Virus record (IMG/VR): IMGVR_UViG_3300042350_003801
DNA from: a virus
Taxonomy: Duplodnaviria > Caudoviricetes
Reading direction: 5' to 3' (one strand)
DNA length: 64,000 bases
Shown here: in pieces, positions 1 through 64,000 of the stretch
Layout: the number at the start of each line of letters is the position of its first letter
Position numbering within the stretch: the first letter of the stretch is position 1
Position numbers and translations under genes: made by a program
The notes under the pieces: generated by a model
Told to the model about the DNA's origin: nothing
Seen by the model: the letters and a program-made list of their open reading frames with translations, nothing else
Databases searched by the model: none

Positions 1-391
1 GTTGTCTATAAGAAATCACCCGAATCTCTTCCATTTCAGAGAAATCATAGGTGAATCCTGCATCTGCAAGACTATCGTTTTCAGAGAACATTTTATCAAC
101 GTGTCTTATACCCAAAAGAGAACCGTAGACTTCGACTACTGTAGTAGAAATTCTATACCATCTATGCTCCTCTGGATGCAACCCAGTAGCCATAGTTGTA
201 TGAGTGGTAAAATACTCATTATAAATTTCTTCTGGAATGTCTTCATCCCAACAGCTCAGTTGTGGTAAGTTTAAAGAATTTAATTTACTCAATAATTTAA
301 CAAATTTTCGTCGCGGACCAATCATATCAGGTTGTTCTAAAGCAGCATCATCACCGCCACCAAAATAATTATTAAAATTTTGTTGATTCAT
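1..391 (-). CDS. Partial gene running off the window; N-terminus resembles the MNYS/LGPNY family (QNFNNYF..G.D..ALEQP..IGP), remainder unrelated
   Basis: Manual translation from ATG at 391 is open for 130 codons to the window edge; 22 bp (caaaataattattaaaattttg) are identical to the family fragment at 3053-3074. Confidence 0.6.
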   Translation of the reverse strand, partial: MNQQNFNNYFGGGDDAALEQPDMIGPRRKFVKLLSKLNSLNLPQLSCWDEDIPEEIYNEYFTTHTTMATGLHPEEHRWYRISTTVVEVYGSLLGIRHVDKMFSENDSLADAGFTYDFSEMEEIRVISYRQ

Positions 392-401
392 TTTAAAGTA
401 A

Positions 402-1049
402 TTAACCCAAATTTTCTGGCAGAACTACACGACGAATAGTTTCACCGGGGCGAGCTTCTGCATCGTCAGGAAAAATAAAAGATCCAATGAGAAATGCTGT
501 AGAGCCGGACTCAACATTATCAAAGTTGTGACCATATTCGGTAAACAATTCCTTAAGGGTCTTGCCATCATATTGCATACCGTTTAGTTTTAGTTCTTGG
601 TCATTTGCCTTAAGGGTAACGGGTTCCCAGGATAGGCGAGGGTCATCATTATAAGAACCAATGTAGTTATTAAACATAACATTGTTATTCTCGTGTCTAC
701 ACAGTCGGTATTCAACAGCTTTAATCTCTTTTAGTTCTTTCCAAAAATCATCAGGAAGATTTTTAAGAAATTCTTTATTCAGTTCAATATCTTCTCTACA
801 GAAAGGACCATAACCTTCAAACAATTTCCCGGTTTTTAAATACTCATCAATGTGTGGAATAAGTTCACCTGGGTATTTTTTGCGGTCAATAAAATAAAAG
901 CACCAGTATTCATCAAATGAGTCCAACTCCAATTCATACTTATCGCAAAACGGATAGACTACATCTTCTGCATACTTTTTTGCCAGGTCTGTTATATTAT
1001 TCAATGCCGTGTCAAAAAGTTCTTCATAGTTGACAGCCGAAGTGGTCAT
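402..1049 (-). CDS. Hypothetical protein
   Basis: 215-aa ORF behind a dyad/TATAAT promoter at about 1080-1137. Confidence 0.7.
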   Translation of the reverse strand: MTTSAVNYEELFDTALNNITDLAKKYAEDVVYPFCDKYELELDSFDEYWCFYFIDRKKYPGELIPHIDEYLKTGKLFEGYGPFCREDIELNKEFLKNLPDDFWKELKEIKAVEYRLCRHENNNVMFNNYIGSYNDDPRLSWEPVTLKANDQELKLNGMQYDGKTLKELFTEYGHNFDNVESGSTAFLIGSFIFPDDAEARPGETIRRVVLPENLG

Positions 1050-1142
1050 AGTTCTAAAAAGTGTTTTGTTTACCTTGTGATTATAAGAGGAGGAGCAGCG
1101 CCATCAATAAATTTGTAGACAGTTGCTCAACTGGCACAAGAG

Positions 1143-1511
1143 TTAATAAGATGGTATTACACATTGTTCAACCAACGGAACAAAAACAAGTTCGTGGCCC
1201 CGTTTCAATAAAAATGGCATAGCCATCAATTCGTAGGTTGCAATGTCAATAATATCGTCATAAAAGGTAAGATCCCAGGCAGCGGATCTAGCCGCACACC
1301 AATCATCATAACCAATAATATACCAATCAGTTTTCCGGTTACATCGTTGGTAAAAGTCTTCATCCTGTTCTTCAGTAAAACTATCAATCTTGGTCCAGAA
1401 GTCCAAAACCATCCTATAATTTGATCCAAGAAATTTTTCTGGACGCAAAAGAACTTCGGAGTTATCACCCAACTGATAAGAAAGGAGACGATGAATTTTA
1501 GAGTAGTTCAT
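1143..1511 (-). CDS. MNYS/LGPNY paralog family protein
   Basis: MNYSKIH, PEKFLGSNY..VLDFW, ATYELMAM..LL..G..L.FVPL; degenerate AARSAAWD relic. Confidence 0.8.
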   Translation of the reverse strand: MNYSKIHRLLSYQLGDNSEVLLRPEKFLGSNYRMVLDFWTKIDSFTEEQDEDFYQRCNRKTDWYIIGYDDWCAARSAAWDLTFYDDIIDIATYELMAMPFLLKRGHELVFVPLVEQCVIPSY

Positions 1512-1621
1512 AATTTATCAAAAAGAGGGACAAAAAATAGTTCATAGCCTTCTTCCAATAAAATGTGCATACTTAGTAGTTCATAGGCTGCGGGTGGCCC
1601 GCGATTCGCTGGAGATAACAT
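1508..1621 (-). pseudogene. C-terminal fragment of a family gene (37 aa)
   Basis: MLSPANRGPPAAYELLSMHILLEEGYELFFVPLFDKL; its stop overlaps the ATG of 1143..1511. Confidence 0.7.
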
Positions 1622-1684
1622 AACAGGTTTTATGGGTTTGTGGAGTGGATGGTGGACGGTTGGTTAACTGGCACGATGTAAATG

Positions 1685-3040
1685 GGTCCATTAAAAAACT
1701 TCACTAAATAAAGATGCCTGGTTGGGTCGTGCTTTTCAGGTAGGGGATGAATGAATCATCCCCTTAAAACAATAACTTTCATAAATAATAACACGACCCA
1801 ATAATCAGAGCAGATGCACTTAAAAGCATACAAGTTCAGGATTTATCCAACTAAAGACCAAGAAGTTTTGTTAGCGAAAACTTTTGGTTGTTGTAGGTTT
1901 GTTTGGAACAAACTTGTTGAGAACTTCAATAACAACTCCAAGGAAATTATTAACGAAAAGACATTAAAAGACACTCCCGAATTTGAGTTTCTTAAAGAAG
2001 TTTCTGCTTCTACACTTCAACAAAAGAGAAACGACTTTATTGAATTCAAGAAGCAGTTTTTCAATAAGAAAAGAAAGGCCAAATTAGGACGGCCTTCTTT
2101 TAAGAAGAAATCGAATCTTCAGTCTTTTAGACTTCCCAATCAGAAATTCGTTCTAGACCAAGAAAGCGGTCTGGTTAGACTCGAAAAAATTGGTTGGGTT
2201 AAAGTTGTCGTTGACCGCGAAATCCCCGAAGATGCCGATTTTAGGAACATTACCGTTTCTAAAACTCCAACGGGAAAGTATTTTGCCTCTATCTTAGTCA
2301 AACAAGAACTCAATCCAATACCCTCAACCGGCAAGGTAGTAGGTATTGATTTGGGCATTAAAGACTTGTTCATTCTTTCAAATGGTCAAGTCATTAACAA
2401 TCCCAAGTGGTTTCACAAGAACCAAGCGAAACTCAAAAAAGCCCAGAAACATTTAAGTCGCAAGAAAAAGGGAAGTAATCGTTACAACCGGCAACGAATT
2501 AAAGTTGCTAGAATACACGAATACATTACCAACAGTAGAACTTACTTTCTCCATAACGTGTCTACCGCCTTGGTTAGAACTTTTGATTTAATAGTTCTTG
2601 AAGACCTTAATGTTTCTGGAATGCTAAAGAACCGTAAATTAGCGAAGTCCATTAGCGATGCGGCGTGGTCTACTTTTGTGTCTATGCTGGAATACAAGTG
2701 CAATTGGTACGGTAAAGTCTTGGTTAAAATTAATCGATTCTTTCCTTCCAGTAAGACTTGTAGTTCTTGTGAACATAAGGAAGACAAGATGCCTTTAAAA
2801 ATTCGGGAATGGACTTGTCCTTCTTGCGGTTGTCAACACGATAGAGACTTAAATGCCTCTATCAACATTCTTAAAGAAGGTTGGAGAAATCTAACCGACC
2901 AAGAACTTTCATCGGCGGAGTACGCCGATTACTGGCGTGGAGCGGAATTAAGACTAAATGGTGATTCACATCATTTAGCATCTGCTGTGAAGCGTCTAGA
3001 AAACCAATAGAGTTTTACTTTTATTGGTTTTTTTTACTAT
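1685..3040 (+). mobile_element. tnpB-only (IS1341-like) element, copy 1
   Basis: Similarity to the copy at 33401-34757 begins at ggtcca and ends at ttactat; no tnpA. Ends are inferred from the two-copy alignment only. Confidence 0.65.
1814..3010 (+). CDS. tnpB: TnpB RNA-guided endonuclease (IS200/IS605 family)
   Basis: KAYKFRIYP N-terminus, RuvC GIDLG / EDL / DRDLNA, zinc finger CSSC..CPSC. Confidence 0.95.
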   Translation: MHLKAYKFRIYPTKDQEVLLAKTFGCCRFVWNKLVENFNNNSKEIINEKTLKDTPEFEFLKEVSASTLQQKRNDFIEFKKQFFNKKRKAKLGRPSFKKKSNLQSFRLPNQKFVLDQESGLVRLEKIGWVKVVVDREIPEDADFRNITVSKTPTGKYFASILVKQELNPIPSTGKVVGIDLGIKDLFILSNGQVINNPKWFHKNQAKLKKAQKHLSRKKKGSNRYNRQRIKVARIHEYITNSRTYFLHNVSTALVRTFDLIVLEDLNVSGMLKNRKLAKSISDAAWSTFVSMLEYKCNWYGKVLVKINRFFPSSKTCSSCEHKEDKMPLKIREWTCPSCGCQHDRDLNASINILKEGWRNLTDQELSSAEYADYWRGAELRLNGDSHHLASAVKRLENQ

Positions 3041-3095
3041 CATTATCACCGTCAAAATAATTATTAAAATTTTGATGTGATTTAGAGTAGTTCAT
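3021..3095 (-). pseudogene. N-terminal fragment of a family gene cut by the tnpB element
   Basis: [20 protein letters not shown] runs into the element right end; ATGA overlap with 3092..3538. Confidence 0.7.
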
Positions 3096-3538
3096 AAGTC
3101 GTTAAAAAGAGGAACAAACAATAAATCCTTACCATCGTCCAAAAGCGTGTGCATACCAATTAGTTCATAAGTGGCATACCCGGCGGCAGACCCGGCGGCA
3201 TCCCCGGCGGCATCCCTGGCGGCAGCCCAGGCGGCAGACCCGGCGGCATCCCCGGCGGCATCCCTGGCGGCAGCCCAGGCGGCAATCCTGGCGGCAGACC
3301 CGGCGGCATCCCCGGCGGCATCCCTGGCGGCAGCCCAGGCGGCATTCCTGGCGGCAGCGTCTAGGGCATGATAACGGCGGGCAACTTCATTCCATTGGTT
3401 CTCGGTAAGACCGTCCATAAACCACCAGAAGTTAATGACGGTTTCGTAGTTTGGTCCTAGAAAATTCTGTGGATTTGTTAGGGCTTCAGGATTTTGAAGG
3501 CGGTTGGAGAAGTTTTTATGTGCTTTTGAGTAGTTCAT
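3092..3538 (-). CDS. Family protein with 15-unit AA-X-X repeat (copy A)
   Basis: Constant N- and C-terminal frames around [20 protein letters not shown] units. Confidence 0.85.
3176..3355 (-). repeat. 15 x 12-bp tandem array GCCGCC-NGG-NNT
   Basis: Units read directly; higher-order WA-RD-GD-GS block occurs three times. Confidence 0.95.
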
Positions 3539-3542
3539 AATA

Positions 3543-3573
3543 AGAAAAAATCCCTCATCAAAACTGATGAGGG
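3543..3573 (-). terminator. Intrinsic terminator-like hairpin
   Basis: Perfect 9-bp stem CCCTCATCA/TGATGAGGG followed by ATTTTTTCTT on the minus strand. Confidence 0.6.
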
Positions 3574-4253
3574 GTGCGAGAGTTTACATCAAAGATAGTA
3601 AGAATACCATCATTATCACCACAGCAAGAGTCTAGGACAATTGACTTATTATTATATGCAATTGTAACGAGATGATAATGACCACCGCAACGAATCCAAT
3701 CGTGATTAGATTCTTGGTCCCACCATTGAATCCGATTGCTATCGGAGTTCAAAACACCGTAAATGAGTTTATCCCGCATATGACGCGAGACTTCGTTAAC
3801 AGTGTAGATGCCATCATATTGCTTCGGAACATATAGTTTGGAACTAAAATATGCGTGTGAGCAACGGTATTCCAAATCATCTGCACCTTTAAATGCAACT
3901 GCAAACGGAAGTGATGCAAGCCAATCCATTAGTTCATCACTTGCAACATCAGAAGATGCAAAATCATCTAGGGTTCTTTGCAAGGATTCATCAATCTTCA
4001 CCGGATTTCCGCGAAGATAACGTTGCAGTTTCCACTGATGATTAGAGTGAATTAGTGTAACCTTTCCATCATCTTGAAGTTGGCGAATAGCACGGTAAAC
4101 TGCAACAGAATCAGATTCATCACAGCGAGAATCAAACACATCGCCGAGCATAACAAGATGGTAGTCTTGAATGTTATCGGCAATAAAAGAGAGAGCAGCA
4201 TCAAACCGCGAAAATACGGAGTGAACGTCTCCCATCAGAACAAAGTTGGTCAT
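3558..4253 (-). CDS. Calcineurin-like metallophosphoesterase
   Basis: GDVH, GDVFD, SNH, HA and GHYH motifs. Confidence 0.85.
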   Translation of the reverse strand: MTNFVLMGDVHSVFSRFDAALSFIADNIQDYHLVMLGDVFDSRCDESDSVAVYRAIRQLQDDGKVTLIHSNHQWKLQRYLRGNPVKIDESLQRTLDDFASSDVASDELMDWLASLPFAVAFKGADDLEYRCSHAYFSSKLYVPKQYDGIYTVNEVSRHMRDKLIYGVLNSDSNRIQWWDQESNHDWIRCGGHYHLVTIAYNNKSIVLDSCCGDNDGILTIFDVNSRTPHQF

Positions 4254-4318
4254 TGAAGTTTCCTGATTACACCATACTATATCATCAAGACCGACAGCGA
4301 GTTGATGGATTGTGACAG

Positions 4319-4774
4319 TTATTGAATTGTCACAATGTTTGCTTCTTCTTCGGTTGGAATTTGAAGAGATTTATACATTGATTCAATGACATAATCTGGA
4401 ATATGTTTTCCGGGGCGGCAATTGCGTTCTTTAATTAGTTCTAGTGGTGTATTAAAAAACACAATGGTTGGTTCGTGGTTTTGAAACAAATCAATCTTCA
4501 ATTTCCTGGTTTTAACAATAAGATTTGTTTGATCAATAAGGACATTCTTATCTGTAGTTGCGGCAATGCACATCAGACCATAGAAAACTTTGGCAGCCTC
4601 TTTGATCGTATTCTTCCATACATCGTTATATGTTTTATTTTGTAATTTTGCAACTTGCTCAATGTAGGCATCTGTTGAAAGATGAATGTAATTATCATAA
4701 TCGGATGAAAGAGAAAACGTGCTCTTTCCCGAACAAGGGAGTCCGCAAAGAATGATGAGTTTGGAGCTACTCAT
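4319..4774 (-). CDS. P-loop kinase (polynucleotide kinase-like, AAA_33)
   Basis: GLPCSGKST, IDQTN..R, RN..R.G..IP..VI motifs. Confidence 0.8.
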   Translation of the reverse strand: MSSSKLIILCGLPCSGKSTFSLSSDYDNYIHLSTDAYIEQVAKLQNKTYNDVWKNTIKEAAKVFYGLMCIAATTDKNVLIDQTNLIVKTRKLKIDLFQNHEPTIVFFNTPLELIKERNCRPGKHIPDYVIESMYKSLQIPTEEEANIVTIQ

Positions 4775-5127
4775 AGATTTTCTAACAATGGAATGAAGTA
4801 CAGAGAATGACCTTGATCCAATAAAACTTGCATCCCGATAATTTCGTAGCTAATCATTGCACAAGTCATATGGCCACCTAGATAATCTGATAATGTGGCT
4901 TCTCTACCAACAGTGCTACGGAAGGCAGCGAAAACTTTACTGCCATAAAATTCCGGGGAAAAAACTCCCCTCTTCGATAATTCTTCTTTTTGTTCTTGAG
5001 TAAGAGTGTCAAAAAATGTCCAAAAATTGAAAACACTTTTATAATTTGGACCAAAATGTTTTTCCGGGTTCTCAAGAACATCCGGTTGAACCCTAAGGTA
5101 TTCAGCCAGAGCATTAGAGTAAGTCAT
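4771..5127 (-). CDS. MNYS/LGPNY family protein
   Basis: NPEKHFGPNYKSVFNFW...SYEIIGMQVLLDQG..L.FIPL. Confidence 0.8.
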   Translation of the reverse strand: MTYSNALAEYLRVQPDVLENPEKHFGPNYKSVFNFWTFFDTLTQEQKEELSKRGVFSPEFYGSKVFAAFRSTVGREATLSDYLGGHMTCAMISYEIIGMQVLLDQGHSLYFIPLLENL

Positions 5128-5501
5128 AGATTTTCAAACAATGGAAGAGCTTTGATTTTATAGCCGCGTTCAATAATTGAATGCATTGCGATAATTTCGT
5201 GAGAAGCATGAGCCATGATGTGCGATTTTGGGCAATTGTCAAAAACAGTAGAACCAAGGCAACCGACGCACCCATACCAATAATCTTTTATGATATTTCT
5301 TGATTCATCAAACACAGAATAGTTAGCAGGAACTACACTACTGGGGAGTTTTTCTACCTGCCCTTTCGTTAAGTTTTCAAGAAAATTCCAAAAATTCAAG
5401 AGCGTTGCATAATTAGGCCCAAAATATTTTTCCGGGTTATCAAGAGCATCTGAAAGTGCGTGGAATCTACAAAAATTAAGATGATACTTGGAAGGTATCA
5501 T
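5124..5501 (-). CDS. MNYS/LGPNY family protein
   Basis: NPEKYFGPNYATLLNFW...ASHEIIAMH..IERG....LPLFENL. Confidence 0.8.
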   Translation of the reverse strand: MIPSKYHLNFCRFHALSDALDNPEKYFGPNYATLLNFWNFLENLTKGQVEKLPSSVVPANYSVFDESRNIIKDYWYGCVGCLGSTVFDNCPKSHIMAHASHEIIAMHSIIERGYKIKALPLFENL

Positions 5502-5920
5502 AAATTTTCGAAGAGTTTGATGTAAAGAGGTTCTATACCCCTAAGAAGAATTTTATCAATCAGATAGATTTCAAAGGATGTAGTCTGTAAGGTTACATCC
5601 TCGTTTTCTGTAATCCGAGCTATAGTTCCTCCGTGATATACACAAATCTCTTCCAATACCAACCAATAATCAAACCTGCGGATATTGTGCCTCCGTCGTC
5701 TATTTGCTTCTGCTTTTTGAAAGCCCGAAAGGCTATCATAGTAACTCCAAAAATTTAGGAGCAACTTATAATTTGGTCCAAGGGATTCTTCTAGTGGTTT
5801 TCCACCATCAATGAAGACAAGCTCGTTAAGAATCCGGGCGCGCAAGTTCATGTGAATTTTACTAACAAAGGAAGAATAGCACCAAAATCTAGAAGGTCTT
5901 GGTGCCGGTGGACAGTTCAA
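5498..5920 (-). CDS. MNYS/LGPNY family protein (divergent)
   Basis: LEESLGPNYKLLLNFW...TSFEIYLIDKILLRG..PLYIKLFENL. Confidence 0.75.
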   Translation of the reverse strand: MNCPPAPRPSRFWCYSSFVSKIHMNLRARILNELVFIDGGKPLEESLGPNYKLLLNFWSYYDSLSGFQKAEANRRRRHNIRRFDYWLVLEEICVYHGGTIARITENEDVTLQTTSFEIYLIDKILLRGIEPLYIKLFENL

Positions 5921-7404
5921 ACATCGTCCACTTGTTCAGACTCAATTGTTTCGATATCAATTTCACCTTTATCTGCCTCGGCAGTTTCTCTCATTTTAAA
6001 AGCGAAACTCTTGAACTTATAAGGTTCAATATCAATCACTTCCTTACGAAGTACGATACCTTCATCTGGAACCTTATTGACACACATATCACAATCTTTC
6101 TCAAGATAAGTATCACTCATCTTTTGAACAAAGTTTTCGTGCCAATGTTGGTCGGTAGGAATATCAAACAAGTCTTTTGCCTTGCCCCAATAAAGTTCGG
6201 GAACAACATTAAGACCGTACTTTCGGCAAAAATCCTTCACTTGTTGTGTTGAAAACTCAAACACTCTACCAGAAGGGCTAGTGAATGTGATGCGGTAGAT
6301 GTAAGTAGCAAACTCTCCAAGTTTACAACCATAGTCATATTCTTTTTGAATCCAACCACCATCTTTAGTGTATCCTACTGCCTCACAATAGAAAGTAAGA
6401 CCATCGCTCAGGTAATCTTCAAGAGAAAGGGCAATATCCCGCCAAAGGTCATAGGCATAGAAATGATTAGGAGATGGAGCAGCCTTAATAAACTTAATCC
6501 AATCTTGAATATTTTTATATGCAGCTTTTGGATTTTTGATTGCCTGGATAATATCGCTTGCAAAATGGCCAGGATTCTTTACCCAATGAACAGCATTACG
6601 TCCAAGGGTTTCATACCAAGTAAAATAATAGTTGCCATTTTTAACAACCTTACGGGAACTCCAGATAAGTTGATACTCAGTTTCTTTAACTTTTGCCCCA
6701 AGAAGTTTAGCCAGTTTGTCTTTAGTCGTGAGCCTACGGTTACACAAAACTTTACCGGCAATTGCAGAGGTTCCGTGTAGCTTTTTAGAGATATGGATTA
6801 CATCATCGGGTTTGATGTTATATGCATACTTTGCAAGATGCATCGTATCAACGTGGAATGCAAACTGTCCTTCAATCAGTTTAGATTCGCGGGCGAGTTT
6901 CTTTTGACCCTTTGGAGCCTTTGCCCGTGCTAGTTTTTGAAGCGCTTCCAGATTAATATACTTCTCACACAGAAGAACACCATCAATAGTATCAAAATCG
7001 GTGTCGGCGTGTTCCTCGGTGATTACAAAGTTGTGCTGGCGTTCCGATAGCCATTTATTGATAGAGTGTGCTGGGGAAATATAACCACTTGATTTCTCTG
7101 AACGAAGATTAATTGCCCTTACCCGACCTTTAGACGTAAAGAATCCTTTGGCTTCTTTATTCTCATTTAGGGAACTTTCTTGAAAGCTATTAGTGTAGGC
7201 AAGAAAATCCTTATTGATTGAGCACTCCAGCGGAAAGTACACATAAAGGTCATCTTCTTTTGCTTCTAGGCCAGTGATTACATTGTTGCCATCAATCGTG
7301 GTAACCTGCAAACGGTCGGCATTAGAATGTTTACGAAGATTCTTCAGTTTTACAACTTTGGCGAGATAATTGGGATTTGCCTTTTCAGAGATTTTAAGTG
7401 TCAT
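5917..7404 (-). CDS. RNA ligase (Rnl2/DRB0094-like) with N-terminal tRNA-binding-type OB fold
   Basis: N-terminal KH.NADRL; motif I KLHGTS, motif IV EGIVLR, motif V FKFKS. Confidence 0.8.
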   Translation of the reverse strand: MTLKISEKANPNYLAKVVKLKNLRKHSNADRLQVTTIDGNNVITGLEAKEDDLYVYFPLECSINKDFLAYTNSFQESSLNENKEAKGFFTSKGRVRAINLRSEKSSGYISPAHSINKWLSERQHNFVITEEHADTDFDTIDGVLLCEKYINLEALQKLARAKAPKGQKKLARESKLIEGQFAFHVDTMHLAKYAYNIKPDDVIHISKKLHGTSAIAGKVLCNRRLTTKDKLAKLLGAKVKETEYQLIWSSRKVVKNGNYYFTWYETLGRNAVHWVKNPGHFASDIIQAIKNPKAAYKNIQDWIKFIKAAPSPNHFYAYDLWRDIALSLEDYLSDGLTFYCEAVGYTKDGGWIQKEYDYGCKLGEFATYIYRITFTSPSGRVFEFSTQQVKDFCRKYGLNVVPELYWGKAKDLFDIPTDQHWHENFVQKMSDTYLEKDCDMCVNKVPDEGIVLRKEVIDIEPYKFKSFAFKMRETAEADKGEIDIETIESEQVDDV

Positions 7405-7679
7405 TGTTTTGCTCCGTAGGTTTTTTGAAGGTACTCAGAAAGATCTTTTAGTGCATCCAACTGAGATGCGAAATTATTAGATGAAGTTTTAAAATATTTT
7501 ACATATCCAAAGTGATCTTTTAACCACCATTCCCAATTACGAGTGGTGCTCTTATGATCGGAAATCTCGTGACCATATGGAATTGAAAATGAATCTCTAA
7601 TAGTATATGAATATCCTACCGGAAGAAACCTAGAAATTTTATCAATAGTTTCAATACAGGTGTCACCGAGAATTGTCAT
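7401..7679 (-). CDS. Hypothetical protein
   Basis: 92-aa ORF, translationally coupled to neighbours. Confidence 0.6.
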   Translation of the reverse strand: MTILGDTCIETIDKISRFLPVGYSYTIRDSFSIPYGHEISDHKSTTRNWEWWLKDHFGYVKYFKTSSNNFASQLDALKDLSEYLQKTYGAKQ

Positions 7680-8101
7680 TGTTTTGGATAGTTGGTTTCA
7701 ATGTAAATTTTAAGATTGGCCATTGCCTCGGCCATTGAGACAAAAGTTTCCTCAGACAAATAAGTAGCAGGACCGCAAAAAGAATCTGTATGGTCATTAA
7801 ATGCCCAAAACCAGGGTTTTTCTGGATCTAGACTTCTATTCAATTCAAATGAACACCCAAACGGAATAGGAATGTCGGGAAATCCACTGAAGGTTTCAGT
7901 TTTAGGTAATCCTACTAAATCAAGTTTACCCGCAAGTTGCCTTACAAGATTTACCAAATCATAGATATTTCGTTGTGGTTTGTTTACCCATTCTCTGCCC
8001 AAAGAAGTATCATCCAAAACAGCATTTTTATATTGCTCGGCAATATTTCGGAGGTCTTCTGTTGTCTGCCAATTGTGAATGTTTAGCTCAGTCATAATCA
8101 A
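7676..8101 (-). CDS. Hypothetical protein
   Basis: 141-aa ORF with ATGA overlaps. Confidence 0.6.
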   Translation of the reverse strand: MIMTELNIHNWQTTEDLRNIAEQYKNAVLDDTSLGREWVNKPQRNIYDLVNLVRQLAGKLDLVGLPKTETFSGFPDIPIPFGCSFELNRSLDPEKPWFWAFNDHTDSFCGPATYLSEETFVSMAEAMANLKIYIETNYPKQ

Positions 8102-8487
8102 GAAAGAAGATTTTTGATTTCGAGAATCAACCAGACCTTAGGTGCAGTGATGTTAAGAATAAGACTTTCCGCTGATGGGTAAAACTTATCACAGAAGGTG
8201 AAAATGATGCCCATAGCCATAAACATTAGGCCAGGAATTTCTGAACCAGACAAATCGTGATTTGGATTATTTACTGACCATCTCAAAAGTCGTTTAAAAC
8301 AAAAAATCAAGGCGATTATAAATGCGCCAGAGATAACCATACCAAGAAGATTACTCCAGAAACCGTACCAAACATATTGCAATGCAATGTCTGGAAGTTC
8401 CTTCATCGAGAAATCTTTCGTTGCATTAACAGCAACTAGCATCTGCTTAAGAATCTCGGCAAGTTGAGCCTGAAGTTGTTGGTTCAT
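8098..8487 (-). CDS. Hypothetical membrane protein
   Basis: Two hydrophobic stretches; follows a dyad-hairpin promoter. Confidence 0.6.
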   Translation of the reverse strand: MNQQLQAQLAEILKQMLVAVNATKDFSMKELPDIALQYVWYGFWSNLLGMVISGAFIIALIFCFKRLLRWSVNNPNHDLSGSEIPGLMFMAMGIIFTFCDKFYPSAESLILNITAPKVWLILEIKNLLS

Positions 8488-8558
8488 TGGTTGTTATGAT
8501 GTTGTCTATAGTAGACTAGGGCATCCAGAAGACCAGATGCCCCCAGGTGTGCCAGTTC

Positions 8559-9089
8559 TCAGAGTGGCGTGGTTGAGATTCTATATCCATTAAACTTTGC
8601 CTTGGCTGTCTTACACTTTGTATTAACACCAGTAACAACAACCATAACTGGAGGATTTTGTCCAGTATAAAGAAGAACTTCACCAGTTGTCACTTTGCCT
8701 TCTTCACTAGCGAAGTGTTCGGTGCGGCCGTTAACGTTAACAGAGAAAGTGTAAGGAACAACTTCCGTAAAATTGTCTTTAGGAAGAGTGTGAAGTGCTC
8801 CTGAACCTTTTTCTTCTACCACCCAATCTCCTGCACTATTTGTGGCAAGATAGGTCGCATAGCCAGTGGTGCCGTCTTCCTTGTTGAAGGAATAAAGTTG
8901 AGTTGAATTGGTCATAGTTTCGGGGTCTCCTGTGTAGTGAATGATGTTGCTTTTTGCGAATTCAACTGTCTTATTATTATGCAGATATGCTGCATTAACA
9001 TAATAAGCGCCTTTGTAAGTATAAGTTACTCGCGCCGGCCTTGTGCCAGTTTTGGAGATAATAATATCCCCTTCTTTAAATTCAGCCAT
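8559..9089 (-). CDS. Hypothetical phage protein
   Basis: 176-aa ORF after a dyad promoter. Confidence 0.65.
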   Translation of the reverse strand: MAEFKEGDIIISKTGTRPARVTYTYKGAYYVNAAYLHNNKTVEFAKSNIIHYTGDPETMTNSTQLYSFNKEDGTTGYATYLATNSAGDWVVEEKGSGALHTLPKDNFTEVVPYTFSVNVNGRTEHFASEEGKVTTGEVLLYTGQNPPVMVVVTGVNTKCKTAKAKFNGYRISTTPL

Positions 9090-9165
9090 TCATAGTTTGT
9101 TGGTGAAGGACTCTTTTAGTATTGCACGATTTCTGGTGCTCAGATAAACCCAGTGTGCCAGTTTG

Positions 9166-9882
9166 TCAGGTGTCACTTGAAAGATTAAAAATTAATGGAG
9201 TTGTGGTAGTAATTACCTCTCCGCGTTTGGGGAAATGAGCATCTTTTTCAGCAACATATGCGAGTTCTTCTTTATAAATGGTGAACAATAGTAGTTCACC
9301 ATTAAACTTTTCAGTATAAATGTATTCGGGAACGTTAAAATGTTCCGAAATCATTTTCAACATCGTTCTGATGAGTTTTGGACGGCCTTTAGTTCTAGGG
9401 AGCATATCTAAAGAAGGAATGTGCAATTCAATCTTGTCTTCCGTGAACACTGCCAAGCTATAAGGAGTTTTATAATGTTTCCCTCCGCTTGGAAAAGTAT
9501 AAATTTTTACATTAGGGTGAATGCTCAAAATGGCATCATTATTTTCAGTGATTTTAACAATGAATTTACGGTCTTTGCTATTTGGTTGATGGTCGTCTGA
9601 ATCAAATGGTTCTCGGTTTTTAATCGCTTCCATCATCAGAGGAAACATCTCCTCATTGCTAAGGTCAAACTTTAAACTTTTTGGTTTAATGTAATCTTGA
9701 TAAGCATCTTCGAGTTCCTTTGCCAACTCAAACTTCGCTACACCTTCATTTGTGAGAAGTTGCATAGTATCCGTAAAAAACTCATATTCATACCAGTTGT
9801 AGCCAGGCAGTTCACCAAGCCTGACATATTGATTACCTTTGTACCCAATGTTAATAAACGAACCGTGACCTTGAATGTCCAT
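9166..9882 (-). CDS. Hypothetical protein
   Basis: 238-aa ORF whose stop lies inside the dyad at 9155-9176. Confidence 0.65.
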   Translation of the reverse strand: MDIQGHGSFINIGYKGNQYVRLGELPGYNWYEYEFFTDTMQLLTNEGVAKFELAKELEDAYQDYIKPKSLKFDLSNEEMFPLMMEAIKNREPFDSDDHQPNSKDRKFIVKITENNDAILSIHPNVKIYTFPSGGKHYKTPYSLAVFTEDKIELHIPSLDMLPRTKGRPKLIRTMLKMISEHFNVPEYIYTEKFNGELLLFTIYKEELAYVAEKDAHFPKRGEVITTTTPLIFNLSSDT

Positions 9883-9917
9883 TGAAAATTGGTGGTGAAC
9901 TTCAGTAGAATACGGGA

Positions 9918-10304
9918 CTAATTCAAAAAAGCATCCATAGGTGTGCCAGTTTCAGAAGTGTCCAATCCGTCAAACATTAAAAGAAACGTAAGTTCACCGG
10001 CTTCATCTAAAATTTCTTGGGCTGCAATAATTTCAAAAGTTGCAAACAGTGATGCACCCCAAAGGTGTATTGACGGCCTAACGGATTCTGAAATTACTTT
10101 ATTGGTAGACCTAATAGTGAGTTTATCAACTATTTTCCTTTTTGTATACCGCATTTTGTCATTACGAGACCGAACGGCACTAATCTGTTCCACACTAAGA
10201 TTTTCCAAAAATAGCCAAAAGTTCAGGACCGTTTGCCAATTCGGTCCTAATTCCTCAACACTGTACCGCTTTTCAAACACAATTTGTGTTTTAGACTTTT
10301 TCAT
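9918..10304 (-). CDS. MNYS/LGPNY family protein (divergent)
   Basis: ELGPNWQTVLNFW...ATFEIIAAQEILDEAGELTFL.MF. Confidence 0.75.
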   Translation of the reverse strand: MKKSKTQIVFEKRYSVEELGPNWQTVLNFWLFLENLSVEQISAVRSRNDKMRYTKRKIVDKLTIRSTNKVISESVRPSIHLWGASLFATFEIIAAQEILDEAGELTFLLMFDGLDTSETGTPMDAFLN

Positions 10305-10894
10305 TAGTATTTAAGCAATTTTGCGGTTTGGAGCATTTCTTCCAGTTTATGTTGCCGCTGTAGAAGGTGAAAGAAGAACCTCAAAGTATTAAAGGCATCA
10401 TCCTCAGCTCGGTGTGGATTGCCAATAAAAGACAACTTATGTTTACCCATTGAAGAACGCAACCCACCAGAAAGTGCCCGACCATTTGCAGCCTCAATAA
10501 AGAGGAAAAAATGCTTCACGTCTATAAATCGTCTACCAAAATATGGAAAGTGGATGCCATTATTTTTAAACTCATCAAGAAGTTCATTGGAATCACCTAC
10601 TCCCCATTGGACCGCATTGACAAATGGCTTATGGGTGTCAATAAGATTTGATAGCCATTCAGCGGCTTCTTGAAGTTCTACTCCACCGTCAACATCTTCT
10701 TGTGTAATTCCTGTAATTTCGGTTGTTCTGGGGTGAAGCGGCTTTTTGATTTTAATAAGTTTGGAGTCTTTCAGAAAAATATTACCAGGAGAACCAATAG
10801 CAATACCCACTTCACATATTTCATCAGTTTGTATGCCATCGGTGTTCAATTCAAGGTCCAAAGATAGGTAAAAATTCTCACGAATTGGGTTCAT
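10304..10894 (-). CDS. DEDDh 3'-5' exonuclease (DnaQ-like)
   Basis: SLDLE, WG..D, H.AEDDA motifs. Confidence 0.8.
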   Translation of the reverse strand: MNPIRENFYLSLDLELNTDGIQTDEICEVGIAIGSPGNIFLKDSKLIKIKKPLHPRTTEITGITQEDVDGGVELQEAAEWLSNLIDTHKPFVNAVQWGVGDSNELLDEFKNNGIHFPYFGRRFIDVKHFFLFIEAANGRALSGGLRSSMGKHKLSFIGNPHRAEDDAFNTLRFFFHLLQRQHKLEEMLQTAKLLKY

Positions 10895-11252
10895 TATTAA
10901 TGGTAAATAGTGGAATATATTTGAGGGTTTCTCCCCGTTTAAGAAGAAGATGCATTGTAATCAATTCAAAGACTGGCAGAGGATACGGCAGTCTACCTCT
11001 AATTTCCTCTGATGTAATCTCTAAAACCGTTTCCCTTAGAAGCTGATTATACAGACTATTAAAATCGGCAACTCTTGCAACGCTATTTTTAGCATCAATG
11101 AATCTCAATTCATTATTATAATAAAGAGCATAAAAGTTCATTACCGACCGGTAATTTGGGCCAAGATACTTCTCGGGATTTTCAGTAAAGTCTTTAGGAA
11201 AAGTGGTAGATATAAAAGATTTCAATTTGAAGTTACTAAAGGAGTAGTTCAT
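10878..11252 (-). CDS. MNYS/LGPNY family protein
   Basis: NPEKYLGPNYRSVMNF...FELITMHLLLKRG..L.YIPLF. Confidence 0.8.
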   Translation of the reverse strand: MNYSFSNFKLKSFISTTFPKDFTENPEKYLGPNYRSVMNFYALYYNNELRFIDAKNSVARVADFNSLYNQLLRETVLEITSEEIRGRLPYPLPVFELITMHLLLKRGETLKYIPLFTINNEPNS

Positions 11253-11662
11253 AAGTCGTTAAAAAGAGGAACAAACAATAAATCCTTACCATCGTCCAAA
11301 AGCGTGTGCATACCAATTAGTTCACAAGTGGCAGACCCGGCGGCGGCAACGACACGCCGATCGGAGGCGGCATCCCCGGCGGCATACCCGGCGGCATACC
11401 AGGCGGCATCCCTGGCGGCATCCCTGGCGGCATTCCTGGCGGCATACCCGGCGGCATACCTGGCGGCATCGTCTAGGGCATGATAACGGCGGGCAACTTC
11501 ATCCCATTGGTTCTCGGTAAGACCATCCATAAACCACCAGAAGTTAAGGACGGTTTCGTAGTTTGGTCCTAGAAAATTCTGTGGATTTGTTAGGGCTTCG
11601 GGATTTTGAAGTTCGTTGGAGAAGTTTTGATGTGCTTTTGAGTAGTTCATATTCAGAGCCAA
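11249..11662 (-). CDS. Family protein with AA-X-X repeat (copy B)
   Basis: Frames nearly identical in DNA to copy A; likely start is the MNYS Met at 11650. Confidence 0.85.
11333..11467 (-). repeat. GCCGCC-NGG-NNT array (9 conforming units, one TCCGAT unit and a short non-repeat insert)
   Basis: Read directly. Confidence 0.9.
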
Positions 11663-12162
11663 TTCGGTTTGCGTTGAGGAGATTTAACGTAGTTATCGTG
11701 AATCCAAGGCTTTGTTGCAAGATACATTTTATATGCAGTGAATGTATCAATTGTTTTATCAAACTTCAACTCATCTGGCATTGCACGTTCAAATGGTGTA
11801 AATTTATCGAGATTGCCGTTGGGAAATATTTCAAGTGCCCGAAGAAGAGTATCATAACAAGCATGTTTCTTATTGTATCTACGCTCAAATTCTTCGCAGA
11901 GCATAAACCCATGATAAATTAGCCAATGGGCATTATGAATAGAGCGCGATACCCAGAGAGTGCAAGGATGTTTAAGATGTGGGTTCTTTTTGGTTGAATA
12001 TGAAGTGCCGTCCTTTTTAGGGAGTGCGCCATAATTATGAAACCAAGGCGATGCAATATATGCGAGCATCTGACAACACTCAACTGGCATCTTGTTAATA
12101 TGAAGATCTGGGAGCACAATGGCGCTCTGTTCGGGGCAAGAAGATGTTGCAAAGATGTTCAT
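11653..12162 (-). CDS. Pyrimidine-dimer DNA glycosylase-like protein (DenV family)
   Basis: MNIF....CP..SA..L.D.H..KM..E..QML and HPC..W motifs. Confidence 0.75.
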   Translation of the reverse strand: MNIFATSSCPEQSAIVLPDLHINKMPVECCQMLAYIASPWFHNYGALPKKDGTSYSTKKNPHLKHPCTLWVSRSIHNAHWLIYHGFMLCEEFERRYNKKHACYDTLLRALEIFPNGNLDKFTPFERAMPDELKFDKTIDTFTAYKMYLATKPWIHDNYVKSPQRKPNWL

Positions 12163-12227
12163 AGGATTTGCTTCAACGGTCTTAACCTAGCACTCTTAAT
12201 GGTGCTCCCAGCTTTCGGTGGACAGTT

Positions 12228-12611
12228 TTAAGACTGGCATTCGTTGAAAATTTTAGGGAGATAAAAAAGAGACTCTCCTTCATCTAAAATTCGGTGCATA
12301 CAAATAAGTTCAACCGTTGCCCAACCATACCATTCGCCACTATTCAGAGATATTTGAGTTGCATACCAGGCTTGGGCTTGATATGGTGTAAGAAGTGTAG
12401 CTTCCTTCACAATAAAACTATTAAATCCATAAGGTTTTGTTGCAGAATTTTCAATATAATTAATTTTAGTGATTTCCGGGAGAGATTCAAGATACAACCA
12501 GTAATTTAGAACCGTTTCATAATTTGGTCCCAGGTACTGTTCTGGATAATCGTTAATTTCCTCGGTTAAATAATTTTCCCGCAGCGTTTGGTGAATTTTA
12601 GAGTAGTTCAT
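12228..12611 (-). CDS. MNYS/LGPNY family protein
   Basis: [16 protein letters not shown]...ATVELICMH.ILDEG; C-terminus ends in the dyad. Confidence 0.8.
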   Translation of the reverse strand: MNYSKIHQTLRENYLTEEINDYPEQYLGPNYETVLNYWLYLESLPEITKINYIENSATKPYGFNSFIVKEATLLTPYQAQAWYATQISLNSGEWYGWATVELICMHRILDEGESLFYLPKIFNECQS

Positions 12612-13009
12612 AATTTATCAAAAAGAGGAACGTATACAAGACTATGCATCTGTTCAAGTGTAAGATGCATTGAAATGAGTTCATCCGTTGCCCATTCTAC
12701 TGCATAAACTTGATCAATGTGCCTACCTTCCCCTACACAAACTCGCTGTGCTGCACCCCAAATAACAGTGCTTTCTACGGCCATTTGAACCTTGAGAGAA
12801 TTACTCACAACTAATCCATTGTGCTTAAAATTTTCCCCAAGTAAAGAATATCTTTCCCCAACATTTTCCCATTGGGAATCATTAAGACCTTCAAGAAACC
12901 ACCAGAAGTTAAGAATTTCTTTATAGTTTGGACCCATATATTTTTCCGGTTCGATGAGTCGGTCAACTACATCTCCAGCAAATCGTTGGTGAATTTTAGA
13001 GTAGGTCAT
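12608..13009 (-). CDS. MNYS/LGPNY family protein
   Basis: PEKYMGPNYKEILNFWW...ATDELISMH..L....LVYVPLFDKL. Confidence 0.8.
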   Translation of the reverse strand: MTYSKIHQRFAGDVVDRLIEPEKYMGPNYKEILNFWWFLEGLNDSQWENVGERYSLLGENFKHNGLVVSNSLKVQMAVESTVIWGAAQRVCVGEGRHIDQVYAVEWATDELISMHLTLEQMHSLVYVPLFDKL

Positions 13010-13447
13010 AATTTGTCAAAAAGAGGGAGAAAAGTTAGTCTGTGTCCATCGTCAAGAAGTATATCCATTACTACAAGTTCCAATGTTGCATAACCTAAGA
13101 CAGATGAATTATCATATTTCGTTTTTTCTGGTTCCGGGCCGAAATACCTGGCACATTTCCAGACTTCAAGTTGTCGGTGAACCCGCTGTTCTGCATAATC
13201 CCCTAAATAATAAGACCAACTCGGTTCTCGTATGGACCTAATGAATTCTCTATCAAGTCTATCAACAAAATACCAGAAATCAAACACAGTCTTATAATTT
13301 GGACCTAATGAATTCTCTATCAAGTCTATCAACAAAATACCAGAAATCAAACACAGTCTTATAATTTGGTCCGAAGTGCTTTACAACATCATCAAGAGCA
13401 TCGGGGTATTTTTCAAGATAATATCTAAGGGCAGTAGGATGGTTCAT
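13006..13447 (-). pseudogene. Family gene frameshifted by a 67-bp tandem duplication
   Basis: ATG at 13447 reads MNHPTALRYYLEKYPDALDDVVKHFGPNYKTVFDFW...RSKL*; the second repeat copy leads to ATLELVVM...FLPLFDKL in another frame. Confidence 0.8.
13233..13369. repeat. Perfect 67-bp tandem duplication
   Basis: Copies start at 13234 and 13301; bounded by GGACC, GGACC, GGTCC. Confidence 0.95.
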
Positions 13448-13522
13448 AAAAAGGTGGTTTAACAAAACGATACTAACAGACGGCGGGCAGTTTGGGAGAT
13501 CAAGTGGCCAGTCTTAAAACTG

Positions 13523-15016
13523 TCACCTACGATCTTGCTCAGGTTTTACTAATGGAAAGGCTATTACATCACGAATTGACGGATTATCAGTAAGGAGCAT
13601 TACCAAACGATCAATACCAATACCAAGACCGCCACAAGGAGGCATCCCAACCTCTAAAGCCTGAATAAAATCCTCATCAATAGTTTGTGCTTCGGGGTCT
13701 CCCAATCTGTGTCGTTCTTGTTGAATCTCCAAACGGTTTAACTGTTCAACTGGATCAATAAGTTCGCTAAAAGCATTCGCAGTTTCTCTTCCAACAATAA
13801 ATAACTCAAATCTTTCAACGAATCCTGGCTTACTACGATGTGAGCGAGCTAAGGGAGAAACTTCAACCGGATAATCAATCACAAAGGTTGGTTGAATTAA
13901 AGTTTCTTCTACTCTTTGTTCAAATGTAGATACCATCAGTCGTCCAAGAGAATCAGCATTACTTGGAACATCTAATCCCTTTGAGCACATTGCAATGACC
14001 GCATCTTCCCTAGTTTCAAAACTTGTAAAATCAAGTCCGGTTATTTCATTAACCAATTCAGTCATAGAGACCCTCCGCCAAGGTGGAGTTAAATTGATTG
14101 GTTGCCCCTGATAAATAATCTCTGTTTCCCCAGATGCAAAAACTATCATTTCCTCAGTGAGATTCATCATATCATAATAATCTGAATATGCCTTATAAAT
14201 TTCAACTGAAGTAAACTCTGGATTATGGCGGGTACTGATTCCCTCATTGCGGAAAATTCGGCCAAGTTCATAAACTTTTTCAAAGCCCCCGACCACCATT
14301 CGCTTAAGATGTAACTCTGTTGCGATTCTCAGCGTAAGAGGAATATCAAGGGCATTATGATGCGTCTCAAAAGGGAGAGCATCTGCTCCACCAACAGTGG
14401 GATTTAAAACAGGAGTTTCGATCTCTAAAAATCCCTTATCATCCAGCCAGCGGCGAATGCTGCTGACAATATTCGCTCTACGGCGAAATGTTTCCCGACT
14501 GCGCGAAGAAGTGATTAAATCTAAATAACGGCGGCGATAACGGGTCTCAACGTTCGCAAGACCGTGCCACTTATCCGGCAAAGGCTGTAATGACTTACTG
14601 AGCATCTGCCAGTCTTTTAGTTTTACAGAAAGTTCACCACGATTAGTGCGTTTAATAGAACCGCTCACACCAATCCAGTCACCGATATCAACTAAGGTTG
14701 TAATCTGATTAAAGCAATCTGTGCCATTATCCCGTAAAAATGCCATATCGACATAGACTTGTATCGTTCCACCTTCATCGGCTAGAGTTAGGAAAGATAG
14801 TTTCCCCATAATTCTTCGGGCAATAACTCTGCCAGCAACTGTAACCTCCTGCTCACACTCTTCACCGTTGATTAAATTTGCATGAATTATATGCAATTCA
14901 GATGCACTATGACTAACAGTGAAATTAATTGCATATGGTGTTTTGCCAATACTCTCAAGAGCGCGAGCTTTTTCCAACCGAGTTTCTCTTAAGTCTGATA
15001 AGTTTTTAGAAGTCAT
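13523..15016 (-). CDS. lysS: Lysyl-tRNA synthetase, class II, full length
   Basis: OB anticodon domain (GRV...R.MGK..F), YRRRYLDL, motif 2 [14 protein letters not shown], motif 3 GMPP.GG.GIGIDRL. Confidence 0.95.
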
Positions 15017-15052
15017 TTTAGTTTCGTGTTTTGAATAGTAATTTAAAAAATG

Positions 15053-16276
15053 TCACTTACGATCTTGCATAATCGGGATTTCTCCGTTTTCATAAACGCT
15101 TTCAACGGTAGAATGAATTGTATCTGAAACTGCCTGAAGATTCTTATTGTAAACGGGAATGATTACCTTCCCCTCCGGTTTCAAATAACTTTCATAGTCT
15201 CCAACCTCAAGTGTTCCTTCTTCAATAGCCTTTGAATCTTCAGTAGAGATACGCAAGGTTCTTCCGATGTTTTGGACCAACTTAATAAGATTGAGTTGTC
15301 GCATCAAAAGAACAGCATCCAAAGATTTAACGTTGATTCCTTCTCCAAGAATAGAGTAGTTAAGAATCACATACTTACGCTCAGTGGAACTTCCAAGTTC
15401 ATCTAGAACTTCAAAGAACTTATCGCGTTCAATCTTTTGACCATTATGAAATGCCCCGTGATGTGCCGTAATATGAAGAAGGTCATAACCAAGTTCTTCT
15501 AGTTTTACTGCAAAGTTGGTTTCACTTAACATTTCCATCATCTTTTTTGTTGACTTAACGCATACAAGCAGTTTAGACAAGTCATATTCTTGGATAATAT
15601 TCAAAATATCATCCGCATCGTGTTGAGGTTGCCTTTCATCAATCCATTCAAGAGGATGTGAAATAACTCTCGGCTTAAGAATGTAACCCCCTATAATTAA
15701 CTCAGAAGCAGTTGCTTTTGCAATGATACTACCATAAACAGAATCATTCATTCCAGCCTTCTTGATTGTTGAACTAAATCTTGGAGTTGCGGTAAAATGA
15801 TAACAACGTTTAGTGGTCTCGCTGACATTCTTTACATACTCGTGAAACCCTGCAGATGTTGAGTTGTGCGACTCATCAAACATAAAGGTATCTACCTTAA
15901 TGCCCGATGCATAAATCTTCTTTAAGGAATGATAGGTTGCAAAGATTAGTTTATGGTGGGTCTTATGAATCTCAGTCCACTCTTTAATCGTTTTTGCATT
16001 GGTGGTATGATAATGCCTTACCTTGCCGTTTTTTGTGTGAACGTGTAGAAACTTGGCATTGTCAATATGCTTACCATAATCAAACGATAGTTGGGAAGCA
16101 AGAAGAATCCTTGGTGCAACAACAACTACAGTTTGCGGTTCATCTTTTTCAAACTCTCGTTTAGTATCAAAAATCTGAACATTAGTTTTCCCGGCACCAG
16201 TTGCCATTACAATGATGCCACGGTCTGTTTCAGAAAGCACAACAAGTGCTTGCTCTTGATGAGGACGGAGTTGCAT
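15053..16276 (-). CDS. Superfamily 2 helicase (ResIII-like)
   Basis: LRPHQ, TGAGKT, DESHN, TATP, EGINV, QNIGR motifs. Confidence 0.85.
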   Translation of the reverse strand: MQLRPHQEQALVVLSETDRGIIVMATGAGKTNVQIFDTKREFEKDEPQTVVVVAPRILLASQLSFDYGKHIDNAKFLHVHTKNGKVRHYHTTNAKTIKEWTEIHKTHHKLIFATYHSLKKIYASGIKVDTFMFDESHNSTSAGFHEYVKNVSETTKRCYHFTATPRFSSTIKKAGMNDSVYGSIIAKATASELIIGGYILKPRVISHPLEWIDERQPQHDADDILNIIQEYDLSKLLVCVKSTKKMMEMLSETNFAVKLEELGYDLLHITAHHGAFHNGQKIERDKFFEVLDELGSSTERKYVILNYSILGEGINVKSLDAVLLMRQLNLIKLVQNIGRTLRISTEDSKAIEEGTLEVGDYESYLKPEGKVIIPVYNKNLQAVSDTIHSTVESVYENGEIPIMQDRK

Positions 16277-16677
16277 TAAAAAGAAAGCATAGGAATAAAA
16301 ATCAATTCTTCGCCTTTATCAAGAATAGTTTGTAGGGCAATAAGTTCAAAAGTGACTGGGGCAGGAATGCTTGGAAACTTTCCTATAATATTTCTAACGA
16401 GGCTTCTAGATGCACTTGCGGCAGTAGCTCGTCTGTCCCAATCTAAAATTTCTTCAACATGATCAACGATCTCACAATATCTATTATTATATTGCATTTG
16501 TTTTAAACTATACTTACCTTCAAGTTCTAATAGTTGTTCTTTTGTCAACGTTTCAAGATACCACCAAAAGTTAAGGACTGCTTCATAGTTTGGTCCTAGA
16601 TAATTTTCAGGATTATCATATACTTCGTGAGTGCCATTGCGCTCAGCCAGATCTTGATGGGCTTTAGAGTAGTTCAT
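16276..16677 (-). CDS. MNYS/LGPNY family protein
   Basis: NPENYLGPNYEAVLNFWW...VTFELIALQTILDKG..L.FIPM. Confidence 0.8.
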   Translation of the reverse strand: MNYSKAHQDLAERNGTHEVYDNPENYLGPNYEAVLNFWWYLETLTKEQLLELEGKYSLKQMQYNNRYCEIVDHVEEILDWDRRATAASASRSLVRNIIGKFPSIPAPVTFELIALQTILDKGEELIFIPMLSF

Positions 16678-17120
16678 AAGTCGTTAAAAAGAGGAACAAA
16701 CAATAAGTCCTTACCGTCATTCAATAGAGTATGCATACCCATTAGTTCATAAGTGGCAGACCTGGCGGCATCCCAGGCGGCATACCTGGCGGCAGACCCG
16801 GCGGCATCCCTGGCGGCATTCCCGGCGGCAGACCAGGCGGCAGACATGGCGGCATCCCTGGCGGCAGCCCAGGCGGCATCCCTGGCGGCATACCCGGCGG
16901 CAGCCCAGGCGGCATCCCTGGCGGCAGCGTCTAGGGCATCATAACGGCGGGCAACTTCATTCCATTGGTTCTCGGTAAGACCATCAATAACCCACCAGAA
17001 GTTAATGACGGTTTCGTAGTTTGGTCCTAGAAAATTCTGTGGATTTGTTAGGGCTTCAGGGTTTTGAAGGCGGTTGGAGAAGTTTTTATGTGCTTTTGAG
17101 TAGTTCATATTCAGATACAA
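16674..17120 (-). CDS. Family protein with 14-unit AA-X-X repeat (copy C)
   Basis: Same frames as copies A and B; likely start is the MNYS Met at 17108. Confidence 0.85.
16758..16925 (-). repeat. 14 x 12-bp array, 13 conforming to GCCGCC-NGG-NNT
   Basis: Read directly; one ATGTCT unit deviates. Confidence 0.95.
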
Positions 17121-17608
17121 TAAAGTTCAAGTTCAAATTCACGGTCTTTCAAGTTTTTAATTTTTTGAAGAACCTCCTGGCGATGATTTTCAAATCCCGA
17201 AATCCAAAAAACTCCCTCAAACGTTTCTACAAAATTGGGATAATTTTTCCACTCTTTTTCTACATATTCATCAAACTCCTTTTCACCTTTCCAATGAACT
17301 CTATCAATAATAACTCCTTCTTCTAGCATTTTAAAAAATGATTCTTTAGTCCAGCCACTATTGTTGCTTTCAGTGAAGATAATTCTATCTTCTATTTGAA
17401 AATCAATAGCTTTATTCCACTCAAAATATTCCCCAATTTGAGCATCGAAAGTTGGAATAGACATAATTGAGTCCGTTACAGCAGTTGGTGTCTGCCATAA
17501 AATGTCGTGCCGTTCTACTTGTTCTTCAGGCTCACCCGAAGGTAGAGTAACAATTCTGGTTGCCAAAAGATAAAGGTTGAAACTCATTTCGTTTAAGAGG
17601 TTGCCCAA
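17111..17608 (-). CDS. Hypothetical protein
   Basis: 165-aa ORF. Confidence 0.6.
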   Translation of the reverse strand: MGNLLNEMSFNLYLLATRIVTLPSGEPEEQVERHDILWQTPTAVTDSIMSIPTFDAQIGEYFEWNKAIDFQIEDRIIFTESNNSGWTKESFFKMLEEGVIIDRVHWKGEKEFDEYVEKEWKNYPNFVETFEGVFWISGFENHRQEVLQKIKNLKDREFELELYCI

Positions 17609-17688
17609 TGGTTATAGGAGATTTTTGACGAGAATTGTGATTTGGTGTGCCAGTTTAACAATTGTCTTCTTAGGAATTTCGGCAGCGA

Positions 17689-18507
17689 TTATTCTGGCAC
17701 AGAAAGACGTTCTACTCCACCCATATACGGAATCAATGCGGCAGGCAAGGCAACACTACCATCACTTTGTTGACCATATTCTAATAATGCTGCCATTGTG
17801 CGGCCAACCGCTAGACCGCTACCATTAAGAGTGTGTAACAATTGAACATTCTTATTATCCCTAAAGCGAATAGATGAGCGGTTAGCCTGAAAATCAGTAC
17901 AAGTGCTACAACTAGAAATCTCGCGGTAAGTACCAGCGCCAGCCATCCAGACCTCTAAATCATAAGTGCGAGCAGCAGAAAATCCTAAATCTCCGCCACA
18001 TAGTTCCATACGGCGATAAGGTAATTCTAGAGCCTCTAGTATGCCTTCAGCATCGCAGGTAAGTTGTTCGTGAGCTTCCAACGATTTTTCGGGATGACAG
18101 AACCAATACAGCTCAACTTTATTAAACTGATGTAAACGAATTAACCCTCTTGTATCTCTTCCATAAGAACCAGCCTCGCGGCGGAAGCAGGGTGTATGCG
18201 CCACATATTTTAAGGGTAGGCGATCTATATTAATGATCTCGTCACGATGTAGGGCAGTGATAGGAACCTCGGCCGTGGGAGTAAGCCATAGATCATCATT
18301 AGCACACTTAAAACTTTCATCCGCAAATTTGGGAAGTTGCCCCGAACCAGTCAGACTTGTGCTATTTACTAAAATTGGGGGCATAACCTCTTTATATCCA
18401 TTGCCAGTATGACGATCGAGCATAAAAGAAATCAAAGCCCTTTCTAATTTAGCCCCCTGTCCCAATAAAGTCACAAAACGACTTTGTGCAATACGCACGG
18501 AACGTTC
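17689..18507 (-). CDS. serS: Seryl-tRNA synthetase catalytic domain only (N-terminal arm missing); possibly a pseudogene
   Basis: [57 protein letters not shown]; homology begins abruptly at [11 protein letters not shown]; GTG at 18498. Confidence 0.9.
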
Positions 18508-18608
18508 ACGGTTGCATAGTTTGGTCCTAAAAAGTCTTGTGGATTGGTAAGTGCTTCTGGTTTTTGTAGGAGGTCAGAAAATTTTTGATGGACATTTGAG
18601 TGATTCAT
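18471..18608 (-). pseudogene. N-terminal fragment of a family gene joined out of frame to serS
   Basis: [34 protein letters not shown] then serS DNA from 18507. Confidence 0.8.
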
Positions 18609-18973
18609 AGGTCTTTGGTTGAGAAAACTACGTTATCTTGGGATGGTTTAAGTTTGTTCATCATATTTGTGAGCAGCCGCTCCGGTTCTGTTGAATTGTC
18701 CCAGTACATTACGGTCCAGTAACTAGCTCGTGATTCGTAATCAGCCCTATAAAATCTATAACCCATTGGGGCTGGTGTTAGGTCTTCATGTAGAATATCT
18801 CCACTGATTGGCGGGCCGCTATACCCTTTAGGCACTCTACGAATATAAAATATGGTTTTAGTTGATTTCCGGCTAAACAGATGTTCCCAAAAACCCGTCT
18901 CCACTACTTCAAAGGCAACCTCATAAAAATATCGATTGAAATCAAATTGGTGTTCAAGTGAATAATAAGTCAC
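18605..18973 (-). CDS. Hypothetical protein
   Basis: 122-aa coupled ORF. Confidence 0.6.
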   Translation of the reverse strand: MTYYSLEHQFDFNRYFYEVAFEVVETGFWEHLFSRKSTKTIFYIRRVPKGYSGPPISGDILHEDLTPAPMGYRFYRADYESRASYWTVMYWDNSTEPERLLTNMMNKLKPSQDNVVFSTKDL

Positions 18974-19689
18974 AGCTCTGGAAAATAAGAGAACACTTCT
19001 TCCGAAACAAAAACATCATCAGACCGAAGAAATGCTTTAATTTCAGAATAATCTTCGCCAGGACGAATATGATAAGTATAACCTCCACCGTGAGCACTAG
19101 TTCCACAATAAAAGTGTCGCCCATCTACATCATCAACTACCGCCCAGTCATCAGTACAATCCCATCCTTTGTACTCAATCGCACCAGAGTCAATGATTGT
19201 TCCAGTTTTATGAACAAGGGAAAGTTGACGGTATTCCCGTGCTTCATCAACTACATCAATTACTTTCGTTTCACAAAATCTTACAGAGATTCCAAGTTGT
19301 TCAGTGAGTTGTTCACAAAGATTCAAAATTTTCTCCCCGTCAAATGGAAGTTCCATATCTACAATTTCATTAGAATAAATCTCGTTAAAACTCTTATTCT
19401 CTGTAACTACAAATTTCCCGTTTCCAATGTAGTTTGCATAAGGATAACTTGTATGATAAAGTTCCATTAAGGGTTCACGTTCAGGACCAAAATGTAGGCT
19501 ACAAACTTGAATACCCGAGAAAACCTGAGATACAGGAAACCCTGCAGATTTTAGAGTTTCTTTAACATATTTTTCGAGAGTATCTGAAAGTTCCTGTCTC
19601 TTTTTTATACTTTTTTGATACATATCATTGATTCCAAGGAAAGTTTTAATCTCTTGTTGAATGTCACATTTAGAGAGAGGGAAATTCAT
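18970..19689 (-). CDS. Hypothetical protein
   Basis: 239-aa ORF after a promoter module. Confidence 0.65.
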   Translation of the reverse strand: MNFPLSKCDIQQEIKTFLGINDMYQKSIKKRQELSDTLEKYVKETLKSAGFPVSQVFSGIQVCSLHFGPEREPLMELYHTSYPYANYIGNGKFVVTENKSFNEIYSNEIVDMELPFDGEKILNLCEQLTEQLGISVRFCETKVIDVVDEAREYRQLSLVHKTGTIIDSGAIEYKGWDCTDDWAVVDDVDGRHFYCGTSAHGGGYTYHIRPGEDYSEIKAFLRSDDVFVSEEVFSYFPEL

Positions 19690-19730
19690 AGTTCTTTAGG
19701 TGAATTTGTTGACGATGTTACAATAACACG

Positions 19731-19765
19731 AACCGGCACGACACTGGAGGAGTGCTGTGCCAGTT
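19731..19765. repeat. 35-bp imperfect palindrome, copy 1
   Basis: aaccggcacgacactggaggagtgctgtgccagtt; 33/35 identical to 20110-20144. Confidence 0.85.
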
Positions 19766-19847
19766 CTAGAAGTGTTCGCCGGAAGAGTAATTATCAATGG
19801 CACTCAATAGATTGTAAATGCCTTCACAATTATCAAAACTTGGAGTA

Positions 19848-20075
19848 TTAAGAATTCCAGTCAAAGAAGGAAAAATCAACATCAAAAGTGAGAAACCCAA
19901 TACCAATAAAAAAGACAGTGTTGGAATAACTATCTCTAAACGGATTCAAAGAAAAATTAAATCCAAAAAGAGTGCTAGTTTTTGCAACATTTAGAGTCCA
20001 CCGTCGCTTTTCAATTTTTAGAAGTTCTTTGTAAATTCCAAGTGGAAGTTCAAACAACATAGAAAATGAAAACAT
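19848..20075 (-). CDS. Small hypothetical protein
   Basis: 75-aa ORF between the two 35-bp repeats. Confidence 0.5.
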   Translation of the reverse strand: MFSFSMLFELPLGIYKELLKIEKRRWTLNVAKTSTLFGFNFSLNPFRDSYSNTVFFIGIGFLTFDVDFSFFDWNS

Positions 20076-20109
20076 TAAAGTTTCTTTTGGGTAACCTTAC
20101 AATAGCGCA

Positions 20110-20157
20110 AACTGGCACGACACTGGAGAAGTGCTGTGCCAGTTGATTAAGTGTCAC
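20110..20157. promoter_or_regulatory. 35-bp palindrome copy 2 plus full dyad
   Basis: aactggcac...gtgccagtt-gatt-aagtgtcac; TATTGT -10-like hexamer downstream on the minus strand. Confidence 0.75.
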
Positions 20158-20474
20158 AATAAAGTGAATTTCAATAAAACACAAATAGGACGAAAAGATG
20201 CTATGAGGTGACTTTTACTTTTATGAATTTCGGGCACATAATCTGTAAACAGAACATAAACATCATTGTTTTTGTAATCGTCTAAAGAATAATCTACAGG
20301 GAGCAACTCATATGCTTCTTTTAGTTTATCTTCATTGAGAGTGTGCCATTGACTAGGGGTAAAACCATCTTTCTTAAGTTCATTATAAATGTCAGGAAAA
20401 CCTTGAGACCATTCACAATGAAACTCCTTGTCCATTATAATAGGAACAAGAAAATCATCCAGTTTTTTCACCAC
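20154..20474 (-). CDS. Hypothetical protein
   Basis: 106-aa ORF; stop inside the dyad. Confidence 0.6.
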   Translation of the reverse strand: MVKKLDDFLVPIIMDKEFHCEWSQGFPDIYNELKKDGFTPSQWHTLNEDKLKEAYELLPVDYSLDDYKNNDVYVLFTDYVPEIHKSKSHLIASFRPICVLLKFTLL

Positions 20475-20677
20475 CCTAACCCAACCACTTCGCGTAAAGT
20501 TCCATCTGAATCACGAAGAATAACATTTCCACCGCCTTTACGAGTTTCTATCGCTTTTTTGTAAAGGGCCATGGCGCGGCGGAAGATTTCACCACGGGAA
20601 TGGCCCGTTTGTTCAACAAGGTCTTGCATGTCCTGGGCGAGATCAAGTGGCATAATTACATTGAATCTAGTTTCCAT
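20468..20677 (-). CDS. Ribbon-helix-helix (CopG-like) DNA-binding protein
   Basis: RFNVIMP beta strand then two helices (LVEQTGHSRGEIFRRAMALY). Confidence 0.7.
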   Translation of the reverse strand: METRFNVIMPLDLAQDMQDLVEQTGHSRGEIFRRAMALYKKAIETRKGGGNVILRDSDGTLREVVGLGW

Positions 20678-22693
20678 CGTCTTCCATCAATGAGTTTTCT
20701 TGAAACTTAGCGGTGGCTTCCCGTAACTTTTTGATTTTCTGCTCTATTTCATTTTTATTGCAGCATCCAGAAAGATAGTAACCTAAAAGATACCCGATCA
20801 TATCTAATTCTCTACAATTAGTGAGCAAATCAGATAATAAATCCTCTGCCTCTTTGTATGTAAGTGGGTATTGTATTGGTTCTTTCTTAGGGAAGAAAAA
20901 GTTGGTGATTTTATTAAAAAGGTTCATTCTTCTTCTCCTCAAGCAATTGTATGGCTTCGTCATAACCTGCCCAATTGTCCACGCCAACGGCAAATAGACA
21001 GTTAAGAAAGTTACTGTCTTCTAAGAGTTGATTGAATTCCTTTACGGAAATTGTGATTGTTTCATTTGTCATTTTGATTTTCCTTTTTAGCTTCAAGAAG
21101 TTTAAGATAACGTTCAATATCACTTTCTATCACCTTAGCACTATTCATCTCCATTTCAACAATATAATGATAATGCCATTTGTAAGAATTAATTAGTCCA
21201 TCTTCAGTTAGAAGTTCTTCTGGAATTTCTTCATCAACGAAGCGATATTTAATCCAGACTTTAAGGTATTCTTCAAGTTTAGATTCTGCACGTTCTCTGT
21301 TGTCATAGACACCTTTAACGGCATAACCTAAGTCAACATCTTCACAGATTAGATAAATTTTGGTTGTCATTTCAGTTCCTCCATAACTTGGGTTTTAATG
21401 TCAGTGGTATCGGCACTTTTTAAGATAATGGGTTTAATGTTCCCATCATCACTAACTGCAAGAAAAGCATACTCCGAAAGTTTCCTTCCCCACATAAAAA
21501 CATCAATTTTTTCGGAATTGAAATAAGCCGATTTTTCTGGGTGTTTTAGTGATACTAAGAGAAGTTTCATTTCACTTTCTCCATAAATCCCTCAAAGTAT
21601 TCCGTAAAAAAGTAAAAAGCAAGACACTGTTTGTTATTATTCAATTCTACCCCAAAAAGTGAATCAGATTGGAGAAATGAAAGTGTTATATGAAATCCAC
21701 CAGAGGAATAACAATGATTGGTAGGATTTTCATAATTCACCCATAGTAATGAACTATTTTTGAGAATGCCAAACTGCCAAGTGTGAGAGGTTTCGCCGTT
21801 GTCCCAAGTTTTTTCATTGTACTGGAGAAGTTTCATTTCACTTTCTCAAACTTTTTCCTAAGACGCAAATACTCTTTATGCTCTTTATCGTCTTTCTGTT
21901 TCAGGTAATTTTGAATGGTCTGTTTAATAAGGACTTTCTTATCAACTTCTTCGCAAACAATAATGTTGTCCATTACCTCTTCATAATCTTCGTCAGTTGT
22001 ATCTTCATACCATTCTTGAAGATAATGATTGAATGTGCTAATAATTCCATCTCGCCAGTTTTCTTCACCTTCGTAAGGCTCAAGGTAATCTGTTACTATT
22101 CCTTTATGATCGGCATAGAGAATAAAGTAGTTTTTAGTTTCTTCGGTCATCTTTCTTTGATGTTAAATTTTTTAATTGAACTAAGTCTAAAGGTTTTAAT
22201 CTTATCGTCAATTAAGACTTTGGCATGAGGAATCTTTGGCGCCATTGCACTACTATTGGATGGATAAAAAATTTCCACAATCTCCCCAGTGTCACCTTCT
22301 TCCGCATATGTTTCCAGTTCAGGTGAATAGCGATAAATGTCTCGCTTGAGTCTGACTTTATCCCCAGGTTTAAATGTCATTTTGATTCTCCTTTTTAGCT
22401 TCAAGAATTTTAAGATAATTGAGTTTCCATTCAATATCACGTTCCAACTGTTCAGCACTATTCAATTCCATTTCTTCAATGTAATGCTTATGATAATTCC
22501 CAGCATTAAATAATCCATCTTCATCTAGTAGTTCTTTGGGTATTTCACAATGATTGAAGCGTCTTGTGACCCAGGCACCAAGATACTCTTTAAGTTTGGA
22601 TTCTGCTAGTTCTCTGTCGTCATAAACACCTTTAACACAATATGCACCGTGTTGTGAATCAATATCTTCACAGATTAGATAAACTTTTGTCAA
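20667..22693 (-). CDS. Operon of about eight small hypothetical genes, including paralogs 21062..21370 and 22370..22693
   Basis: Consecutive overlapping ORFs; the paralogs share YLICED..GVYD.RE.AESKL.EY and LEAKKENQND. Confidence 0.6.
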
Positions 22694-22802
22694 AGCGATT
22701 GGTTCAAAGATCAGTTGTATTATGACACGAGTTTATGAGCTTTTGGCAAATGGTGTGCCAGTTTGAGAAGCGTCTTTTTGGATTAATGAAAAGTTAAACT
22801 TT

Positions 22803-22838
22803 TATAAATAGATATGTAATAAACAAATATTACATATG
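22803..22838 (+). promoter_or_regulatory. T4-type late promoter plus hairpin over the tnpB start codon
   Basis: TATAAATA at 22803-22810; 10-bp perfect stem 22812-22821/22828-22837 including A and T of the ATG. Confidence 0.75.
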
Positions 22839-24014
22839 AAACATAGAGCATACAAATATAGGTTCTATCCTACTCAAGACCAAGAAGTTATTCTTCGCAA
22901 GTCTATGGGGTGTGCTCGTTTTGTCTATAATTATTTTCTTGATTATAAAAGCAAAAAGTGGAAAGAAGAACAAAAGAGTGTTTCAGTATATGAAACATCT
23001 CGCATTCTCACACAACTCAAGAAAGAAACTGAATATGAATGGTTAAAGGAGCCGGTAGCGGCTGTGCTTCAAGGTTCTCTTATCAATCTAAATGATGCAT
23101 ATCAGAGGTTCTTTAAAGGTAAGGCAAACTATCCAAAGTTTAAGAAAAAGTCTAGAAGAAATAGTCTCTATTTTTCACCAAATGCCTTTTCGTATAAGAA
23201 CGGAAATATTAGTCTCTACAAATGTGGAGTAATTAATATTCGTTGGAGTAGAACTTTACCGGATGGAGTTTACCCAAAGAGTTGTGTAGTTTCACTTGAA
23301 CCTTCCGGTCGTTGGTGTATTTCTATTTTAATAGAAGACCCAACAATAGAAGAACTTGAACCGGTAGAAAAATCTATCGGTCTTGATATGGGCATTAATC
23401 ATTTTGTGGTTTCAAGTGATGGAAATAAAATTAAGTCTCCTGCTCTTAAAAAAGAGTACGCCAAATTAAAAAAACTACAAAGAAAATTAAGTAAAAAACA
23501 AAAAGGTTCTAATAACAGGCATAAAGCAAGATTAAAAGTTGCTAAACAATATCAAAAAATTACTGATATTAGAACCGATTTTCAACAAAAACTTTCAACT
23601 AAACTGGTGCGCGAGAACCAAACCATCTGTTTAGAAACTTTGAATATTGTTGGAATGGTAAAGAACCGCAAACTTTCAAGAGCAATTAGTGAAGCATCTT
23701 GGGGAACTTTTATTGATATGCTTGAGTATAAATGCGGTTGGTATGGTCGTAATCTTGTGAGGATTGACCGTTGGTATCCTTCAAGCAAAACTTGCAGTTC
23801 TTGCGGTTCAGTTCAGTCTAAAATGCCATTAAATATTCGTGAATGGACTTGCCCGAATTGTGGGGTTCATCACGATAGAGATATTAATGCAGCAAAGAAT
23901 ATTCTTGCGGTAGGAAATACCGTCTATGCCTGTGGAGGTAATGTAAGACCAAAGGAAGTGAGTTCCAGAGGCAATTCCGTTGAAGCAGGAAACTTAAACT
24001 GTGAGGTTAAGTAA
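22836..24014 (+). CDS. tnpB: TnpB, second lineage
   Basis: RAYKYRFYP, GLDMG / ETL / DRDINA, CSSC..CPNC. Confidence 0.95.
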   Translation: MKHRAYKYRFYPTQDQEVILRKSMGCARFVYNYFLDYKSKKWKEEQKSVSVYETSRILTQLKKETEYEWLKEPVAAVLQGSLINLNDAYQRFFKGKANYPKFKKKSRRNSLYFSPNAFSYKNGNISLYKCGVINIRWSRTLPDGVYPKSCVVSLEPSGRWCISILIEDPTIEELEPVEKSIGLDMGINHFVVSSDGNKIKSPALKKEYAKLKKLQRKLSKKQKGSNNRHKARLKVAKQYQKITDIRTDFQQKLSTKLVRENQTICLETLNIVGMVKNRKLSRAISEASWGTFIDMLEYKCGWYGRNLVRIDRWYPSSKTCSSCGSVQSKMPLNIREWTCPNCGVHHDRDINAAKNILAVGNTVYACGGNVRPKEVSSRGNSVEAGNLNCEVK

Positions 24015-24066
24015 TTTTCAATTTTAGTTCAAAGGTCAGTTGTAGTATGGAAAGAATTTGAGATCT

Positions 24067-24522
24067 TCAATTAGAAGCTGTGTCAATAAACTCCAGATTT
24101 TTTCCTACCCATTCAGGGCTATACGAATAGACCTCGCCTTCAATGCCCAGGGCAATATAATTAGGATGCGAAACAACTCTTGTCCCCTCCAGCGTTTCTA
24201 GAGTAACAGTAGTATCCTCTGGAATAGGAATACACCTACAAAGTTCTTTCCTACAATAAATTCCAGAATCTTTTTCGGTTTCTTCCCAGGTTTTATGAAA
24301 AATGTCAATCTTACAGGGATATGGATCAGCACCATCAACTGGAATGACGACAAAATCAATTCCTTGCTCTGCTACTAGGTTTCCTTCGCCGTATTTGGAT
24401 TCAAATACCTCAGTTCCATTTACTTCACGAATCCTTACAAGAGTTTTCCGCCTTGCAACTTTAGGCTCACCAAAATGAGTGATTGCTTCTTGAGAGTTTG
24501 AGATAGTGATCGGGGTGCTCAT
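24067..24522 (-). CDS. Hypothetical protein, PGDYG-like tandem domain
   Basis: G.DFVV..VDG..PYPCK.DIF.KTWE-type motif with a second similar unit. Confidence 0.5.
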   Translation of the reverse strand: MSTPITISNSQEAITHFGEPKVARRKTLVRIREVNGTEVFESKYGEGNLVAEQGIDFVVIPVDGADPYPCKIDIFHKTWEETEKDSGIYCRKELCRCIPIPEDTTVTLETLEGTRVVSHPNYIALGIEGEVYSYSPEWVGKNLEFIDTASN

Positions 24523-24601
24523 AGTATTGTTTTAAGGGCAATGGTATCATTGCATTTGTTTGTGGGTTTTTATTAGAGAATGTGCCAGTTTAAAAAGTGT
24601 C

Positions 24602-24823
24602 TCACCAATTAATTGTCATTTTCCAAAAAACATCATTATAATGCACGGTATAGCCGTCTTTCTCTAGTTCTTCTTTAATTTTTCTCCAAATTTTATGATG
24701 TCTAAATTTCTTTCCAAAATCAAGAGTCACAAAAGAATTACCACATTTTGGTTCAGTTGCATCTTTGATTTCCTTATAAATTTGGGTAAGTGCAAGTTCT
24801 AAAACCGCCTCATCGGTATTCAC
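24602..24823 (-). CDS. Hypothetical protein
   Basis: 73-aa ORF downstream of a TTGACA-N17-TACGCT promoter-like site; stop in the dyad. Confidence 0.55.
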   Translation of the reverse strand: MNTDEAVLELALTQIYKEIKDATEPKCGNSFVTLDFGKKFRHHKIWRKIKEELEKDGYTVHYNDVFWKMTINW

Positions 24824-25002
24824 TTTGCCTGTTCTTTCTCTTGCTTCTTTTGCGGTGATTCGTTCTCCTTATTTAATAGTATTAAATACCGGGGTGGTAT
24901 CACTTTTGACAAAGAGGAGCGTAGCAGACTATGAATGTCTTGTCAATAGGTAGGAATACTATGTTAGCGGATGCCAACAACGCCCACAAGCACTTGACAA
25001 AA

Positions 25003-25419
25003 TTAACCGAGTCTGCTACAGTAAAGGTCATAGAAAACTGCTTCTAGCCGATTGGCCCTAATTTCCCACGGCTGATTATCATAGTCATCGCTTTCATAAA
25101 AAACTCCGTTCCAATAGCGTTTACCGTTTTGTTCAGTAAGATTGCCTTTGATGTAGTCTTCAATATGAATCATCTCGTGAATGAGAGTCATTATATATTC
25201 TTTTCCGTTGAGATAATGGTGAATTTCAATAGTAAACTCTCTAGGGTCTTCAAGTTCACCCGAAACATACATTACGGCAGAATCTTCTGACAAGAATAAA
25301 TGTTCAATTGTTACATCGTATTCATATTCCTTAAGGAATGTTTTGTCAAACCAGGAGAGAACACTTCTACAAACAACATTTTGTTGGTAGGTTGCCCCAA
25401 TTATATCAGAAAAGAGCAT
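25003..25419 (-). CDS. Zincin-like HExxH protein
   Basis: LIHEMIH and Y..QPWE..A motifs. Confidence 0.7.
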   Translation of the reverse strand: MLFSDIIGATYQQNVVCRSVLSWFDKTFLKEYEYDVTIEHLFLSEDSAVMYVSGELEDPREFTIEIHHYLNGKEYIMTLIHEMIHIEDYIKGNLTEQNGKRYWNGVFYESDDYDNQPWEIRANRLEAVFYDLYCSRLG

Positions 25420-25587
25420 AGCGAATGAAAACGTCTACGACTCTTGTTCCCCAGTTCATCATCCACAAAAATGAGACAATGAAAATGAGTTTTTCTTTGG
25501 TAGTCATTATCTTATTGTTAGGCTTTTTTATGCTAAGGGATTTTTGTGGAGTTTGGGGTTGTCTGTGGACAGATTTAAAAGTGGCGC

Positions 25588-25730
25588 AAAAAGAAAAAGA
25601 GCAGCTTGAGAGCCCACCAACTCTCTCACCACTCTCCCTCTTACGCTATAAGATAAAAGAAGAACGAGGCGAAATCTTCCGTTATCTTATAGCATTCCGG
25701 GGGTGCTCTTGGCGCCTCTCTCAGAACATT
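25588..25730 (-). ncRNA. Candidate structured small RNA
   Basis: Perfect 12-bp stem 25645-25656/25682-25693, terminator-like hairpin plus U-tract at about 25588-25634, dyad promoter at 25769; no ORF on the transcribed strand. Confidence 0.45.
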
Positions 25731-25792
25731 GTTAATTTAGCACGTTCACCTCCGTTTTGTTGCAGCGTGTGCCAGTTCGTCTAGCGTCCTAA

Positions 25793-25875
25793 AAGAAAAG
25801 GGGCCTGTTGAGCCCCTCGGTAAATGGTAAATCAGGGGTTATGAGCCCTATTGGGGAACAACTCCCAACTCATTA
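25793..25875 (-). ncRNA. Candidate small RNA containing an initiator-tRNA-like anticodon loop
   Basis: Dyad at 25911, TATTCT -10, GGGCTCATAACCC at 25836-25848, hairpin plus U-tract end; no T-arm, so not a tRNA. Confidence 0.35.
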
Positions 25876-25964
25876 AGAATACAGCAAAACCATCAAAACA
25901 GTGAAAGCGTGTGCCAGTTTCACAACCGGCCCCAACTAAATAAGATATACTCAACTTAAGTAAT

Positions 25965-26315
25965 ATGGCCGCGACTGTTTTAAGAGGTAAACTTGGCACG
26001 GGTTCTTCAAATGGAACTGTAAATTATACCAATACAACTGGTGGGAATGTAAGACTTATCATCAATTATGTAGATTCTATTGCATCAACTGCAAATATTT
26101 CAATGTCTTGGGGTGGTTCTGCAAGTATTACCGAAACAAATGTTAGAGCCTTTGGCAAATATGTTGCATCAGCCAGTAACCTACAAAACATTTCAGTGTT
26201 TTCGGCAAATAGTTCTCCTCAGGCACTTCCAGTAGAGATTTATTTACAGCCAGCAGATACTTTTAGCATGACGTGTAATAATTACAATATCGTTGTTATT
26301 CCAGAAGCTGGTTAA
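25965..26315 (+). CDS. Small late (probably virion) protein
   Basis: CTAAATA late promoter at 25936-25942; S/T/N-rich. Confidence 0.65.
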   Translation: MAATVLRGKLGTGSSNGTVNYTNTTGGNVRLIINYVDSIASTANISMSWGGSASITETNVRAFGKYVASASNLQNISVFSANSSPQALPVEIYLQPADTFSMTCNNYNIVVIPEAG

Positions 26316-26485
26316 ACCGGAATATTAAATCCTCTGGTAGTAAATGGTGAAGGTTTTACATCATCCGCAAGTTCAGCCCTTGATACTGCACCATCTTGAA
26401 TTTTACTGCTGGTAACTGCACTATCGGCTAGATCAACAGTATTAACGGTCCCATCTTTAAAAGTTTCGGCTTGTGTTTGTGACAT
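26312..26485 (-). CDS. 57-aa protein with fibre-type AVTSSKIQDGAV repeat
   Basis: Manual translation, below the ORF-track cut-off. Confidence 0.55.
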   Translation of the reverse strand: MSQTQAETFKDGTVNTVDLADSAVTSSKIQDGAVSRAELADDVKPSPFTTRGFNIPV

Positions 26486-26490
26486 TTTAG

Positions 26491-26802
26491 TTAATTAGGT
26501 TTACTATTTAATAGAGAAATTACTACACATTTTTCATCAATATACCAGGCACATAAAGATTTAATGCAAGGCTGCTTTAATAGTGGGCAATACTTTACAT
26601 CTTTTGGTGATTCGGGTATTTCTTTAATAATCCAATGGTCTTCCCTCCATATCGCCAGTTCATTATCATTCGTTGAAGGAGGTTCAATCTCTGTTGCATT
26701 TGCTGGTATTAGATAAATACCTGGAGCATCTAAAGGCGATTGTTGAGCATCTTCTTCATATAGAAAATGCTTTGTTTCAGGATGATAGTTGTATATCTTC
26801 AT
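26491..26802 (-). CDS. Tail fibre assembly chaperone-like protein
   Basis: IYNY..ET..F......SPL...G.YLIPANAT.IEPP motif, directly after the fibre gene. Confidence 0.75.
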   Translation of the reverse strand: MKIYNYHPETKHFLYEEDAQQSPLDAPGIYLIPANATEIEPPSTNDNELAIWREDHWIIKEIPESPKDVKYCPLLKQPCIKSLCAWYIDEKCVVISLLNSKPN

Positions 26803-26804
26803 AA

Positions 26805-29800
26805 TTAGAATTTAATACAATATAGAAGTGCAATGTTACGAGGTCTGGTTTCTGAACCACCTTGAGAATAAGTTCCAGAACCAGAGAATGTTTCCTGTCC
26901 CCCATAGTAGCCTTGTGCTAAGCCCCAGTTGGGGCCTTCTGGTGTTGCCAAGACTCTAAGGATTTCTATAATTGAGTTTCCGTGATTGTGAGATGCAAAT
27001 TCTCCCGCTTGGAATGAGCCAAATCCCCGGCCAGAGTCAGCACCGCGACCGTTATCCCAACCTCGGATAAACTCACCTCTTAAATCTGGAAGATTAAAAG
27101 TTCCACCACTCCCACCAAAAGTATATCCAATTGATGCAAATAATGGTGCATAAGTTGTTGTAGATAATGGGGCTCCGTTACAGGGTAAGAAACCAGTTGG
27201 AGCAGTCTGAGCGGCATAAGAAATAACAGTTCCGGGTGGTATAGAAGTGACTTCGGTCCACTTCAGACCAGTAGTTTGCACACTATCAACAGTAAGAACC
27301 TGACCATTCGCACCAACAGTAAGAATACCGGCATTATTATCGGTAATACCAACCGCTAAATCACCTTTGGCGTTCCAAGATGCATTGCCTAGTAATGAAC
27401 TTTGACCACCAAGAGCAACAATAAAATGCGATAAACCTGCTGCAGGCGCAGTAGTGAATGTTAGGGATGAAGTATTAACACCTGCAATTTTATTAATATA
27501 AAAATCAGTTCCAGGTTTTTGAATAATGCCACCAAGAGATACGATTAGATTTGCATCACTTCCGAATGGGACATATGGTGAACTATTAAGACGCAGATTA
27601 AATGCGCTCACTACGCCATCAAATGTAGAAAGTGGGTCTAAAATAACTGTGTTGCCACTAGCAGAAACACCAATACCCGATGCGGAGTTTGCGGGATTAT
27701 AACCAAGAGCAACTGTTACATCAGAAGATGTAAGAGCAGCATCTGCACCACCAGCCTTTAAGAAATTAGTTGTAGTTACACCGGCTTTTATAAATCCACC
27801 GGCAGTAATGACAGCAGAAGAAGATATGCCGACCGTAATCGTCGCAATACCACTTACTGGGGGTGTGCCGGAAATTATAATATTTGGGGTTCCAGCAAAG
27901 TTAATCTGAGTTGCCATTCCAACAAAGTTATTAGAACCCGTTGAGACCCCAATAGTATTGCCCGATGGTGATGCACCAGCAAAGTTTAAGGTAGTAATAC
28001 CACTTGTTGCATCAAAGGAAGATGTTAAAACAATACCAGTTGCTTTAAAGTCAATAAGAGTTGAAAGACCAACAAAAGAACCGTTACTGGAAACACCAAC
28101 AGCTGGATCAACACTACCACCATAATTGCCAATTCTACCGAATTTTTCCCAACGATTGTTGGACGTATATACCCAACCAAGAAACCCACCACTTAATGGA
28201 TTTGCATTATATTGAACATCACCCGGGCTTCCGGCATTTGTTGGAATAGATTCACCAACAGTATATTGTCTTGGAGTATTAGAAGTTCCTTGTAGGAATA
28301 GTGAAAGTGCCTCAATACCTTTTGGTGAATTAGAGATTACCTTGTTATTAAGAACAACCGGACCATCAAATTGTGAAATAAGGTCTTTATTTGCACCACC
28401 TTCAACAAACAGTGAACGGCTAACAAATGCATCAGTTGTATTTAAGACATTGAATCCATTATTAGAGTTATTTGTTGCTGGATCTTCTCCTGCTACTGAA
28501 GGAATAGGAACATCAAATAGTTCTTCGCTGCCAGTTGCGGAATTAACTTTCTTATTGCCGATGAAGAAATTTCCATTAGCATTCATACCTTGAAACTCTA
28601 CAATACCACCACTTTCTTTAGTTGATTGTGAAATGAGTTCTTCTTGTGGTGAAAGATTTCTATCCTGTCTATCTGGCAGTGCAGCAGAATAATTACCAGA
28701 ACCGTAACCAGTATATTCAAAAGTATGAGCACTTGCGCGTGTTAAAGAGTTTCTTCTTAGTTCAATAGGAACAGGGAGAATCTTACTAACGTATGCGCCA
28801 GACTGGTGTGAATTGCTACGAGTTCCAAGTAATCCCCGGAATACTGTAACTGTATCATTGGCAACAGTTGTTGAGATTCTTACAATTTCTTCGTCAATTA
28901 GTAGATAATCACCAAGTTTTAGACCAGCATTAAATGCATTAATAATTGAAACAGATGTTGAAGTTGTATTAAGACTTGCACTTAAAGTTGTGGTAATACC
29001 AGCATAATTGGCGACCATTCTACCGCCAAGGTTTTCTTTATCCTTAGTAATAGTTCCACCATTAGAAGATGCCCCTTGCCTGAAGATATAAGGAGTTCCA
29101 ACATAAGATGCATTTATGTTAGTATTTCCGGTTGAAACTGTAATGGTATTTAAACCAACGATACCAGAAACTGTGAAGGTGTTGTTGAGAGAGATACTAG
29201 TAAATCCACCAAAAAGAATCTTATTATCAACGAATAGACCGTGAGGATTTATAGTTGTAACCGTTGCAATACCAGTTGTAGAACCATAAACGAATGAAGA
29301 AATACCTAGAGTTCTACCAGTTAGTTCTGCATAACCTTGAGCAATTACAGTTGAACCAATACCACTAACGTAAGGAGATGCAATAGAAGATGCGGATGCA
29401 ACAGTTATAGATTTAGAACTAGAAATACCGGCAATTCTGTAACTTGTATTGTATGCATCTAAGGTTTTACTAACCTTTAATGATTCACCAATATGGTTAT
29501 AAATTGATACTACGCTGACAATACCGACAGTATAACCGGTAGTTGTTGCAATACCAACAACACTTAGTCTATCGCCAACTGCATAATTACTGCCTCCATC
29601 CATAATGCGGATACTTGAAATAGAACCAGCAGATGTTACGGTAACGTGGGCGGTTGCATTTTCGCCGGAAGATGCTGAATTTACTAATCTTGCATTATAA
29701 TAGAATTCTGTGCTTCCTGAACCAATACCATATCCTACACCTGGACTTGTAATAGAAAGACTAGTGGCGGGATTTAAGCCGTGGTCAATCGCTGTATAAA

Positions 29801-32800
29801 TTGTATGGGCAGTTCCGGCACTATTTGAAATAATATTGGTAAGACCAATACCAATTGATTGTTCTAAGAATGTCTTCTGTAATGTTTCTTTCGTGACCGA
29901 ATATTGGGGTTCGTCAACAACAACTTGCCCCAGAGGTTCCGATAGTGCAAAAGAAGTTGTTTCCTTTGGATCTGAAGATGGATTGTTTCTATTCTTTTGG
30001 GGATATAAATTTTGAACTGGCTGTGAATAATTTAAAGAGGTAAATGGTGTAGTTACCGGGGCATTTGATGCATTAAGAACAATTAGATAATAGATACCAT
30101 CTTGATTTCCAGGAACGTGTTTTTGGACTTCCTCCGCTCTATAAACATAGAAAGTATTTTTGTATTTCTTTCTAGTGAAATATGGAGAAGATGTATTCCT
30201 TGATGCAGTATTGCTAGTAAATGTGCCAGGATTTGTTGTAAGCGCCACCGCAAATTGCTTGCGATTAGGAATACCGATAACTGTAAATAAACCATTAAAT
30301 CCGAGATTATCGGCTGCGGCAGTGTTATTTGTACTCTTATTATTCTTGAGTTCAACATATGAACCGACAGAAAGATTATGCGGTAACTCTGAAGTATAGG
30401 TTGCAGTTCCGCCACTCCAAACTGCATCGGCAATGAGCTTTTGATTTCTTAGTTGTAATGGAGTTGTTAGGGTATTTGTGGTCGGGTTAAACTGGGCTGC
30501 AATCTCAGTATCAGTAGCACCAATTGTGCTATTAGATTCTTGAATAACAAACCCTTCAGTTGGTGGCCGAGCAACGGTTGTAGTTGAAGGAATGACATAG
30601 CGCAGTTTATAAATCGTATCAGCAAAACTACGAGAATCTATTTTCCGACTAAGGTAGGTTCGCTGCGTGATTCGCTGTGAGAGGCCACTGAGAGCCCCGT
30701 AGATGCCGTTCCCGGCCTCTACCGTGATATACCAGCCATTGGAGTCATATTGAATTGGATGACCGATATCGCCAGCATTTTTATCTGAAACCCTACTAAC
30801 AACCGATAAAGAGCCGCCACGATTATTGAGGGAAATCGCATTTCCGGTAATTGCATCGTTTAAGGTTTGGGCAAGTTTAATCTGAGTTGGGTCAGCGGTG
30901 GTGATTACATAATAAAGTTGATTTGAAGATACACCATCGGGTAGTTGTGCAGTATCACTGATGACTCTTACCGATTCACCATTTAAGAAAGTATGACTCT
31001 GAGTTAGGGATAGAACATTAAAACTGACACTACTAATACCAGCATTACTTCTACCAACAGTGAATAACTTTTCGGCAGAACTTGTGCTATTGGGTAGAAC
31101 AACTCTTGCATTATATTCTGTTGAGTTAATAACAACTTTAAGTTGTTCATTGCGCCGCGCCCCAACTCTGTAACCTTCAATAATTGAATCTGGAGGAGAA
31201 GATGGTGCAGTTTTATTATAGAAATAAAGATGAGTTGATAAACCAACAGCTAGTGTAGTTGTTACATCAATTGCATCATATGTAACGGTAGTTTCATCGT
31301 TACCAAGTTCTTTTGGTGGGATAACGTGGGTGATATAACCTGCATCGTCACGAATGAATGCATTATCCCTATAACCCCGAGCAACAAGAGCTTTTGCCCC
31401 AAAGTTAGAGTTGGAAGCATTAATGGATTGGTCTGCACCACTTTCAGTTATGAACTGATTAGCATAACCAATTGCAAATACTGAAACTACCTGGATATAA
31501 CCATCATTACTTGCCTTAACGTGAAAGTTCTCATAAGATGGTTTATAACGTGCCCGACTATCAGTTGGAATATTTTCATTGCCGGTTGCAGTATTATCCT
31601 CAAATATACCAGAAGTTGAATTATACTTTACAAATGCCTTTGGATCTTTCTGAAGACCAATACCTGTATATTGTGCAATAACAATTGACTTAAATCCAGT
31701 TGTCTTAGAACCATCATTATGAAGACTGTTGCGACCCCATACTGTTTTACTGGCAAGATTAAAGAGATAAGGTGAAGATGATGAAACAGTATCTACTGAA
31801 ATATTAAGAGTAGCATTTGTTACAGTTGGGGCGGCAATTACTGGTGGGGTTGCTACTTCATAAACAACTTGGGTTGGACCGATAACTTGCTTGACAACAT
31901 ATTGACCATCATAACCACTGGTGGGAATACCTTCAATACGAATTGGGGTATCAACATCAAGTTCGCTAATGGGTTGTGCAAGAGTTGCAGTAATAGAAAT
32001 TGTTGGTGTGATACCATCACCAGCCCTAATTGCCGAAATGCTTACCTCTCTACCTCTAGAACCTACAATACGATATTCATCAAGTCTAGGTTGAATATCA
32101 ATAGAAGTTGAAGGATAGTCGGGTTGAATTTCTCTACCAGATGATGCACCAAATGCAAGACCAATCTTCTCATAATACATCTGAAGATCAGTTCTAGAAG
32201 ATGTATAAGACTGGAATATATCATTAATGACTACTGGATTGACACCATCGGCATTTTCGTGGTTGGTTAGTTTATGCTGTGAGAATAACGGGGCATATCT
32301 ATTTGCTGTATAATCTTTATAGACTGTTACATCCGGGTCTTCAATTGTGATTTCATTGAAGAAGTTTTGTCCAGTAAGAAGGAAAATTGAGCCGCTTTCA
32401 ATTGAATCATTTTCAGGATTAGGAATATAATCGGGAATGATAATCGTCTTACGATAATCTTGACCAATAATACTAACGCCACGGGGCAAGAAAATACCAC
32501 CGTGAATTGAGTTTAATTTGTATAGGGCATTATTGTTGGTGGTAATATCAAAATTGGTATTGCTATCCCATTGTGTAAAATCACTTGAGGATGTGCCGCT
32601 TCTTAGCCTAAAATTGTTTGTGCCATCTGGAATCCAACCTGGGCGGTTTGTTACTCTGTGGATACCAGGAGAAAGAATGATTGTGCAACGGGCAAAACGA
32701 TCGTTGTTTGGGCCAACTTGGTATGAAAATCTCACTGCTTCTGCAATAGCCCGGTTTAGATTATAAAACGGGCGAGTGGGCGAATTGCCACGATTATCAA

Positions 32801-32891
32801 TAGTGTCTGTAGAGTCTATTGAATCTGGGTTTACATATAAACATCTTCCAGTTGTATTTGAAAGCAGTTGGCTAAGTCTTGATAACCCCAT
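26805..32891 (-). CDS. Large tail fibre / virion structural protein with C-terminal collar domain
   Basis: 2028 aa, S/T/G-rich; collar P.GTVI.YA..TAP.GFL.CNG......Y..LF..IG.TFG..FNLPDLRGEFIRGWD; CTAAATA upstream. Confidence 0.85.
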   Translation of the reverse strand: MGLSRLSQLLSNTTGRCLYVNPDSIDSTDTIDNRGNSPTRPFYNLNRAIAEAVRFSYQVGPNNDRFARCTIILSPGIHRVTNRPGWIPDGTNNFRLRSGTSSSDFTQWDSNTNFDITTNNNALYKLNSIHGGIFLPRGVSIIGQDYRKTIIIPDYIPNPENDSIESGSIFLLTGQNFFNEITIEDPDVTVYKDYTANRYAPLFSQHKLTNHENADGVNPVVINDIFQSYTSSRTDLQMYYEKIGLAFGASSGREIQPDYPSTSIDIQPRLDEYRIVGSRGREVSISAIRAGDGITPTISITATLAQPISELDVDTPIRIEGIPTSGYDGQYVVKQVIGPTQVVYEVATPPVIAAPTVTNATLNISVDTVSSSSPYLFNLASKTVWGRNSLHNDGSKTTGFKSIVIAQYTGIGLQKDPKAFVKYNSTSGIFEDNTATGNENIPTDSRARYKPSYENFHVKASNDGYIQVVSVFAIGYANQFITESGADQSINASNSNFGAKALVARGYRDNAFIRDDAGYITHVIPPKELGNDETTVTYDAIDVTTTLAVGLSTHLYFYNKTAPSSPPDSIIEGYRVGARRNEQLKVVINSTEYNARVVLPNSTSSAEKLFTVGRSNAGISSVSFNVLSLTQSHTFLNGESVRVISDTAQLPDGVSSNQLYYVITTADPTQIKLAQTLNDAITGNAISLNNRGGSLSVVSRVSDKNAGDIGHPIQYDSNGWYITVEAGNGIYGALSGLSQRITQRTYLSRKIDSRSFADTIYKLRYVIPSTTTVARPPTEGFVIQESNSTIGATDTEIAAQFNPTTNTLTTPLQLRNQKLIADAVWSGGTATYTSELPHNLSVGSYVELKNNKSTNNTAAADNLGFNGLFTVIGIPNRKQFAVALTTNPGTFTSNTASRNTSSPYFTRKKYKNTFYVYRAEEVQKHVPGNQDGIYYLIVLNASNAPVTTPFTSLNYSQPVQNLYPQKNRNNPSSDPKETTSFALSEPLGQVVVDEPQYSVTKETLQKTFLEQSIGIGLTNIISNSAGTAHTIYTAIDHGLNPATSLSITSPGVGYGIGSGSTEFYYNARLVNSASSGENATAHVTVTSAGSISSIRIMDGGSNYAVGDRLSVVGIATTTGYTVGIVSVVSIYNHIGESLKVSKTLDAYNTSYRIAGISSSKSITVASASSIASPYVSGIGSTVIAQGYAELTGRTLGISSFVYGSTTGIATVTTINPHGLFVDNKILFGGFTSISLNNTFTVSGIVGLNTITVSTGNTNINASYVGTPYIFRQGASSNGGTITKDKENLGGRMVANYAGITTTLSASLNTTSTSVSIINAFNAGLKLGDYLLIDEEIVRISTTVANDTVTVFRGLLGTRSNSHQSGAYVSKILPVPIELRRNSLTRASAHTFEYTGYGSGNYSAALPDRQDRNLSPQEELISQSTKESGGIVEFQGMNANGNFFIGNKKVNSATGSEELFDVPIPSVAGEDPATNNSNNGFNVLNTTDAFVSRSLFVEGGANKDLISQFDGPVVLNNKVISNSPKGIEALSLFLQGTSNTPRQYTVGESIPTNAGSPGDVQYNANPLSGGFLGWVYTSNNRWEKFGRIGNYGGSVDPAVGVSSNGSFVGLSTLIDFKATGIVLTSSFDATSGITTLNFAGASPSGNTIGVSTGSNNFVGMATQINFAGTPNIIISGTPPVSGIATITVGISSSAVITAGGFIKAGVTTTNFLKAGGADAALTSSDVTVALGYNPANSASGIGVSASGNTVILDPLSTFDGVVSAFNLRLNSSPYVPFGSDANLIVSLGGIIQKPGTDFYINKIAGVNTSSLTFTTAPAAGLSHFIVALGGQSSLLGNASWNAKGDLAVGITDNNAGILTVGANGQVLTVDSVQTTGLKWTEVTSIPPGTVISYAAQTAPTGFLPCNGAPLSTTTYAPLFASIGYTFGGSGGTFNLPDLRGEFIRGWDNGRGADSGRGFGSFQAGEFASHNHGNSIIEILRVLATPEGPNWGLAQGYYGGQETFSGSGTYSQGGSETRPRNIALLYCIKF

Positions 32892-32998
32892 TCTTAATCC
32901 ACAATTATTCCTATGGATTATTTAGTCGTGTTTGATAATATTAAAAAGTAAACAACTTACTGCAAAGATTATAAAAATTTCCAGTAGCGATGAGGTCG

Positions 32999-33277
32999 TC
33001 ATTCTACTGGAAGTTCTTCGGGGTTTTTAATATTCATTTCAAATAGAAGTGGATGGGCTTCTTCTGAAATCAAATAATCGGACCACTTTAACATTTGTTC
33101 AGATTTTATTCCAATCTTTTGATTTGCTTCCGTAAAGATTGTTGGGTCGCTTTTTGCAATTTCTGGAAGAATGTCAAAAGAAAAGGGAATTCCTTCAATG
33201 CAATAAACCTTTACCAACTCATTTGGTGTTTTGGGAACAATAAACCACCGGTAACAGGTGGTTATAGAATATTGCAT
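32999..33277 (-). CDS. Hypothetical late protein
   Basis: 92-aa ORF with ATAAATA upstream. Confidence 0.6.
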   Translation of the reverse strand: MQYSITTCYRWFIVPKTPNELVKVYCIEGIPFSFDILPEIAKSDPTIFTEANQKIGIKSEQMLKWSDYLISEEAHPLLFEMNIKNPEELPVE

Positions 33278-33400
33278 TTTTGATGCCGCGGCTAACAGTA
33301 TTTATTCATCGTCCTTAATATGCCGACGATTCAAAAATTCCTCAACTATCGAAATTATTTAAAGACCGTTGTAGATAAAAAATGGAAAACTTAGATGAAA

Positions 33401-34757
33401 GGTCCAATAAAAACTTCACTAAATAAAGATGCCTGGTTGGTTGGCGCTTTTCAGGTGGGGGAGAATTTCTTCTCCCCTTATAAAATAAAACTTTACTAAA
33501 TAATATTGCCAACCAATAAACAGAGCAGATGCATTTAAAAGCATACAAGTTCAGGATTTATCCAGATAAAGAACAAGAAGTTATATTGGCGAAGACTTTC
33601 GGTTGCTGTAGGTTTGTTTGGAACAAACTCGTTGAAAACTTCAACAGTAACTCCAAGGAATTCATAAACGAAAAAACTTTGAAAGACACTCCCGAATTTG
33701 AATTTCTTAAAGAAGTTTCTGCTGCTGCTATTCAACAAAAAAGAAATGACTTTATTGATTTCAAGAAGCAGTTTTTCAATAAGAAAAGAAAGGCCAAATT
33801 AGGACGACCTTCTTTTAAGAAAAAATCAAATCGTCAGTCTTTTAGACTTCCCAATCAGAAGTTCGTTCTAGACCAAGAAAACTCTTTAGTTAGACTTGAA
33901 AAGATTGGTTGGGTTAAAGTTGTCGTTGACCGTGAAATTCCCGAAGATGCTGACTTTAGGAACATCACTGTTTCTAAAACACCAACCGGTAAATACTTTG
34001 TTTCAATTTTAGTTAAGCAAGAACTCAATCCAATACCCTCAACCGGCAAGGTAGTAGGTATTGATTTGGGCATTAAAGACTTGTTCATTCTTTCAAACGG
34101 ACAAGCAATTAACAATCCTAAATGGTTTCGCAAGAACCAAGCGAAACTCAAAAAAGCCCAGAAGCATTTAAGTAGGAAAAAGAAGGGAAGTAATCGTTAC
34201 ATTAAGCAACGAATTAAAGTTGCTAAAGTACACGAATACATTACAAACAGTAGAACTTACTTTCTTCATAACGTGTCTACTGCTTTAGTGAACACTTTTG
34301 ACTTGATAGTTCTTGAAGATTTAAACGTTTCTGGAATGCTGAAGAACCGCAAGTTGTCTAAATCAATCTCGGATGCTTCTTGGTCTACTTTTGTGTCTAT
34401 GCTGGAATACAAGTGTAACTGGTATGGAAAATTGTTGGTTAAAATTAACCGTTTCTTTCCGTCAAGTAAGACTTGTAGTTCTTGTGGTTACAAGAAAGAC
34501 AAAATGCCTCTTTCGGTTAGAGAATGGACTTGTCCATCTTGTGGTTGTCAACACGATAGAGACTTGAATGCCTCTATTAATATTTTAAAGGAAGGTTGGA
34601 GAAATCTAACCGACCGAGAACTTTCATCGGCGGAGTACGTCGATTACGGACGTGGAGCGGAATTAAGACTGAATGGTAATTCACATCATTTAGCATCTGC
34701 TATGAAGCGTCTAGAGAACCAATAGAGTTTTTTGACTTTATTAGTTTTTATTACTAT
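33401..34757 (+). mobile_element. tnpB-only element, paralog of 1685-3040
   Basis: Shared leader, ORF and 3' tail. Confidence 0.65.
33529..34725 (+). CDS. tnpB: TnpB, close paralog of 1814..3010
   Basis: Both 398 aa with the same catalytic D/E/D and zinc finger. Confidence 0.95.
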   Translation: MHLKAYKFRIYPDKEQEVILAKTFGCCRFVWNKLVENFNSNSKEFINEKTLKDTPEFEFLKEVSAAAIQQKRNDFIDFKKQFFNKKRKAKLGRPSFKKKSNRQSFRLPNQKFVLDQENSLVRLEKIGWVKVVVDREIPEDADFRNITVSKTPTGKYFVSILVKQELNPIPSTGKVVGIDLGIKDLFILSNGQAINNPKWFRKNQAKLKKAQKHLSRKKKGSNRYIKQRIKVAKVHEYITNSRTYFLHNVSTALVNTFDLIVLEDLNVSGMLKNRKLSKSISDASWSTFVSMLEYKCNWYGKLLVKINRFFPSSKTCSSCGYKKDKMPLSVREWTCPSCGCQHDRDLNASINILKEGWRNLTDRELSSAEYVDYGRGAELRLNGNSHHLASAMKRLENQ

Positions 34758-35409
34758 TTAACTGGTTCGGGAATGATAGAATTAGAAAGAATGGCTTCAA
34801 GAACATCATTAATCTTAGAAACCAGTAGAAACATTAAATGCAATGGAAGAAGAATAATAATTCTAAGAATCAGATAATGGTAGCGAATATGAATAGTGTA
34901 GCCGGGAAATTTTTGATACTTTGCTTTCATCTTGTTGTCAATGAACTTAAAGGGATTCATAGTTCCGCTCCACCATATGAATGCAATTGGGGGAGCTTAG
35001 CACTTTCCACAACTTGCCTTAGCCGAAACCTAGTTGCGCGGTCTGGTAGTTTATTTCCATATGCCTGCTCACATTCTTTCTCGTGGTTAAGAAAATTAAC
35101 TAGCATTTCCCACCTTTCTGTGTATGGTTCTAAAAAGATAAGCTCATTAGTGGCGTCTTCTATGCGGTAAGACTTATGAAAAGACCCATATGCGAATGGA
35201 AAATTACTAGCCCAAAGTCTCAAGTCTCCTAGAATTATTGTATAATCACTTTCAATGACAAGCTCGGTATTCGGATCATCTAGAAGTTGATTTATTTTTT
35301 TAGACAATGCTTTAGAAGTTTTATAATTACTAATATAGGCGTTGGGATTGATCCAGTAGAAAAATTTCTCCATTTTGCTGGATTTGATGGTGATGTCGGA
35401 GATTTTCAT
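34754..35409 (-). CDS. Two hypothetical proteins (34754..34960 and 34957..35409)
   Basis: Coupled ORFs. Confidence 0.55.
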
Positions 35410-36175
35410 TAGAGTCCTAGTAAATGAGCAAGAGCTGTTTCAGTTTTTAAAATGACAGTCTTATAATATATGAGCCTATTAATAAGACTTTCCTGGTTAG
35501 CTACATATTCTCCACCGTGATTTGTCATTTTTAGATAACGGGTTCCATCTGGTTTTTCCATTACCCAGGCCGTTCCATCACATTCCTATTCGTGCCATAG
35601 GACTGGAAATGTGAAGATGATCTTATCTTCGTCTAGGGTTTGGTTCATAATTAAAGGGTTTCTAGTGCTTGGGGGATAGCGTCGTGTTGCATAAAGTGAG
35701 TATCGTAAATATTTGGCTCCGGTTTACGGAGTGTCCATTGTTGTTCAAAGTCAACGAAACACCAGCATCGCCCCCGTTTGTCACAAAATCCAGGCGTCTT
35801 CAGGGGCAGCGCACTGGCCGATATGGGAACAATCGCTGAGTCTAATGCTTTTAGTAATGCAGTGCGTTATTGCCCCATTGATTGAAAACTCATAGCGTAA
35901 CCATCGTTTGCGATCAAGTCTCTAATACTTTTCATAATCAAAGAGTTTCTAGTGCGTGGATTTGGGGTCGTCAGATCATCATTAAGGAAAATTTGTCAGT
36001 CGTCAATGGCAACCCCTTCAACAAGCCAGGAAAGGCGTTGAAACCGAGAAGATGTGAGAGGAACAAGGGATCCTTCTTGTTCAAGGCTGTTCTTGAGCAA
36101 GAAATCAAGAAAAAGTGCCAACCTTTTATAATAATTGCGCTCTTTATCATCCATTTGCTTTTTGGGTGAGTTCAT
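35409..36175 (-). pseudogene. Block of small genes with in-frame stops and a probable frameshift
   Basis: TAG at 35586-35588 inside 35409..35648; TAA at 35867-35869 in MGQ*RTALLKAL. Confidence 0.5.
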
Positions 36176-36241
36176 CGGTGGTTGTTAAAGACTCTTATAT
36201 AATACAAGAAATCCCCCAAAAGGGGGAATTTGTGTGCCACT

Positions 36242-37615
36242 TCAGAATGTGACCCTGCTCCTGACGGTTTCAAAGTCTACAAGATTGTGCAACTGTCCAT
36301 TTTCAAAGACAGTTTGAAGAGCGATCGGATAATCCAATGCACCTTCAATATCTGTTACAAAACCATTTTCGGTCTTATAAAGAGTTACACGACCCTTCTT
36401 GGATTCCTTACCGAAATCTGTGATTGGTTGCTTGTAAACATCTCGCCATTCACCATTGACCTTGGCTGCAGAGCATTTCATTGCAAACTTCAAGGTATCC
36501 CTATCCACTTGCTGAAGAAGTCCACCACCTTGACCGAAGGTAATATTATCTGCCGAGAAACCAGCAGTGGTTGCACGATAGAGAATTCGGTCAATTGTTG
36601 CCTGATTGATACCGTCGCCTTGAATAACACTAACATTGTTAAGAACCTTATAGCCCTTATCGTTGATAGTATGCCCGAAGTGTTCGTCAAGAATTCGCAG
36701 ACATTCTGCTACAACTTGTGGAGAGTCGCCGCTGTCTGGTCGAATTCCGACGACTGCACCAGAATTGATAACTTCATCTTTCAACTCTGTTCCCCAGAGT
36801 TTACTACAGGCATCATAGATGTTGTAACTATCGCTAACAACTGCTAGAACTGCTCCAGGTTTACCGAAGAGTTTTAGCATATTGCGATAAGCCTCAACCT
36901 CGTTTTCTCGGCCCCAAGATACCATCGAGCTGTGTTCACTAGCCGGGATAGAGAATCCTGCCATCTTGGCATCATAATACTTTCTTGCATAAAGAAGGGC
37001 TGCTACAGTATCAGTTCCTTTGAAGTTGACAAGATGGGCTGCCCCACCAATGCCAGCAGATTCATAAGAAGAGACACCTCGAAATCCGAAATCTTGCAGC
37101 TTGAAATCAATCAAATCTGGATTACCCGTTTTATGAAGATACTCTAGGATGATTCTCTTACTGGTGTAAGAATTCGTGCAGACTGTCGTTGGATACCATA
37201 CCGCTCGGAGCAATGCCGTCTCCAAGAAAGAACTTAACCACCAGCACTTGGGGTCAGTTGGTTCAATCGTAACAAGAACATTCTTCGTTGGAACAACTGT
37301 TCCTTCTGGAACTGCCTTGATTATAACTGGAAGCCAGCCATTATGCTCTTTGAGAATGTATTCCCAAAGTTCACGGTAGAATGGTTCACCGTGAGCCGTG
37401 ATAATCTCTTCTGCAACATCAATGTCTTCTTGTGTGATCGGTTTGGACATATATTCCTTGAGGAACATCTGTAAACCAAAGAACACAGTTTCATCCCATT
37501 TACCACCTCTACTCTCAATGTAAGAGTAGACGCTTTCAGTTCCAGGAGGATACTGATAAGGTTGGGAATACTTGTAGGAATCAGCGTTGAGAATTAGATT
37601 TTTAAAAAGGTCCAT
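36242..37615 (-). CDS. nadV: Nicotinamide phosphoribosyltransferase
   Basis: ADSYKYSQ, DFGFRG, SIPASEHS, VVSDSY, IRPDSGD, QGDGI, GQGGGLLQ..DRD. Confidence 0.95.
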   Translation of the reverse strand: MDLFKNLILNADSYKYSQPYQYPPGTESVYSYIESRGGKWDETVFFGLQMFLKEYMSKPITQEDIDVAEEIITAHGEPFYRELWEYILKEHNGWLPVIIKAVPEGTVVPTKNVLVTIEPTDPKCWWLSSFLETALLRAVWYPTTVCTNSYTSKRIILEYLHKTGNPDLIDFKLQDFGFRGVSSYESAGIGGAAHLVNFKGTDTVAALLYARKYYDAKMAGFSIPASEHSSMVSWGRENEVEAYRNMLKLFGKPGAVLAVVSDSYNIYDACSKLWGTELKDEVINSGAVVGIRPDSGDSPQVVAECLRILDEHFGHTINDKGYKVLNNVSVIQGDGINQATIDRILYRATTAGFSADNITFGQGGGLLQQVDRDTLKFAMKCSAAKVNGEWRDVYKQPITDFGKESKKGRVTLYKTENGFVTDIEGALDYPIALQTVFENGQLHNLVDFETVRSRVTF

Positions 37616-37648
37616 TTTAAACTCCTTAAAATGTAGTGTGTATTTGTG

Positions 37649-37667
37649 CCTTCCGTCTATCGGGAGG
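37649..37667 (-). promoter_or_regulatory. Leader hairpin with G-ATAGA-C loop
   Basis: CCTCCCG-ATAGA-CGGAAGG; same loop as 39788-39806. Confidence 0.55.
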
Positions 37668-37697
37668 ACTTTCGTGTTTTAAAGTCTTTACACCTGA

Positions 37698-38198
37698 CTA
37701 TGGTTGATACTCTACAACCGTAACCTCTGCAAAGTCTTTAACTCTTTCAGAGAACTCTTCAATCATTTTAGAAATTCTACTCCAATCGCCGCAAGCAAGA
37801 CCAGCGCCAATCATTGGAAATCCGATATTGATTTTGTCTGGATATAACCAAATCGCAGATGTAATAGTAGCTGCATAATTATTCAAAAATTCCCGAAAAG
37901 CATCATATTCAAAGACATCCTTTCCGAGTCCAAAAAAATATTGAGTATATACATTAATAACAATGAATGTAGTTTCACCCACTTCTATATTCACCTCGGT
38001 AGATTTTCCTAATTTTTCTTTATCTCCATATTTGGATTGGGTTTTATCTGCTTCTAATACTTGTGGATATTTACGTGCAAGCTGCCCCGCAAGACCAGAA
38101 GATTGGGTATGAAAGCAATTACACCCCTGCACAATCAGGTCAAACACACCTTGTTCGGCAAGTTTGATTAAGTCTCCTTTAACGATTTTCATAATCAA
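37698..38198 (-). CDS. Macrodomain protein
   Basis: IVKGDL, IVQGCNCF..G.A, NVYTQ, FPMIGAGLACGDW. Confidence 0.85.
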   Translation of the reverse strand: MIMKIVKGDLIKLAEQGVFDLIVQGCNCFHTQSSGLAGQLARKYPQVLEADKTQSKYGDKEKLGKSTEVNIEVGETTFIVINVYTQYFFGLGKDVFEYDAFREFLNNYAATITSAIWLYPDKINIGFPMIGAGLACGDWSRISKMIEEFSERVKDFAEVTVVEYQP

Positions 38199-38725
38199 AA
38201 CATTACCAATTCAGGTTTACCAATAATATCCTCTCGTAGTTGAGTAAGAACTTGACCCAACCAATTAGTTCCTTGCCAGTTTTTGGGGTCTTTAATTCCT
38301 TCCTCATAACCACCCATTCCAATCCCCCATACAGTATCAGTTGGAGAGGCTTCTACAAGAAGATAACCATCAGTTTCCATCAGGTAATTGTAAGCATCCT
38401 CGTTTTGAGTGAACTTGTAATAACACCCTTCATAAACAATCTGACGAGCGTGTTGGTCCCAAACGGTTTTATCAAATCCCTTCACCTTTCGCCCCAATGC
38501 TTTTTGGTCGCCAGGGAAAGTCTTGGACATAATACGTTTGGCGATTTCATAGTCTTGAAAGAGAAAAGCCTTTTTCTCCATCATATACTGCTCTGCACAG
38601 TTATAGGGTGTTCCTGAACGAGTATCCAAGAAAGGGGTATCCGCCCAGTTGGACAAATAGCCATTGAAGAAAAACACATACTGATTGTATTTTTCAAGAA
38701 AGTTCTGCTCTGTAAATCGTAACAC
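38195..38725 (-). CDS. NADAR family protein
   Basis: LSNW, AEQYMM..KA.LF.D, LVEASP.D.VWGIG, G.NWLG.VL. Confidence 0.9.
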   Translation of the reverse strand: MLRFTEQNFLEKYNQYVFFFNGYLSNWADTPFLDTRSGTPYNCAEQYMMEKKAFLFQDYEIAKRIMSKTFPGDQKALGRKVKGFDKTVWDQHARQIVYEGCYYKFTQNEDAYNYLMETDGYLLVEASPTDTVWGIGMGGYEEGIKDPKNWQGTNWLGQVLTQLREDIIGKPELVMF

Positions 38726-38727
38726 AA

Positions 38728-39759
38728 TTAAACTCCAGTAAAATAAGAAATAATTTCGTAGTGGTCTTCAAAAGTCTGGGAGGAATCTACTTGAGAAAGG
38801 GGAATCCAAGTTGCAGAAGTTGCATCAGAACCTCCCCGGACTTTCGGTAGTTCGCCATCGGGAAGACAAATGTTAAAAGCGTGAGTAATAGTTCTACCTC
38901 TTGAACTACGTTGAATTGCATCAAAAACGCGGGTGTTCTTAATGTTTCCGCGAAGAACAGGAGAAGGAACTTTAAGACCAGTTTCTTCTCGGAGTTCTCT
39001 AATCATTGCATCCTCAAGAGATGCATCACTATTTGCATCCAAGAAGCCTCCTGGAAGTGCAAGCAATCCTCGCCCAGGTTCAGAGCGACGATTGATCATC
39101 AAGATGTGGCCAGATTGAATAACTACTGCATCTACAGTCACAAATGTTGGAGGATAAGGATATGATGCAAATTGTTGCTTATACATTTCCTCAAAGTGTC
39201 TTTCTCGGACAACTTGAGCAAACTCTTCAGTTTTCTTAAACACTTCAAGATATTCTAGAATACGTTGTGGAACCACTCCTTGTATGAAATTAAGATTAGA
39301 ATCATCCCGGAAATACAAATTCCTAATGTTAGTTGCACTCAATTCTTCAACAAGAGGAACCTCAACAAGTTCCCATTGGGGGAACATTTCAAGATAGTAA
39401 GAACTTTCATCTTTTTTGTGACCGATGATAGCCACCTTATCAGTGGGTGCAGTTTCAGCCTTTACGATTTCTTGAACTCGGACTGCCCAGGCGGTGTCAT
39501 TGTATAGACTATCTCGGGTTCCTACGACTACAAAATCCAGTTCTTCTTCGTATCCAAGATTGGATAGAGTAGGAGAAATCATATCATAACGGTCGCAGAG
39601 TGTAAATGGATTCTTATAGGTTCGCGGCTGATGTGCAGAACCGACTACAAGAATAACTTTATCTGCTAGCGCTGCTGCTTGTTTGAAAATTTCTAAGTGT
39701 GCATTGTGAAACGGCTGAAATCTACCGATGAACACGATGGCATCGTATTGTTTGGTCAT
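38728..39759 (-). CDS. natV: Bifunctional NMN adenylyltransferase / Nudix ADP-ribose pyrophosphatase (NadM-Nudix)
   Basis: GRFQPFHNAH, GH.KD.SS.YL, Nudix ALPGGF...RELREETGL. Confidence 0.92.
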   Translation of the reverse strand: MTKQYDAIVFIGRFQPFHNAHLEIFKQAAALADKVILVVGSAHQPRTYKNPFTLCDRYDMISPTLSNLGYEEELDFVVVGTRDSLYNDTAWAVRVQEIVKAETAPTDKVAIIGHKKDESSYYLEMFPQWELVEVPLVEELSATNIRNLYFRDDSNLNFIQGVVPQRILEYLEVFKKTEEFAQVVRERHFEEMYKQQFASYPYPPTFVTVDAVVIQSGHILMINRRSEPGRGLLALPGGFLDANSDASLEDAMIRELREETGLKVPSPVLRGNIKNTRVFDAIQRSSRGRTITHAFNICLPDGELPKVRGGSDATSATWIPLSQVDSSQTFEDHYEIISYFTGV

Positions 39760-39787
39760 TGTAAGCTCCTTACAAATGGTTTATGTG

Positions 39788-39806
39788 TGGGGCGTCTATC
39801 GCTCCA
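39788..39806 (-). promoter_or_regulatory. Leader hairpin with G-ATAGA-C loop
   Basis: TGGAGCG-ATAGA-CGCCCCA upstream of an AAGGAG RBS. Confidence 0.55.
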
Positions 39807-39881
39807 GGATTATATAGTAACACGGTTTGTGGGCTTTGGGAAAACTATGTGCCACCGCTTAAAGCGGCACACAGAAAACAA

Positions 39882-40994
39882 TCACATCGCAAATCCAATA
39901 GCGCGGGCTTCTTTCTTCTTGGTGTATTTTTGGGAGTTAAAAATCTCAGCAATCGTGAAATTTTGCTCAGGAAGTTCAACTTCTACGCCTTGCTTCTCCG
40001 CAACAGCAATTGCCTCATCTTTAGTAAGTTGACGGAACTGTAGAACATCAAAACAACGACCGGGACGAATAAGGGCTTGGTCAACATCACTGAGACTAGC
40101 AAGATTGGTCGTAAAGATAATCTTTTTATCTGACGAAGAAATTAGACCATCACCAGCATTAAGAAATTTGTGAATGGTCCGGTTTCCGCTCTCACGGGAA
40201 GTCAAATATGCATCGGCATCCTCAAAAATGAGGTAGTTTACCGAAGAGTCATCAATGAAACTACTCAAAAAATTGTCGCTTTTAAGAATCGCATCATCAT
40301 AAGAGAGTAGTGCATTCTTTTTAAAATGTTGTAGTAGCCCCCGAATGAACGTCGTTTTACCAGTTCCAGGTGGCCCTTGAAGGAGAAGAATAGAGGCAGA
40401 AGATGAGTTAAACCGTTCATAATATTCCTCAAGGCTTTCACCATTGAGGAAAGGATACATCTCAGTGAAAGGAGTATTCTTTACCTCCAGCTCTTTTCTA
40501 ACTTTAACCATTTTATGATTGTCATCCGTAAAACACCAGTTAATCATACATTTTTGTTCTTCGGTGTATTTTTCAAAATGTTCATATAGAACTGCGATAA
40601 ATTTTTCAATTTCTTCTTTATCTCCACGCATCATTACATTAAAACTACGAGTATTAGATGTAATTGCGAAGTTTACAATAATATTATCAAAAATCAAACT
40701 ATATGTATTAGTCGGACAAGTTGTGAATACTTGTGGTTTAGGATCGGGAAAAATTGTAATAAAATCTTCAAATTTTTCCCGAAATGCTTCATTAACCCCA
40801 TTGTTTATCTGGCCTTTCGGGGCCTCTAGACACACTTCTTCTGTGTGTAAATTTTTTCCTGCGTTAATATAATTAACAATAAATTGAGCATTGATGGCGT
40901 TACGAAGCTCGTAACTACCAAAAGAACTATTATTTTGATGAAGAGTTGGGGCTGGAATAGTAAGACGGGTTTCGGTCATCTTGATTAATTTCAA
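39882..40994 (-). CDS. AAA ATPase
   Basis: GPPGTGKTT, LIFEDAD, D.ALIRPGR. Confidence 0.85.
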   Translation of the reverse strand: MKLIKMTETRLTIPAPTLHQNNSSFGSYELRNAINAQFIVNYINAGKNLHTEEVCLEAPKGQINNGVNEAFREKFEDFITIFPDPKPQVFTTCPTNTYSLIFDNIIVNFAITSNTRSFNVMMRGDKEEIEKFIAVLYEHFEKYTEEQKCMINWCFTDDNHKMVKVRKELEVKNTPFTEMYPFLNGESLEEYYERFNSSSASILLLQGPPGTGKTTFIRGLLQHFKKNALLSYDDAILKSDNFLSSFIDDSSVNYLIFEDADAYLTSRESGNRTIHKFLNAGDGLISSSDKKIIFTTNLASLSDVDQALIRPGRCFDVLQFRQLTKDEAIAVAEKQGVEVELPEQNFTIAEIFNSQKYTKKKEARAIGFAM

Positions 40995-41049
40995 AGGTTC
41001 CTAGAGCCTAACACTTCTAGGAACCTTTGGTGGGGTTGTGTGCCAGTTA

Positions 41050-41726
41050 TCAAACCGTCACGGTGTAGGTGCGGGTGATGACACTATTAACGATGAAGTC
41101 TTGCTCAACACACAGTAGGGCAAACTTAAGAGCATCCTGCATTGTGTAACACTCTTTCCTGAGAATCGTAAGGTCGTGCTTGTGTTGATACAAAACAACA
41201 AAGTTACCTTTAATTTCTTGTTCAATAGGTATAGTAAATTCTTCGCCGAGATATCCTTCGTATTCATCATAGACTTCACCGGGACAATCGGTATAATACA
41301 TAATGGTTTTTAAAAACTTATACTAGCATCAAAATAAGGGACTCGGCTTTTACTGTGCCACTTCAGAATCTGTCACATAAGTCGGAGCATTTAAACAACA
41401 AAATTCGTTAAAGATGATCTTCATTTCTTTGTTAGTTAGATTTGCATTGTCTGCGGCTTTAGGAACATTCCATTTTGCAGCAAATAGCATCTCAAGTGAT
41501 TTTTTAGTTTCAGGTCTTGTGCTCATTCTGACACATCCTCCCAATCTTCTTTTTTCAAGGTCTTGTCCATATACTCAACAATATTCAAAAATTCGGTTGG
41601 GGTATCACAAACAATTTCTTTTACATTTCCAGTATTAGAATAAAGTCTAACCGACCTTTCTAAAACATTAACCGCATAGCCAATTAAATAATCATTCATC
41701 AACTTCAATCTCCAATGGGGAAACAT
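41050..41726 (-). CDS. Three small hypothetical proteins (41050..41301, 41350..41544, 41523..41726)
   Basis: ORF track; two end within dyads. Confidence 0.55.
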
Positions 41727-42348
41727 CTTTTCTTGTTGCCGTAACTGTATAAAAACAGTTAATAATTTCGTCGTTATTTGATTTAATTCTTATATCTGGG
41801 TATGTTGACTCTACAACTAAATCTTGAGACGTTCCAATCTGAGTTAGACTTACATTAATTGTTGTGTGGTCTACAAGGTCTTCCCAATAATCTGGAACTT
41901 CAATAATTGAAGAATCAAACAACCTACCTCTGATATAAACTGCAATCTCTGGCCCTTCCAAACAAGCGTGTCTTAAACGCTTTTTTGGTTTTGTTGGATG
42001 TGGAATATCAAAGAGTTTATATGGAGCAGAAAGACTAGTAAAGGTTCCGAGTGGTGCTCTTATTTGGTATTGACACTCAACCAGCGGGCTATTTAGAGAG
42101 ATTAAAGTTGACTTAACTGAAAACTCAGAAAGTTGTCCAACCGAATGGCTGAAGTTTAATTTAGTATCAGTTGAAAGTTCACAATATGCATATTGGCTTG
42201 GGTTACTACCAACCCAAATAGCAGCCACATTGCCAGAATAATTGATACCAAAGTTAAGGGCATCTGGGTCATATTCATAATCCTCATTTGGATAATCGTA
42301 TTGGTTACGGATAAAAGACCCGTAATAGCGGTTATAATCATAGGCCAT
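41692..42348 (-). CDS. Structural protein with HPTKP..RL.H..LEGPE domain
   Basis: Domain shared with the neighbouring gene. Confidence 0.7.
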   Translation of the reverse strand: MAYDYNRYYGSFIRNQYDYPNEDYEYDPDALNFGINYSGNVAAIWVGSNPSQYAYCELSTDTKLNFSHSVGQLSEFSVKSTLISLNSPLVECQYQIRAPLGTFTSLSAPYKLFDIPHPTKPKKRLRHACLEGPEIAVYIRGRLFDSSIIEVPDYWEDLVDHTTINVSLTQIGTSQDLVVESTYPDIRIKSNNDEIINCFYTVTATRKDVSPLEIEVDE

Positions 42349-42967
42349 ATTCTTCTGGATTCACCTCTACTTTAAGTTTTTCAATATCTTTTCTTGTTCC
42401 ATAAACGTGATAGTAACAGTCAATAGGAGAGCCAATGCTAGATTCTTTAATATAAATTTTGCACCCTTTGATTACCTCAACAAATAGATTCTGCGAGTGC
42501 CCAATCGGTTGAAGTTGAACTGTAATGGAATCTTCATCAACAAAGTTTACCCAATAATCCGGCAGTTCAATATAATTTTTATCGGTTATTCTACCTCTTA
42601 CATAAACACCGTTTTCTGGTCCCTCTAGGGCAACGTGAACTAGCTTCTTATTTGGTTTTGTTGGGTGGTCAATAACAAATGGCTTAGCCCTTGTTGCGGC
42701 AACAACATCTCCGACAATAACTCCTTTGACTCTAACTCCACCGTGAAAATATGCGGACCAAAATGCAGGAGTTTTTACCTCATCATTAACCTGTGGAGCA
42801 ACCATAAGGGCTGCGGGAATTACTGGAAATCTTGCAACATTACCAACTGCAAGTGGCCCTTCAATATATGAAGAACCTCTTACTTCAGTTGGCCCCCTAC
42901 CCAATGCATTCGGAGCACCTTCGCCAACAAAAAGCCTTTTACCAACATATAAATCTGGAACTTTCAT
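42338..42967 (-). CDS. Structural protein with HPTKP..KL.H..LEGPE domain
   Basis: Tandem paralogous domain, in the baseplate block. Confidence 0.7.
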   Translation of the reverse strand: MKVPDLYVGKRLFVGEGAPNALGRGPTEVRGSSYIEGPLAVGNVARFPVIPAALMVAPQVNDEVKTPAFWSAYFHGGVRVKGVIVGDVVAATRAKPFVIDHPTKPNKKLVHVALEGPENGVYVRGRITDKNYIELPDYWVNFVDEDSITVQLQPIGHSQNLFVEVIKGCKIYIKESSIGSPIDCYYHVYGTRKDIEKLKVEVNPEEYGL

Positions 42968-43549
42968 TTACTTGTACCTGTCCTCATTTGTTGAACCACC
43001 TTTTGAGCCGTTAATTTTTGTTGCACCATCTGCACAATCAACCAAACCCCCATAGATATTAAGTATTGCCTTTCCGACTAAATCGATTTGATTATCGGAG
43101 ACCAATCTCGTTGAAACTTTTGACTTTACTGAAATGATTGGGGCAGTTACAATTACCTTCTCGTTTGCATCAATAGTTATGTTACCATTTTGGCCATCTC
43201 CACCTCTGGCAATAAGGTCAATATTTTCTCCAATGAATCGGATTCTACCCCTTCCAGCATTAATAACAATGTCGCCATTAACCGCCTCAATATAGACCCC
43301 AATATTTTCTTCAATGCCAGAACTTTTTACATTATCTCCGGCTTTAATCTGAAATGCCCCTGTTGATCTACAGATTGTTCCGTGTTTTCTGTGTGGCTGG
43401 CCTTCGGAATCCATTGAGATATAATGATTTGATTCCGCACCACTTCTCAGAAGAACAGCAGCAATCTTGCTATCATCGTGAATGTGACCAAATTTTAATT
43501 CACCGTCTTTTGTTCCATATCTAACGGCATTATCATTTTCTGCGCTCAT
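42968..43549 (-). CDS. Baseplate-associated protein
   Basis: Position after the gp5-like gene; beta-helix-like repeats. Confidence 0.55.
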   Translation of the reverse strand: MSAENDNAVRYGTKDGELKFGHIHDDSKIAAVLLRSGAESNHYISMDSEGQPHRKHGTICRSTGAFQIKAGDNVKSSGIEENIGVYIEAVNGDIVINAGRGRIRFIGENIDLIARGGDGQNGNITIDANEKVIVTAPIISVKSKVSTRLVSDNQIDLVGKAILNIYGGLVDCADGATKINGSKGGSTNEDRYK

Positions 43550-45832
43550 TTATTTTCCGGGGCAATCTACGACGTTAATGACCTTTTCAAGGTTCACTGG
43601 CACAATAGTTAGGTTATCACCAACTCTCTCTACACAGAGCCGTGCAATAAGATTTGCCCTATAGCCAGTTTGAGACTGAATATAGATTTTTGGCATTTCT
43701 GTGAATCCTTCACCTTTTGTAAGAACATCAATTTTTATGATGGCTCCATTAGGACTTATTGTTGCTCTTGCGGTTGCTCCATTTGGAGGTTCAATAATAA
43801 CTTGATCGCCTTGCGAGTAGCCAAATCCACTTTCTCTAATAATAACGTCACAGAGTTTTAGAATGACTGGGTATTGGCCATTTGATTTGGATGGATAGAT
43901 TGCAGTTGGGGGTTTAACTGGATCAGTCAAGGTTCTACCATCTCCACCTAAACTTCCATCTGGTGCAGAAAGATAACCGGAGCCCATATCTGTTATAACT
44001 ACTTTAGTTACTCCAGTTGTAGTTGTTCCATTTGTTCCGGTTGTAGTTGTTCCATTTGTTCCGGTTGTAGTAGTGGAGGTGGTTCCAGAAATTTGAGCAT
44101 TGACCACACCAATAATAGCAGTAGCAACCGCACCAGAACCTTTACCGCAAGCATCATAAAACTTTATTAGAGGAGAAGATGTATAACCCCCACCTGGATT
44201 TGTTATGTCAATTCCGATAACCTGACCCAATGCACTAACAATTGCATTACCGGCTGCACCGGTTCCACCTCCACCAGAGAATTGAATAGTTGGGGGACCA
44301 CAAGAAATAGCACCCACATTACAGGTATCTTGAAATGCATCACTAAAATCTAAATCAAAGTTAAAATTATCGGGGTCAACAGACTGTTGGACATTTGTAG
44401 CAAATGACTTCATTTTACTAATCAATCCCGAAATATCCGTGATATCTCCCGCAATAGATTCCGGCCCTTCCCATATACTCCACTCTTTTATCTTTGCACA
44501 GGATGGTTCTTCATCACAAGAAATACCCGAAAGAAGATCGCTAACAAACCCGAGAATATCTGAAACAACATCAAATATACCGAAAACTGCCTTCAACGGG
44601 GCAAGAATTACATCAATTGCACTGGTAAGGAGCCCTGTAATTTTACCAATAAGAGCCCCAACAAAGTTTTCAACCGCGCACCGTGGAGTATTGATAAGAT
44701 AATCCACTGCGGATGCAAGAAATTTTGCAACCAATTTAATAAGATTTTTGATTATCTTCCTGAACAAACAGGCCAATAAATCATTTGCTTTTTCAACCTT
44801 ATCTATTGCCTTCTGGAGTTCACTTGGAAATAGAGTATAATATACATTCTTAAGTTTATCGTTAATTTGATTAATTATAAATTGTTGTATTTGTGTGATT
44901 AGGGTTTTCAGAGGAACAGAAATAAATTTTGAGACCTCTTGAATTTTTACCTTAAGGTATTCATCAATGCTATATTGTTTTCCTTCTTTATTTTGATATG
45001 TATCAATTGAATTGGTAAATCCAGATGAGAATACTTCATTTAAAGTTGTGCTAACCCCGATAGGAGAGTTAAAAGAGCCAAGTGCATTAAAAGGAATAAA
45101 TGCTGCTGAATATGCTCCACTCGCAATGGTGCTAATACCTGATGAATTAATATTGAAATTTTGAAGAGTCGTTGATCCTATTTCAATAGAAGGGTTCTGA
45201 CCAATACTGGCAAGACTATTTTTTTGATTGGCAAACCACAATTTTGCATCAGTTATTTCTCTGATGAACTTCTTTAAACTGCTCTGAATTGCCCCGAGTG
45301 GCACTTTTTCACAGGTTGTTGGCGCCTCAAGAAATGTCGTAAAAACTCCATCTTGAAGTTCAAAATAGTTGGCAACATTTTCGTAGAACATTGCATTCGC
45401 CGAAGACTCAATGAATCCTTTCTTTGGCGAAATATTATAAACTGGTGGTTGTTCTTTGCCGTTAAAGGCACTAAATGGAGTAAACCCTACGGCAGACGTT
45501 CCAAATAATGTTTGTTCATTAGTGCCAAGACAGCCAGTAATAAAGTATCTTTCTCCAATTTGTGAGACCCAGACGAATGAACCCTCGGTCAAATTTGCAG
45601 TTTGATAATTAGCCCTATGGCCAGTTCCTGCGGTTACAGGATACATTACTTCCAACCAAGGAAGATTTATATCAGGAAGAATTGACTTATTTTCAGAATG
45701 AATACCTTGGATTCTTACGGGATACCTTTTACCCCATCCTTTATTTGCTCCAGGTTTCCATTTTCCAGATGCAGAATTGCTTTTCCAAAAATCGGGTGGT
45801 ATTTGGCCGATAAAAAAGTTATTATTTCCCAT
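43550..45832 (-). CDS. gp5: Baseplate hub subunit gp5-like
   Basis: N-terminal OB fold RY.VRI.G.H..LPW..V..PVTAG. Confidence 0.7.
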   Translation of the reverse strand: MGNNNFFIGQIPPDFWKSNSASGKWKPGANKGWGKRYPVRIQGIHSENKSILPDINLPWLEVMYPVTAGTGHRANYQTANLTEGSFVWVSQIGERYFITGCLGTNEQTLFGTSAVGFTPFSAFNGKEQPPVYNISPKKGFIESSANAMFYENVANYFELQDGVFTTFLEAPTTCEKVPLGAIQSSLKKFIREITDAKLWFANQKNSLASIGQNPSIEIGSTTLQNFNINSSGISTIASGAYSAAFIPFNALGSFNSPIGVSTTLNEVFSSGFTNSIDTYQNKEGKQYSIDEYLKVKIQEVSKFISVPLKTLITQIQQFIINQINDKLKNVYYTLFPSELQKAIDKVEKANDLLACLFRKIIKNLIKLVAKFLASAVDYLINTPRCAVENFVGALIGKITGLLTSAIDVILAPLKAVFGIFDVVSDILGFVSDLLSGISCDEEPSCAKIKEWSIWEGPESIAGDITDISGLISKMKSFATNVQQSVDPDNFNFDLDFSDAFQDTCNVGAISCGPPTIQFSGGGGTGAAGNAIVSALGQVIGIDITNPGGGYTSSPLIKFYDACGKGSGAVATAIIGVVNAQISGTTSTTTTGTNGTTTTGTNGTTTTGVTKVVITDMGSGYLSAPDGSLGGDGRTLTDPVKPPTAIYPSKSNGQYPVILKLCDVIIRESGFGYSQGDQVIIEPPNGATARATISPNGAIIKIDVLTKGEGFTEMPKIYIQSQTGYRANLIARLCVERVGDNLTIVPVNLEKVINVVDCPGK

Positions 45833-45838
45833 TAAATT

Positions 45839-47146
45839 TTATACTCCGTAGCTATCTCTTACGAGATTCAATTTAGTAAAGTTTGGGCCGGCTGGACTAA
45901 TATAATGACATAAATCAACAATCAAGTATTTACCTGATTTCTTTTTGCTAACCATTTGTGTATATTTAGAGGACACTTCTGGAAAAGAACATTCAATAAT
46001 ATCTCCAGCGTGAAGTGTTAAATCACAGAAGATTGTAGTCTGTAGCTGAATAGAAAATAATTGGTTATACCTCATTGTGCTCTGATTGAGGATTCCGCGA
46101 ACATTAAAGTTCTCTTTTATTGAGTTTTGTAGCTGGTCATCTACTGTTACACCATAAGACAGTTGACCAATATCAAGCGTTGAGAAATTTGTTTTAGATG
46201 ATTTATACAGTTCTTCAGGAATGAACGGAAGATTCTTTGCTGCTCTTACTGCACCAGCATTTTGTTCCGTTGAATTAATTGTTTTTCTATCGTATTGTTG
46301 AGTGACCGGATTAAATGTGATGATTGTTGAGGCATTTGTTCCTGCCTTCATTTGTTCAATCAAAGACGGCCCTTCTGAGAATGAAAAATTTAAAATCTTG
46401 CCATCATAACCAAACGGTAGTTTTGTGGTATTGTTCATAATATACCGTTTTAATGGTTCTTGGCTCAATAACTTATCAACAGATTTAAAATGATAGCCGT
46501 CCGAAGTCTCATAAAAGAAATAACCAGCAGTATTTCCTTCAGTCTTTTTAGATTGAACAATGGGAATAGACTTTGCGGATAACTGATTGAGAACATTAAA
46601 CGGCATTGCCTCATCATTAATTCTACCCGCAATCTTTAGATTGTTTAAGGTATCTTCAATGAATAGTGGTTTTTTTGTTTTTAGATGTTCAGTGAAGATT
46701 TTCTTAACGGTTTCAGATATTTTTCCTTCATATGTTCTTGCAACTCTATTCTCTTCAAAGTTGTTGGTTAGATATTCTTTACTTGACAGACAGGCCGTTA
46801 CAATTTCAGAACGAGTTGTTCCAATAACCTTTGGTCTTGCCATAAAATGGAGACAGGTATCATTCGTGATGAATTGCAGTCTTCCTCTTTCATCATCTTG
46901 TATGTCAAGAAAAACCTTTTCGGCATATTGTAGGTCTACATCATTTGCCTCAGTTGTTGCTGAAGTTTCTCCTGCATAATTTCTGTTGCCAGTATCTGCA
47001 TATGTTACAGTTACCTTTACTGTGTTTTCTAGGATACTCTCATAATAGTATAGTTGAGCAAAGCCATTAGAGATTTCAACCGTCTTTCCTTTATTGGAGA
47101 CGATTTCAAACCTTTTAATCTGAATATCTGACCTTGATTCGTTCAT
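45839..47146 (-). CDS. Putative baseplate hub protein (gp27-like)
   Basis: YYESI..N, Y.F.ET.DG.HFKS.D.L, GD..L.AGD.I motifs; position upstream of gp5. Confidence 0.55.
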   Translation of the reverse strand: MNESRSDIQIKRFEIVSNKGKTVEISNGFAQLYYYESILENTVKVTVTYADTGNRNYAGETSATTEANDVDLQYAEKVFLDIQDDERGRLQFITNDTCLHFMARPKVIGTTRSEIVTACLSSKEYLTNNFEENRVARTYEGKISETVKKIFTEHLKTKKPLFIEDTLNNLKIAGRINDEAMPFNVLNQLSAKSIPIVQSKKTEGNTAGYFFYETSDGYHFKSVDKLLSQEPLKRYIMNNTTKLPFGYDGKILNFSFSEGPSLIEQMKAGTNASTIITFNPVTQQYDRKTINSTEQNAGAVRAAKNLPFIPEELYKSSKTNFSTLDIGQLSYGVTVDDQLQNSIKENFNVRGILNQSTMRYNQLFSIQLQTTIFCDLTLHAGDIIECSFPEVSSKYTQMVSKKKSGKYLIVDLCHYISPAGPNFTKLNLVRDSYGV

Positions 47147-49906
47147 TTATGTTAATATTGGTTGAATAAGAATTTGAGTTTCTTTTTCAATATTTGTTGT
47201 TATCCTGCTTGCAATATTACTTATCTGTTGTAATCTTTGTTGTTGCGGGGAGGATGCTATGGCCAGAGGTTTAGCCCCAGAAAGATTCATTTGTTCAGAC
47301 GTTTGATTGGAAGAAATTAAAGGGCCAGAATCTCTTCTAAATCGTGCCCTACTGGCAGGAGTTTTAAATCTAACGTGAATGTGATTTGGATGTTTAAAAT
47401 TACCCGGCGCCGAATGCATCGGCATACCTTCAAACCACTGTCCAACTGGGTCGAATATAAGTTCATCAATTCCCAATTGTTTCCGCCTAGAAAACAACGA
47501 TTTATATAGAACCTTTAATCTTTCAATCCCCTCACTTTCTTCCCCACGAAAATCGGTAATATCCAATGAATGTTCAGCGTGGTCTGCACTATTTGAATGT
47601 GATCCAACATAAGAAGACCCTAAAGGATTGAATCCCTTAAATTTAGTGAAGAATCTGTTTTCAGCAACAGTAAATCCCATTTTTAATAAGGACTTACCAA
47701 CTGTTATTGGGTCTGAACCACCAAGATGAAATCCTTTAATCTCTTTTCCAATATTTCCACTTTTGGCTTTTTGTATCGCGGACTGAAGTTTTGTTTTACT
47801 GACAAAGCTCAATCCTCTCCATTCATTAATAAAATTCTCAACAGTTGCTCCAGTTGAAAGCCTATATTTTATCAAGGCTATTGCTAGTTTATCTTGATTT
47901 GCTGGTGAAAATTTATCGGTTGTTCTTACGCCAGTATCTCCATAGCTCCCAGACATAAGCCCGCGCATTGTCTTTCCTATAATTTGATATCTTCCCGCAG
48001 CGTGTATTGGTGGATTTTTATTTGCTTGGTGTTGCATTATTTCTGCAATGGTCATATCAGTAAGATTTTTTCGTATTGGACCAGAAGATGACGGGCCACT
48101 ATAACCAACAGTTTGATAGCCATCATCTGCACCACCTTCATTATAAGCATTATAACCTCCAGATGTGGCACTTTCTTTTTGAGCAATAAGATTCAATAAA
48201 TCGGCATAATCTCCATCGAAATAACTTCCATCGCTAGGCATATCCCCAGAATCCCCGGAAGATTTAATTTCGGGTCTGTGCAACTCTAATTCTTTACGAA
48301 TATTCTGAAAAATTTCAGAACTTCTATTGTCCAACATTGCAGTAAATGACCGAACAATTTCCTTTGCAACAACCTGGCCCGGTGATGCTCCAGATTGACT
48401 AATCGTTCTACTAGCGGGAACAATACCACCACCAGCCATTGCAAACATAGATGAGCCGAGCATCTTTGCATTTGTTGCGGTTTGGTCATCAATAGAAGAA
48501 TCAATAACAAATGCAAGATACTTCTCGAGGCCCATTAAAGTTGGTCGTTCAATCTTCTGGCCGAGTGCCAACATCTCAACACCAGAACTAAGAAAATTAC
48601 CAAAAACACCAGCCTTTTTCATAACCCCAGCGTTTTTCTTCAAGAGCCTCAGCGGACTTATTGTATTATCATTATCGCTGTCAGGAAATAACTTCTTGAT
48701 GTTATCTTCACCGCCAACATTTTTACCGGGAAGTGTGCGCTGACGTAACTGTTTAGGTGGTCTTTTTGGCTTGGCTTTTTTTATTGTTCTAGGAACTCTT
48801 GTATAAGATTTTGAACCAACTCTACCACCAGTTGCGTGTTTTTGGGGTTTACCAAATTCAGACAGTGTATCATAAAGAGCACCGCCAACAATGTCACCAA
48901 TAATACCACCTAAAATCGTGCCAACTCCTGGAACTGGAATAAAACTGCCTAATACTGCACCAATAGTTGCACCAATAGCCTTTGCGGCGGCCTTACCCGG
49001 TTTTTCACCCATCATCATAGAAATGGCAAAATTAATCAGGCCACCAACGATTGGAACTCTACCAAATATTCTTCCAAACTTACCAATAAACTTTCCGCCA
49101 GTTTTTGCTGCGGTTTTTTTTGTTCCACCTTTAGTTGTCGCTTCTCCGACATTAATATATCCACGCCTTGCAAGTCTTGCCCTGTCTCCGATATTTGCTT
49201 CTCCAGCAATAAAACGGGCATAAGAATCATTAACCCTACTTAAAGAGCCAGGTTTTAATGTGGGGACTTTACTGCCCTTTGGCCCCTTTGGCATAGGAAT
49301 GCCGCCACTTCCTGCAACAGCAAGACCTAATACAACTGCAAGATTTAAAAAGGTATTAAGATTTTTATCTAAATCTTCAAATGACTTTTCAAACTTATCT
49401 CCAGTAGTTTTCTTTAAAATTCCTTTTATTTTATCGTGAACCTTATATCCAAAATCTACTGCACTAACAATACCACCTAAAACATTGCCAGCAAAGTTCT
49501 CAAAAACTTTATAAAAAGGAGTAATGAACTTTACAATGCCTAGTATTTTTGGAAGATTTTTTAGGGCAAAAGGAACTGCCATTCCCATTGCGGTGTATAA
49601 AATAAAATTGCGGATTGCATCTAGAAATCCAGTTCTAGGAAGTTTCTCTTTAATGAAGTTAATTGGATTAACTTTTCTTTGTTTCTCAATACTAAGTTTT
49701 TTATCTCTTCTCTTTGAGTCTGTGTCTTTTTTTCTTTGGTCCTCTAATTGTTTTCTCTTTCCCTTTATCCCCAATACAACATATGCATCAATTTTACGCA
49801 TATTGTTGTTAATGCCCTTGAGTTCTAGAACAACAGGGTCATTTCTACACTCTGGATTAAGTGTGATACTTTTTGGAATAAAGGAAGAACGAGAAAATGA
49901 TTTCAT
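47147..49906 (-). CDS. Tail-associated protein with lysozyme-like and possible peptidase domains
   Basis: ES..GGYNAYN..AAGRYQII..T; C-terminal H.LDI..H.NHIHV. Confidence 0.6.
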   Translation of the reverse strand: MKSFSRSSFIPKSITLNPECRNDPVVLELKGINNNMRKIDAYVVLGIKGKRKQLEDQRKKDTDSKRRDKKLSIEKQRKVNPINFIKEKLPRTGFLDAIRNFILYTAMGMAVPFALKNLPKILGIVKFITPFYKVFENFAGNVLGGIVSAVDFGYKVHDKIKGILKKTTGDKFEKSFEDLDKNLNTFLNLAVVLGLAVAGSGGIPMPKGPKGSKVPTLKPGSLSRVNDSYARFIAGEANIGDRARLARRGYINVGEATTKGGTKKTAAKTGGKFIGKFGRIFGRVPIVGGLINFAISMMMGEKPGKAAAKAIGATIGAVLGSFIPVPGVGTILGGIIGDIVGGALYDTLSEFGKPQKHATGGRVGSKSYTRVPRTIKKAKPKRPPKQLRQRTLPGKNVGGEDNIKKLFPDSDNDNTISPLRLLKKNAGVMKKAGVFGNFLSSGVEMLALGQKIERPTLMGLEKYLAFVIDSSIDDQTATNAKMLGSSMFAMAGGGIVPASRTISQSGASPGQVVAKEIVRSFTAMLDNRSSEIFQNIRKELELHRPEIKSSGDSGDMPSDGSYFDGDYADLLNLIAQKESATSGGYNAYNEGGADDGYQTVGYSGPSSSGPIRKNLTDMTIAEIMQHQANKNPPIHAAGRYQIIGKTMRGLMSGSYGDTGVRTTDKFSPANQDKLAIALIKYRLSTGATVENFINEWRGLSFVSKTKLQSAIQKAKSGNIGKEIKGFHLGGSDPITVGKSLLKMGFTVAENRFFTKFKGFNPLGSSYVGSHSNSADHAEHSLDITDFRGEESEGIERLKVLYKSLFSRRKQLGIDELIFDPVGQWFEGMPMHSAPGNFKHPNHIHVRFKTPASRARFRRDSGPLISSNQTSEQMNLSGAKPLAIASSPQQQRLQQISNIASRITTNIEKETQILIQPILT

Positions 49907-52056
49907 TAGGACATATTACCTGCTCTAATTCCAAGTGTTGCAAGAGTTCCATTATCTCCATATCTATCTGAATAAGGTGGAATTGCAGAGAAGTCTGGAA
50001 CATCTGTTGATGCACTTTCTCCACCTTTAGGGTCTTGATTTTTGAGGCTAATCGGGGGTAACTCTGTTATGGTTACTTTACCAGCGGTTCTAGGACCGGG
50101 CGCTCTAACTGTCGGTGCCATAGAAGCAAGTTGAAGACTGTTTTTTGGTAAAAACGACTGCTCATTTCCCGGTTGAGAATATAACATTGAAGGAATTGGG
50201 GCAGCAACATTTCCTCGTTCTTTATGGTACTTTGTATTTTCTGCAGGATAATTTGTAAAGAAATTATCCTTTCTCGGAACCTTCTTGCCGTTAACCATAT
50301 CATAACGAATGGCATCATCTCCTTTCATATGCTTGAGTTGAGATGTTCCAAAGAATGAAGGTCTTCCGCCAACGTGTTGTTGGGCATTCATTTGGAGTTG
50401 ACTATTTCTCAATGCTCTTTCGGTTTCGTTCAACATTTGCATCGCTGAACTAATATCGACATTTTTAGCCTTGGCTAGAGCAATAGCAGCGGATTTTCTA
50501 TCATTAATATTTAACCAATCGCTTCTATTTTTAAATGTTGGCTCATATTGACCCTCTCCAGTGATAATATCCTTTATGGTATTCCTTCTGGCAGTTGGCA
50601 TAAAATTTACGCCATATGCCGATGAGCCAGCATATAGGCGATTGTAGATGGATTGGGCAACATCTGCTCTTCCTTGTGGGTCTGAATCTTCAGCAGATGC
50701 AATAGCAAGTAGGGAATTATAATCTGCTTGACTTATTTTAGGTGAATTTTTTGGTGGAGTGAATGAATTTATTGCCTTGGCCGGTCTACCAAACTGTGGC
50801 ATACTTTTCATCATATTTGAGCCAACGGATTTAATACCGCTCATAATACCACCGACAATACCGCCATCTTTAGCGAATTGGATATTGTTTGCAAATTTTG
50901 GTCGGTTGCTGGAACCAGCCTGTAGATTCATTTTTAAAAATGTATCAGCCCCAAACTTATCAACGGCGGCCTTTGACATTACAACCTCTCCAGGTTGTGC
51001 TGCAATTAGTTGCGTGTCTGGTCCTGCTCCAGTAATTGCAATACCACTTGCCTCATCAATATGCCCACCTTCGGCATAACGAATTTCGTTAACGTGCCTT
51101 TCTTCGGGAAGGAAGAAATTGATTCCTCTCACCAAACCGCCGCTAGAATAAGCACCAGTAGGTGCCATCGGAGAAGAAGCGAAAGAAGTTCCACCTTTAT
51201 TTGGAGTTTTGTTGAATTCTTGTTTACTCCCTTCATCTGCCGTATTGAGTAGCTTATAACCAAGAATACCCGCACCCACCAATGCTCCAGCAGCAAGACC
51301 TTTAACTCCTATTGATTTTAAACCGAAAAGAATACCGGGAATACCGATTTTTCGTAGATATGAAATAGTAGAAATAACGGCTCCGATAGATGCACGGATT
51401 GCACCACCAAATTTAGTTCCAAAAAGAACAAATGCACCTAGTAATGCTGGCCACCAATCTTTTAAGAATCTAGTAAGAGACTTGACTTTCTTCTCGTTTG
51501 CTGGATCTGCAAACCATTTTAAAATCTTACTAATGGCCCGACCGGCTAAAGTGAATAGGATGAATTTAAAAATTGCATCCATTGCACCTTTAATCGGAGT
51601 GAATGCCTGTTGAAATGTTCTCGATAGCTTTCTACCAGAAGACTCTAATAGGTTCTCTTTCTCTTTTCGTTCTTGATCTTCTTGGTTTTTTCTTATCTCA
51701 TCTGTCTTTTTTTTATCTAAAAGGCTTTCAGCTTTGAGGGCATTTAAAACCCTAGAAACTGATTCATTAATTATATTGAGCATCCCCAACATATCATCAC
51801 AACAGTTGCAACAGTTGTTAGATTTATTATTTCCTAATAATAGTCCAGTTTTGGTTATTCTTCTTGGTGTTTTACTTCTTCTTGGTGTTCTCTGCCTTTG
51901 AGTGGGTTGAGTTTCTTGTTGGACTTCCGCTTTTTCTTCCTGTTTAATTTGAAATAAAAGTTCTTCAATCCTATCACCCATAGACTCCCCCCCAACAATT
52001 TCAGGTTTAGGAAGAGGCTTTTTATTCGGTTTTTTATTAGAGCGCCTGGGTGCCAT
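49906..52056 (-). CDS. Tail-associated protein with SleB/CwlJ-like hydrolase domain
   Basis: AED...QGRADVAQSIYNR...I....QYEP motif. Confidence 0.6.
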   Translation of the reverse strand: MAPRRSNKKPNKKPLPKPEIVGGESMGDRIEELLFQIKQEEKAEVQQETQPTQRQRTPRRSKTPRRITKTGLLLGNNKSNNCCNCCDDMLGMLNIINESVSRVLNALKAESLLDKKKTDEIRKNQEDQERKEKENLLESSGRKLSRTFQQAFTPIKGAMDAIFKFILFTLAGRAISKILKWFADPANEKKVKSLTRFLKDWWPALLGAFVLFGTKFGGAIRASIGAVISTISYLRKIGIPGILFGLKSIGVKGLAAGALVGAGILGYKLLNTADEGSKQEFNKTPNKGGTSFASSPMAPTGAYSSGGLVRGINFFLPEERHVNEIRYAEGGHIDEASGIAITGAGPDTQLIAAQPGEVVMSKAAVDKFGADTFLKMNLQAGSSNRPKFANNIQFAKDGGIVGGIMSGIKSVGSNMMKSMPQFGRPAKAINSFTPPKNSPKISQADYNSLLAIASAEDSDPQGRADVAQSIYNRLYAGSSAYGVNFMPTARRNTIKDIITGEGQYEPTFKNRSDWLNINDRKSAAIALAKAKNVDISSAMQMLNETERALRNSQLQMNAQQHVGGRPSFFGTSQLKHMKGDDAIRYDMVNGKKVPRKDNFFTNYPAENTKYHKERGNVAAPIPSMLYSQPGNEQSFLPKNSLQLASMAPTVRAPGPRTAGKVTITELPPISLKNQDPKGGESASTDVPDFSAIPPYSDRYGDNGTLATLGIRAGNMS

Positions 52057-52063
52057 TTGTTAC

Positions 52064-52234
52064 TTATTTCTGTTTGGCCTTTTCCTCTTCCTCTTGAAGA
52101 TGGTTTTGTAACAGGGTTGAATAAATCTCACGCTCATATGGAATCATATTTTCAATAAATTCAGGACTCCATTTATGAAACTGCCAGAGGGCAAAAATCA
52201 ATTTATAATAAGTCTCAAGGTTATTATACATCAT
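52064..52234 (-). CDS. gp51: Baseplate hub assembly protein gp51-like
   Basis: 56 aa by manual translation: YYK..FAL.Q.HKWS...IENM.PYEREIY; follows gp26. Confidence 0.8.
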   Translation of the reverse strand: MMYNNLETYYKLIFALWQFHKWSPEFIENMIPYEREIYSTLLQNHLQEEEEKAKQK

Positions 52235-52953
52235 TACGATGCGAAAAAAGATGATAACCCTTCTAGAGTAACAGTGCTTTTAACTTCAGTTTTTGGATTT
52301 GTAATCTCAATTTCGTGAGATAGTTTGGGCATAGTCTCAAAGAACTTCTCAATGCTCTTGAATAGTGAACTATTCATTTGCTCAAGGAAATCCTTCCACT
52401 CTTGTTTAGTACAATCGGAGAAGGCATAAACTTCGTCTTTATCATAAAGTTTATCAATACAATCAACAATTAGGTCAAAAGATTGCTCAGTAGTAATTCC
52501 TTCAAGATCAAAGTTGTTTCTAATAAACTGGTCAAGAGAAGGATACCTGAGTTCAAGAATCATTGAATCGTTGATTTTAATCTTGTTTGAATGTTCAGGA
52601 TTCTTTTTAACCTTAATATCTTCAAGGTCAATTTTGATTTTGACTTCAGTTTCTTCATCGTCTGGACAGAACACCGTTACCTCAACTTCTTCACCAACGG
52701 ACTTTGCGCGAATGTTAAGGAATAGAAACTCAATATCAAAAGTTGGTAGATTTTCTACTTTGATTCCTTTTGTAAGAATGCAATTGGTTAGAATGGTTTT
52801 AATTGCGGTGGTAATCTCTTTATTATCACCAGATTCAAGGGCAAGAAGAAGAAGTTTTTCTTCCTTCACAAGAAATGGTCTAAATTTAATTGCCTTCTCA
52901 GTTGAAGGAAGAATCAGTTCATAAGTGGGAGTAACTAAAAGGGGTAAAGGCAT
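52234..52953 (-). CDS. gp26: Baseplate hub subunit gp26
   Basis: MPLP...PTYEL.LPS....I.FRPFLVKEEKLLL, FDIE.LFL.IR.KSVGE. Confidence 0.9.
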   Translation of the reverse strand: MPLPLLVTPTYELILPSTEKAIKFRPFLVKEEKLLLLALESGDNKEITTAIKTILTNCILTKGIKVENLPTFDIEFLFLNIRAKSVGEEVEVTVFCPDDEETEVKIKIDLEDIKVKKNPEHSNKIKINDSMILELRYPSLDQFIRNNFDLEGITTEQSFDLIVDCIDKLYDKDEVYAFSDCTKQEWKDFLEQMNSSLFKSIEKFFETMPKLSHEIEITNPKTEVKSTVTLEGLSSFFAS

Positions 52954-52976
52954 AACAAATTAATGGTGTTGTTGAG

Positions 52977-53666
52977 TTATTTAGTACCGTTTCCGACGAT
53001 TCTTGAGCGAACATAACGAATATATGTAAAGTTTACTATACATTTGAGAACAGTTGAACCCTCATAAGAAACTGGCAATGAATCAATAGAAATTGGATAT
53101 GCCTTAACAAAGTTATAATCCATTCTTGTTGCATTAAGAGATGGAGTTCCGGCATTTTTACCAGTATTAATAACCTGACCCATATTCCGCTCAAACTTTG
53201 AAATTGCAATCGTGCCCGCATAATCGTTTCTAAAATTCATTCTATAAGAAGCATTATCGGATAAATATTTTTCTTGACTATCTTCATTTACAATATAATT
53301 CATCCAACCTTCTAAAAACTCAATAATACCGTAATCTTGGTCAACATAAAATGTAAATGAAGATTGGTCATCGTATTGCCTACGATAAACCATCTTCTCA
53401 GTTGCACCAGTGAAGTCACCGGTTACTTCATTTGTAAATAGTGAACTTCCAGGGAGAGTGGCTTCGCTGCAGAGTAATGATAAATCATCCAATATTCCTT
53501 GGCTGAAGCCCTCATATCTATTTACATTTCCAACAAAAGACATTACTTTAGGAGGAGGCTGTATTTTTACCGCAAAATGAGACGTTAAAGCGGGTTGGAG
53601 AAGTTTAAGTTTAAGATTATCAATAGTTTTAAAGTTAACGTCTGGTTTAACTATATTAATGGGCAT
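52977..53666 (-). CDS. Tail tube initiator-like protein (gp54/gp19 fold)
   Basis: LC.EA.LPG, F.F.VD, F.E.WM, AYP.SI, V.F.Y; likely ATG at 53666. Confidence 0.7.
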   Translation of the reverse strand: MPINIVKPDVNFKTIDNLKLKLLQPALTSHFAVKIQPPPKVMSFVGNVNRYEGFSQGILDDLSLLCSEATLPGSSLFTNEVTGDFTGATEKMVYRRQYDDQSSFTFYVDQDYGIIEFLEGWMNYIVNEDSQEKYLSDNASYRMNFRNDYAGTIAISKFERNMGQVINTGKNAGTPSLNATRMDYNFVKAYPISIDSLPVSYEGSTVLKCIVNFTYIRYVRSRIVGNGTK

Positions 53667-53697
53667 AAATAACACTAAACGCTATCTATTATTTAGA

Positions 53698-54147
53698 GTG
53701 GCCGAAAAGAACTACGTTCAAAACTTCTTTACACCATCTAATCCTCAAAAATATATTGGGGATTTGGGTAATATAGTCTATAGAAGTAGTTACGAACTCC
53801 GGTCATTTAGATGGTGCGATTCAAATCCTTCTATTTTAGAATGGAGCAGTGAATCTATTATTATAAAGTATTTTGACCCAACAACACAAAAGATAAGAAG
53901 ATATTTTCCAGATTTGTATGTAAAACTCCAACAACAAACTGGAGAGGTTAAACGTTATATTCTTGAAATCAAACCTAAAAGACAAACAATTCCACCAAAT
54001 CCATCACCAAAAAAGAAGACCAGAACATATCTTACTGAAGTTAAAACATATGCAAAGAATAAAGCAAAATGGAACGCGGCGGAAAACTTCTGCAAAGATA
54101 ATGGCATCATTTTTAAACTTGTTACTGAGGATGAACTAGGCATATGA
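53698..54147 (+). CDS. gp4: Head completion protein gp4
   Basis: Y.G....I.YRSS.E, WSSE, RRYFPD, EIKP; GTG at 53698 preferred because the late promoter lies at 53664-53671. Confidence 0.9.
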   Translation: MAEKNYVQNFFTPSNPQKYIGDLGNIVYRSSYELRSFRWCDSNPSILEWSSESIIIKYFDPTTQKIRRYFPDLYVKLQQQTGEVKRYILEIKPKRQTIPPNPSPKKKTRTYLTEVKTYAKNKAKWNAAENFCKDNGIIFKLVTEDELGI

Positions 54148-54749
54148 AATTTCCAATTCAACTTAATTCTATTGCAAAAGCCGCTCTTGGCACAATGCAA
54201 AGTCTTAAGGGATTCTTCTCAAGACTTGGAAAAGCAAGTGAAACTAGATTACAGCGAATTTCTGACCAACTTAAAACCTTGGTTGCAAAAGATGAAGCTG
54301 CCGGTATTTATCATCCTTCTCTTTCAATTTTTGAAGTTGACAGACTTAAGAGAGAAAGTGAGGAATTTTATGCAGTCAAAAACTTTGTTGAGAAACTTCC
54401 TCCAGGTTTATCTCCTCCACAATACTTTAATCTTGTTCTGGAACTTTTGAGAAAGTTAGGTAGAGCCGAAGAGGCAATGGATATGCACGGCATTTATACT
54501 TTTAAGTATGTTGCAGTGACTAAAGGAAAGTATTATGATGTGTTTCCTGTTATTATGTTAAACTCAGTAAGTTCAACTTATTATCGTGGATTTAACTTTC
54601 ACTGGGAACGTGCTCCGCAATATGTTGAGAGCGTTATCCGCACTTATAATTTTTCAAGAATACAAAGTAGGTTTTATAGAATTAAACCACACGAATTGGA
54701 ATATTTTCTACAAATTCCCACATTTATGCCGATTTATATACCGGAATAA
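54144..54749 (+). CDS. DNA end protector gp2-like
   Basis: Y.F.Y...T...YYD.FP, GFNFHW; adjacent to gp4. Confidence 0.65.
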   Translation: MKFPIQLNSIAKAALGTMQSLKGFFSRLGKASETRLQRISDQLKTLVAKDEAAGIYHPSLSIFEVDRLKRESEEFYAVKNFVEKLPPGLSPPQYFNLVLELLRKLGRAEEAMDMHGIYTFKYVAVTKGKYYDVFPVIMLNSVSSTYYRGFNFHWERAPQYVESVIRTYNFSRIQSRFYRIKPHELEYFLQIPTFMPIYIPE

Positions 54750-54775
54750 ATAAGGTATACAAATAGCGTTAAATA

Positions 54776-56134
54776 ATGGCCTGTAAAATTATAACTCTTA
54801 CACCTTTTACAAGAAAAATTGAGAGTCCTAACCCAAATTTCGTAAGAGGCGGGCTTGCGGATAAAATTCTTGGGCCAATAAAAGAAGATAAAATTTATAC
54901 AACAGTTATTAATGAGTGTAATGGGAATACTACAGTTTTTGAAATTAATAAAGATAAATCTAAAACTCCAATACTAACAATATCGGGGACAAAAGAAGTC
55001 CAATTTGTTAACAAAGAAACTGATAATATTACCAAAAAAAGTTTAATAGCAAACGTTCAACCTGAGGCATTAAAACAAAGACTTGAGCATATTAAGTCTC
55101 TTCCACCAGATGACATAATAAAAAATGGTCTAACAGATATTGTAGAAACTCCAGAAGATGCACCTCCAGATGCCAAAGCAGAAGGAACAGCAGCAAATAG
55201 AGAAGATTTAGATGTTCTTCAAAATGCGGGAGTTGATAATGCAAATAAAGATATATCACCATTACCAACAAATCTTTATTATCCCGAAAAATATAAACAA
55301 TATAAGCAAGATTATATCAAATTTCAAATTTTAGAATATAAACCTCGTATTTTTACTAAAAATAATTTGGCAAGAAACGAACGATACAAAAATGAAAAAG
55401 GTGAATCAAAGAAAGATAAATTTATAAAATCTACAATAATTTTACCGATTCAAGGTGGAATAACCGATAGCAATACTGTAAATTGGAATGGAGATCCAAT
55501 GAATGCGATTGAACAGGCAGCAGCATTCGCGTCGTTGCAATCTCAGACAAGTATGGATTTAAAAGCAGATTCAAGCACAATGATAGACGCTTTGGGTAAT
55601 TTGGCAAAGGGCGAATCTTCTAATAAAGCAATTAAAAGTTACATCCAATCATACCTTTCTAGAATGGCCGCAAATTCTAGTTCTAATTTCTTTAGCAGAG
55701 GTTTTGGTGCAATTCTGAATCCTAACCTTGAATTACTCTTTCAAACACCAGAACTCCGCTCATTTGGTCTTAGATTTGATTTAACCCCAAGAGATAAGGA
55801 AGAAGCAAAACAGGTTAAACAAATCATAAGAGTGTTCAAACAAACTATGGCACCAAGAAAAGGGGTTGCTGAAATATTTTTAAAAACTCCAATGATTTTT
55901 GATATTACTTACATAAATGGAAAACTTGAAAAAGAACATACCTCAATTAATAAAATCAAGACTTGCGCCCTCAAAATGTTTAATGTTAACTATACTCCAA
56001 ATAATCAGTATATGACATATGATGATGCTGAGGCAACAATGACTGGCTACTCATTGGAAATGCAATTTCAAGAACTTGAACCAGTATTTTACGATGATTA
56101 CATTGGTATGCCATATCAGGAAATCGGGTATTAA
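54776..56134 (+). CDS. gp48: Baseplate tail-tube cap gp48
   Basis: NPNLELLF..P.LRSF...F.L.P....EA..V..II..FK motif. Confidence 0.85.
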   Translation: MACKIITLTPFTRKIESPNPNFVRGGLADKILGPIKEDKIYTTVINECNGNTTVFEINKDKSKTPILTISGTKEVQFVNKETDNITKKSLIANVQPEALKQRLEHIKSLPPDDIIKNGLTDIVETPEDAPPDAKAEGTAANREDLDVLQNAGVDNANKDISPLPTNLYYPEKYKQYKQDYIKFQILEYKPRIFTKNNLARNERYKNEKGESKKDKFIKSTIILPIQGGITDSNTVNWNGDPMNAIEQAAAFASLQSQTSMDLKADSSTMIDALGNLAKGESSNKAIKSYIQSYLSRMAANSSSNFFSRGFGAILNPNLELLFQTPELRSFGLRFDLTPRDKEEAKQVKQIIRVFKQTMAPRKGVAEIFLKTPMIFDITYINGKLEKEHTSINKIKTCALKMFNVNYTPNNQYMTYDDAEATMTGYSLEMQFQELEPVFYDDYIGMPYQEIGY

Positions 56135-56137
56135 ACA

Positions 56138-57148
56138 ATGTCTTTCTACTTTCGCTCAGTTCCAAATTTTGAATATGTTAATCCTTTAAGCGATGCATCC
56201 ATTTCCGATTATGTTCAAATTAAGAACCTATTTAAAAAAAGTAAACTTCGGGAGGACATCTTTGGCAGTCTAGTCTACTTCACAAAGTATAATGTCGTTG
56301 GCAACGAAAGACCAGATCAGATTGCCGAGAAATTCTACGATGACCCAACTCTCGATTGGGTAATTCTTTTGTCAAATAACATCCTAGACATAAGAAGTGA
56401 ATGGCCATTGGATAATACCTCATTTGATAAGATGTTACTTGATAAGTATGGCTCTTATGAGAACCTACACGGTGGCATTCATCATTATGAAACAGTAGAA
56501 ATCAAAAACACACTGGGTATTACCTTACTTCCAGCCGGTATAAGACTGAATAAACAGTGGAGAACCAATGGAAACTTTATTGAAGTAAATGTCCAGAAAA
56601 TCAGTCAAATCTTCTGCGGCAATGGTGTAGTTCCTTCATCTACTGCAACGGTTACACTATTAACAGGCGTTCAAGGATTGAAAGTTGGAGATGAAGTAAT
56701 CGTTGCCAATATCTCAGAAAACTTGTTTAATGGAACATTCAAAGTTACAAGTGTTACCATTCCATTTAACGATAACATTACTCGTTCTTTCACTTACCAA
56801 TTGGCAACAACTCCAGGTGTTGCAATTCCAATAATGAGCACAAGTCAACAGGAAGAAATTTCTATTGTTGTTTATGACGGTTCTATTAGTGGAAATACTT
56901 ACTACTTTGAGTATTATGACCAAGGTTTATTAAATCGTCGGTCTTCTACTAGTGTTCTAACTGAAGTTACCAATTATGATTACGAACTGAATCTCAATAA
57001 CAAGAAGAGAGAGATTTATATTCTAAAACCAAACTATCTTGGAATCATTCTTAATGATGCTGAGGCTGCAAGTAGTTATAAAACTGGCGGGGTTCAGTTT
57101 GTCAATGATACCTTAAAGCGGGGAGATAATATTAGGATTTATTCTTGA
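56138..57148 (+). CDS. gp53: Baseplate wedge gp53
   Basis: ERPD..A..FY.D..LDWVILL.NNI, WP, HHYET, TNY.YE..LN..KR.I. Confidence 0.9.
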   Translation: MSFYFRSVPNFEYVNPLSDASISDYVQIKNLFKKSKLREDIFGSLVYFTKYNVVGNERPDQIAEKFYDDPTLDWVILLSNNILDIRSEWPLDNTSFDKMLLDKYGSYENLHGGIHHYETVEIKNTLGITLLPAGIRLNKQWRTNGNFIEVNVQKISQIFCGNGVVPSSTATVTLLTGVQGLKVGDEVIVANISENLFNGTFKVTSVTIPFNDNITRSFTYQLATTPGVAIPIMSTSQQEEISIVVYDGSISGNTYYFEYYDQGLLNRRSSTSVLTEVTNYDYELNLNNKKREIYILKPNYLGIILNDAEAASSYKTGGVQFVNDTLKRGDNIRIYS

Positions 57149-57750
57149 AGATAAAACCGGTCATTATTTGTATTTTGATTCCTTATTGGTGGGTATTCCG
57201 CATTTATAAAATCAATATATGGTGACTGGAGTGCCTGCCTCTCAATAAGTAAATCTTGAAATGCTTCGTTTAGGGAATATCTTATTGGAAATTCATTTAA
57301 ATAAAAAGCGCGAGGTGGCGACTCGGTGATCGTTTTCATATTGTCAAAATCAAACATTGGAACAAACAATAAGGCATTACCGTCGTTCAATAACGTGTGC
57401 ATACCGATAAGTTCCCAAGTGGCATACGTGACGACATTCGCGTGATACGCGACAGGGGTGAAATACCTGGCGGCATCCCTGGCGGCATTCCAGGCGGCAA
57501 AATAGGCGGCATTACTGGCAGCCACCTTGTCTGCATGGTCTAAAGCGTAATAGCGGTGGTTAACTTCTTCACATTGTTCTTGCGTAGGATTATCAATAAA
57601 CCACCAGAAGTTAATGACGGTTTCGTAGTTTGGTCCTAGAAAATTCTGTGGATTTGTTAGGGCTTCGGGATTTTGAAGTTCGTTGGAGAAGTTTTGATGG
57701 GCTTTAGAATAATGCATAAACTCCGTTGTCTTTCTATAAGAATACCCCAT
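57139..57750 (-). CDS. Family protein with short AA-X-X repeat (copy D) and C-terminal extension
   Basis: About 98 bp differ by one base from copy B; probable start MHYSKAH at 57717. Confidence 0.85.
   Translation of the reverse strand: MGYSYRKTTEFMHYSKAHQNFSNELQNPEALTNPQNFLGPNYETVINFWWFIDNPTQEQCEEVNHRYYALDHADKVAASNAAYFAAWNAARDAARYFTPVAYHANVVTYATWELIGMHTLLNDGNALLFVPMFDFDNMKTITESPPRAFYLNEFPIRYSLNEAFQDLLIERQALQSPYIDFINAEYPPIRNQNTNNDRFYLQE
57463..57522 (-). repeat. Short GCCGCC array (3 conforming, 2 degenerate units)
   Basis: Read directly. Confidence 0.85.
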
Positions 57751-57796
57751 CTGGAGACCAAATGGGGTAAATCGTGGACAGTTTAAAAACCGTCTA

Positions 57797-58744
57797 TCAG
57801 CCGTCTGCTAGGGCCATAAAGCGTTGTAGGTCTTCATCTTCTTCATCTTCGGCAATTGCTGCTTTTGAATTAGAATAAGAAGTCTCAAGTTCAGCAAGAA
57901 TATCCTCTTTTGGATTGAGAAGTTCTTCAAGGTCTTTTTCCTGCTCTTCAACTGAAGGAGCAGACGTTGCTGGACGGGAGTTAGTCACAGCAGAAAGACG
58001 CTTTTCAAGTTCTTCGTAAGACTTGAACTTTTCGGGAGCAACGATTGCTTGTAGTGAGTGTAGTTGTTCATACACAGTTTCAAGTTTATCATCATCACCA
58101 CCCAAAAACTCCGTCTGAGATTCAAATTTGCTGTCATCGTAATTGGGCATACTGCGCTCTTTACCACCAATAATAGTTTTGATGGTTTTAGAAATAAGAC
58201 GGAAGTTAGCACCTTCCCAAAAATCAAAGGGTTGAATAACTGGGTCACCCTCAAATTCGGGCTTCATTGCAGCAACAATCTTGTCAAAGATTTTCTGTCC
58301 GAATCGGAAGATTTTGACAGTCCCTTCTACTGAAGGATCTGCAGGATTGCTCACCACATAAACATTGGCATAATATGAAAGTTTACGTTTCCTGTCGCGG
58401 GCAACGTTCTTATCAGAGTCGTTTCCGCTATTCCAAAGTGCGCTGTTAGAGGTGCAAATCGAGCACTGTTCGCCTAGAGTAGTCGGGCAGTTTTCAATAA
58501 GCCACTTACCATTCACCTGGAAGCCGTGATTATAGAGCCTTACGAATGGGGCGTCTTCACCGCCGGGAGCGGGTAGAAAACGTAGAATTGCACGACCATT
58601 ACCAGCCTTATCCGTTTCAAGTTTGAAAACGTTAAGGTCGTCGGAATATGAACCGCTATTCAGTTTTTCGGCTTCCTTCAGAAGTTTTTCTGTAAGAGCA
58701 CCGATACCTGACTTGCTCTGCTTTTTAAGTTGTTTGAAATCCAT
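57797..58744 (-). CDS. gp32: Single-stranded DNA-binding protein gp32
   Basis: GNG.A..RFLPA, H.FQ..GKW.IENC.TT, KRKLSYYAN, PFD.WEGANF; acidic tail. Confidence 0.95.
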   Translation of the reverse strand: MDFKQLKKQSKSGIGALTEKLLKEAEKLNSGSYSDDLNVFKLETDKAGNGRAILRFLPAPGGEDAPFVRLYNHGFQVNGKWLIENCPTTLGEQCSICTSNSALWNSGNDSDKNVARDRKRKLSYYANVYVVSNPADPSVEGTVKIFRFGQKIFDKIVAAMKPEFEGDPVIQPFDFWEGANFRLISKTIKTIIGGKERSMPNYDDSKFESQTEFLGGDDDKLETVYEQLHSLQAIVAPEKFKSYEELEKRLSAVTNSRPATSAPSVEEQEKDLEELLNPKEDILAELETSYSNSKAAIAEDEEDEDLQRFMALADG

Positions 58745-58822
58745 AGTGCGTTAAATTGCGTTAAATGTTTGTGTTTGCGTTTTGGAAACTTTTTGAAATC
58801 AACGGTTTGCCAACCAATTTAT

Positions 58823-59563
58823 TTAGAAGAGTGTGTCTAGGGCATTTGGAACGGGAGTTTTGTTTATTCTCTCGGAGCCAAGTTTGAAATACTCCCCATC
58901 TAATTCAATACCAATAAATCCTCTTCCCGTCTTCTTTGTCGCAACACCGGTAGTGCCACTACCAAAGCAATTATCTAAAACTACATCGTTTTCATTTGTG
59001 TAGGTCTTAATAAGATATTCCATTAAAGGAACTGGCTTTTGAGTTGGGTGTAATCCCTTTTCCTGTTTAAATTGAAGAACAGTTTTAGGATATCTTGTTC
59101 CTTCTGGGTTATCTCTATGTTTGGAATCTAGGTCACCATACACTTCACCCAACTTCTTCTGTTTTGATTTAAACCCACCATAAGGAGTAGAGATTGTCAT
59201 CTGTGGGTTATACTTCGGCCTCTTTCTATAAAAGACAACGATGTTTTCGTGAGCTTTTAATGGTTGTATCTTGGCAACCATTGGGTTTGTACCCTGTGGC
59301 TTTTCCCATATCCATTCATATCTAAAGTTTTTTAGATTAGATGAAATAAGAGAAGTGGTAAAAGGTTGAGATGCAGTGAATACCATTGCGGCATCTTCTT
59401 TTGCAATCCGGTTGTATTGCTCCCATAGCGGCTCAAATGGAATAAGAATATCAAACTTTGCGGCAGTTATTTCATAAGGAAGGTCAGCAAGAATCATATC
59501 AACTGAATCATCTGGAATAGTCTTCATTATTTCGAGACAGTCACCCTGATAAAGTTCAATCAA
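58823..59563 (-). CDS. N6/N4 DNA methyltransferase (beta class)
   Basis: DLPY, HPTQKP, LDNCFGSGTTG. Confidence 0.9.
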   Translation of the reverse strand: MIELYQGDCLEIMKTIPDDSVDMILADLPYEITAAKFDILIPFEPLWEQYNRIAKEDAAMVFTASQPFTTSLISSNLKNFRYEWIWEKPQGTNPMVAKIQPLKAHENIVVFYRKRPKYNPQMTISTPYGGFKSKQKKLGEVYGDLDSKHRDNPEGTRYPKTVLQFKQEKGLHPTQKPVPLMEYLIKTYTNENDVVLDNCFGSGTTGVATKKTGRGFIGIELDGEYFKLGSERINKTPVPNALDTLF

Positions 59564-60143
59564 TCGTAATTACCTCCGGTTGAATATTTGATACTTCTAG
59601 ATTTATTGTAGTCCAGAGTTGTCCACTTAAAGATTGTTGAATTACGGCTTGGTATCTATCAGTTTTACAGAACCAGCCACTTTGTTTTCCCATCTTTGAA
59701 TATTTCGGTTGCCAGTCGGCCTCTGAGTAGTTGAGAATATTGGTATCAAAAGAGAATAGGTAGTATTCTTTTCTTTCTGCTTTCCTTGTACTTGTTGCAA
59801 GACAGACATATGCATCTTCTTGCTTATCGGAAAAGAACTTTAGCTTTTGCCTAAGAGTTTTATATTCTCCACTTCTTGAACCACTAATTTGTAGGGTATT
59901 GTTGGTTGGGCTATATTTTCCACTCTTATTTGAAATCTTAATGGTTCTTCCTTCAATCGTGCAGATTTGATCTTTTCCTACAGAATGAGAGCGATCTGGC
60001 CTCCAATCTGAATAACCTTCAATATCTTCAATGGACTTTGCAAATATCTCTTCCCAGTATTCGGCAATAACTGGTAGTTCGTAAAGTTTATGGTGTTCTC
60101 TTATTCTATATTCAATTCTGGTTTTTAAATCATTGTCTATCAA
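59556..60143 (-). CDS. Hypothetical protein, possible PD-(D/E)XK nuclease
   Basis: E..D..ISNKSG arrangement; coupled to the methyltransferase gene. Confidence 0.4.
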   Translation of the reverse strand: MIDNDLKTRIEYRIREHHKLYELPVIAEYWEEIFAKSIEDIEGYSDWRPDRSHSVGKDQICTIEGRTIKISNKSGKYSPTNNTLQISGSRSGEYKTLRQKLKFFSDKQEDAYVCLATSTRKAERKEYYLFSFDTNILNYSEADWQPKYSKMGKQSGWFCKTDRYQAVIQQSLSGQLWTTINLEVSNIQPEVITID

Positions 60144-60453
60144 TTTCCTTTCTCATTTCATCAATTAAGTATTGGACGCTATTAAGAGCATCTTGAATTG
60201 TATCCTCGCCAAATAATCTTGAACAATCTTGAATTCTTTGCTTCATTTCTTGGGCTTCTTTATCTTCTGATAGACTCAATCTTGCATAAAATAGATTGAT
60301 TTTATCTAGCATATTCTGAAGAGTATCAACTCTTTCAGACTTCTCTCGTAGACTTAGAGTTGGAAAAATTAAGATATTTTCAGATATAACTGAACCAAGT
60401 TTTGAAATATTTTCAATTTCTTCTTGAACAATAGGAGAATCAAAGAAACTCAT
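60130..60453 (-). CDS. Hypothetical core-block protein
   Basis: 107-aa ORF following gp59. Confidence 0.65.
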   Translation of the reverse strand: MSFFDSPIVQEEIENISKLGSVISENILIFPTLSLREKSERVDTLQNMLDKINLFYARLSLSEDKEAQEMKQRIQDCSRLFGEDTIQDALNSVQYLIDEMRKEIDRQ

Positions 60454-61040
60454 TGAATGTATTTGCGTATTATGTTCTTGTATTTAGAGGAATCAAAATC
60501 AAGAAATGGTGCAAACTTTTCAATTTTATTGCTAACTAATGTCCATATTGGGTCTTGCAATGCCTCATCATATTTTTCCTTCAAATTCAAAATCTCAACA
60601 AAGAGAAAGAAGGTTTCAAATTTTATTGAGTTGTTAAGGTAACTTCTTAGAAGTTTTGGATGCTTTGAGCTATCTACCTTAACAACTTCAAATAAGTGTT
60701 GTGACTCCGTTAATTTTTTAAGATCTTGCTCAAAGATATAAGATAGAGATTCTCTAATTCTTTTACTCTCTAGGTAAATTTTTTCCCCATTTTTTATAAT
60801 ATCTCCCACCCAAAGAGAGGATGGATTATCTGATGCAACAAAGTTAGAAACAAAGAAATCTACAATCTCCTGGGGCTTTTTCTTTCTACTCAGTCGTTCA
60901 AAAAACAACCGGTCTTTACTCTTTTTGAATGTTTCGGGGGAGCATTTAATCTTTCCTTGATACTTAAAAAAGTCGTATGAAGGTGTAGAAAAATGCCTCT
61001 TTATTGCCAAATATTTTACATAAGTCTCATAAGGATTCAC
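60450..61040 (-). CDS. gp59: Helicase loader gp59
   Basis: Y..YLAIK.HF....YDFFKY.GK, D..FFE.LSRK. Confidence 0.9.
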   Translation of the reverse strand: MNPYETYVKYLAIKRHFSTPSYDFFKYQGKIKCSPETFKKSKDRLFFERLSRKKKPQEIVDFFVSNFVASDNPSSLWVGDIIKNGEKIYLESKRIRESLSYIFEQDLKKLTESQHLFEVVKVDSSKHPKLLRSYLNNSIKFETFFLFVEILNLKEKYDEALQDPIWTLVSNKIEKFAPFLDFDSSKYKNIIRKYIQ

Positions 61041-61240
61041 GGGTTTTTAATAATTTCGGGTATAATATATGTTTGAAAATACTCTTCAAATTTTTTCTTC
61101 AATTCACGGTCTTCAATTCTCTGGGAAAATCCTAAAACCTCTTTTGTTGCTAACCAGTAGATTGTTCCATTATTATCTTTAGTTCTCGTTAGACTAGAGT
61201 AACCTAGGCCAGTAAAATGATAAGAACTTCTAATTATCAT
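61037..61240 (-). CDS. Small hypothetical protein
   Basis: 67-aa coupled ORF. Confidence 0.5.
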   Translation of the reverse strand: MIIRSSYHFTGLGYSSLTRTKDNNGTIYWLATKEVLGFSQRIEDRELKKKFEEYFQTYIIPEIIKNP

Positions 61241-61500
61241 AAAGGTAGCCTTGCCTTTGATGTTCGCTTCAAGAAGTTCAGTTTGATTGCATCTCCTTGA
61301 ATTCTATCTTTGAGGGTCTTTGAAATTAGTTTTGTAATCGACTCAATATCAATGCTATTGACCTCACAATATTCAGTGATTGCGGTAATATAATTCAAGT
61401 CATCCCTTTTAGAGACAAGAATCTCTATCTCTTTGGCAAACTTGTCTGGACAGAGAAACTTTTTTTCTAGTTCTTTTTGTAGTTCTTCAGAGGCATTCAT
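61237..61500 (-). CDS. gp33: Late transcription co-activator gp33
   Basis: F..EIE..V......YI.AI..YCE...ID......LISK.LK..I..DA..LNFL. Confidence 0.85.
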   Translation of the reverse strand: MNASEELQKELEKKFLCPDKFAKEIEILVSKRDDLNYITAITEYCEVNSIDIESITKLISKTLKDRIQGDAIKLNFLKRTSKARLPL

Positions 61501-62204
61501 TGATTATCGGTGATAAATTTGTTGATATATTTTCTAAGAAGTTTGACATATTTTTGAAGGTCTTTCTCGATGTAAACCTCAACTTCTCCGTTTTGACAAG
61601 ACATAATAATCACAAGTTGTTTTGGCATTACACCAAATCGTTCAGCATACATATAGGCATATGAAAAACACTGAACAAAATAACCTTCAATCCACTCTAA
61701 TTTTTTGGGCTCCACAGAAGTCTTATGGTCAATAACACTAAGAACTCCATCAAACTCTGCAATCATATCTGGAGTTCCAGCAAGTTCCCAATCAAAAGAA
61801 TAAAGAGGAACCTCAATTGTATGAATCTTTCCAATTCTATTGAAGGTAGAAAGAGCATTGTTGAATAAAAACTTAGCGAGGGCAGACTTTTCAGGAATGT
61901 CTTCGTTTTTAAAGTATGACTCAGAAAGAGCGTGATATTGAGTTCCTAGGGTTGTTGCAAACTTGATGACACGTTTTGCCTCATCTTCACCAACTCTTTC
62001 TCTCCATTCGGCAATCTTCTCTTTAGAGTAATTAGAAGTAACTGATGTAACGGAGATAAAAGTTTTATAGTCTTCAAAATCTGGAACTTTATAATACCGG
62101 TTGCCGTCTAGCGTCACTCTTTCTATTTTTGGGATATTTAAATCTAGATGTTCAAATAACGGACGTTTGATTTTATTTATTTTTTGTTTTAGGGTGATAC
62201 CCAT
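61497..62204 (-). CDS. PD-(D/E)XK exonuclease
   Basis: SVTSV, GT..H, E..LYS....AGT.D.IAEFDG..SVID.KTS. Confidence 0.85.
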   Translation of the reverse strand: MGITLKQKINKIKRPLFEHLDLNIPKIERVTLDGNRYYKVPDFEDYKTFISVTSVTSNYSKEKIAEWRERVGEDEAKRVIKFATTLGTQYHALSESYFKNEDIPEKSALAKFLFNNALSTFNRIGKIHTIEVPLYSFDWELAGTPDMIAEFDGVLSVIDHKTSVEPKKLEWIEGYFVQCFSYAYMYAERFGVMPKQLVIIMSCQNGEVEVYIEKDLQKYVKLLRKYINKFITDNQ

Positions 62205-62253
62205 TTTTCCTCGCTCTGGAGTGGTAACACCCTAGCACATCTTCTCGAATTTG

Positions 62254-63015
62254 TCAAGTGGTCGCGGTTTCCTGCTCGTATTCGTGTTCCGCAATTAGGA
62301 AGCTGCGAACCAAACCTGAGCGGATCACATCTTCAATGCCAAACTGAACCAAATCAAATTCTTCCATTCGTTCAAGAACTTTAGCAAAATCAAGAAAACC
62401 TTTACGTTCGCTCATTTTTGTCAAGTCCGATTGCTTAGAATCACCGGCAAAGAAGATTTTACTATCTTGACCAACACGAGTAATAACCGTTGATAGATGA
62501 TGATAGTTAAGGTTCTGGCACTCATCTACAATAAGTATGCAGTTATCATAAGTTGTTCCTCTAAGAAAAGATACACACATAAAGTCTAGAACTTTTTCGG
62601 CCTTAAGTAGACCATATAGCATTTCAAAATCTTCTTCTGTTGGCAAGTCAAACATAGACTTTACCATATGTTTGTATGGAGATTCAAATGGTGCAATCTT
62701 ATCGCTGACATTACCTGGAACAAAACCAATTTCAAGGGATTGAACAGTTGAACGCACAATGATAATTTTATCATAAGGTGTTCTTTCATTAAGAACATCT
62801 TTAAGGGCATTGTATAATAGAACGTGTGTTTTACCGGTTCCAGGAGAACCATAAGCCAGAATATTTTGTCCTCTTTCGTATGAATCAAAAAGTTTAGCCT
62901 GGTTATCAGTTAGTGGATGCATTTTATGCAATACATCTAAACTGATTGTTCTTTTATTTCTCTTTGGTGCCCTATTGTAGCCTTGTGCGTCTGCGGTCCG
63001 TCTTTTACGAGTCAT
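62254..63015 (-). CDS. phoH: PhoH-family protein
   Basis: G.PGTGKT, RS.V...IGF.PG, FLRG.T, DE.QN, GD..QSDL. Confidence 0.92.
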   Translation of the reverse strand: MTRKRRTADAQGYNRAPKRNKRTISLDVLHKMHPLTDNQAKLFDSYERGQNILAYGSPGTGKTHVLLYNALKDVLNERTPYDKIIIVRSTVQSLEIGFVPGNVSDKIAPFESPYKHMVKSMFDLPTEEDFEMLYGLLKAEKVLDFMCVSFLRGTTYDNCILIVDECQNLNYHHLSTVITRVGQDSKIFFAGDSKQSDLTKMSERKGFLDFAKVLERMEEFDLVQFGIEDVIRSGLVRSFLIAEHEYEQETATT

Positions 63016-63038
63016 TTAGGTTCGTTTAAGGAAATGAG

Positions 63039-63284
63039 TTAGATTTTGCTGATTTTATTTTGAGACCCGGCAGATTTTGAGGCTTTTTGTAGAACCTCAT
63101 TCCATCCCGGATTCTTTTTAACTAGTTTTTCGCGCCATTCTCCGACTTCACCAACATTTATTTGAGTTGGAATGAGTGGTTTGAGATTGGGATTTTGTTC
63201 AAGATACTTTGGCTTTTCATCCATTAGCATCCATTTTTCAAAAATTTCACCAGTTTCTGTATTTTCAAATCTGTATGTCGGCAA
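63039..63284 (-). CDS. FmdB-like small protein
   Basis: MPTY.F....TG..FE motif; late promoter upstream. Confidence 0.6.
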   Translation of the reverse strand: MPTYRFENTETGEIFEKWMLMDEKPKYLEQNPNLKPLIPTQINVGEVGEWREKLVKKNPGWNEVLQKASKSAGSQNKISKI

Positions 63285-63323
63285 CTAATAACTCCTTAAT
63301 GTCTTGACTATTTATCCAAAAAG

Positions 63324-64000
63324 TTACGGGCTTAACCTAGCTTTACGGAATCTCTTCTCTTCATAATAAGCCCAAACATTTGGAGCCCAGCGTTGTAGTT
63401 CTGGTGCAATGCCGGCACATAGAGCCTGAATTTCGAGTTGTGCATCAAGTTTGGCTCTTAGGTCTAGAAAATGTAGAACCGAACGAAGATTAAATGAAAC
63501 TACAAAATTTTGGCGAATAGCCTGGGTAAGGTAATCTCTAATGTGTTCTTCACACATTCCCCTCTCATACTTTGCGGTATAACGTTTACAGCTTTCTAAG
63601 ATATAATTAAATTCGTCTAATCTATCTTCCTCTGTCCATTCATACTTTTTACCCTTACGATTGGCATAGAAGCCAACTGGACGAACATAAAAAACGTCTT
63701 CTACATCTAATTCTCCGCTAGCAACTTTTAAAACCCGCTTCCCGGTATAACGCTGAGACTGAACATCCCAAGTAGTTCCGATGCGATGAGTTCTACCTTG
63801 AACCATAACATTATGCACAAACCCGGCACAAGAAAACGTAATCTGCGGATGCTCTAAGCATCCAAAGTGACCGCGATCATTAGCGAGAAGTTGTTCAACG
63901 ATCCATTCACCACATTTCTGAGGAGTAGGAGTTTCAACTTGATGAATAGGAACTTCCGAGTAATCATTTTTACCCGCTTGCCATACAACCTGTTCTGGAA
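63324..64000 (-). CDS. thyX: Flavin-dependent thymidylate synthase (5' partial)
   Basis: Frame open to the window end; RGH.GCLEHP, Q.RTHR....VQS.RY, N.RS..HFLDLR. Confidence 0.92.
   Translation of the reverse strand, partial: PEQVVWQAGKNDYSEVPIHQVETPTPQKCGEWIVEQLLANDRGHFGCLEHPQITFSCAGFVHNVMVQGRTHRIGTTWDVQSQRYTGKRVLKVASGELDVEDVFYVRPVGFYANRKGKKYEWTEEDRLDEFNYILESCKRYTAKYERGMCEEHIRDYLTQAIRQNFVVSFNLRSVLHFLDLRAKLDAQLEIQALCAGIAPELQRWAPNVWAYYEEKRFRKARLSP

Follow-up and report, generated by a model that had tools for sequence, protein, structure and literature searches.

The window analysed here, a stretch of 64,000 nucleotides from a large, uncultured lake phage related to the T4-like cyanophages (Kyanoviridae-like), carries many small paralogous genes whose ends are alike and whose middles differ, and this raises the question of what the encoded proteins do and whether they are still being diversified. 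A family HMM, built from the 14 copies claimed in a preliminary description and used to search the window in all six frames, recovered all 14 loci at E values of 1e-30 to 1e-49, together with the four fragments also claimed, all on the minus strand (Table 1), and gave no further match below E 0.8. The motifs said to be common to the copies (NPE, LGPNY and NFW; ATYEL, MH and PLF) are present in the consensus as NPExxLGPNYxTVLNFW and ATxELIxMHxLLDxGxxLxFxPLFxxL, the N-terminal and C-terminal frames are conserved across 149 homologues, and the G, N and E of the motifs are invariant in these sequences. The invariant N of GPNY and the invariant E of ATYEL might belong to an active site and not to a structural contact. 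Intact frames were found in 13 copies; the copy at 13006, previously described as near-complete, does match the family, but contains a perfect 67-nt tandem duplication that splits it. The probable start codons of four copies are internal ATGs at 11650, 17108, 5851 and 57717. The proteins are only mildly acidic (median pI 5.2), unlike classic DNA mimics.

Table 1. Members and fragments of the paralogous family, and the inserted element, with window coordinates.
Feature	Position	Strand	Evidence
Family copy, 122 aa, non-Ala core	1143..1511	-	HMM E 2e-39; nine orthologues at 73-99% identity; AF2 pLDDT 77
C-terminal fragment, profile positions 95-122, far side of TnpB element	1511..1663	-	HMM E 1e-8 and translation
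TnpB (IS605 OrfB / Cas12f-like) element	1814..3010	+	Pfam OrfB_IS605, Cas12f1-like_TNB, HTH_OrfB_IS605
N-terminal fragment, ~15 profile positions, cut by TnpB element	3024..3101	-	HMM E 0.014, weak
Ala-rich copy A, 148 aa; 15 units GCC GCC NGG NNT at 3176-3355	3092..3538	-	HMM and codon listing
Family copy, 118 aa, non-Ala	4771..5127	-	HMM E 9e-41; L001 orthologue 82% identical
Family copy, 125 aa, non-Ala	5124..5501	-	HMM E 3e-40; L001 orthologue 91% identical
Family copy, 117 aa, divergent; ORF reaches 5920 from TTG	5498..5851	-	HMM E 6e-31; long tree branch
Family copy, 128 aa, divergent	9918..10304	-	HMM E 3e-30
Family copy, 124 aa, divergent	10878..11252	-	HMM E 3e-31
Ala-rich copy B, 133 aa; 9 units at 11360-11467, then degenerate tail	11249..11650	-	HMM and codon listing
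Family copy, 127 aa, non-Ala	12228..12611	-	HMM E 6e-42; L001 orthologue 99% identical
Family copy, 133 aa, non-Ala	12608..13009	-	HMM E 4e-42
Family copy in two frames, 67-nt tandem duplication 13233-13299 / 13300-13366; fragment at 13295-13513	13006..13513	-	HMM and translation
Family copy, 133 aa, non-Ala	16276..16677	-	HMM E 2e-40; L001 orthologue 97% identical
Ala-rich copy C, 144 aa; 14 units at 16758-16925	16674..17108	-	HMM; AF2 pLDDT 90.8, pTM 0.86
N-terminal fragment, profile positions 1-34, abuts N-terminally truncated SerRS gene	18474..18632	-	HMM E 3e-11
Ala-rich copy D, C-terminal extension ~70 aa; 5 units at 57463-57522	57139..57717	-	HMM E 2e-45 and codons

The genes are chained by ATGA overlaps, as had been noted, at seven junctions that involve family members, and the domains of their neighbours (Metallophos, AAA_33 kinase, RNA ligase, RNase_T exonuclease, Pyr_excise, LysRS, DEAD/ResIII helicase and a SerRS core) agree with the reported interleaving with RNA-repair, aaRS, nuclease and helicase genes. 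The family proteins are probably expressed together with these surrounding non-late genes. No RNA run was found to contain the region. No TATAAATA motif was found near the family genes, and no toxin domain was recognisable among the scanned neighbours, several small ones of which carry no annotation. The SerRS has 269 aa in the window versus 425 aa in the T4-like contig L001. The TnpB element separates the N-terminal from the C-terminal fragment of a family gene; the order family copy, N-fragment, TnpB is also present in L001. Public assemblies likewise break at the copy at 13006-13513. The family probably expanded by tandem duplication and was trimmed by deletion, by the frame-shifting duplication and by TnpB insertion.

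Homologues number 247 in a set clustered at 90% identity, and in metagenomes they form 394 clusters at 50% identity, nearly all of 115-140 aa, with up to 13-18 family matches per ~20 kb. There are 13 matches within 20 kb of L001 and at least nine tandem genes, adjoining PTH2, in a second T4-like contig (L141), and in two further contigs (L139 and L140) members lie between a gp45-like gene and gp44. The family had no match in 185,579 prokaryote genomes and was absent from 50,697 GenBank phage records searched by tblastn. The nearest cultured relatives of the source genome are Synechococcus phages B23, B3 and S-SRM01 (Kyanoviridae, 241-245 kb), whose helicases are 41-43% identical to that of the source phage and which have the gene order tail-fibre, helicase, NMNAT, NAMPT in common with it; however, the family carried by the source phage has no counterpart in B23. 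The preliminary description did not recognise the family, and Pfam, NCBIfam and PADLOC likewise give no match.

AlphaFold predicts Ala-rich copy C as one compact all-helical domain, and this model, together with the retention of both frames in the 149 homologues, fits the earlier idea of a constant scaffold with a variable middle. The conserved ends (~58 aa at the N-terminus and ~28 aa at the C-terminus) and the two or three helices of the paralog-specific middle would pack into a single domain, in which the two ends may act as a cap presenting the middle. Matches to AFDB clusters (TM 0.5-0.65, probability 0.99-1.0) are to uncharacterised proteins of 130-170 aa. The top PDB match, 8ows_A (Z 6.8, rmsd 3.4 A, 108 of 122 residues), belongs to the toxin/immunity complex PT1-PIM1 of Escherichia marmotae, of which the chain may be either partner, and the next, 9t38_B (Z 4.9), to a Serratia Rhs2-CT / RhsI2 / EF-Tu complex, an Rhs toxin/immunity/EF-Tu assembly. 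Sequence identity to the model is just 4-13% for these two chains and their Z scores are within the chance range for helical proteins, the search tool itself cautioning that values below ~13 may be chance for helical bundles; neither chain was returned by a Foldseek search with the model. RhsI2 is described as predominantly helical (bioRxiv 10.1101/2025.10.28.685041), and chain B of 9t38 may or may not be RhsI2. With regard to targets in defence or translation, the weak fold match to a toxin/immunity complex and the gene neighbourhood are only suggestive.

The middles had been described as unrelated between copies, but the cores are not all unrelated, because the four copies at 3092, 11249, 16674 and 57139 have the same kind of Ala-Ala-x-x (AAxx) repeat array as their core. 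Among the non-Ala genes the cores differ between paralogs and are kept between orthologues (82-99% identity, window versus L001), and the fraction of invariant positions among orthologues is 0.44 in the core versus 0.50 and 0.43 in the frames. Cores and frames have the same dN (0.044), with dN/dS of 0.30 in the frames and 0.45 in the cores. In a tree, orthologue pairs sit on long paralog branches and the Ala-rich copies form a short-branched star. The cores of the ten old paralogs are therefore not hypervariable; these genes are under purifying selection and their middles are fixed, and hence each older paralog probably has its own constant partner. An antibody-like library, in the sense of a set still diversifying, does not describe these ten copies, but does fit the four Ala-rich ones, in which unit number and the two exposed-type residues x1 and x2 vary even between positional orthologues.

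The core of the Ala-rich copies consists of tandem 12-nt units, GCC GCC NGG NNT, encoding Ala-Ala-x1-x2. Across 132 units, variation at bases 7, 10 and 11 makes x1 W, G or R and x2 Y, D, S or N, a composition typical of binding sites, with one change in 396 at the third positions of the Ala and x2 codons and four in 132 at the third base of x1, while the flanks of the arrays carry 6-13 synonymous codon differences per 50 between contigs. Block duplications are seen inside arrays, copy A has a GC content of 0.79 in the core versus 0.42 in its flanks, and copy B differs from its positional orthologue in L001 both at the x positions and in unit number. The Ala-rich subgroup is young and its array evolves fast: units and blocks are gained and lost, while the units stay alike save at the three bases on which x1 and x2 depend. 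Within the family, 4 of the 14 window copies have the array, as do 86 of the 224 homologues that are 100-170 aa long, and in the others it is absent or vestigial; similar arrays are present in at least 118 unrelated viral contigs, and in phages generally 96% of units carry the modal Ala-Ala hexamer of their own array, versus 31% after shuffling. No description of a codon-structured array of this kind was found in the searched literature.

As in DGR variable regions, the arrays vary at sites that in an AAY or AGG codon design could be adenine, and a directed mutator, whether a DGR-like retroelement or another site-specific process, might copy a (GCCGCCAGGAAT)n template and randomise only its adenines. 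The variable bases 7, 10 and 11 are exactly the A positions of GCCGCCAGGAAT, a unit that is itself present twice in the window; substituting the A of an AGG or AAT codon cannot yield a stop, and the near-invariance of third codon positions beside synonymously changing flanks is as expected of such copying. This reading is nevertheless very unlikely. The 64-kb window has no YxDD motif in any ORF of at least 150 aa, no stand-alone GCCGCC array outside the four genes and no visible reverse transcriptase or template repeat. Arrays of the same signature recur in the 118 or more other viral contigs; of five array-carrying genomes tested, the three with a completeness of at least 90% gave no RVT_1 match. 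The base spectrum depends on position and does not look like a uniform A-to-N change: retention of A is strongly uneven over the three sites, at 29%, 11% and 75%, and bases 7 and 10 almost never carry C (CGG 2 versus AGG 35), which is the main change at base 11. Moreover, the non-A bases 8 and 9 change in 11 of 264 cases, far above the rate at the Ala and x2 third positions, which points to selection on the protein.

Three other readings concern the family as a whole. That its members are enzymes or nucleic-acid-binding factors, with the invariant G-P-N and E as a functional site and a middle that tunes only specificity or stability, would be in keeping with those residues and with the location among RNA-repair, nuclease and aaRS genes, but is improbable for small all-helical proteins that match no enzyme family or fold and of which some copies lack the His of the MH motif; a 14-fold expansion of a single catalytic activity would also be unusual. 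The constant-frame and variable-core architecture would suit substrate adaptors of a putative ubiquitin-like conjugation cassette of the phage (Ubl-JAB-E2-E1), the frames docking on E2 or E1 and the middle picking targets; large eukaryotic viruses have expanded adaptor families of this type. However, members also occur where the cassette is absent, including beside gp44 and PTH2 in the contigs described above, and the model has no fold similarity to known E3 or adaptor modules, which makes this role highly improbable. Finally, the four fragments, the frameshifted copy, the copy interrupted by TnpB and the mosaic divergence between the window and L001 (dS from 0 to 0.5) could be taken to mean that the copies are largely functionless, whether as selfish duplicates or as debris decaying within a hyperplastic region. 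The intact frames of 13 copies, the dN/dS values, orthologues at 73-99% identity in many contigs, the conserved length of the 394 clusters and the translational coupling to functional neighbours leave that explanation barely credible.

Among known proteins, Imm5 (PF14423) and Imm5_like (PF21805), predicted polymorphic-toxin immunity proteins common in phages with DUF7666, resemble the family in being mostly helical, and many of their members have the same Ala-Ala-x-x tandem repeat. A protein of another contig (L056) has an Imm5_like match (E 1e-7) that spans its array, and in a language-model feature search copy C lies near viral Imm5_like clusters (scores 0.83-0.86). Immunity genes can, in addition, be arranged in tandem 'polyimmunity' loci (Zhang et al. 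2012, PMC3482391). The frames are nevertheless unrelated to Imm5 and Imm5_like, ten of the 14 window copies have no array and no toxin partner is seen; the two HMMs gave no match at E<=1 for 10 window copies and none at E<=0.01 for the 149 homologues. Profile-level homology of the non-repeat parts to Imm5-like proteins is not supported, with an hhalign probability of 0.1% against 14 Imm5-like/DUF7666 phage proteins; against small capped-array proteins the family profile reached 4%. Three PHROGs of unknown function (8332, 18326 and 3416) match 41, 29 and 12 of the 149 members, but through the AAxx array alone, non-Ala copies being unmatched, and profile positions ~150-225 also match arrays in proteins of quite different architecture. 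TAL effectors, with their RVDs, and variable lymphocyte receptors are repeat proteins in which the repeat DNA is nearly identical and a few residues of each unit are hypervariable; the Ala-rich arrays are alike in both respects, varying in two residues per unit, but their unit is just 4 residues (12 nt). A nucleic-acid code in the array would be pure speculation.

The explanation preferred here, given a probability of roughly 45%, is that of a lineage-specific multigene family of soluble all-helical proteins of ~120-150 aa, in which old paralogs with fixed middles are accompanied by a young subgroup with a fast-evolving array, and which are putative binders or inhibitors. A set of specific binder or inhibitor proteins is the best guess as to function. 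Such proteins may act stoichiometrically, like immunity or anti-defence proteins, on targets of the host or of rival phages, among which nucleases or toxins directed at nucleic acids or translation would be the most plausible. A bolder proposal, which is unlikely, is that the array is a widespread, undescribed hypervariable phage recognition module, in which two residues of each four-residue unit are diversified and the repeat DNA is kept identical by a site-directed process or by extreme diversifying selection, and that the lake phage uses it in many paralogous capped scaffolds as a fast-evolving repertoire of binders aimed at factors of the host or of rivals.

Many small genes of large phages have no known function, and among them expanded families are the best candidates for host-interaction factors; the present family is large, unannotated and provided with a confident structural model. 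The clean separation of its old, fixed paralogs from the young subgroup, whose core changes fast, constitutes a natural experiment on the diversification of a binder-like scaffold. Should the array turn out to be a variable recognition surface of general use, it could be of use as a very small engineerable scaffold and would represent a new class among the few natural hypervariable protein systems.

An HMM of the claimed copies, run over the six frames of the window, returned 14 full-length family members plus four fragments, every one of them encoded by the minus strand. This is the same count as in the preliminary description, and there was no further family match below an E-value of 0.8. 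The consensus of the N-terminal frame is MNYSK...NPExxLGPNYxTVLNFW... and that of the C-terminal frame ATxELIxMHxLLDxGxxLxFxPLFxxL. A G, an N and an E within these frames do not vary among the 14 aligned copies, and in an alignment of 149 sequences no residue other than these three is invariant. The chaining of genes by ATGA overlaps was found at seven junctions with family genes, and the neighbours reported as interleaved RNA-repair, aaRS, nuclease and helicase genes were identified (see table). Elsewhere the window has a T4-like content that includes gp32 as well as tail and baseplate genes, and its helicase shares 41-43% identity with the helicases of the Synechococcus phages B23, B3 and S-SRM01 (Kyanoviridae, 241-245 kb); window DNA is present in many lake-water metagenomes. 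A promoter and terminator scan gave no enrichment above shuffled sequence, and no clear motif is common to the upstream regions of the four copies with an Ala-rich core (A, B, C and D, at 3092, 11249, 16674 and 57139). Overlapping the phosphoesterase stop is a GC-rich hairpin of 9 bp with a T-run behind it; this element precedes Ala-rich copy A by 14 nt and may be a terminator or else a regulatory palindrome.

Metagenome proteins, where an HMM search had been proposed, proved rich in relatives: among 5.8 billion proteins a profile search gave 247 homologues, all "hypothetical", and representatives at 50% identity, when searched exhaustively, gave 394 clusters (279 with E<=1e-10), mostly of 115-140 aa. 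Thirteen family matches lie within 20 kb of L001, a syntenic 243-kb metagenomic contig; another contig carries at least nine tandem family genes of 129-130 aa, and two T4-like contigs have a single member, flanked by a gene of gp45 size and by the gp44 clamp loader. The family was not found in GenBank phages by megablast and tblastn, in the genome of phage B23, or in a prokaryote scan of one genome from each of 185,579 species. It is indeed an unrecognised family, with no match in Pfam, NCBIfam or PADLOC scans or in a PDB sequence profile search. Matches to PHROGs were rejected as a family assignment, being carried by the array only.

The window and L001 are close, with housekeeping proteins 89-99% identical. 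Paralogs lacking the Ala-rich core have clear orthologues between the two (82-99% identity) in which the core is conserved, and among nine orthologues of copy 1143 the invariant fraction is 0.44 in the core versus 0.50 and 0.43 in the frames. The proposed comparison of frame with core gave an equal dN of 0.044, with dN/dS 0.30 in frames and 0.45 in cores. In a frames-only tree each non-Ala paralog pairs with its own orthologue on a long branch. Cores conserved between orthologues, together with these long paired branches, argue that the unrelated non-Ala cores are the outcome of old divergence of stable genes and not of ongoing diversification. The description of constant frames around a variable core thus holds among paralogs, but not between orthologues of the non-Ala copies. 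Synonymous divergence between the window and L001 is a mosaic, with dS close to 0 in copy 12228, 0.02 in the glycosylase, and higher values elsewhere (0.34 for the helicase, 0.50 for copy 4771), which points to frequent recombination between related phages.

The Ala-rich copies form a short-branched star in the frames-only tree. Their flanks differ by 0-2 synonymous codons within a genome versus 6-13 between genomes, and are closer within a genome than between positional orthologues. This likeness indicates that the Ala-rich copies were probably duplicated recently or gene-converted. Arrays of positional orthologues differ in unit number and content, and no two of the top 25 listed metagenomic arrays are the same, many having duplicated blocks. 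In four lake-water metagenome runs (X1, X3, X6 and X7, 2020 to 2024) the unique stretches of window 1-20000 are identical, with 0 differences over contigs of up to 7.7 kb, so that except at the repeat arrays this is a stable strain. At the arrays the metagenome assemblies break, and differences there are paralog cross-mapping.

Across 132 units from 12 ORFs on five contigs, the array unit is GCC GCC NGG NNT. Bases 1-6 and 12 are invariant bar one change and base 9 is G in 128 units, while variation falls at base 7 (A38, G58, T34, C2), base 10 (T68, G48, A15, C1) and base 11 (A99, C31, T2). Among 902 units compared as protein, x1 is W, G or R in 87% and x2 is Y, D or S in 84%, and all nine main x1-x2 combinations are common. 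GC content is 73-79% in the core versus 41-45% in the flanks. Four consecutive units of the form GCN GCN NGG NNT occur in at least 118 IMG/VR contigs of 32% to 71% GC. Over 109 arrays, an array's own Ala-Ala hexamer is used in 96% of units, compared with 31% when shuffled, and 12 different hexamers are used. Judged from these nucleotide patterns, the codon-uniform 12-nt array is a general feature among viral contigs. The proteins carrying it have many architectures, some with DUF7666 plus Imm5_like. In two array-bearing loci, L053 and L078, small proteins made up of a short N-cap, an array and a C-cap are encoded in tandem pairs, a layout analogous to that of the family although without detectable homology; homology of the C-terminal frame to other capped-array proteins was rejected at an hhalign probability of only 4%.

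Diversification of the arrays by a directed process, like that of a diversity-generating retroelement (DGR), is a minor rival explanation. As with a DGR, variation falls at the positions that are A in GCCGCCAGGAAT, but the window contains neither a YxDD ORF of 150 aa or more nor a stand-alone array, and an RVT_1 match was found in none of five array-bearing viral records searched, three of them at least 90% complete. Furthermore, retention of A is strongly unequal across the three variable sites, CGG is nearly absent beside 35 AGG, and bases 8 and 9, though seldom changed, change far more often than the Ala and x2 third positions. Given this evidence against a DGR, the favoured explanation is that arrays would turn over through slippage, conversion or unequal recombination while selection favours diversity at x1 and x2. 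Such turnover would account only in part for the invariance of synonymous sites across lineages despite drifting flanks.

Several copies are broken. The copy at 13006, listed as near-complete, matches the family but is split by a perfect tandem duplication that shifts the frame, and a break between 13262 and 13340 is seen in the public Logan assemblies too. A TnpB element sits inside a former family gene, as judged from the fragments on either side, and L001 has the same order of family copy, N-fragment and TnpB (19066-19242, then 19259 onward). Two further TnpB genes are present in the window. The SerRS of the window is a catalytic core of 269 aa with a GTG start, whereas that of L001 is full (425 aa), with an N-terminal domain absent from the former. 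The family-gene remnant adjoining this truncation suggests that one deletion took away both the SerRS N-terminus and the rest of the gene. LysRS is absent from the otherwise syntenic L001 8590-9040, where only family-gene fragments follow the helicase.

Interleaved genes, gene remnants and local rearrangements in the window
Feature	Position	Remark
C-terminal family-gene remnant	1511-1663	flanks TnpB element
TnpB (IS605 OrfB / Cas12f-like) element	1814-3010	between family-gene remnants
N-terminal family-gene remnant	3024-3101	flanks TnpB element
Hairpin and T-run	3552-3573	minus strand
Tandem duplication	13233-13366	67 nt
Class II LysRS	13523-15016	interleaved gene
SerRS catalytic core	17689-18632 region	interleaved gene
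N-terminal family-gene remnant	18474-18632	34 residues
Further TnpB gene	22836-24014	
Further TnpB gene	33529-34725	
Calcineurin-like phosphoesterase		interleaved gene
AAA_33 kinase		interleaved gene
RNA ligase		interleaved gene
RNase_T exonuclease		interleaved gene
Pyrimidine-dimer glycosylase		interleaved gene
DEAD/ResIII helicase		interleaved gene

The AlphaFold2 model of Ala-rich copy C, from the 149-sequence alignment, is a single all-helical domain (pLDDT 90.8, pTM 0.86) whose repeat core comprises helices 61-78, 81-99 and 105-123; a non-Ala copy is also predicted to be all-helical (pLDDT 77, shallow alignment). Of the structural checks proposed, prediction thus gave helical models for both copies, but neither model was matched by Foldseek against the PDB or by an ESM Atlas structure search. 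Among AFDB clusters, uncharacterised cellular proteins of about the same size match at TM 0.5-0.65, with no AFDB match for a first, shallow-alignment model. A PDB search other than Foldseek ranked first 8ows_A (Z 6.8), a chain, of either partner, from the PT1/PIM1 polymorphic toxin-immunity complex, and second 9t38_B (Z 4.9), from an Rhs toxin/immunity/EF-Tu complex, both in the range where the search tool warns of chance for helical proteins. A feature search placed an Ala-rich copy near viral Imm5_like clusters; membership of Imm5 was rejected by negative HMM and profile-profile tests.

Much less probably, the family proteins would be adaptors for a Ubl cassette or enzymes, or the copies would be junk; a role as DNA mimics was rejected, the pI being only mildly acidic. 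The most economical reading, tentatively held at a little under one half, is that the family is a putative set of specific binder or inhibitor proteins. This is suggested by the compact helical scaffold predicted, by middles that are paralog-specific yet conserved, by the binding-site-like residues of the variable arrays, and by the weak resemblance to toxin-immunity chains together with placement among RNA-repair, aaRS and nuclease genes.

Follow-up and report, generated by a model that had tools for sequence, protein, structure and literature searches.

TnpB elements are the ancestors of Cas12, and those carried by phages probably spread through RNA-guided homing; to our knowledge, hardly anything has been learned about how TnpB expression is controlled in phages. 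Among insertion sequences, fold-back inhibition serves IS10 and IS50 as self-protection, and IS10 is also under antisense control by its RNA-OUT/RNA-IN pair. The left end of IS200 contains a terminator and a stem-loop that sequesters the SD sequence, and both shield the element from outside transcription (PMC4513863). In T4, a hairpin sequestering the ribosome-binding site (RBS) is combined with an internal late promoter; this gate has been described for I-TevI, I-TevII, I-TevIII, segB and Aeh1 mobE, and also for T4 genes e, soc and 49 (PMC2988022). Late transcription of the T4 type involves gp55, gp33 and gp45. T4-type phages also present PeSL cassettes, composite modules of a terminator and an early promoter that mediate module shuffling (PMC2839356, PMC4122927). 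The small RNAs of ISPpu9 (PMC8450116) were used here as a comparison case for one of the rival readings given below.

We studied a leader of ~125 nt located 5' of each of two tnpB genes in a 64-kb stretch of viral DNA, hereafter the window, and conserved in both window copies and in relatives. The analysis supports a covarying structure at the RNA level. Our preferred reading, to which we give a probability of about 0.65, is that of a cis-acting RNA gate in the style of T4 that would silence tnpB transcripts started upstream. The leader resembles the T4 gate in that a helix would hide the translation start on RNA arriving from upstream, in that a TATAAATA-like motif is positioned so that its transcript would lack the 5' arm, and in that selfish nuclease genes of T4-like phages are the ones guarded. 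It differs in its layout: the arms, separated by ~60-80 nt, have between them not only the promoter motif but also a second hairpin or terminator, the masking arm has a conserved local partner of its own, and a second copy of the promoter motif stands in front of the leader. Moreover, the leader is a conserved portable cassette with variable pairs of 'address' sequences, and the controlled gene encodes the RNA-guided TnpB instead of a protein-only endonuclease.

As in IS200, the structure is found within the left end of an insertion sequence, joins a hairpin or terminator to a structure hiding the ribosome site, and would limit expression to the element's own promoter. In contrast to IS200, the leader would control tnpB and not the transposase, carries phage late-type motifs and is common to genes outside insertion sequences; the IS200 stem-loop is also present on the transcript of its own promoter, whereas the leader's inner transcript would escape. 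With the PeSLs it shares the character of a short conserved module of promoter and stem-loop that is found repeatedly where variable genes of T4-like genomes begin or end, but the promoters of PeSLs are early ones, and masking of the ribosome site is not among their described properties. If the small-RNA reading discussed below were true, the leader would resemble IS10 and ISPpu9 as well, with the loop of a stem-loop pairing with the 5' end of a nuclease or transposase mRNA; in this case the putative leader RNA is encoded upstream on the same strand and has ~17 nt of complementarity.

The class of mechanism is already known from the gating of T4 homing endonucleases. New are the RNA leader family itself, which is outside Rfam, shows unusually clear covariation and of which we found no published description; its bipartite layout, in which a terminator is nested, the promoter motif occurs twice and the local stem offers an alternative fold; and the use of the putative gate on TnpB, in common with HNH genes. 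A clade of tnpA-less phage tnpB genes (69-92% identity) would thereby apply the logic of T4 homing endonucleases to an RNA-guided nuclease. The same module on an HNH (endonuclease VII) gene suggests that, in T4-like phages, selfish nucleases unrelated to one another hold regulatory cassettes in common or exchange them.

Leader layout, promoter-like motifs and the long helix

The window contains two tnpB-only elements in the positive strand, at ~1687-3040 and 33404-34755, which are 87% identical to each other. Genes of T4 type are also present in the window: a gp5-like hub, tail tube cap, wedge, gp32-like SSB, head closure and DNA end protector. The features of the two leaders and their genes, all in the positive strand, are as follows.

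1704-1710 (+): copy 1, first motif, CTAAATA (TAAATA at 1705-1710); start predicted at G1716 by the T4 spacing rule
1715-1731 (+): copy 1, 5' strand of the long helix; conserved masking part UGCCUGG and variable 10-nt address (1722-1731)
1736-1741 (+): copy 1, 3' arm of the local stem, UCAGGU; pairs with 1716-1721 and is the alternative partner of the masking part
1742-1764 (+): copy 1, nested hairpin of 9 bp with a 5-nt loop; no U tract
1781-1787 (+): copy 1, second motif, ATAAATA (TAAATA at 1782-1787), in the loop of the long helix; start predicted at A1793
1792-1812 (+): copy 1, 3' strand of the long helix; address complement (1792-1801) and translation start region to -2
1814-3010 (+): copy 1, tnpB (398 aa), the gene under putative control; Pfam OrfB_IS605, Cas12f1-like_TNB and HTH_OrfB_IS605
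33419-33425 (+): copy 2, first motif, CTAAATA (TAAATA at 33420-33425)
33430-33446 (+): copy 2, 5' strand of the long helix; address at 33437-33445
33451-33456 (+): copy 2, 3' arm of the local stem; pairs with 33431-33436
33458-33477 (+): copy 2, nested hairpin, GGGGAGAA/TTCTCCCC
33496-33502 (+): copy 2, second motif, CTAAATA (TAAATA at 33497-33502); start predicted at G33508
33507-33527 (+): copy 2, 3' strand of the long helix; reaches -2 before the ATG
33529-34725 (+): copy 2, tnpB (398 aa); Pfam OrfB_IS605, Cas12f1-like_TNB and HTH_OrfB_IS605

A first-pass annotation of this DNA had proposed a pairing between the two ends of each leader, and direct reading of the sequence bears it out: TTGGGTCGTG (1722-1731) is exactly complementary to CACGACCCAA (1792-1801) in copy 1, and so is TTGGTTGGC (33437-33445) to GCCAACCAA (33508-33516) in copy 2. 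The three compensatory double changes between the copies are also as it described them, namely G-C to U-A, C-G to G-C and U-A to C-G (positions 9, 11 and 13). Folding and RNAduplex calculations showed that this 10-bp pairing is the core of a helix of 16-17 bp, longer than first described, which extends through the conserved CCUGG into the region from -22 to -2 before the tnpB ATG in the eight leaders measured by RNAduplex; in copy 1 the extension pairs CUGGU with AUCAG and UGC with GCA. A helix reaching these positions would hide the ribosome landing site, and it is this continuation, missed in the first-pass annotation, that makes the structure a candidate silencer. As in the T4-type hairpins gated by a late promoter, the helix contains the start region of the gene in these eight leaders, and MFE folding recovers it too.

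The pairing and the fold are far beyond chance. Long RNAs, from the first motif to just beyond the ATG, were folded for the two window copies and three relatives, and all five MFE folds gave the extended helix, with z from -4.4 to -6.3; those of copies 1 and 2 reached -38.5 and -37.6 kcal/mol (z -5.3 and -4.4), and 0 of 200 shuffles were as good. The short RNA of copy 1, beginning at the inner start, gave only -3.2 kcal/mol (z -1.3), and its start region was essentially unstructured. In all 18 distinct leaders collected (see below) the mean unpaired probability of the region from -18 to +3 was lower in the long than in the short RNA, with medians of 0.28 and 0.58, respectively. Duplexes of each 5' strand with its own partner had -22 to -25 kcal/mol, and those with the partners of other leaders -4 to -18. 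We also scanned the window for TAAATA followed within ~60 nt by an exact complement, of at least 9 nt, of sequence in the 130 nt before the motif: the two leaders were the only sites, and the one extra match (54770) was an A/T-only 10-mer at the far edge of the span. The address sequences had no other target beyond chance within the 64-kb window.

Late-promoter-like motifs had been reported before the structure and just before the 3' strand, and we found them at both places in both copies. Three of the four are CTAAATA and not NATAAATA, the sole ATAAATA being that at 1781-1787; all 18 leaders have TAAATA at both places, without variation, while the flanks vary. The two motif regions of each window copy form a direct repeat, 77 nt apart and 78% and 83% identical, and ATAAATA also precedes several other genes of the window, e.g., 22 nt upstream of the tube-cap gene. 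According to the T4 spacing rule, TATAAATA occupies -13 to -6. With this rule, RNA from the outer motif is predicted to start where the local stem begins, on the first base of the masking strand, and RNA from the inner motif on base 1 or 2 of the 3' strand, leaving a leader of 19-23 nt in 18 of 18 cases. As judged from motif and position, the 5' arm and the RBS are separated by a late-promoter-like motif in all 18, as in the T4 gate. The promoters and their starts are putative, deduced from the T4 spacing rule and the conservation of the motifs. NATAAATA is the late-promoter consensus of T4-like cyanophages or cyanomyoviruses (PMC2984593).

Between the two strands of the long helix lie a local stem and a nested hairpin. 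The local stem, TGCCTG/CAGGT, has six pairs, two of them G-U, in the fold of copy 1 (1714-1770), and 97% of its cells were paired among the 18 leaders, with little variation. It competes with the extended long helix for one and the same CCUGG. The pseudoknot geometry proposed earlier was discarded: the local stem shares its 5' arm with the helix extension, so that the two are alternative folds and not partners, and the linker of 0-1 nt would be too short to span a 10-bp stem. In two relatives (L320 and L321) CCUGG is changed to CCUAA, and both partners follow, UCAGG becoming UUAGG and AUCAG becoming AUUAG; this triple covariation suggests that both pairings of CCUGG are under selection. The middle hairpin was confirmed with its two further double changes, GGGGATGA/TCATCCCC (1743-1750/1756-1763) in copy 1 corresponding to GGGGAGAA/TTCTCCCC (33458-33465/33470-33477) in copy 2. 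In the window copies it is followed by TTAAAAC, with no U tract, and terminator prediction does not call it; merely 2-4 T follow it in all the tnpB leaders.

Covariation and distribution of the leader

The 18 distinct leaders comprise 15 located before tnpA-less tnpB genes, in lake-phage contigs, and three before other genes; the 15 were sampled from more than 100 TnpB clusters in lake metagenomes. A covariance model was built from four leaders and used to align all 18, ten of which had been obtained through TnpB protein identity with no leader motif imposed. The model fitted this alignment to the structure, and many of the sequences are related. Of the pair cells of the long helix and nested hairpin, 96.2% were standard pairs; column shuffles gave 76.2%, and 0 of 500 attained the observed value. 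Both sides changed at 20 of 24 pairs. The central helix of 11 pairs was 98.5% paired and 10 of its pairs covaried, as did all seven pairs of the nested hairpin (helix 4), several columns showing three pair types. Sliding the partner by one to three columns lowered the standard pairs to 38-52%. G-U pairs were confined to the sense strand, an indication that the structure is one of RNA and not of DNA.

A pattern search of viral and metagenome contigs first revealed the cassette before genes other than tnpB. In one contig (L143) it precedes an endonuclease VII (HNH) gene, Pfam PF02945, and in a group of contigs (L130, L132 and L147) a gene of 119 aa; no tnpB is found beside them. These cassettes have distinct address pairs, TTTGTGTGAGA/TCTCACACAAA and AACTACTGCA/TGCAGTAGTT, perfect TATAAATA inner motifs, and a ribosome-binding AAGG or AGG paired with ACCU. 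Their nested hairpin, a 9-bp GC stem followed by T5-T6, forms a strong terminator.

Further contigs were chosen through TnpB protein identity and not through the leader motif, thereby avoiding ascertainment bias; they yielded ten further distinct leader versions with seven new addresses, and at least 12 address versions have been seen overall. All the tnpA-less relatives of 69-92% TnpB identity had the leader, with the sole exception of L323 (75%), whose upstream region is different. Two other relatives, L003 (82%) and L326 (64% TnpB identity), have a serine-recombinase tnpA (Pfam Resolvase, IS607 type) directly upstream; they are without the leader and present only a late-type motif before tnpA.

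Wider searches were mostly unproductive. A 14-mer scan for further cassettes gave mostly chance matches, the pattern ACCTGG..CTTTTCAGGT revealed no new cassette class in viral contigs, and bacterial genome contigs gave chance matches only, the cassette not being seen among them. No cassette was found at relatives of the endonuclease VII gene (L150) or of the 119-aa gene (L160-L229). In five viral records the covariance model recovered the known copies plus one chance match within a glycosyltransferase gene. Cultured phages (INPHARED) gave no match to the leader, just coding similarity of 65-78% in tnpB. In one metatranscriptome run the leader was not covered by any read; the single contig of this run lay on the tnpB body of a relative. 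The search of Rfam returned no family, the sole match being U8 snoRNA (E 0.31, opposite strand, below threshold), a chance match.

Two observations were made on the contigs outside the tnpB group. The 119-aa gene (L132 4339-4698, with copies in L130, L134, L136 and L139) looks like a chimera: its residues 64-119 are matched by the C-terminal part of a gene widespread among viral contigs, and the N-terminal 60 residues occur with the cassette only, so this gene may be a nuclease-gene remnant fused to a resident gene. A decayed cassette is present behind a 2OG-Fe(II) oxygenase gene in four contigs (L128, L129, L138 and L149; e.g., L129 4143-4260). It keeps the first motif, CCTGG, CTTTTCAGGT and the AACTTTCATAgATAA stretch; its address has no partner, with one base varying between contigs, and its fold is no better than shuffles (z +0.9).

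A putative gate on tnpB translation and rival readings

The reading we favor, a cis-acting gate, would work as follows. RNA begun at or before the first TAAATA would carry the masking strand, i.e., UGCCUGG and the 10-nt variable address, which would first pair locally with the nearby UCAGGU. Once the far strand is made, the address complement and the start region (-22 to -2) would become the partners of the masking strand in the 16-17 bp helix, and ribosomes could not load. RNA from the inner motif would begin with base 1 or 2 of the 3' strand; it would lack the masking strand, and its leader of 19-23 nt would be open and translatable. The nested hairpin would shorten the loop and halt part of the incoming transcription, acting as a terminator in the non-tnpB versions. 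The net effect would be that the nuclease is made solely from the inner promoter of the cassette, presumably late in infection, and that its gene is shielded from outside transcription. The first-pass annotation had offered, as one possibility, a pseudoknot switch silencing the long transcript; silencing is the part that stands as the best-supported reading, and the pseudoknot was lost to the competition of the stems for CCUGG. Some points count against the cis gate. The ribosome-binding sequence of tnpB itself is weak (AGAGCAG). The first motif, if a late promoter, would fire together with the second, and the retention of a promoter for silent RNA is left unexplained; the conserved local stem is likewise unneeded in a purely cis model. 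The strong conservation of outer motif and local stem, not accounted for by the cis gate, keeps alive the idea of a small RNA, mainly for the endonuclease-gene cassettes with terminators. This idea, which we regard as rather unlikely, is that the first motif yields a trans-acting RNA of 55-65 nt, with the address in the loop of its 5' stem-loop followed by the nested hairpin, that would act in trans, pairing along the entire 5' leader of the mRNA from the inner promoter, and would repress or tune nuclease translation copy-specifically; it could operate in addition to the cis gate. It would give a role to the TAAATA kept at the first place in every leader, with a T4-rule start exactly at the base of the local stem, and to the maintenance of that stem, including the triple covariation of L320 and L321. 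The strong terminators of the non-tnpB cassettes and the advantage of 5-20 kcal/mol of own-partner duplexes over those with other leaders' partners also agree with it. On the other hand, with the few T after the hairpin in tnpB leaders little RNA is expected to end there, pairing in cis accounts for the same covariation, and the addresses are without other targets in the window. The ~55-nt small RNA proposed earlier is therefore weak for the window copies, given the TTAAAAC and the missing terminator call, although motif and complementarity are present and the endonuclease-gene versions do have T5-T6. As a tentative extension, and one we likewise doubt, the cassette might be a portable riboregulator pair in which the small RNA from the outer promoter uses its loop address and masking part to pair with the complete 20-nt leader of the inner mRNA. 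If that were true, each selfish nuclease gene (TnpB or HNH) in the phage would have its private repressor, the address would evolve by compensatory change, and the module would move among unrelated nuclease genes through recombination at the repeated promoter motif.

The two pairings of CCUGG, both conserved and covarying, also invite the proposal of a regulated two-state switch, in which TnpB, a phage protein or temperature would select between local stem and long helix, and RNA started upstream would be silent conditionally and not always. We consider it improbable: the long helix (~-24 kcal/mol) is far more stable than the six-pair local stem, which may be a simple co-transcriptional intermediate, and there is neither a conserved unpaired ligand pocket nor a match in Rfam. 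Hairpins are typical of the ends of IS200/IS605 elements, and the structure does sit within the left end of the element, so a DNA-level transposon end recognised by an IS200/IS605 TnpA or an IS607 recombinase was weighed too. The check for a single-stranded left-end hairpin recognised by TnpA was negative, and we judge a DNA end of either type very improbable. The relatives that keep a transposase (L003 and L326) encode a serine recombinase, not a Y1 HUH TnpA, and are without the leader; the same cassette occurs before endonuclease VII and another non-tnpB gene with no adjoining tnpB; the sense-strand G-U pairs would be A-C mismatches on the opposite strand; and alignment of the right ends shows no matching hairpin. 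IS607 elements are mobilised in the form of double-stranded DNA, and their ends are not palindromic (PMC10690162).

The leader is also distinct from the omegaRNA of TnpB, as had been stated: it lies 5' of the ATG, and the conserved scaffold of the 3' end is at ~2900-3040. Two other candidates were rejected. For a group I intron or IStron, Rfam yielded nothing at E<=1 or at the gathering threshold, and ~125 nt is too short for one. A leader peptide was considered for the ATG at 1714, which opens a frame of nine codons in copy 1, but neither frame nor ATG is conserved (L004, L132).

The tnpB elements and their surroundings

A third tnpB in the window (22836-24014) is 43% identical to copies 1 and 2. 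It is preceded by the window's sole perfect TATAAATA in the positive strand (22803-22810), and 3' of this motif a perfect 10-bp hairpin pairs 22812-22821 with 22828-22837, including the ATG. To judge from this arrangement, the region upstream of the third tnpB is a candidate for a simpler gate of T4 style.

The left ends of the elements are preceded by TGGG in copy 1 (1683-1686), AAGG in copy 2 (33401-33403) and TTGG in a relative (L007). A GG core and a TGGG target have been reported for IS607-family elements (PMC10690162), and these flanks would fit them. Two lake DNA runs gave contigs joining position 1662 to 3053, with 1390 bases missing that correspond to the tnpB element and some flank. 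They probably represent an allele without the tnpB element; the shorter side of the junction has just 22 nt and the junction is inexact. In L326, a second, truncated tnpB-like ORF of 229 aa (2808-3497) follows just 3' of the complete IS607-type tnpA-tnpB element. In one lake contig (L309 2457-3597) the tnpB element is immediately 5' of a large-terminase gene; this gene carries a LAGLIDADG domain, probably corresponding to an intein or a homing endonuclease.

Follow-up and report, generated by a model that had tools for sequence, protein, structure and literature searches.

How did a T4-like phage come to carry the gene for a complete lysyl-tRNA synthetase (LysRS), and why would it keep it? The gene lies on the minus strand of a 64,000-nt stretch of DNA, in the following called the window, from a T4-like lake phage with a genome of 250,336 bp (~250 kb) and 38% GC. 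It extends from position 13523 to 15016, starts with ATG and encodes a protein of 497 aa (P0001). A sequence-only reading of this stretch, made without database searches, had described a full-length class II LysRS with intact anticodon and catalytic domains, and we could confirm this identity. Pfam finds a complete OB-fold anticodon-binding domain at residues 58–139 (PF01336, profile positions 1–75 of 75), and the class II D/K/N catalytic core spans residues 156–489. The protein matches the NCBIfam equivalog model for lysS (TIGR00499) with 610 bits (cut-off 427.6), and the alignment pairs residues 7–493 with profile positions 3–495 of 496, that is, end to end. PRK00484 likewise matches end to end, with 661 bits (cut-off 468). 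The EpmA/GenX models score under their cut-offs. The closest solved structure is that of the Geobacillus LysRS (3a74, E 1e-151, residues 5–491).

We aligned the phage protein with 58 cellular LysRS sequences (28 from picocyanobacteria, 18 from other cyanobacteria and 12 outgroups). Across all 58, 102 columns are invariant, and the phage protein keeps 99 of them. These include R256, N257, E258, G259 and H264–F268 of motif 2 (FRNEG, HNPEF), the residues E272, Y274, E234, E404, E411, N414 and E418, and G465, G467, D469 and R470 of motif 3 (GxGxDR470). We take their equivalents in the numbering of E. coli LysU to be R262, E264, H270–F274, E278/Y280, E240, E414/E421/N424/E428 and R480. R63, F75 and Q86, presumably the class IIb residues that read the anticodon (U35), are also unchanged in universally invariant columns. 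Substitutions at universally invariant positions are D155N and Q162R, present in all three phage alleles that we found, and R426L, confined to the window allele and that of contig L089. These two alleles also have R214L, in a column that is the same in at least 90% of the sequences. The phage protein thus shares the domain order and the mapped catalytic and lysine-binding positions of bacterial class II LysRS (E. coli LysS/LysU, PDB 1e1o/1bbu; Geobacillus 3a74), but differs from them by D155N, Q162R and a GC3 of 30%. To judge from these residues, it is probably a working, canonical enzyme with catalytic activity.

LysRS has phage genes as neighbours, namely those for a core cyanomyovirus helicase, denV, RNase T, an RNA ligase and gp32, and baseplate and tail-fibre genes. 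Directly before LysRS lies the helicase gene (15053–16276, minus strand), which encodes an SF2 (DEAD/ResIII) enzyme, belongs to the T4-like cyanophage core and occurs in 420 cyanophage records. LysRS was inserted at its 3' end, as discussed below. The gp32 protein is 57% identical to those of Synechococcus phages B3 and B23. The window also codes for baseplate hub and wedge proteins (PHROGs matches), a 2,028-aa tail fibre, NAMPT and an NMNAT-Nudix protein, and a matching contig (L129) carries Gp59_N, gp53 and T4_baseplate. T4-type core genes with cyanophages as their nearest relatives point to a T4-like cyanomyovirus. The sequence-only reading had placed LysRS among genes of a T4-like phage, and gp32, the baseplate and tail PHROGs and the 420-record helicase agree with it.

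Relatives of the locus are scarce in phage collections. A megablast query with positions 13000–19000 against the phage collection gave no DNA-level relatives, and LysRS had no match among its cyanophage records, 420 of which carry the helicase. LysRS matches in phage-labelled records mostly look like host contamination of multi-contig records and were not accepted as phage genes. A search of IMG/VR returned one helicase fragment and one unrelated LysRS, 48% identical to ours, which sits at the extreme end of its contig (L007, positions 1–11491 of the 80-kb record IMGVR_UViG_3300028454_001165).

Is the gene really part of the phage genome? The sequence-only reading had itself named a chimera of phage and host contigs as what would overturn it, and all that speaks for such an assembly artefact is the prior that synthetase genes are unusual in such phages. 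The identical LysRS protein is encoded by six contigs from ENA, JGI and Logan, and its neighbourhood there is the same (helicase, small ORFs, denV, RNase T and RNA ligase). A second allele with 98.6% identity is encoded on L089, a 78.5-kb JGI contig, and a third with 85% identity on three contigs of up to 56.8 kb (L001–L003) with the same synteny. The junctions thus recur in independent assemblies and assemblers, and the junction itself consists of duplicated phage sequence. The best identity to a cellular protein is only 72%. Base composition speaks against a host contig as well: the gene has a GC of 41.1% and a GC3 of 30.3%, close to the ORFs of the window (GC3 31.5 ± 7.4%), whereas the lysS genes of twelve picocyanobacteria have a GC3 of 72–91%. 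Together with the purifying selection described next, recurrence and phage-like GC3 exclude the chimera, to which we give practically no credence.

A GC3 that is phage-like and not host-like means that the synonymous sites have fully drifted to phage composition, and such complete amelioration implies long retention in the phage. The gene has not decayed during this time. The three diverged phage alleles contain neither frameshifts nor stops, and the dN/dS ratio (Nei-Gojobori) is 0.078 for the window and L001, at a dS of 1.06, and has the same value for the window and L089. For the core helicase, ratios of 0.056–0.096 were obtained. By these estimates LysRS shows purifying selection among phage lineages. 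It would still be conceivable that the gene is a neutral passenger on its way to decay, a host gene without benefit like the truncated serine enzyme (SerRS) nearby. LysRS is missing from most close relatives, the window allele carries R214L and R426L at conserved positions, and the neighbouring SerRS copy has lost part of its sequence. Against such a passenger stand the low dN/dS over a dS of about 1, the intact reading frames of three diverged alleles and the long retention implied by GC3, and we regard it as very improbable.

The donor of the gene can be narrowed down from the protein. Phage LysRS is 68–75% identical to the enzymes of picocyanobacteria, 57–62% to those of other cyanobacteria and about 50% to those of other bacteria. 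The N-terminus had been singled out from the sequence alone as cyanobacterial in appearance; the cyanobacterial affinity holds, but it is not a property of the N-terminus alone, since the identity gradient covers the whole protein. The same reading had proposed a phylogeny against host LysRS, and in each of our three trees the phage clade falls with or inside the picocyanobacteria: the phage alleles form one clade that is joined to this group with 99–100% support. The trees differ in the exact placement. In the FastTree result, the phage clade is the sister group of the picocyanobacteria (support 87) and not nested. IQ-TREE puts it within them, together with the metagenomic proteins P0004, P0005 and P0006, both under LG+G4 (95% SH-aLRT) and under LG+C20+F+G4 PMSF (97% SH-aLRT). 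The P0006 cluster includes Cyanobium sp. ELA507. The phage clade sits on a long stem of 0.29–0.42 changes per site, as would result from an old capture, from accelerated evolution or from the two together. These trees point to a freshwater picocyanobacterium as the donor, and we claim nothing more precise.

LysRS lies on a cassette of 1,530 bp that directly follows the core helicase gene and is flanked by direct repeats of 18–23 nt. The left, upstream copy (15046–15068, minus strand) reads GCAAGATCGTAAGTGACA, then TTTTT, and comprises the helicase 3' end with the stop codon. The right, downstream copy (13516–13538, minus strand) reads GCAAGATCGTAGGTGACA, then GTTTT, and provides the last four codons of LysRS (QDRR) and its TGA. 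On the coding strand, the helicase ends with ...ATG CAA GAT CGT AAG TGA CA and LysRS with ...GAG CAA GAT CGT AGG TGA CA. The shared 18-mer GCAAGATCGTARGTGACA has exactly two matches in the window, and two matches occurred in none of 100 shuffles. In its extended form (repeat family D10) the repeat has 23 nt, of which 21 are identical, and the copies are 1,530 nt apart. The cassette also includes the 34 nt that separate the left repeat from the LysRS ATG (15017–15050, minus strand), a leader whose homologue is still recognisable in L001, the relative with 85% LysRS identity.

The repeat also accounts for the C-terminus of the protein. Homology with host LysRS stops at ..(K/R)PE, where the cyanobacterial enzymes go on with a variable tail of 8–20 aa. 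The phage enzyme does without this tail and has four helicase-copied codons instead. QDRR and the stop codon of LysRS have therefore been copied from the helicase, which ends in QDRK and a stop. The LysRS of L001 is shorter at its C-terminus, as a TGA follows straight after KPE. An exact empty site is found in L122, a 243-kb relative whose helicase is 96% identical: its helicase ...ATGCAAGATCGTGTGTGACAGTTTTAAGACTGGCCAC... is followed without a break by the intergenic sequence that in the window lies behind LysRS. The insertion site of L090 is likewise empty. Illegitimate recombination, repair of a staggered break or a single crossover via short homology would each give such a structure.

The stop codon of LysRS had also been reported from the sequence alone to lie inside a dyad. 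Its location is correct, as the TGA (13523–13525) lies in the 5' arm of an imperfect hairpin at 13501–13529 (minus strand), but the structure is weak here (-9.5 kcal/mol, z -1.8, with 13 of 200 shuffles as good) and not terminator-like. The corresponding hairpin of L001 is stronger (-13.8, z -4.6). We rejected a function as terminator: there is no T-run, no terminator was called, and the fold of 91 nt is not better than that of shuffled sequences (z 0.01). The local 29-nt fold alone stands out, and only mildly. A repeated mobile element (a PeSL-like cassette) was rejected as well, the hairpin sequence being found only once in the window. Because the hairpin also occurs in the empty sites of L122 and L090, it belongs to the ancestral helicase terminus and not to the cassette.

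Among the haplotypes whose helicase is at least 68% identical, three carry LysRS (the window, L089 and L001–L003) and five do not (L122, L135/L136, L090, L137/L138 and L091). Presence of the gene does not track helicase similarity, as the closest helicase, that of L122, comes without LysRS. LysRS is an accessory gene, and since five of the eight close haplotypes do without it, any benefit must be conditional. Between the window and L089, LysRS has a dS of 0.078 and the adjoining helicase a dS of 0.466. The region is thus a mosaic, and the contrast indicates that the LysRS cassette or its flank has recently recombined.

A second synthetase gene lies upstream of the helicase. It encodes the catalytic core of a SerRS (269 aa; 17689–18498, minus strand, with homology up to 18528), matches TIGR00414 positions 159–418 with 402 bits and is devoid of the N-terminal tRNA-binding arm. 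L122 encodes a full SerRS of 425 aa that is 97% identical to the window copy and 86–87% identical to picocyanobacterial SerRS; no SerRS was found in the relatives L089, L001 and L090. In the window copy, homology begins at residue 147, beside a segment (18508–18609) that matches, with 81% identity, the beginning of a small paralogous ORF of L122. Recombination has thus probably removed the 5' portion of the gene.

Several other features of the region deserve mention. Paralogous ORFs of about 130–150 aa without known domain are dispersed over the window (3092–3538, 11249–11662, 16276–17120, 57139–57750 and others), and L122 DNA matches several of these copies at 73–86% identity; such repeats may drive rearrangements in the region. 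Three TnpB genes of the IS200/IS605 type are found on the plus strand (1814–3010, with a guided_TnpB match of 338 bits, 22836–24014 and 33529–34725), and TnpB genes occur at other positions in L001, L090 and L122. Just downstream of LysRS, an exact tandem duplication of 67 nt (13233–13366) interrupts a small ORF and leaves pieces of 57 and 114 aa. This ORF is intact (124 aa) in L004 and L089, whose LysRS is identical or near-identical. Upstream of the helicase, L089, L090, L122 and L001 have an Xre_MbcA_ParS_C antitoxin-like gene adjoining an RlaP nucleotidyltransferase gene.

What, then, could the enzyme be good for? In T4, Pnkp and Rnl1 repair tRNA-Lys that has been cleaved by PrrC, and the tRNA-Lys of T5 neutralises PARIS. 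The sequence-only reading, which named PrrC and PARIS, had suggested that LysRS was captured to sustain the lysylation of repaired or phage-encoded tRNA-Lys. On this view, charging with lysine would continue while tRNA-Lys is under attack by a host anticodon nuclease such as PrrC, RloC or a PARIS-type system, and the substrate of phage LysRS would be either the repaired tRNA-Lys or a nuclease-resistant phage tRNA-Lys that host LysRS handles poorly. Like T4, our phage has kinase, phosphoesterase and ligase genes, which form an RNA heal-and-seal set 6–10 kb from LysRS, and tRNA-Lys is a contested molecule. The patchy presence of LysRS would also suit a conditional benefit tied to host defence. 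The set occupies 3558–7404 on the minus strand, with small family genes interspersed, and consists of an RNA ligase of 495 aa (5917–7404), an AAA_33 kinase (4319–4774) and a metallophosphoesterase (3558–4253) with weak similarity to bacterial Pnkp (E 1.6e-8), PrpE (E 1e-6) and ApaH (E 1e-5). But a tRNA scan found no tRNA gene at all, and hence no tRNA-Lys, in the 64-kb window or in eight related loci. Nor did we see LysRS depend on the repair module. The RNA ligase is kept by the LysRS-less relatives L090, L091, L122 and L137/L138, so the two genes do not co-vary. Furthermore, the putative anticodon-reading residues and those of the active site are of the host type, with no hint of an altered tRNA target, and a correctly repaired tRNA should be charged by host LysRS anyway. 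We know of no synthetase in any T4 Pnkp/Rnl1- or T5 tRNA-Lys-type system. Taken together, we consider a role in counter-defence unlikely.

A bolder version would have LysRS co-evolve with a nuclease-resistant phage tRNA-Lys, with D155N and Q162R as adaptations, and so open a private channel for lysine decoding under host defence. If true, this would be the first synthetase-based anti-defence device; we see it as a long shot.

The enzyme might also be kept mainly for a side reaction. E. coli LysU makes diadenosine tetraphosphate (Ap4A), and a phage LysRS with this activity could manipulate host stress signalling or RNA capping. The nearby metallophosphoesterase weakly resembles the Ap4A hydrolases PrpE and ApaH, and D155N and Q162R, at invariant positions, leave room for altered properties. 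Yet the phosphoesterase is closer to bacterial Pnkp and adjoins a kinase gene, and the anticodon-binding domain of LysRS is complete and under selection, although a tRNA-independent role would not need the OB domain. Such moonlighting seems distinctly improbable.

We also looked at the demand for lysine itself. The phage sample consisted of the window ORFs of at least 150 aa, without the two synthetases, and the host-like sample of ORFs from three Cyanobium-type genomes (120 kb). Lysine makes up 7.28% of the phage residues and 1.68% of 26,182 host-like residues, the latter being a small and crudely filtered sample that may not represent the true host. None of the other 19 amino acids reaches the resulting phage-to-host ratio of 4.34; next in line are Asn (3.2), Tyr (2.6) and Ile (2.1). 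AAA accounts for 64% of the lysine codons in the phage and for 10–18% in the host sample. Serine is enriched by a factor of only 1.5.

These numbers are better matched by a role in supply than by the anti-nuclease purpose proposed earlier. Our preferred reading, with a probability of roughly 0.55, is that a captured picocyanobacterial LysRS has been kept by selection because it would add to the supply of charged tRNA-Lys; both the activity and this role are inferred from the sequence data. The data show the identity and integrity of the gene, its origin, the architecture of its insertion, its selection and the demand ratio for lysine. An ancestor of the lake T4-like cyanophage lineage acquired LysRS from a Cyanobium-like picocyanobacterial host by insertion of a 1.53-kb cassette right behind the stop codon of the core helicase, with duplication of ~18–23 nt of the target. 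Purifying selection has maintained the gene since then; it is accessory and passes from one co-circulating phage to another through recombination. Lysine charging in the host would be tuned to proteins with less than 2% lysine, whereas infection would demand proteins with about 7%. LysRS made by the phage would raise the charging capacity for tRNA-Lys during infection and ease a translation bottleneck at AAA/AAG codons. As lysine has the largest demand ratio, the supply reading would explain why LysRS, rather than another synthetase, has been retained. Some observations do not sit well with it. D155N and Q162R in all phage copies, and R426L and R214L in the window allele, affect conserved positions, most close haplotypes live without the gene, and the logic of supply does not predict the SerRS of the relatives because serine is enriched only 1.5-fold.

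Synthetases in large phages are already known. [quoted passage not shown] Our case resembles those of huge and jumbo phages in that the gene is host-derived, sits in a genome of more than 200 kb with RNA-repair genes and falls near the host lineage in the tree. It differs in being a single LysRS in a T4-like cyanomyovirus, and in that insertion site, empty site, selection and a quantitative rationale are documented here. In cyanophages, tRNA genes reportedly compensate for codon usage in AT-rich phages that infect GC-rich hosts. The parallel is that an AT-rich phage supplies components of translation that it needs more than its host does, but here it is the charging enzyme and not the tRNA, so that the supply reading would extend this accepted view. 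Our literature searches gave no report of a cyanophage LysRS. A paper on the Microcystis phage PhiMa05 names a 'LysU' gene (PMC8093824), which we rejected as a relative: the sole Microcystis phage record with a match, MW495066 (MaAM05), has 27% identity, and the gene is annotated as aspS. What the cyanophage LysRS adds to the known cases is an unusually complete natural history.

Why large viruses gather translation genes is an open question that has mostly been argued in general terms. The repeat-flanked cassette and its empty site give a detailed view of the entry of a housekeeping gene from a host into a T4-type genome. The case is also unusually testable: a single synthetase, clearly derived from a host, has long been retained under selection, and natural LysRS-plus and LysRS-minus relatives differ at one exactly defined site. 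The captured enzyme is the one for lysine, whose demand in the phage relative to the host (4.3-fold) exceeds that of any other amino acid. Should the supply reading be right, the translation genes that a phage acquires might be predictable from its amino-acid demand.
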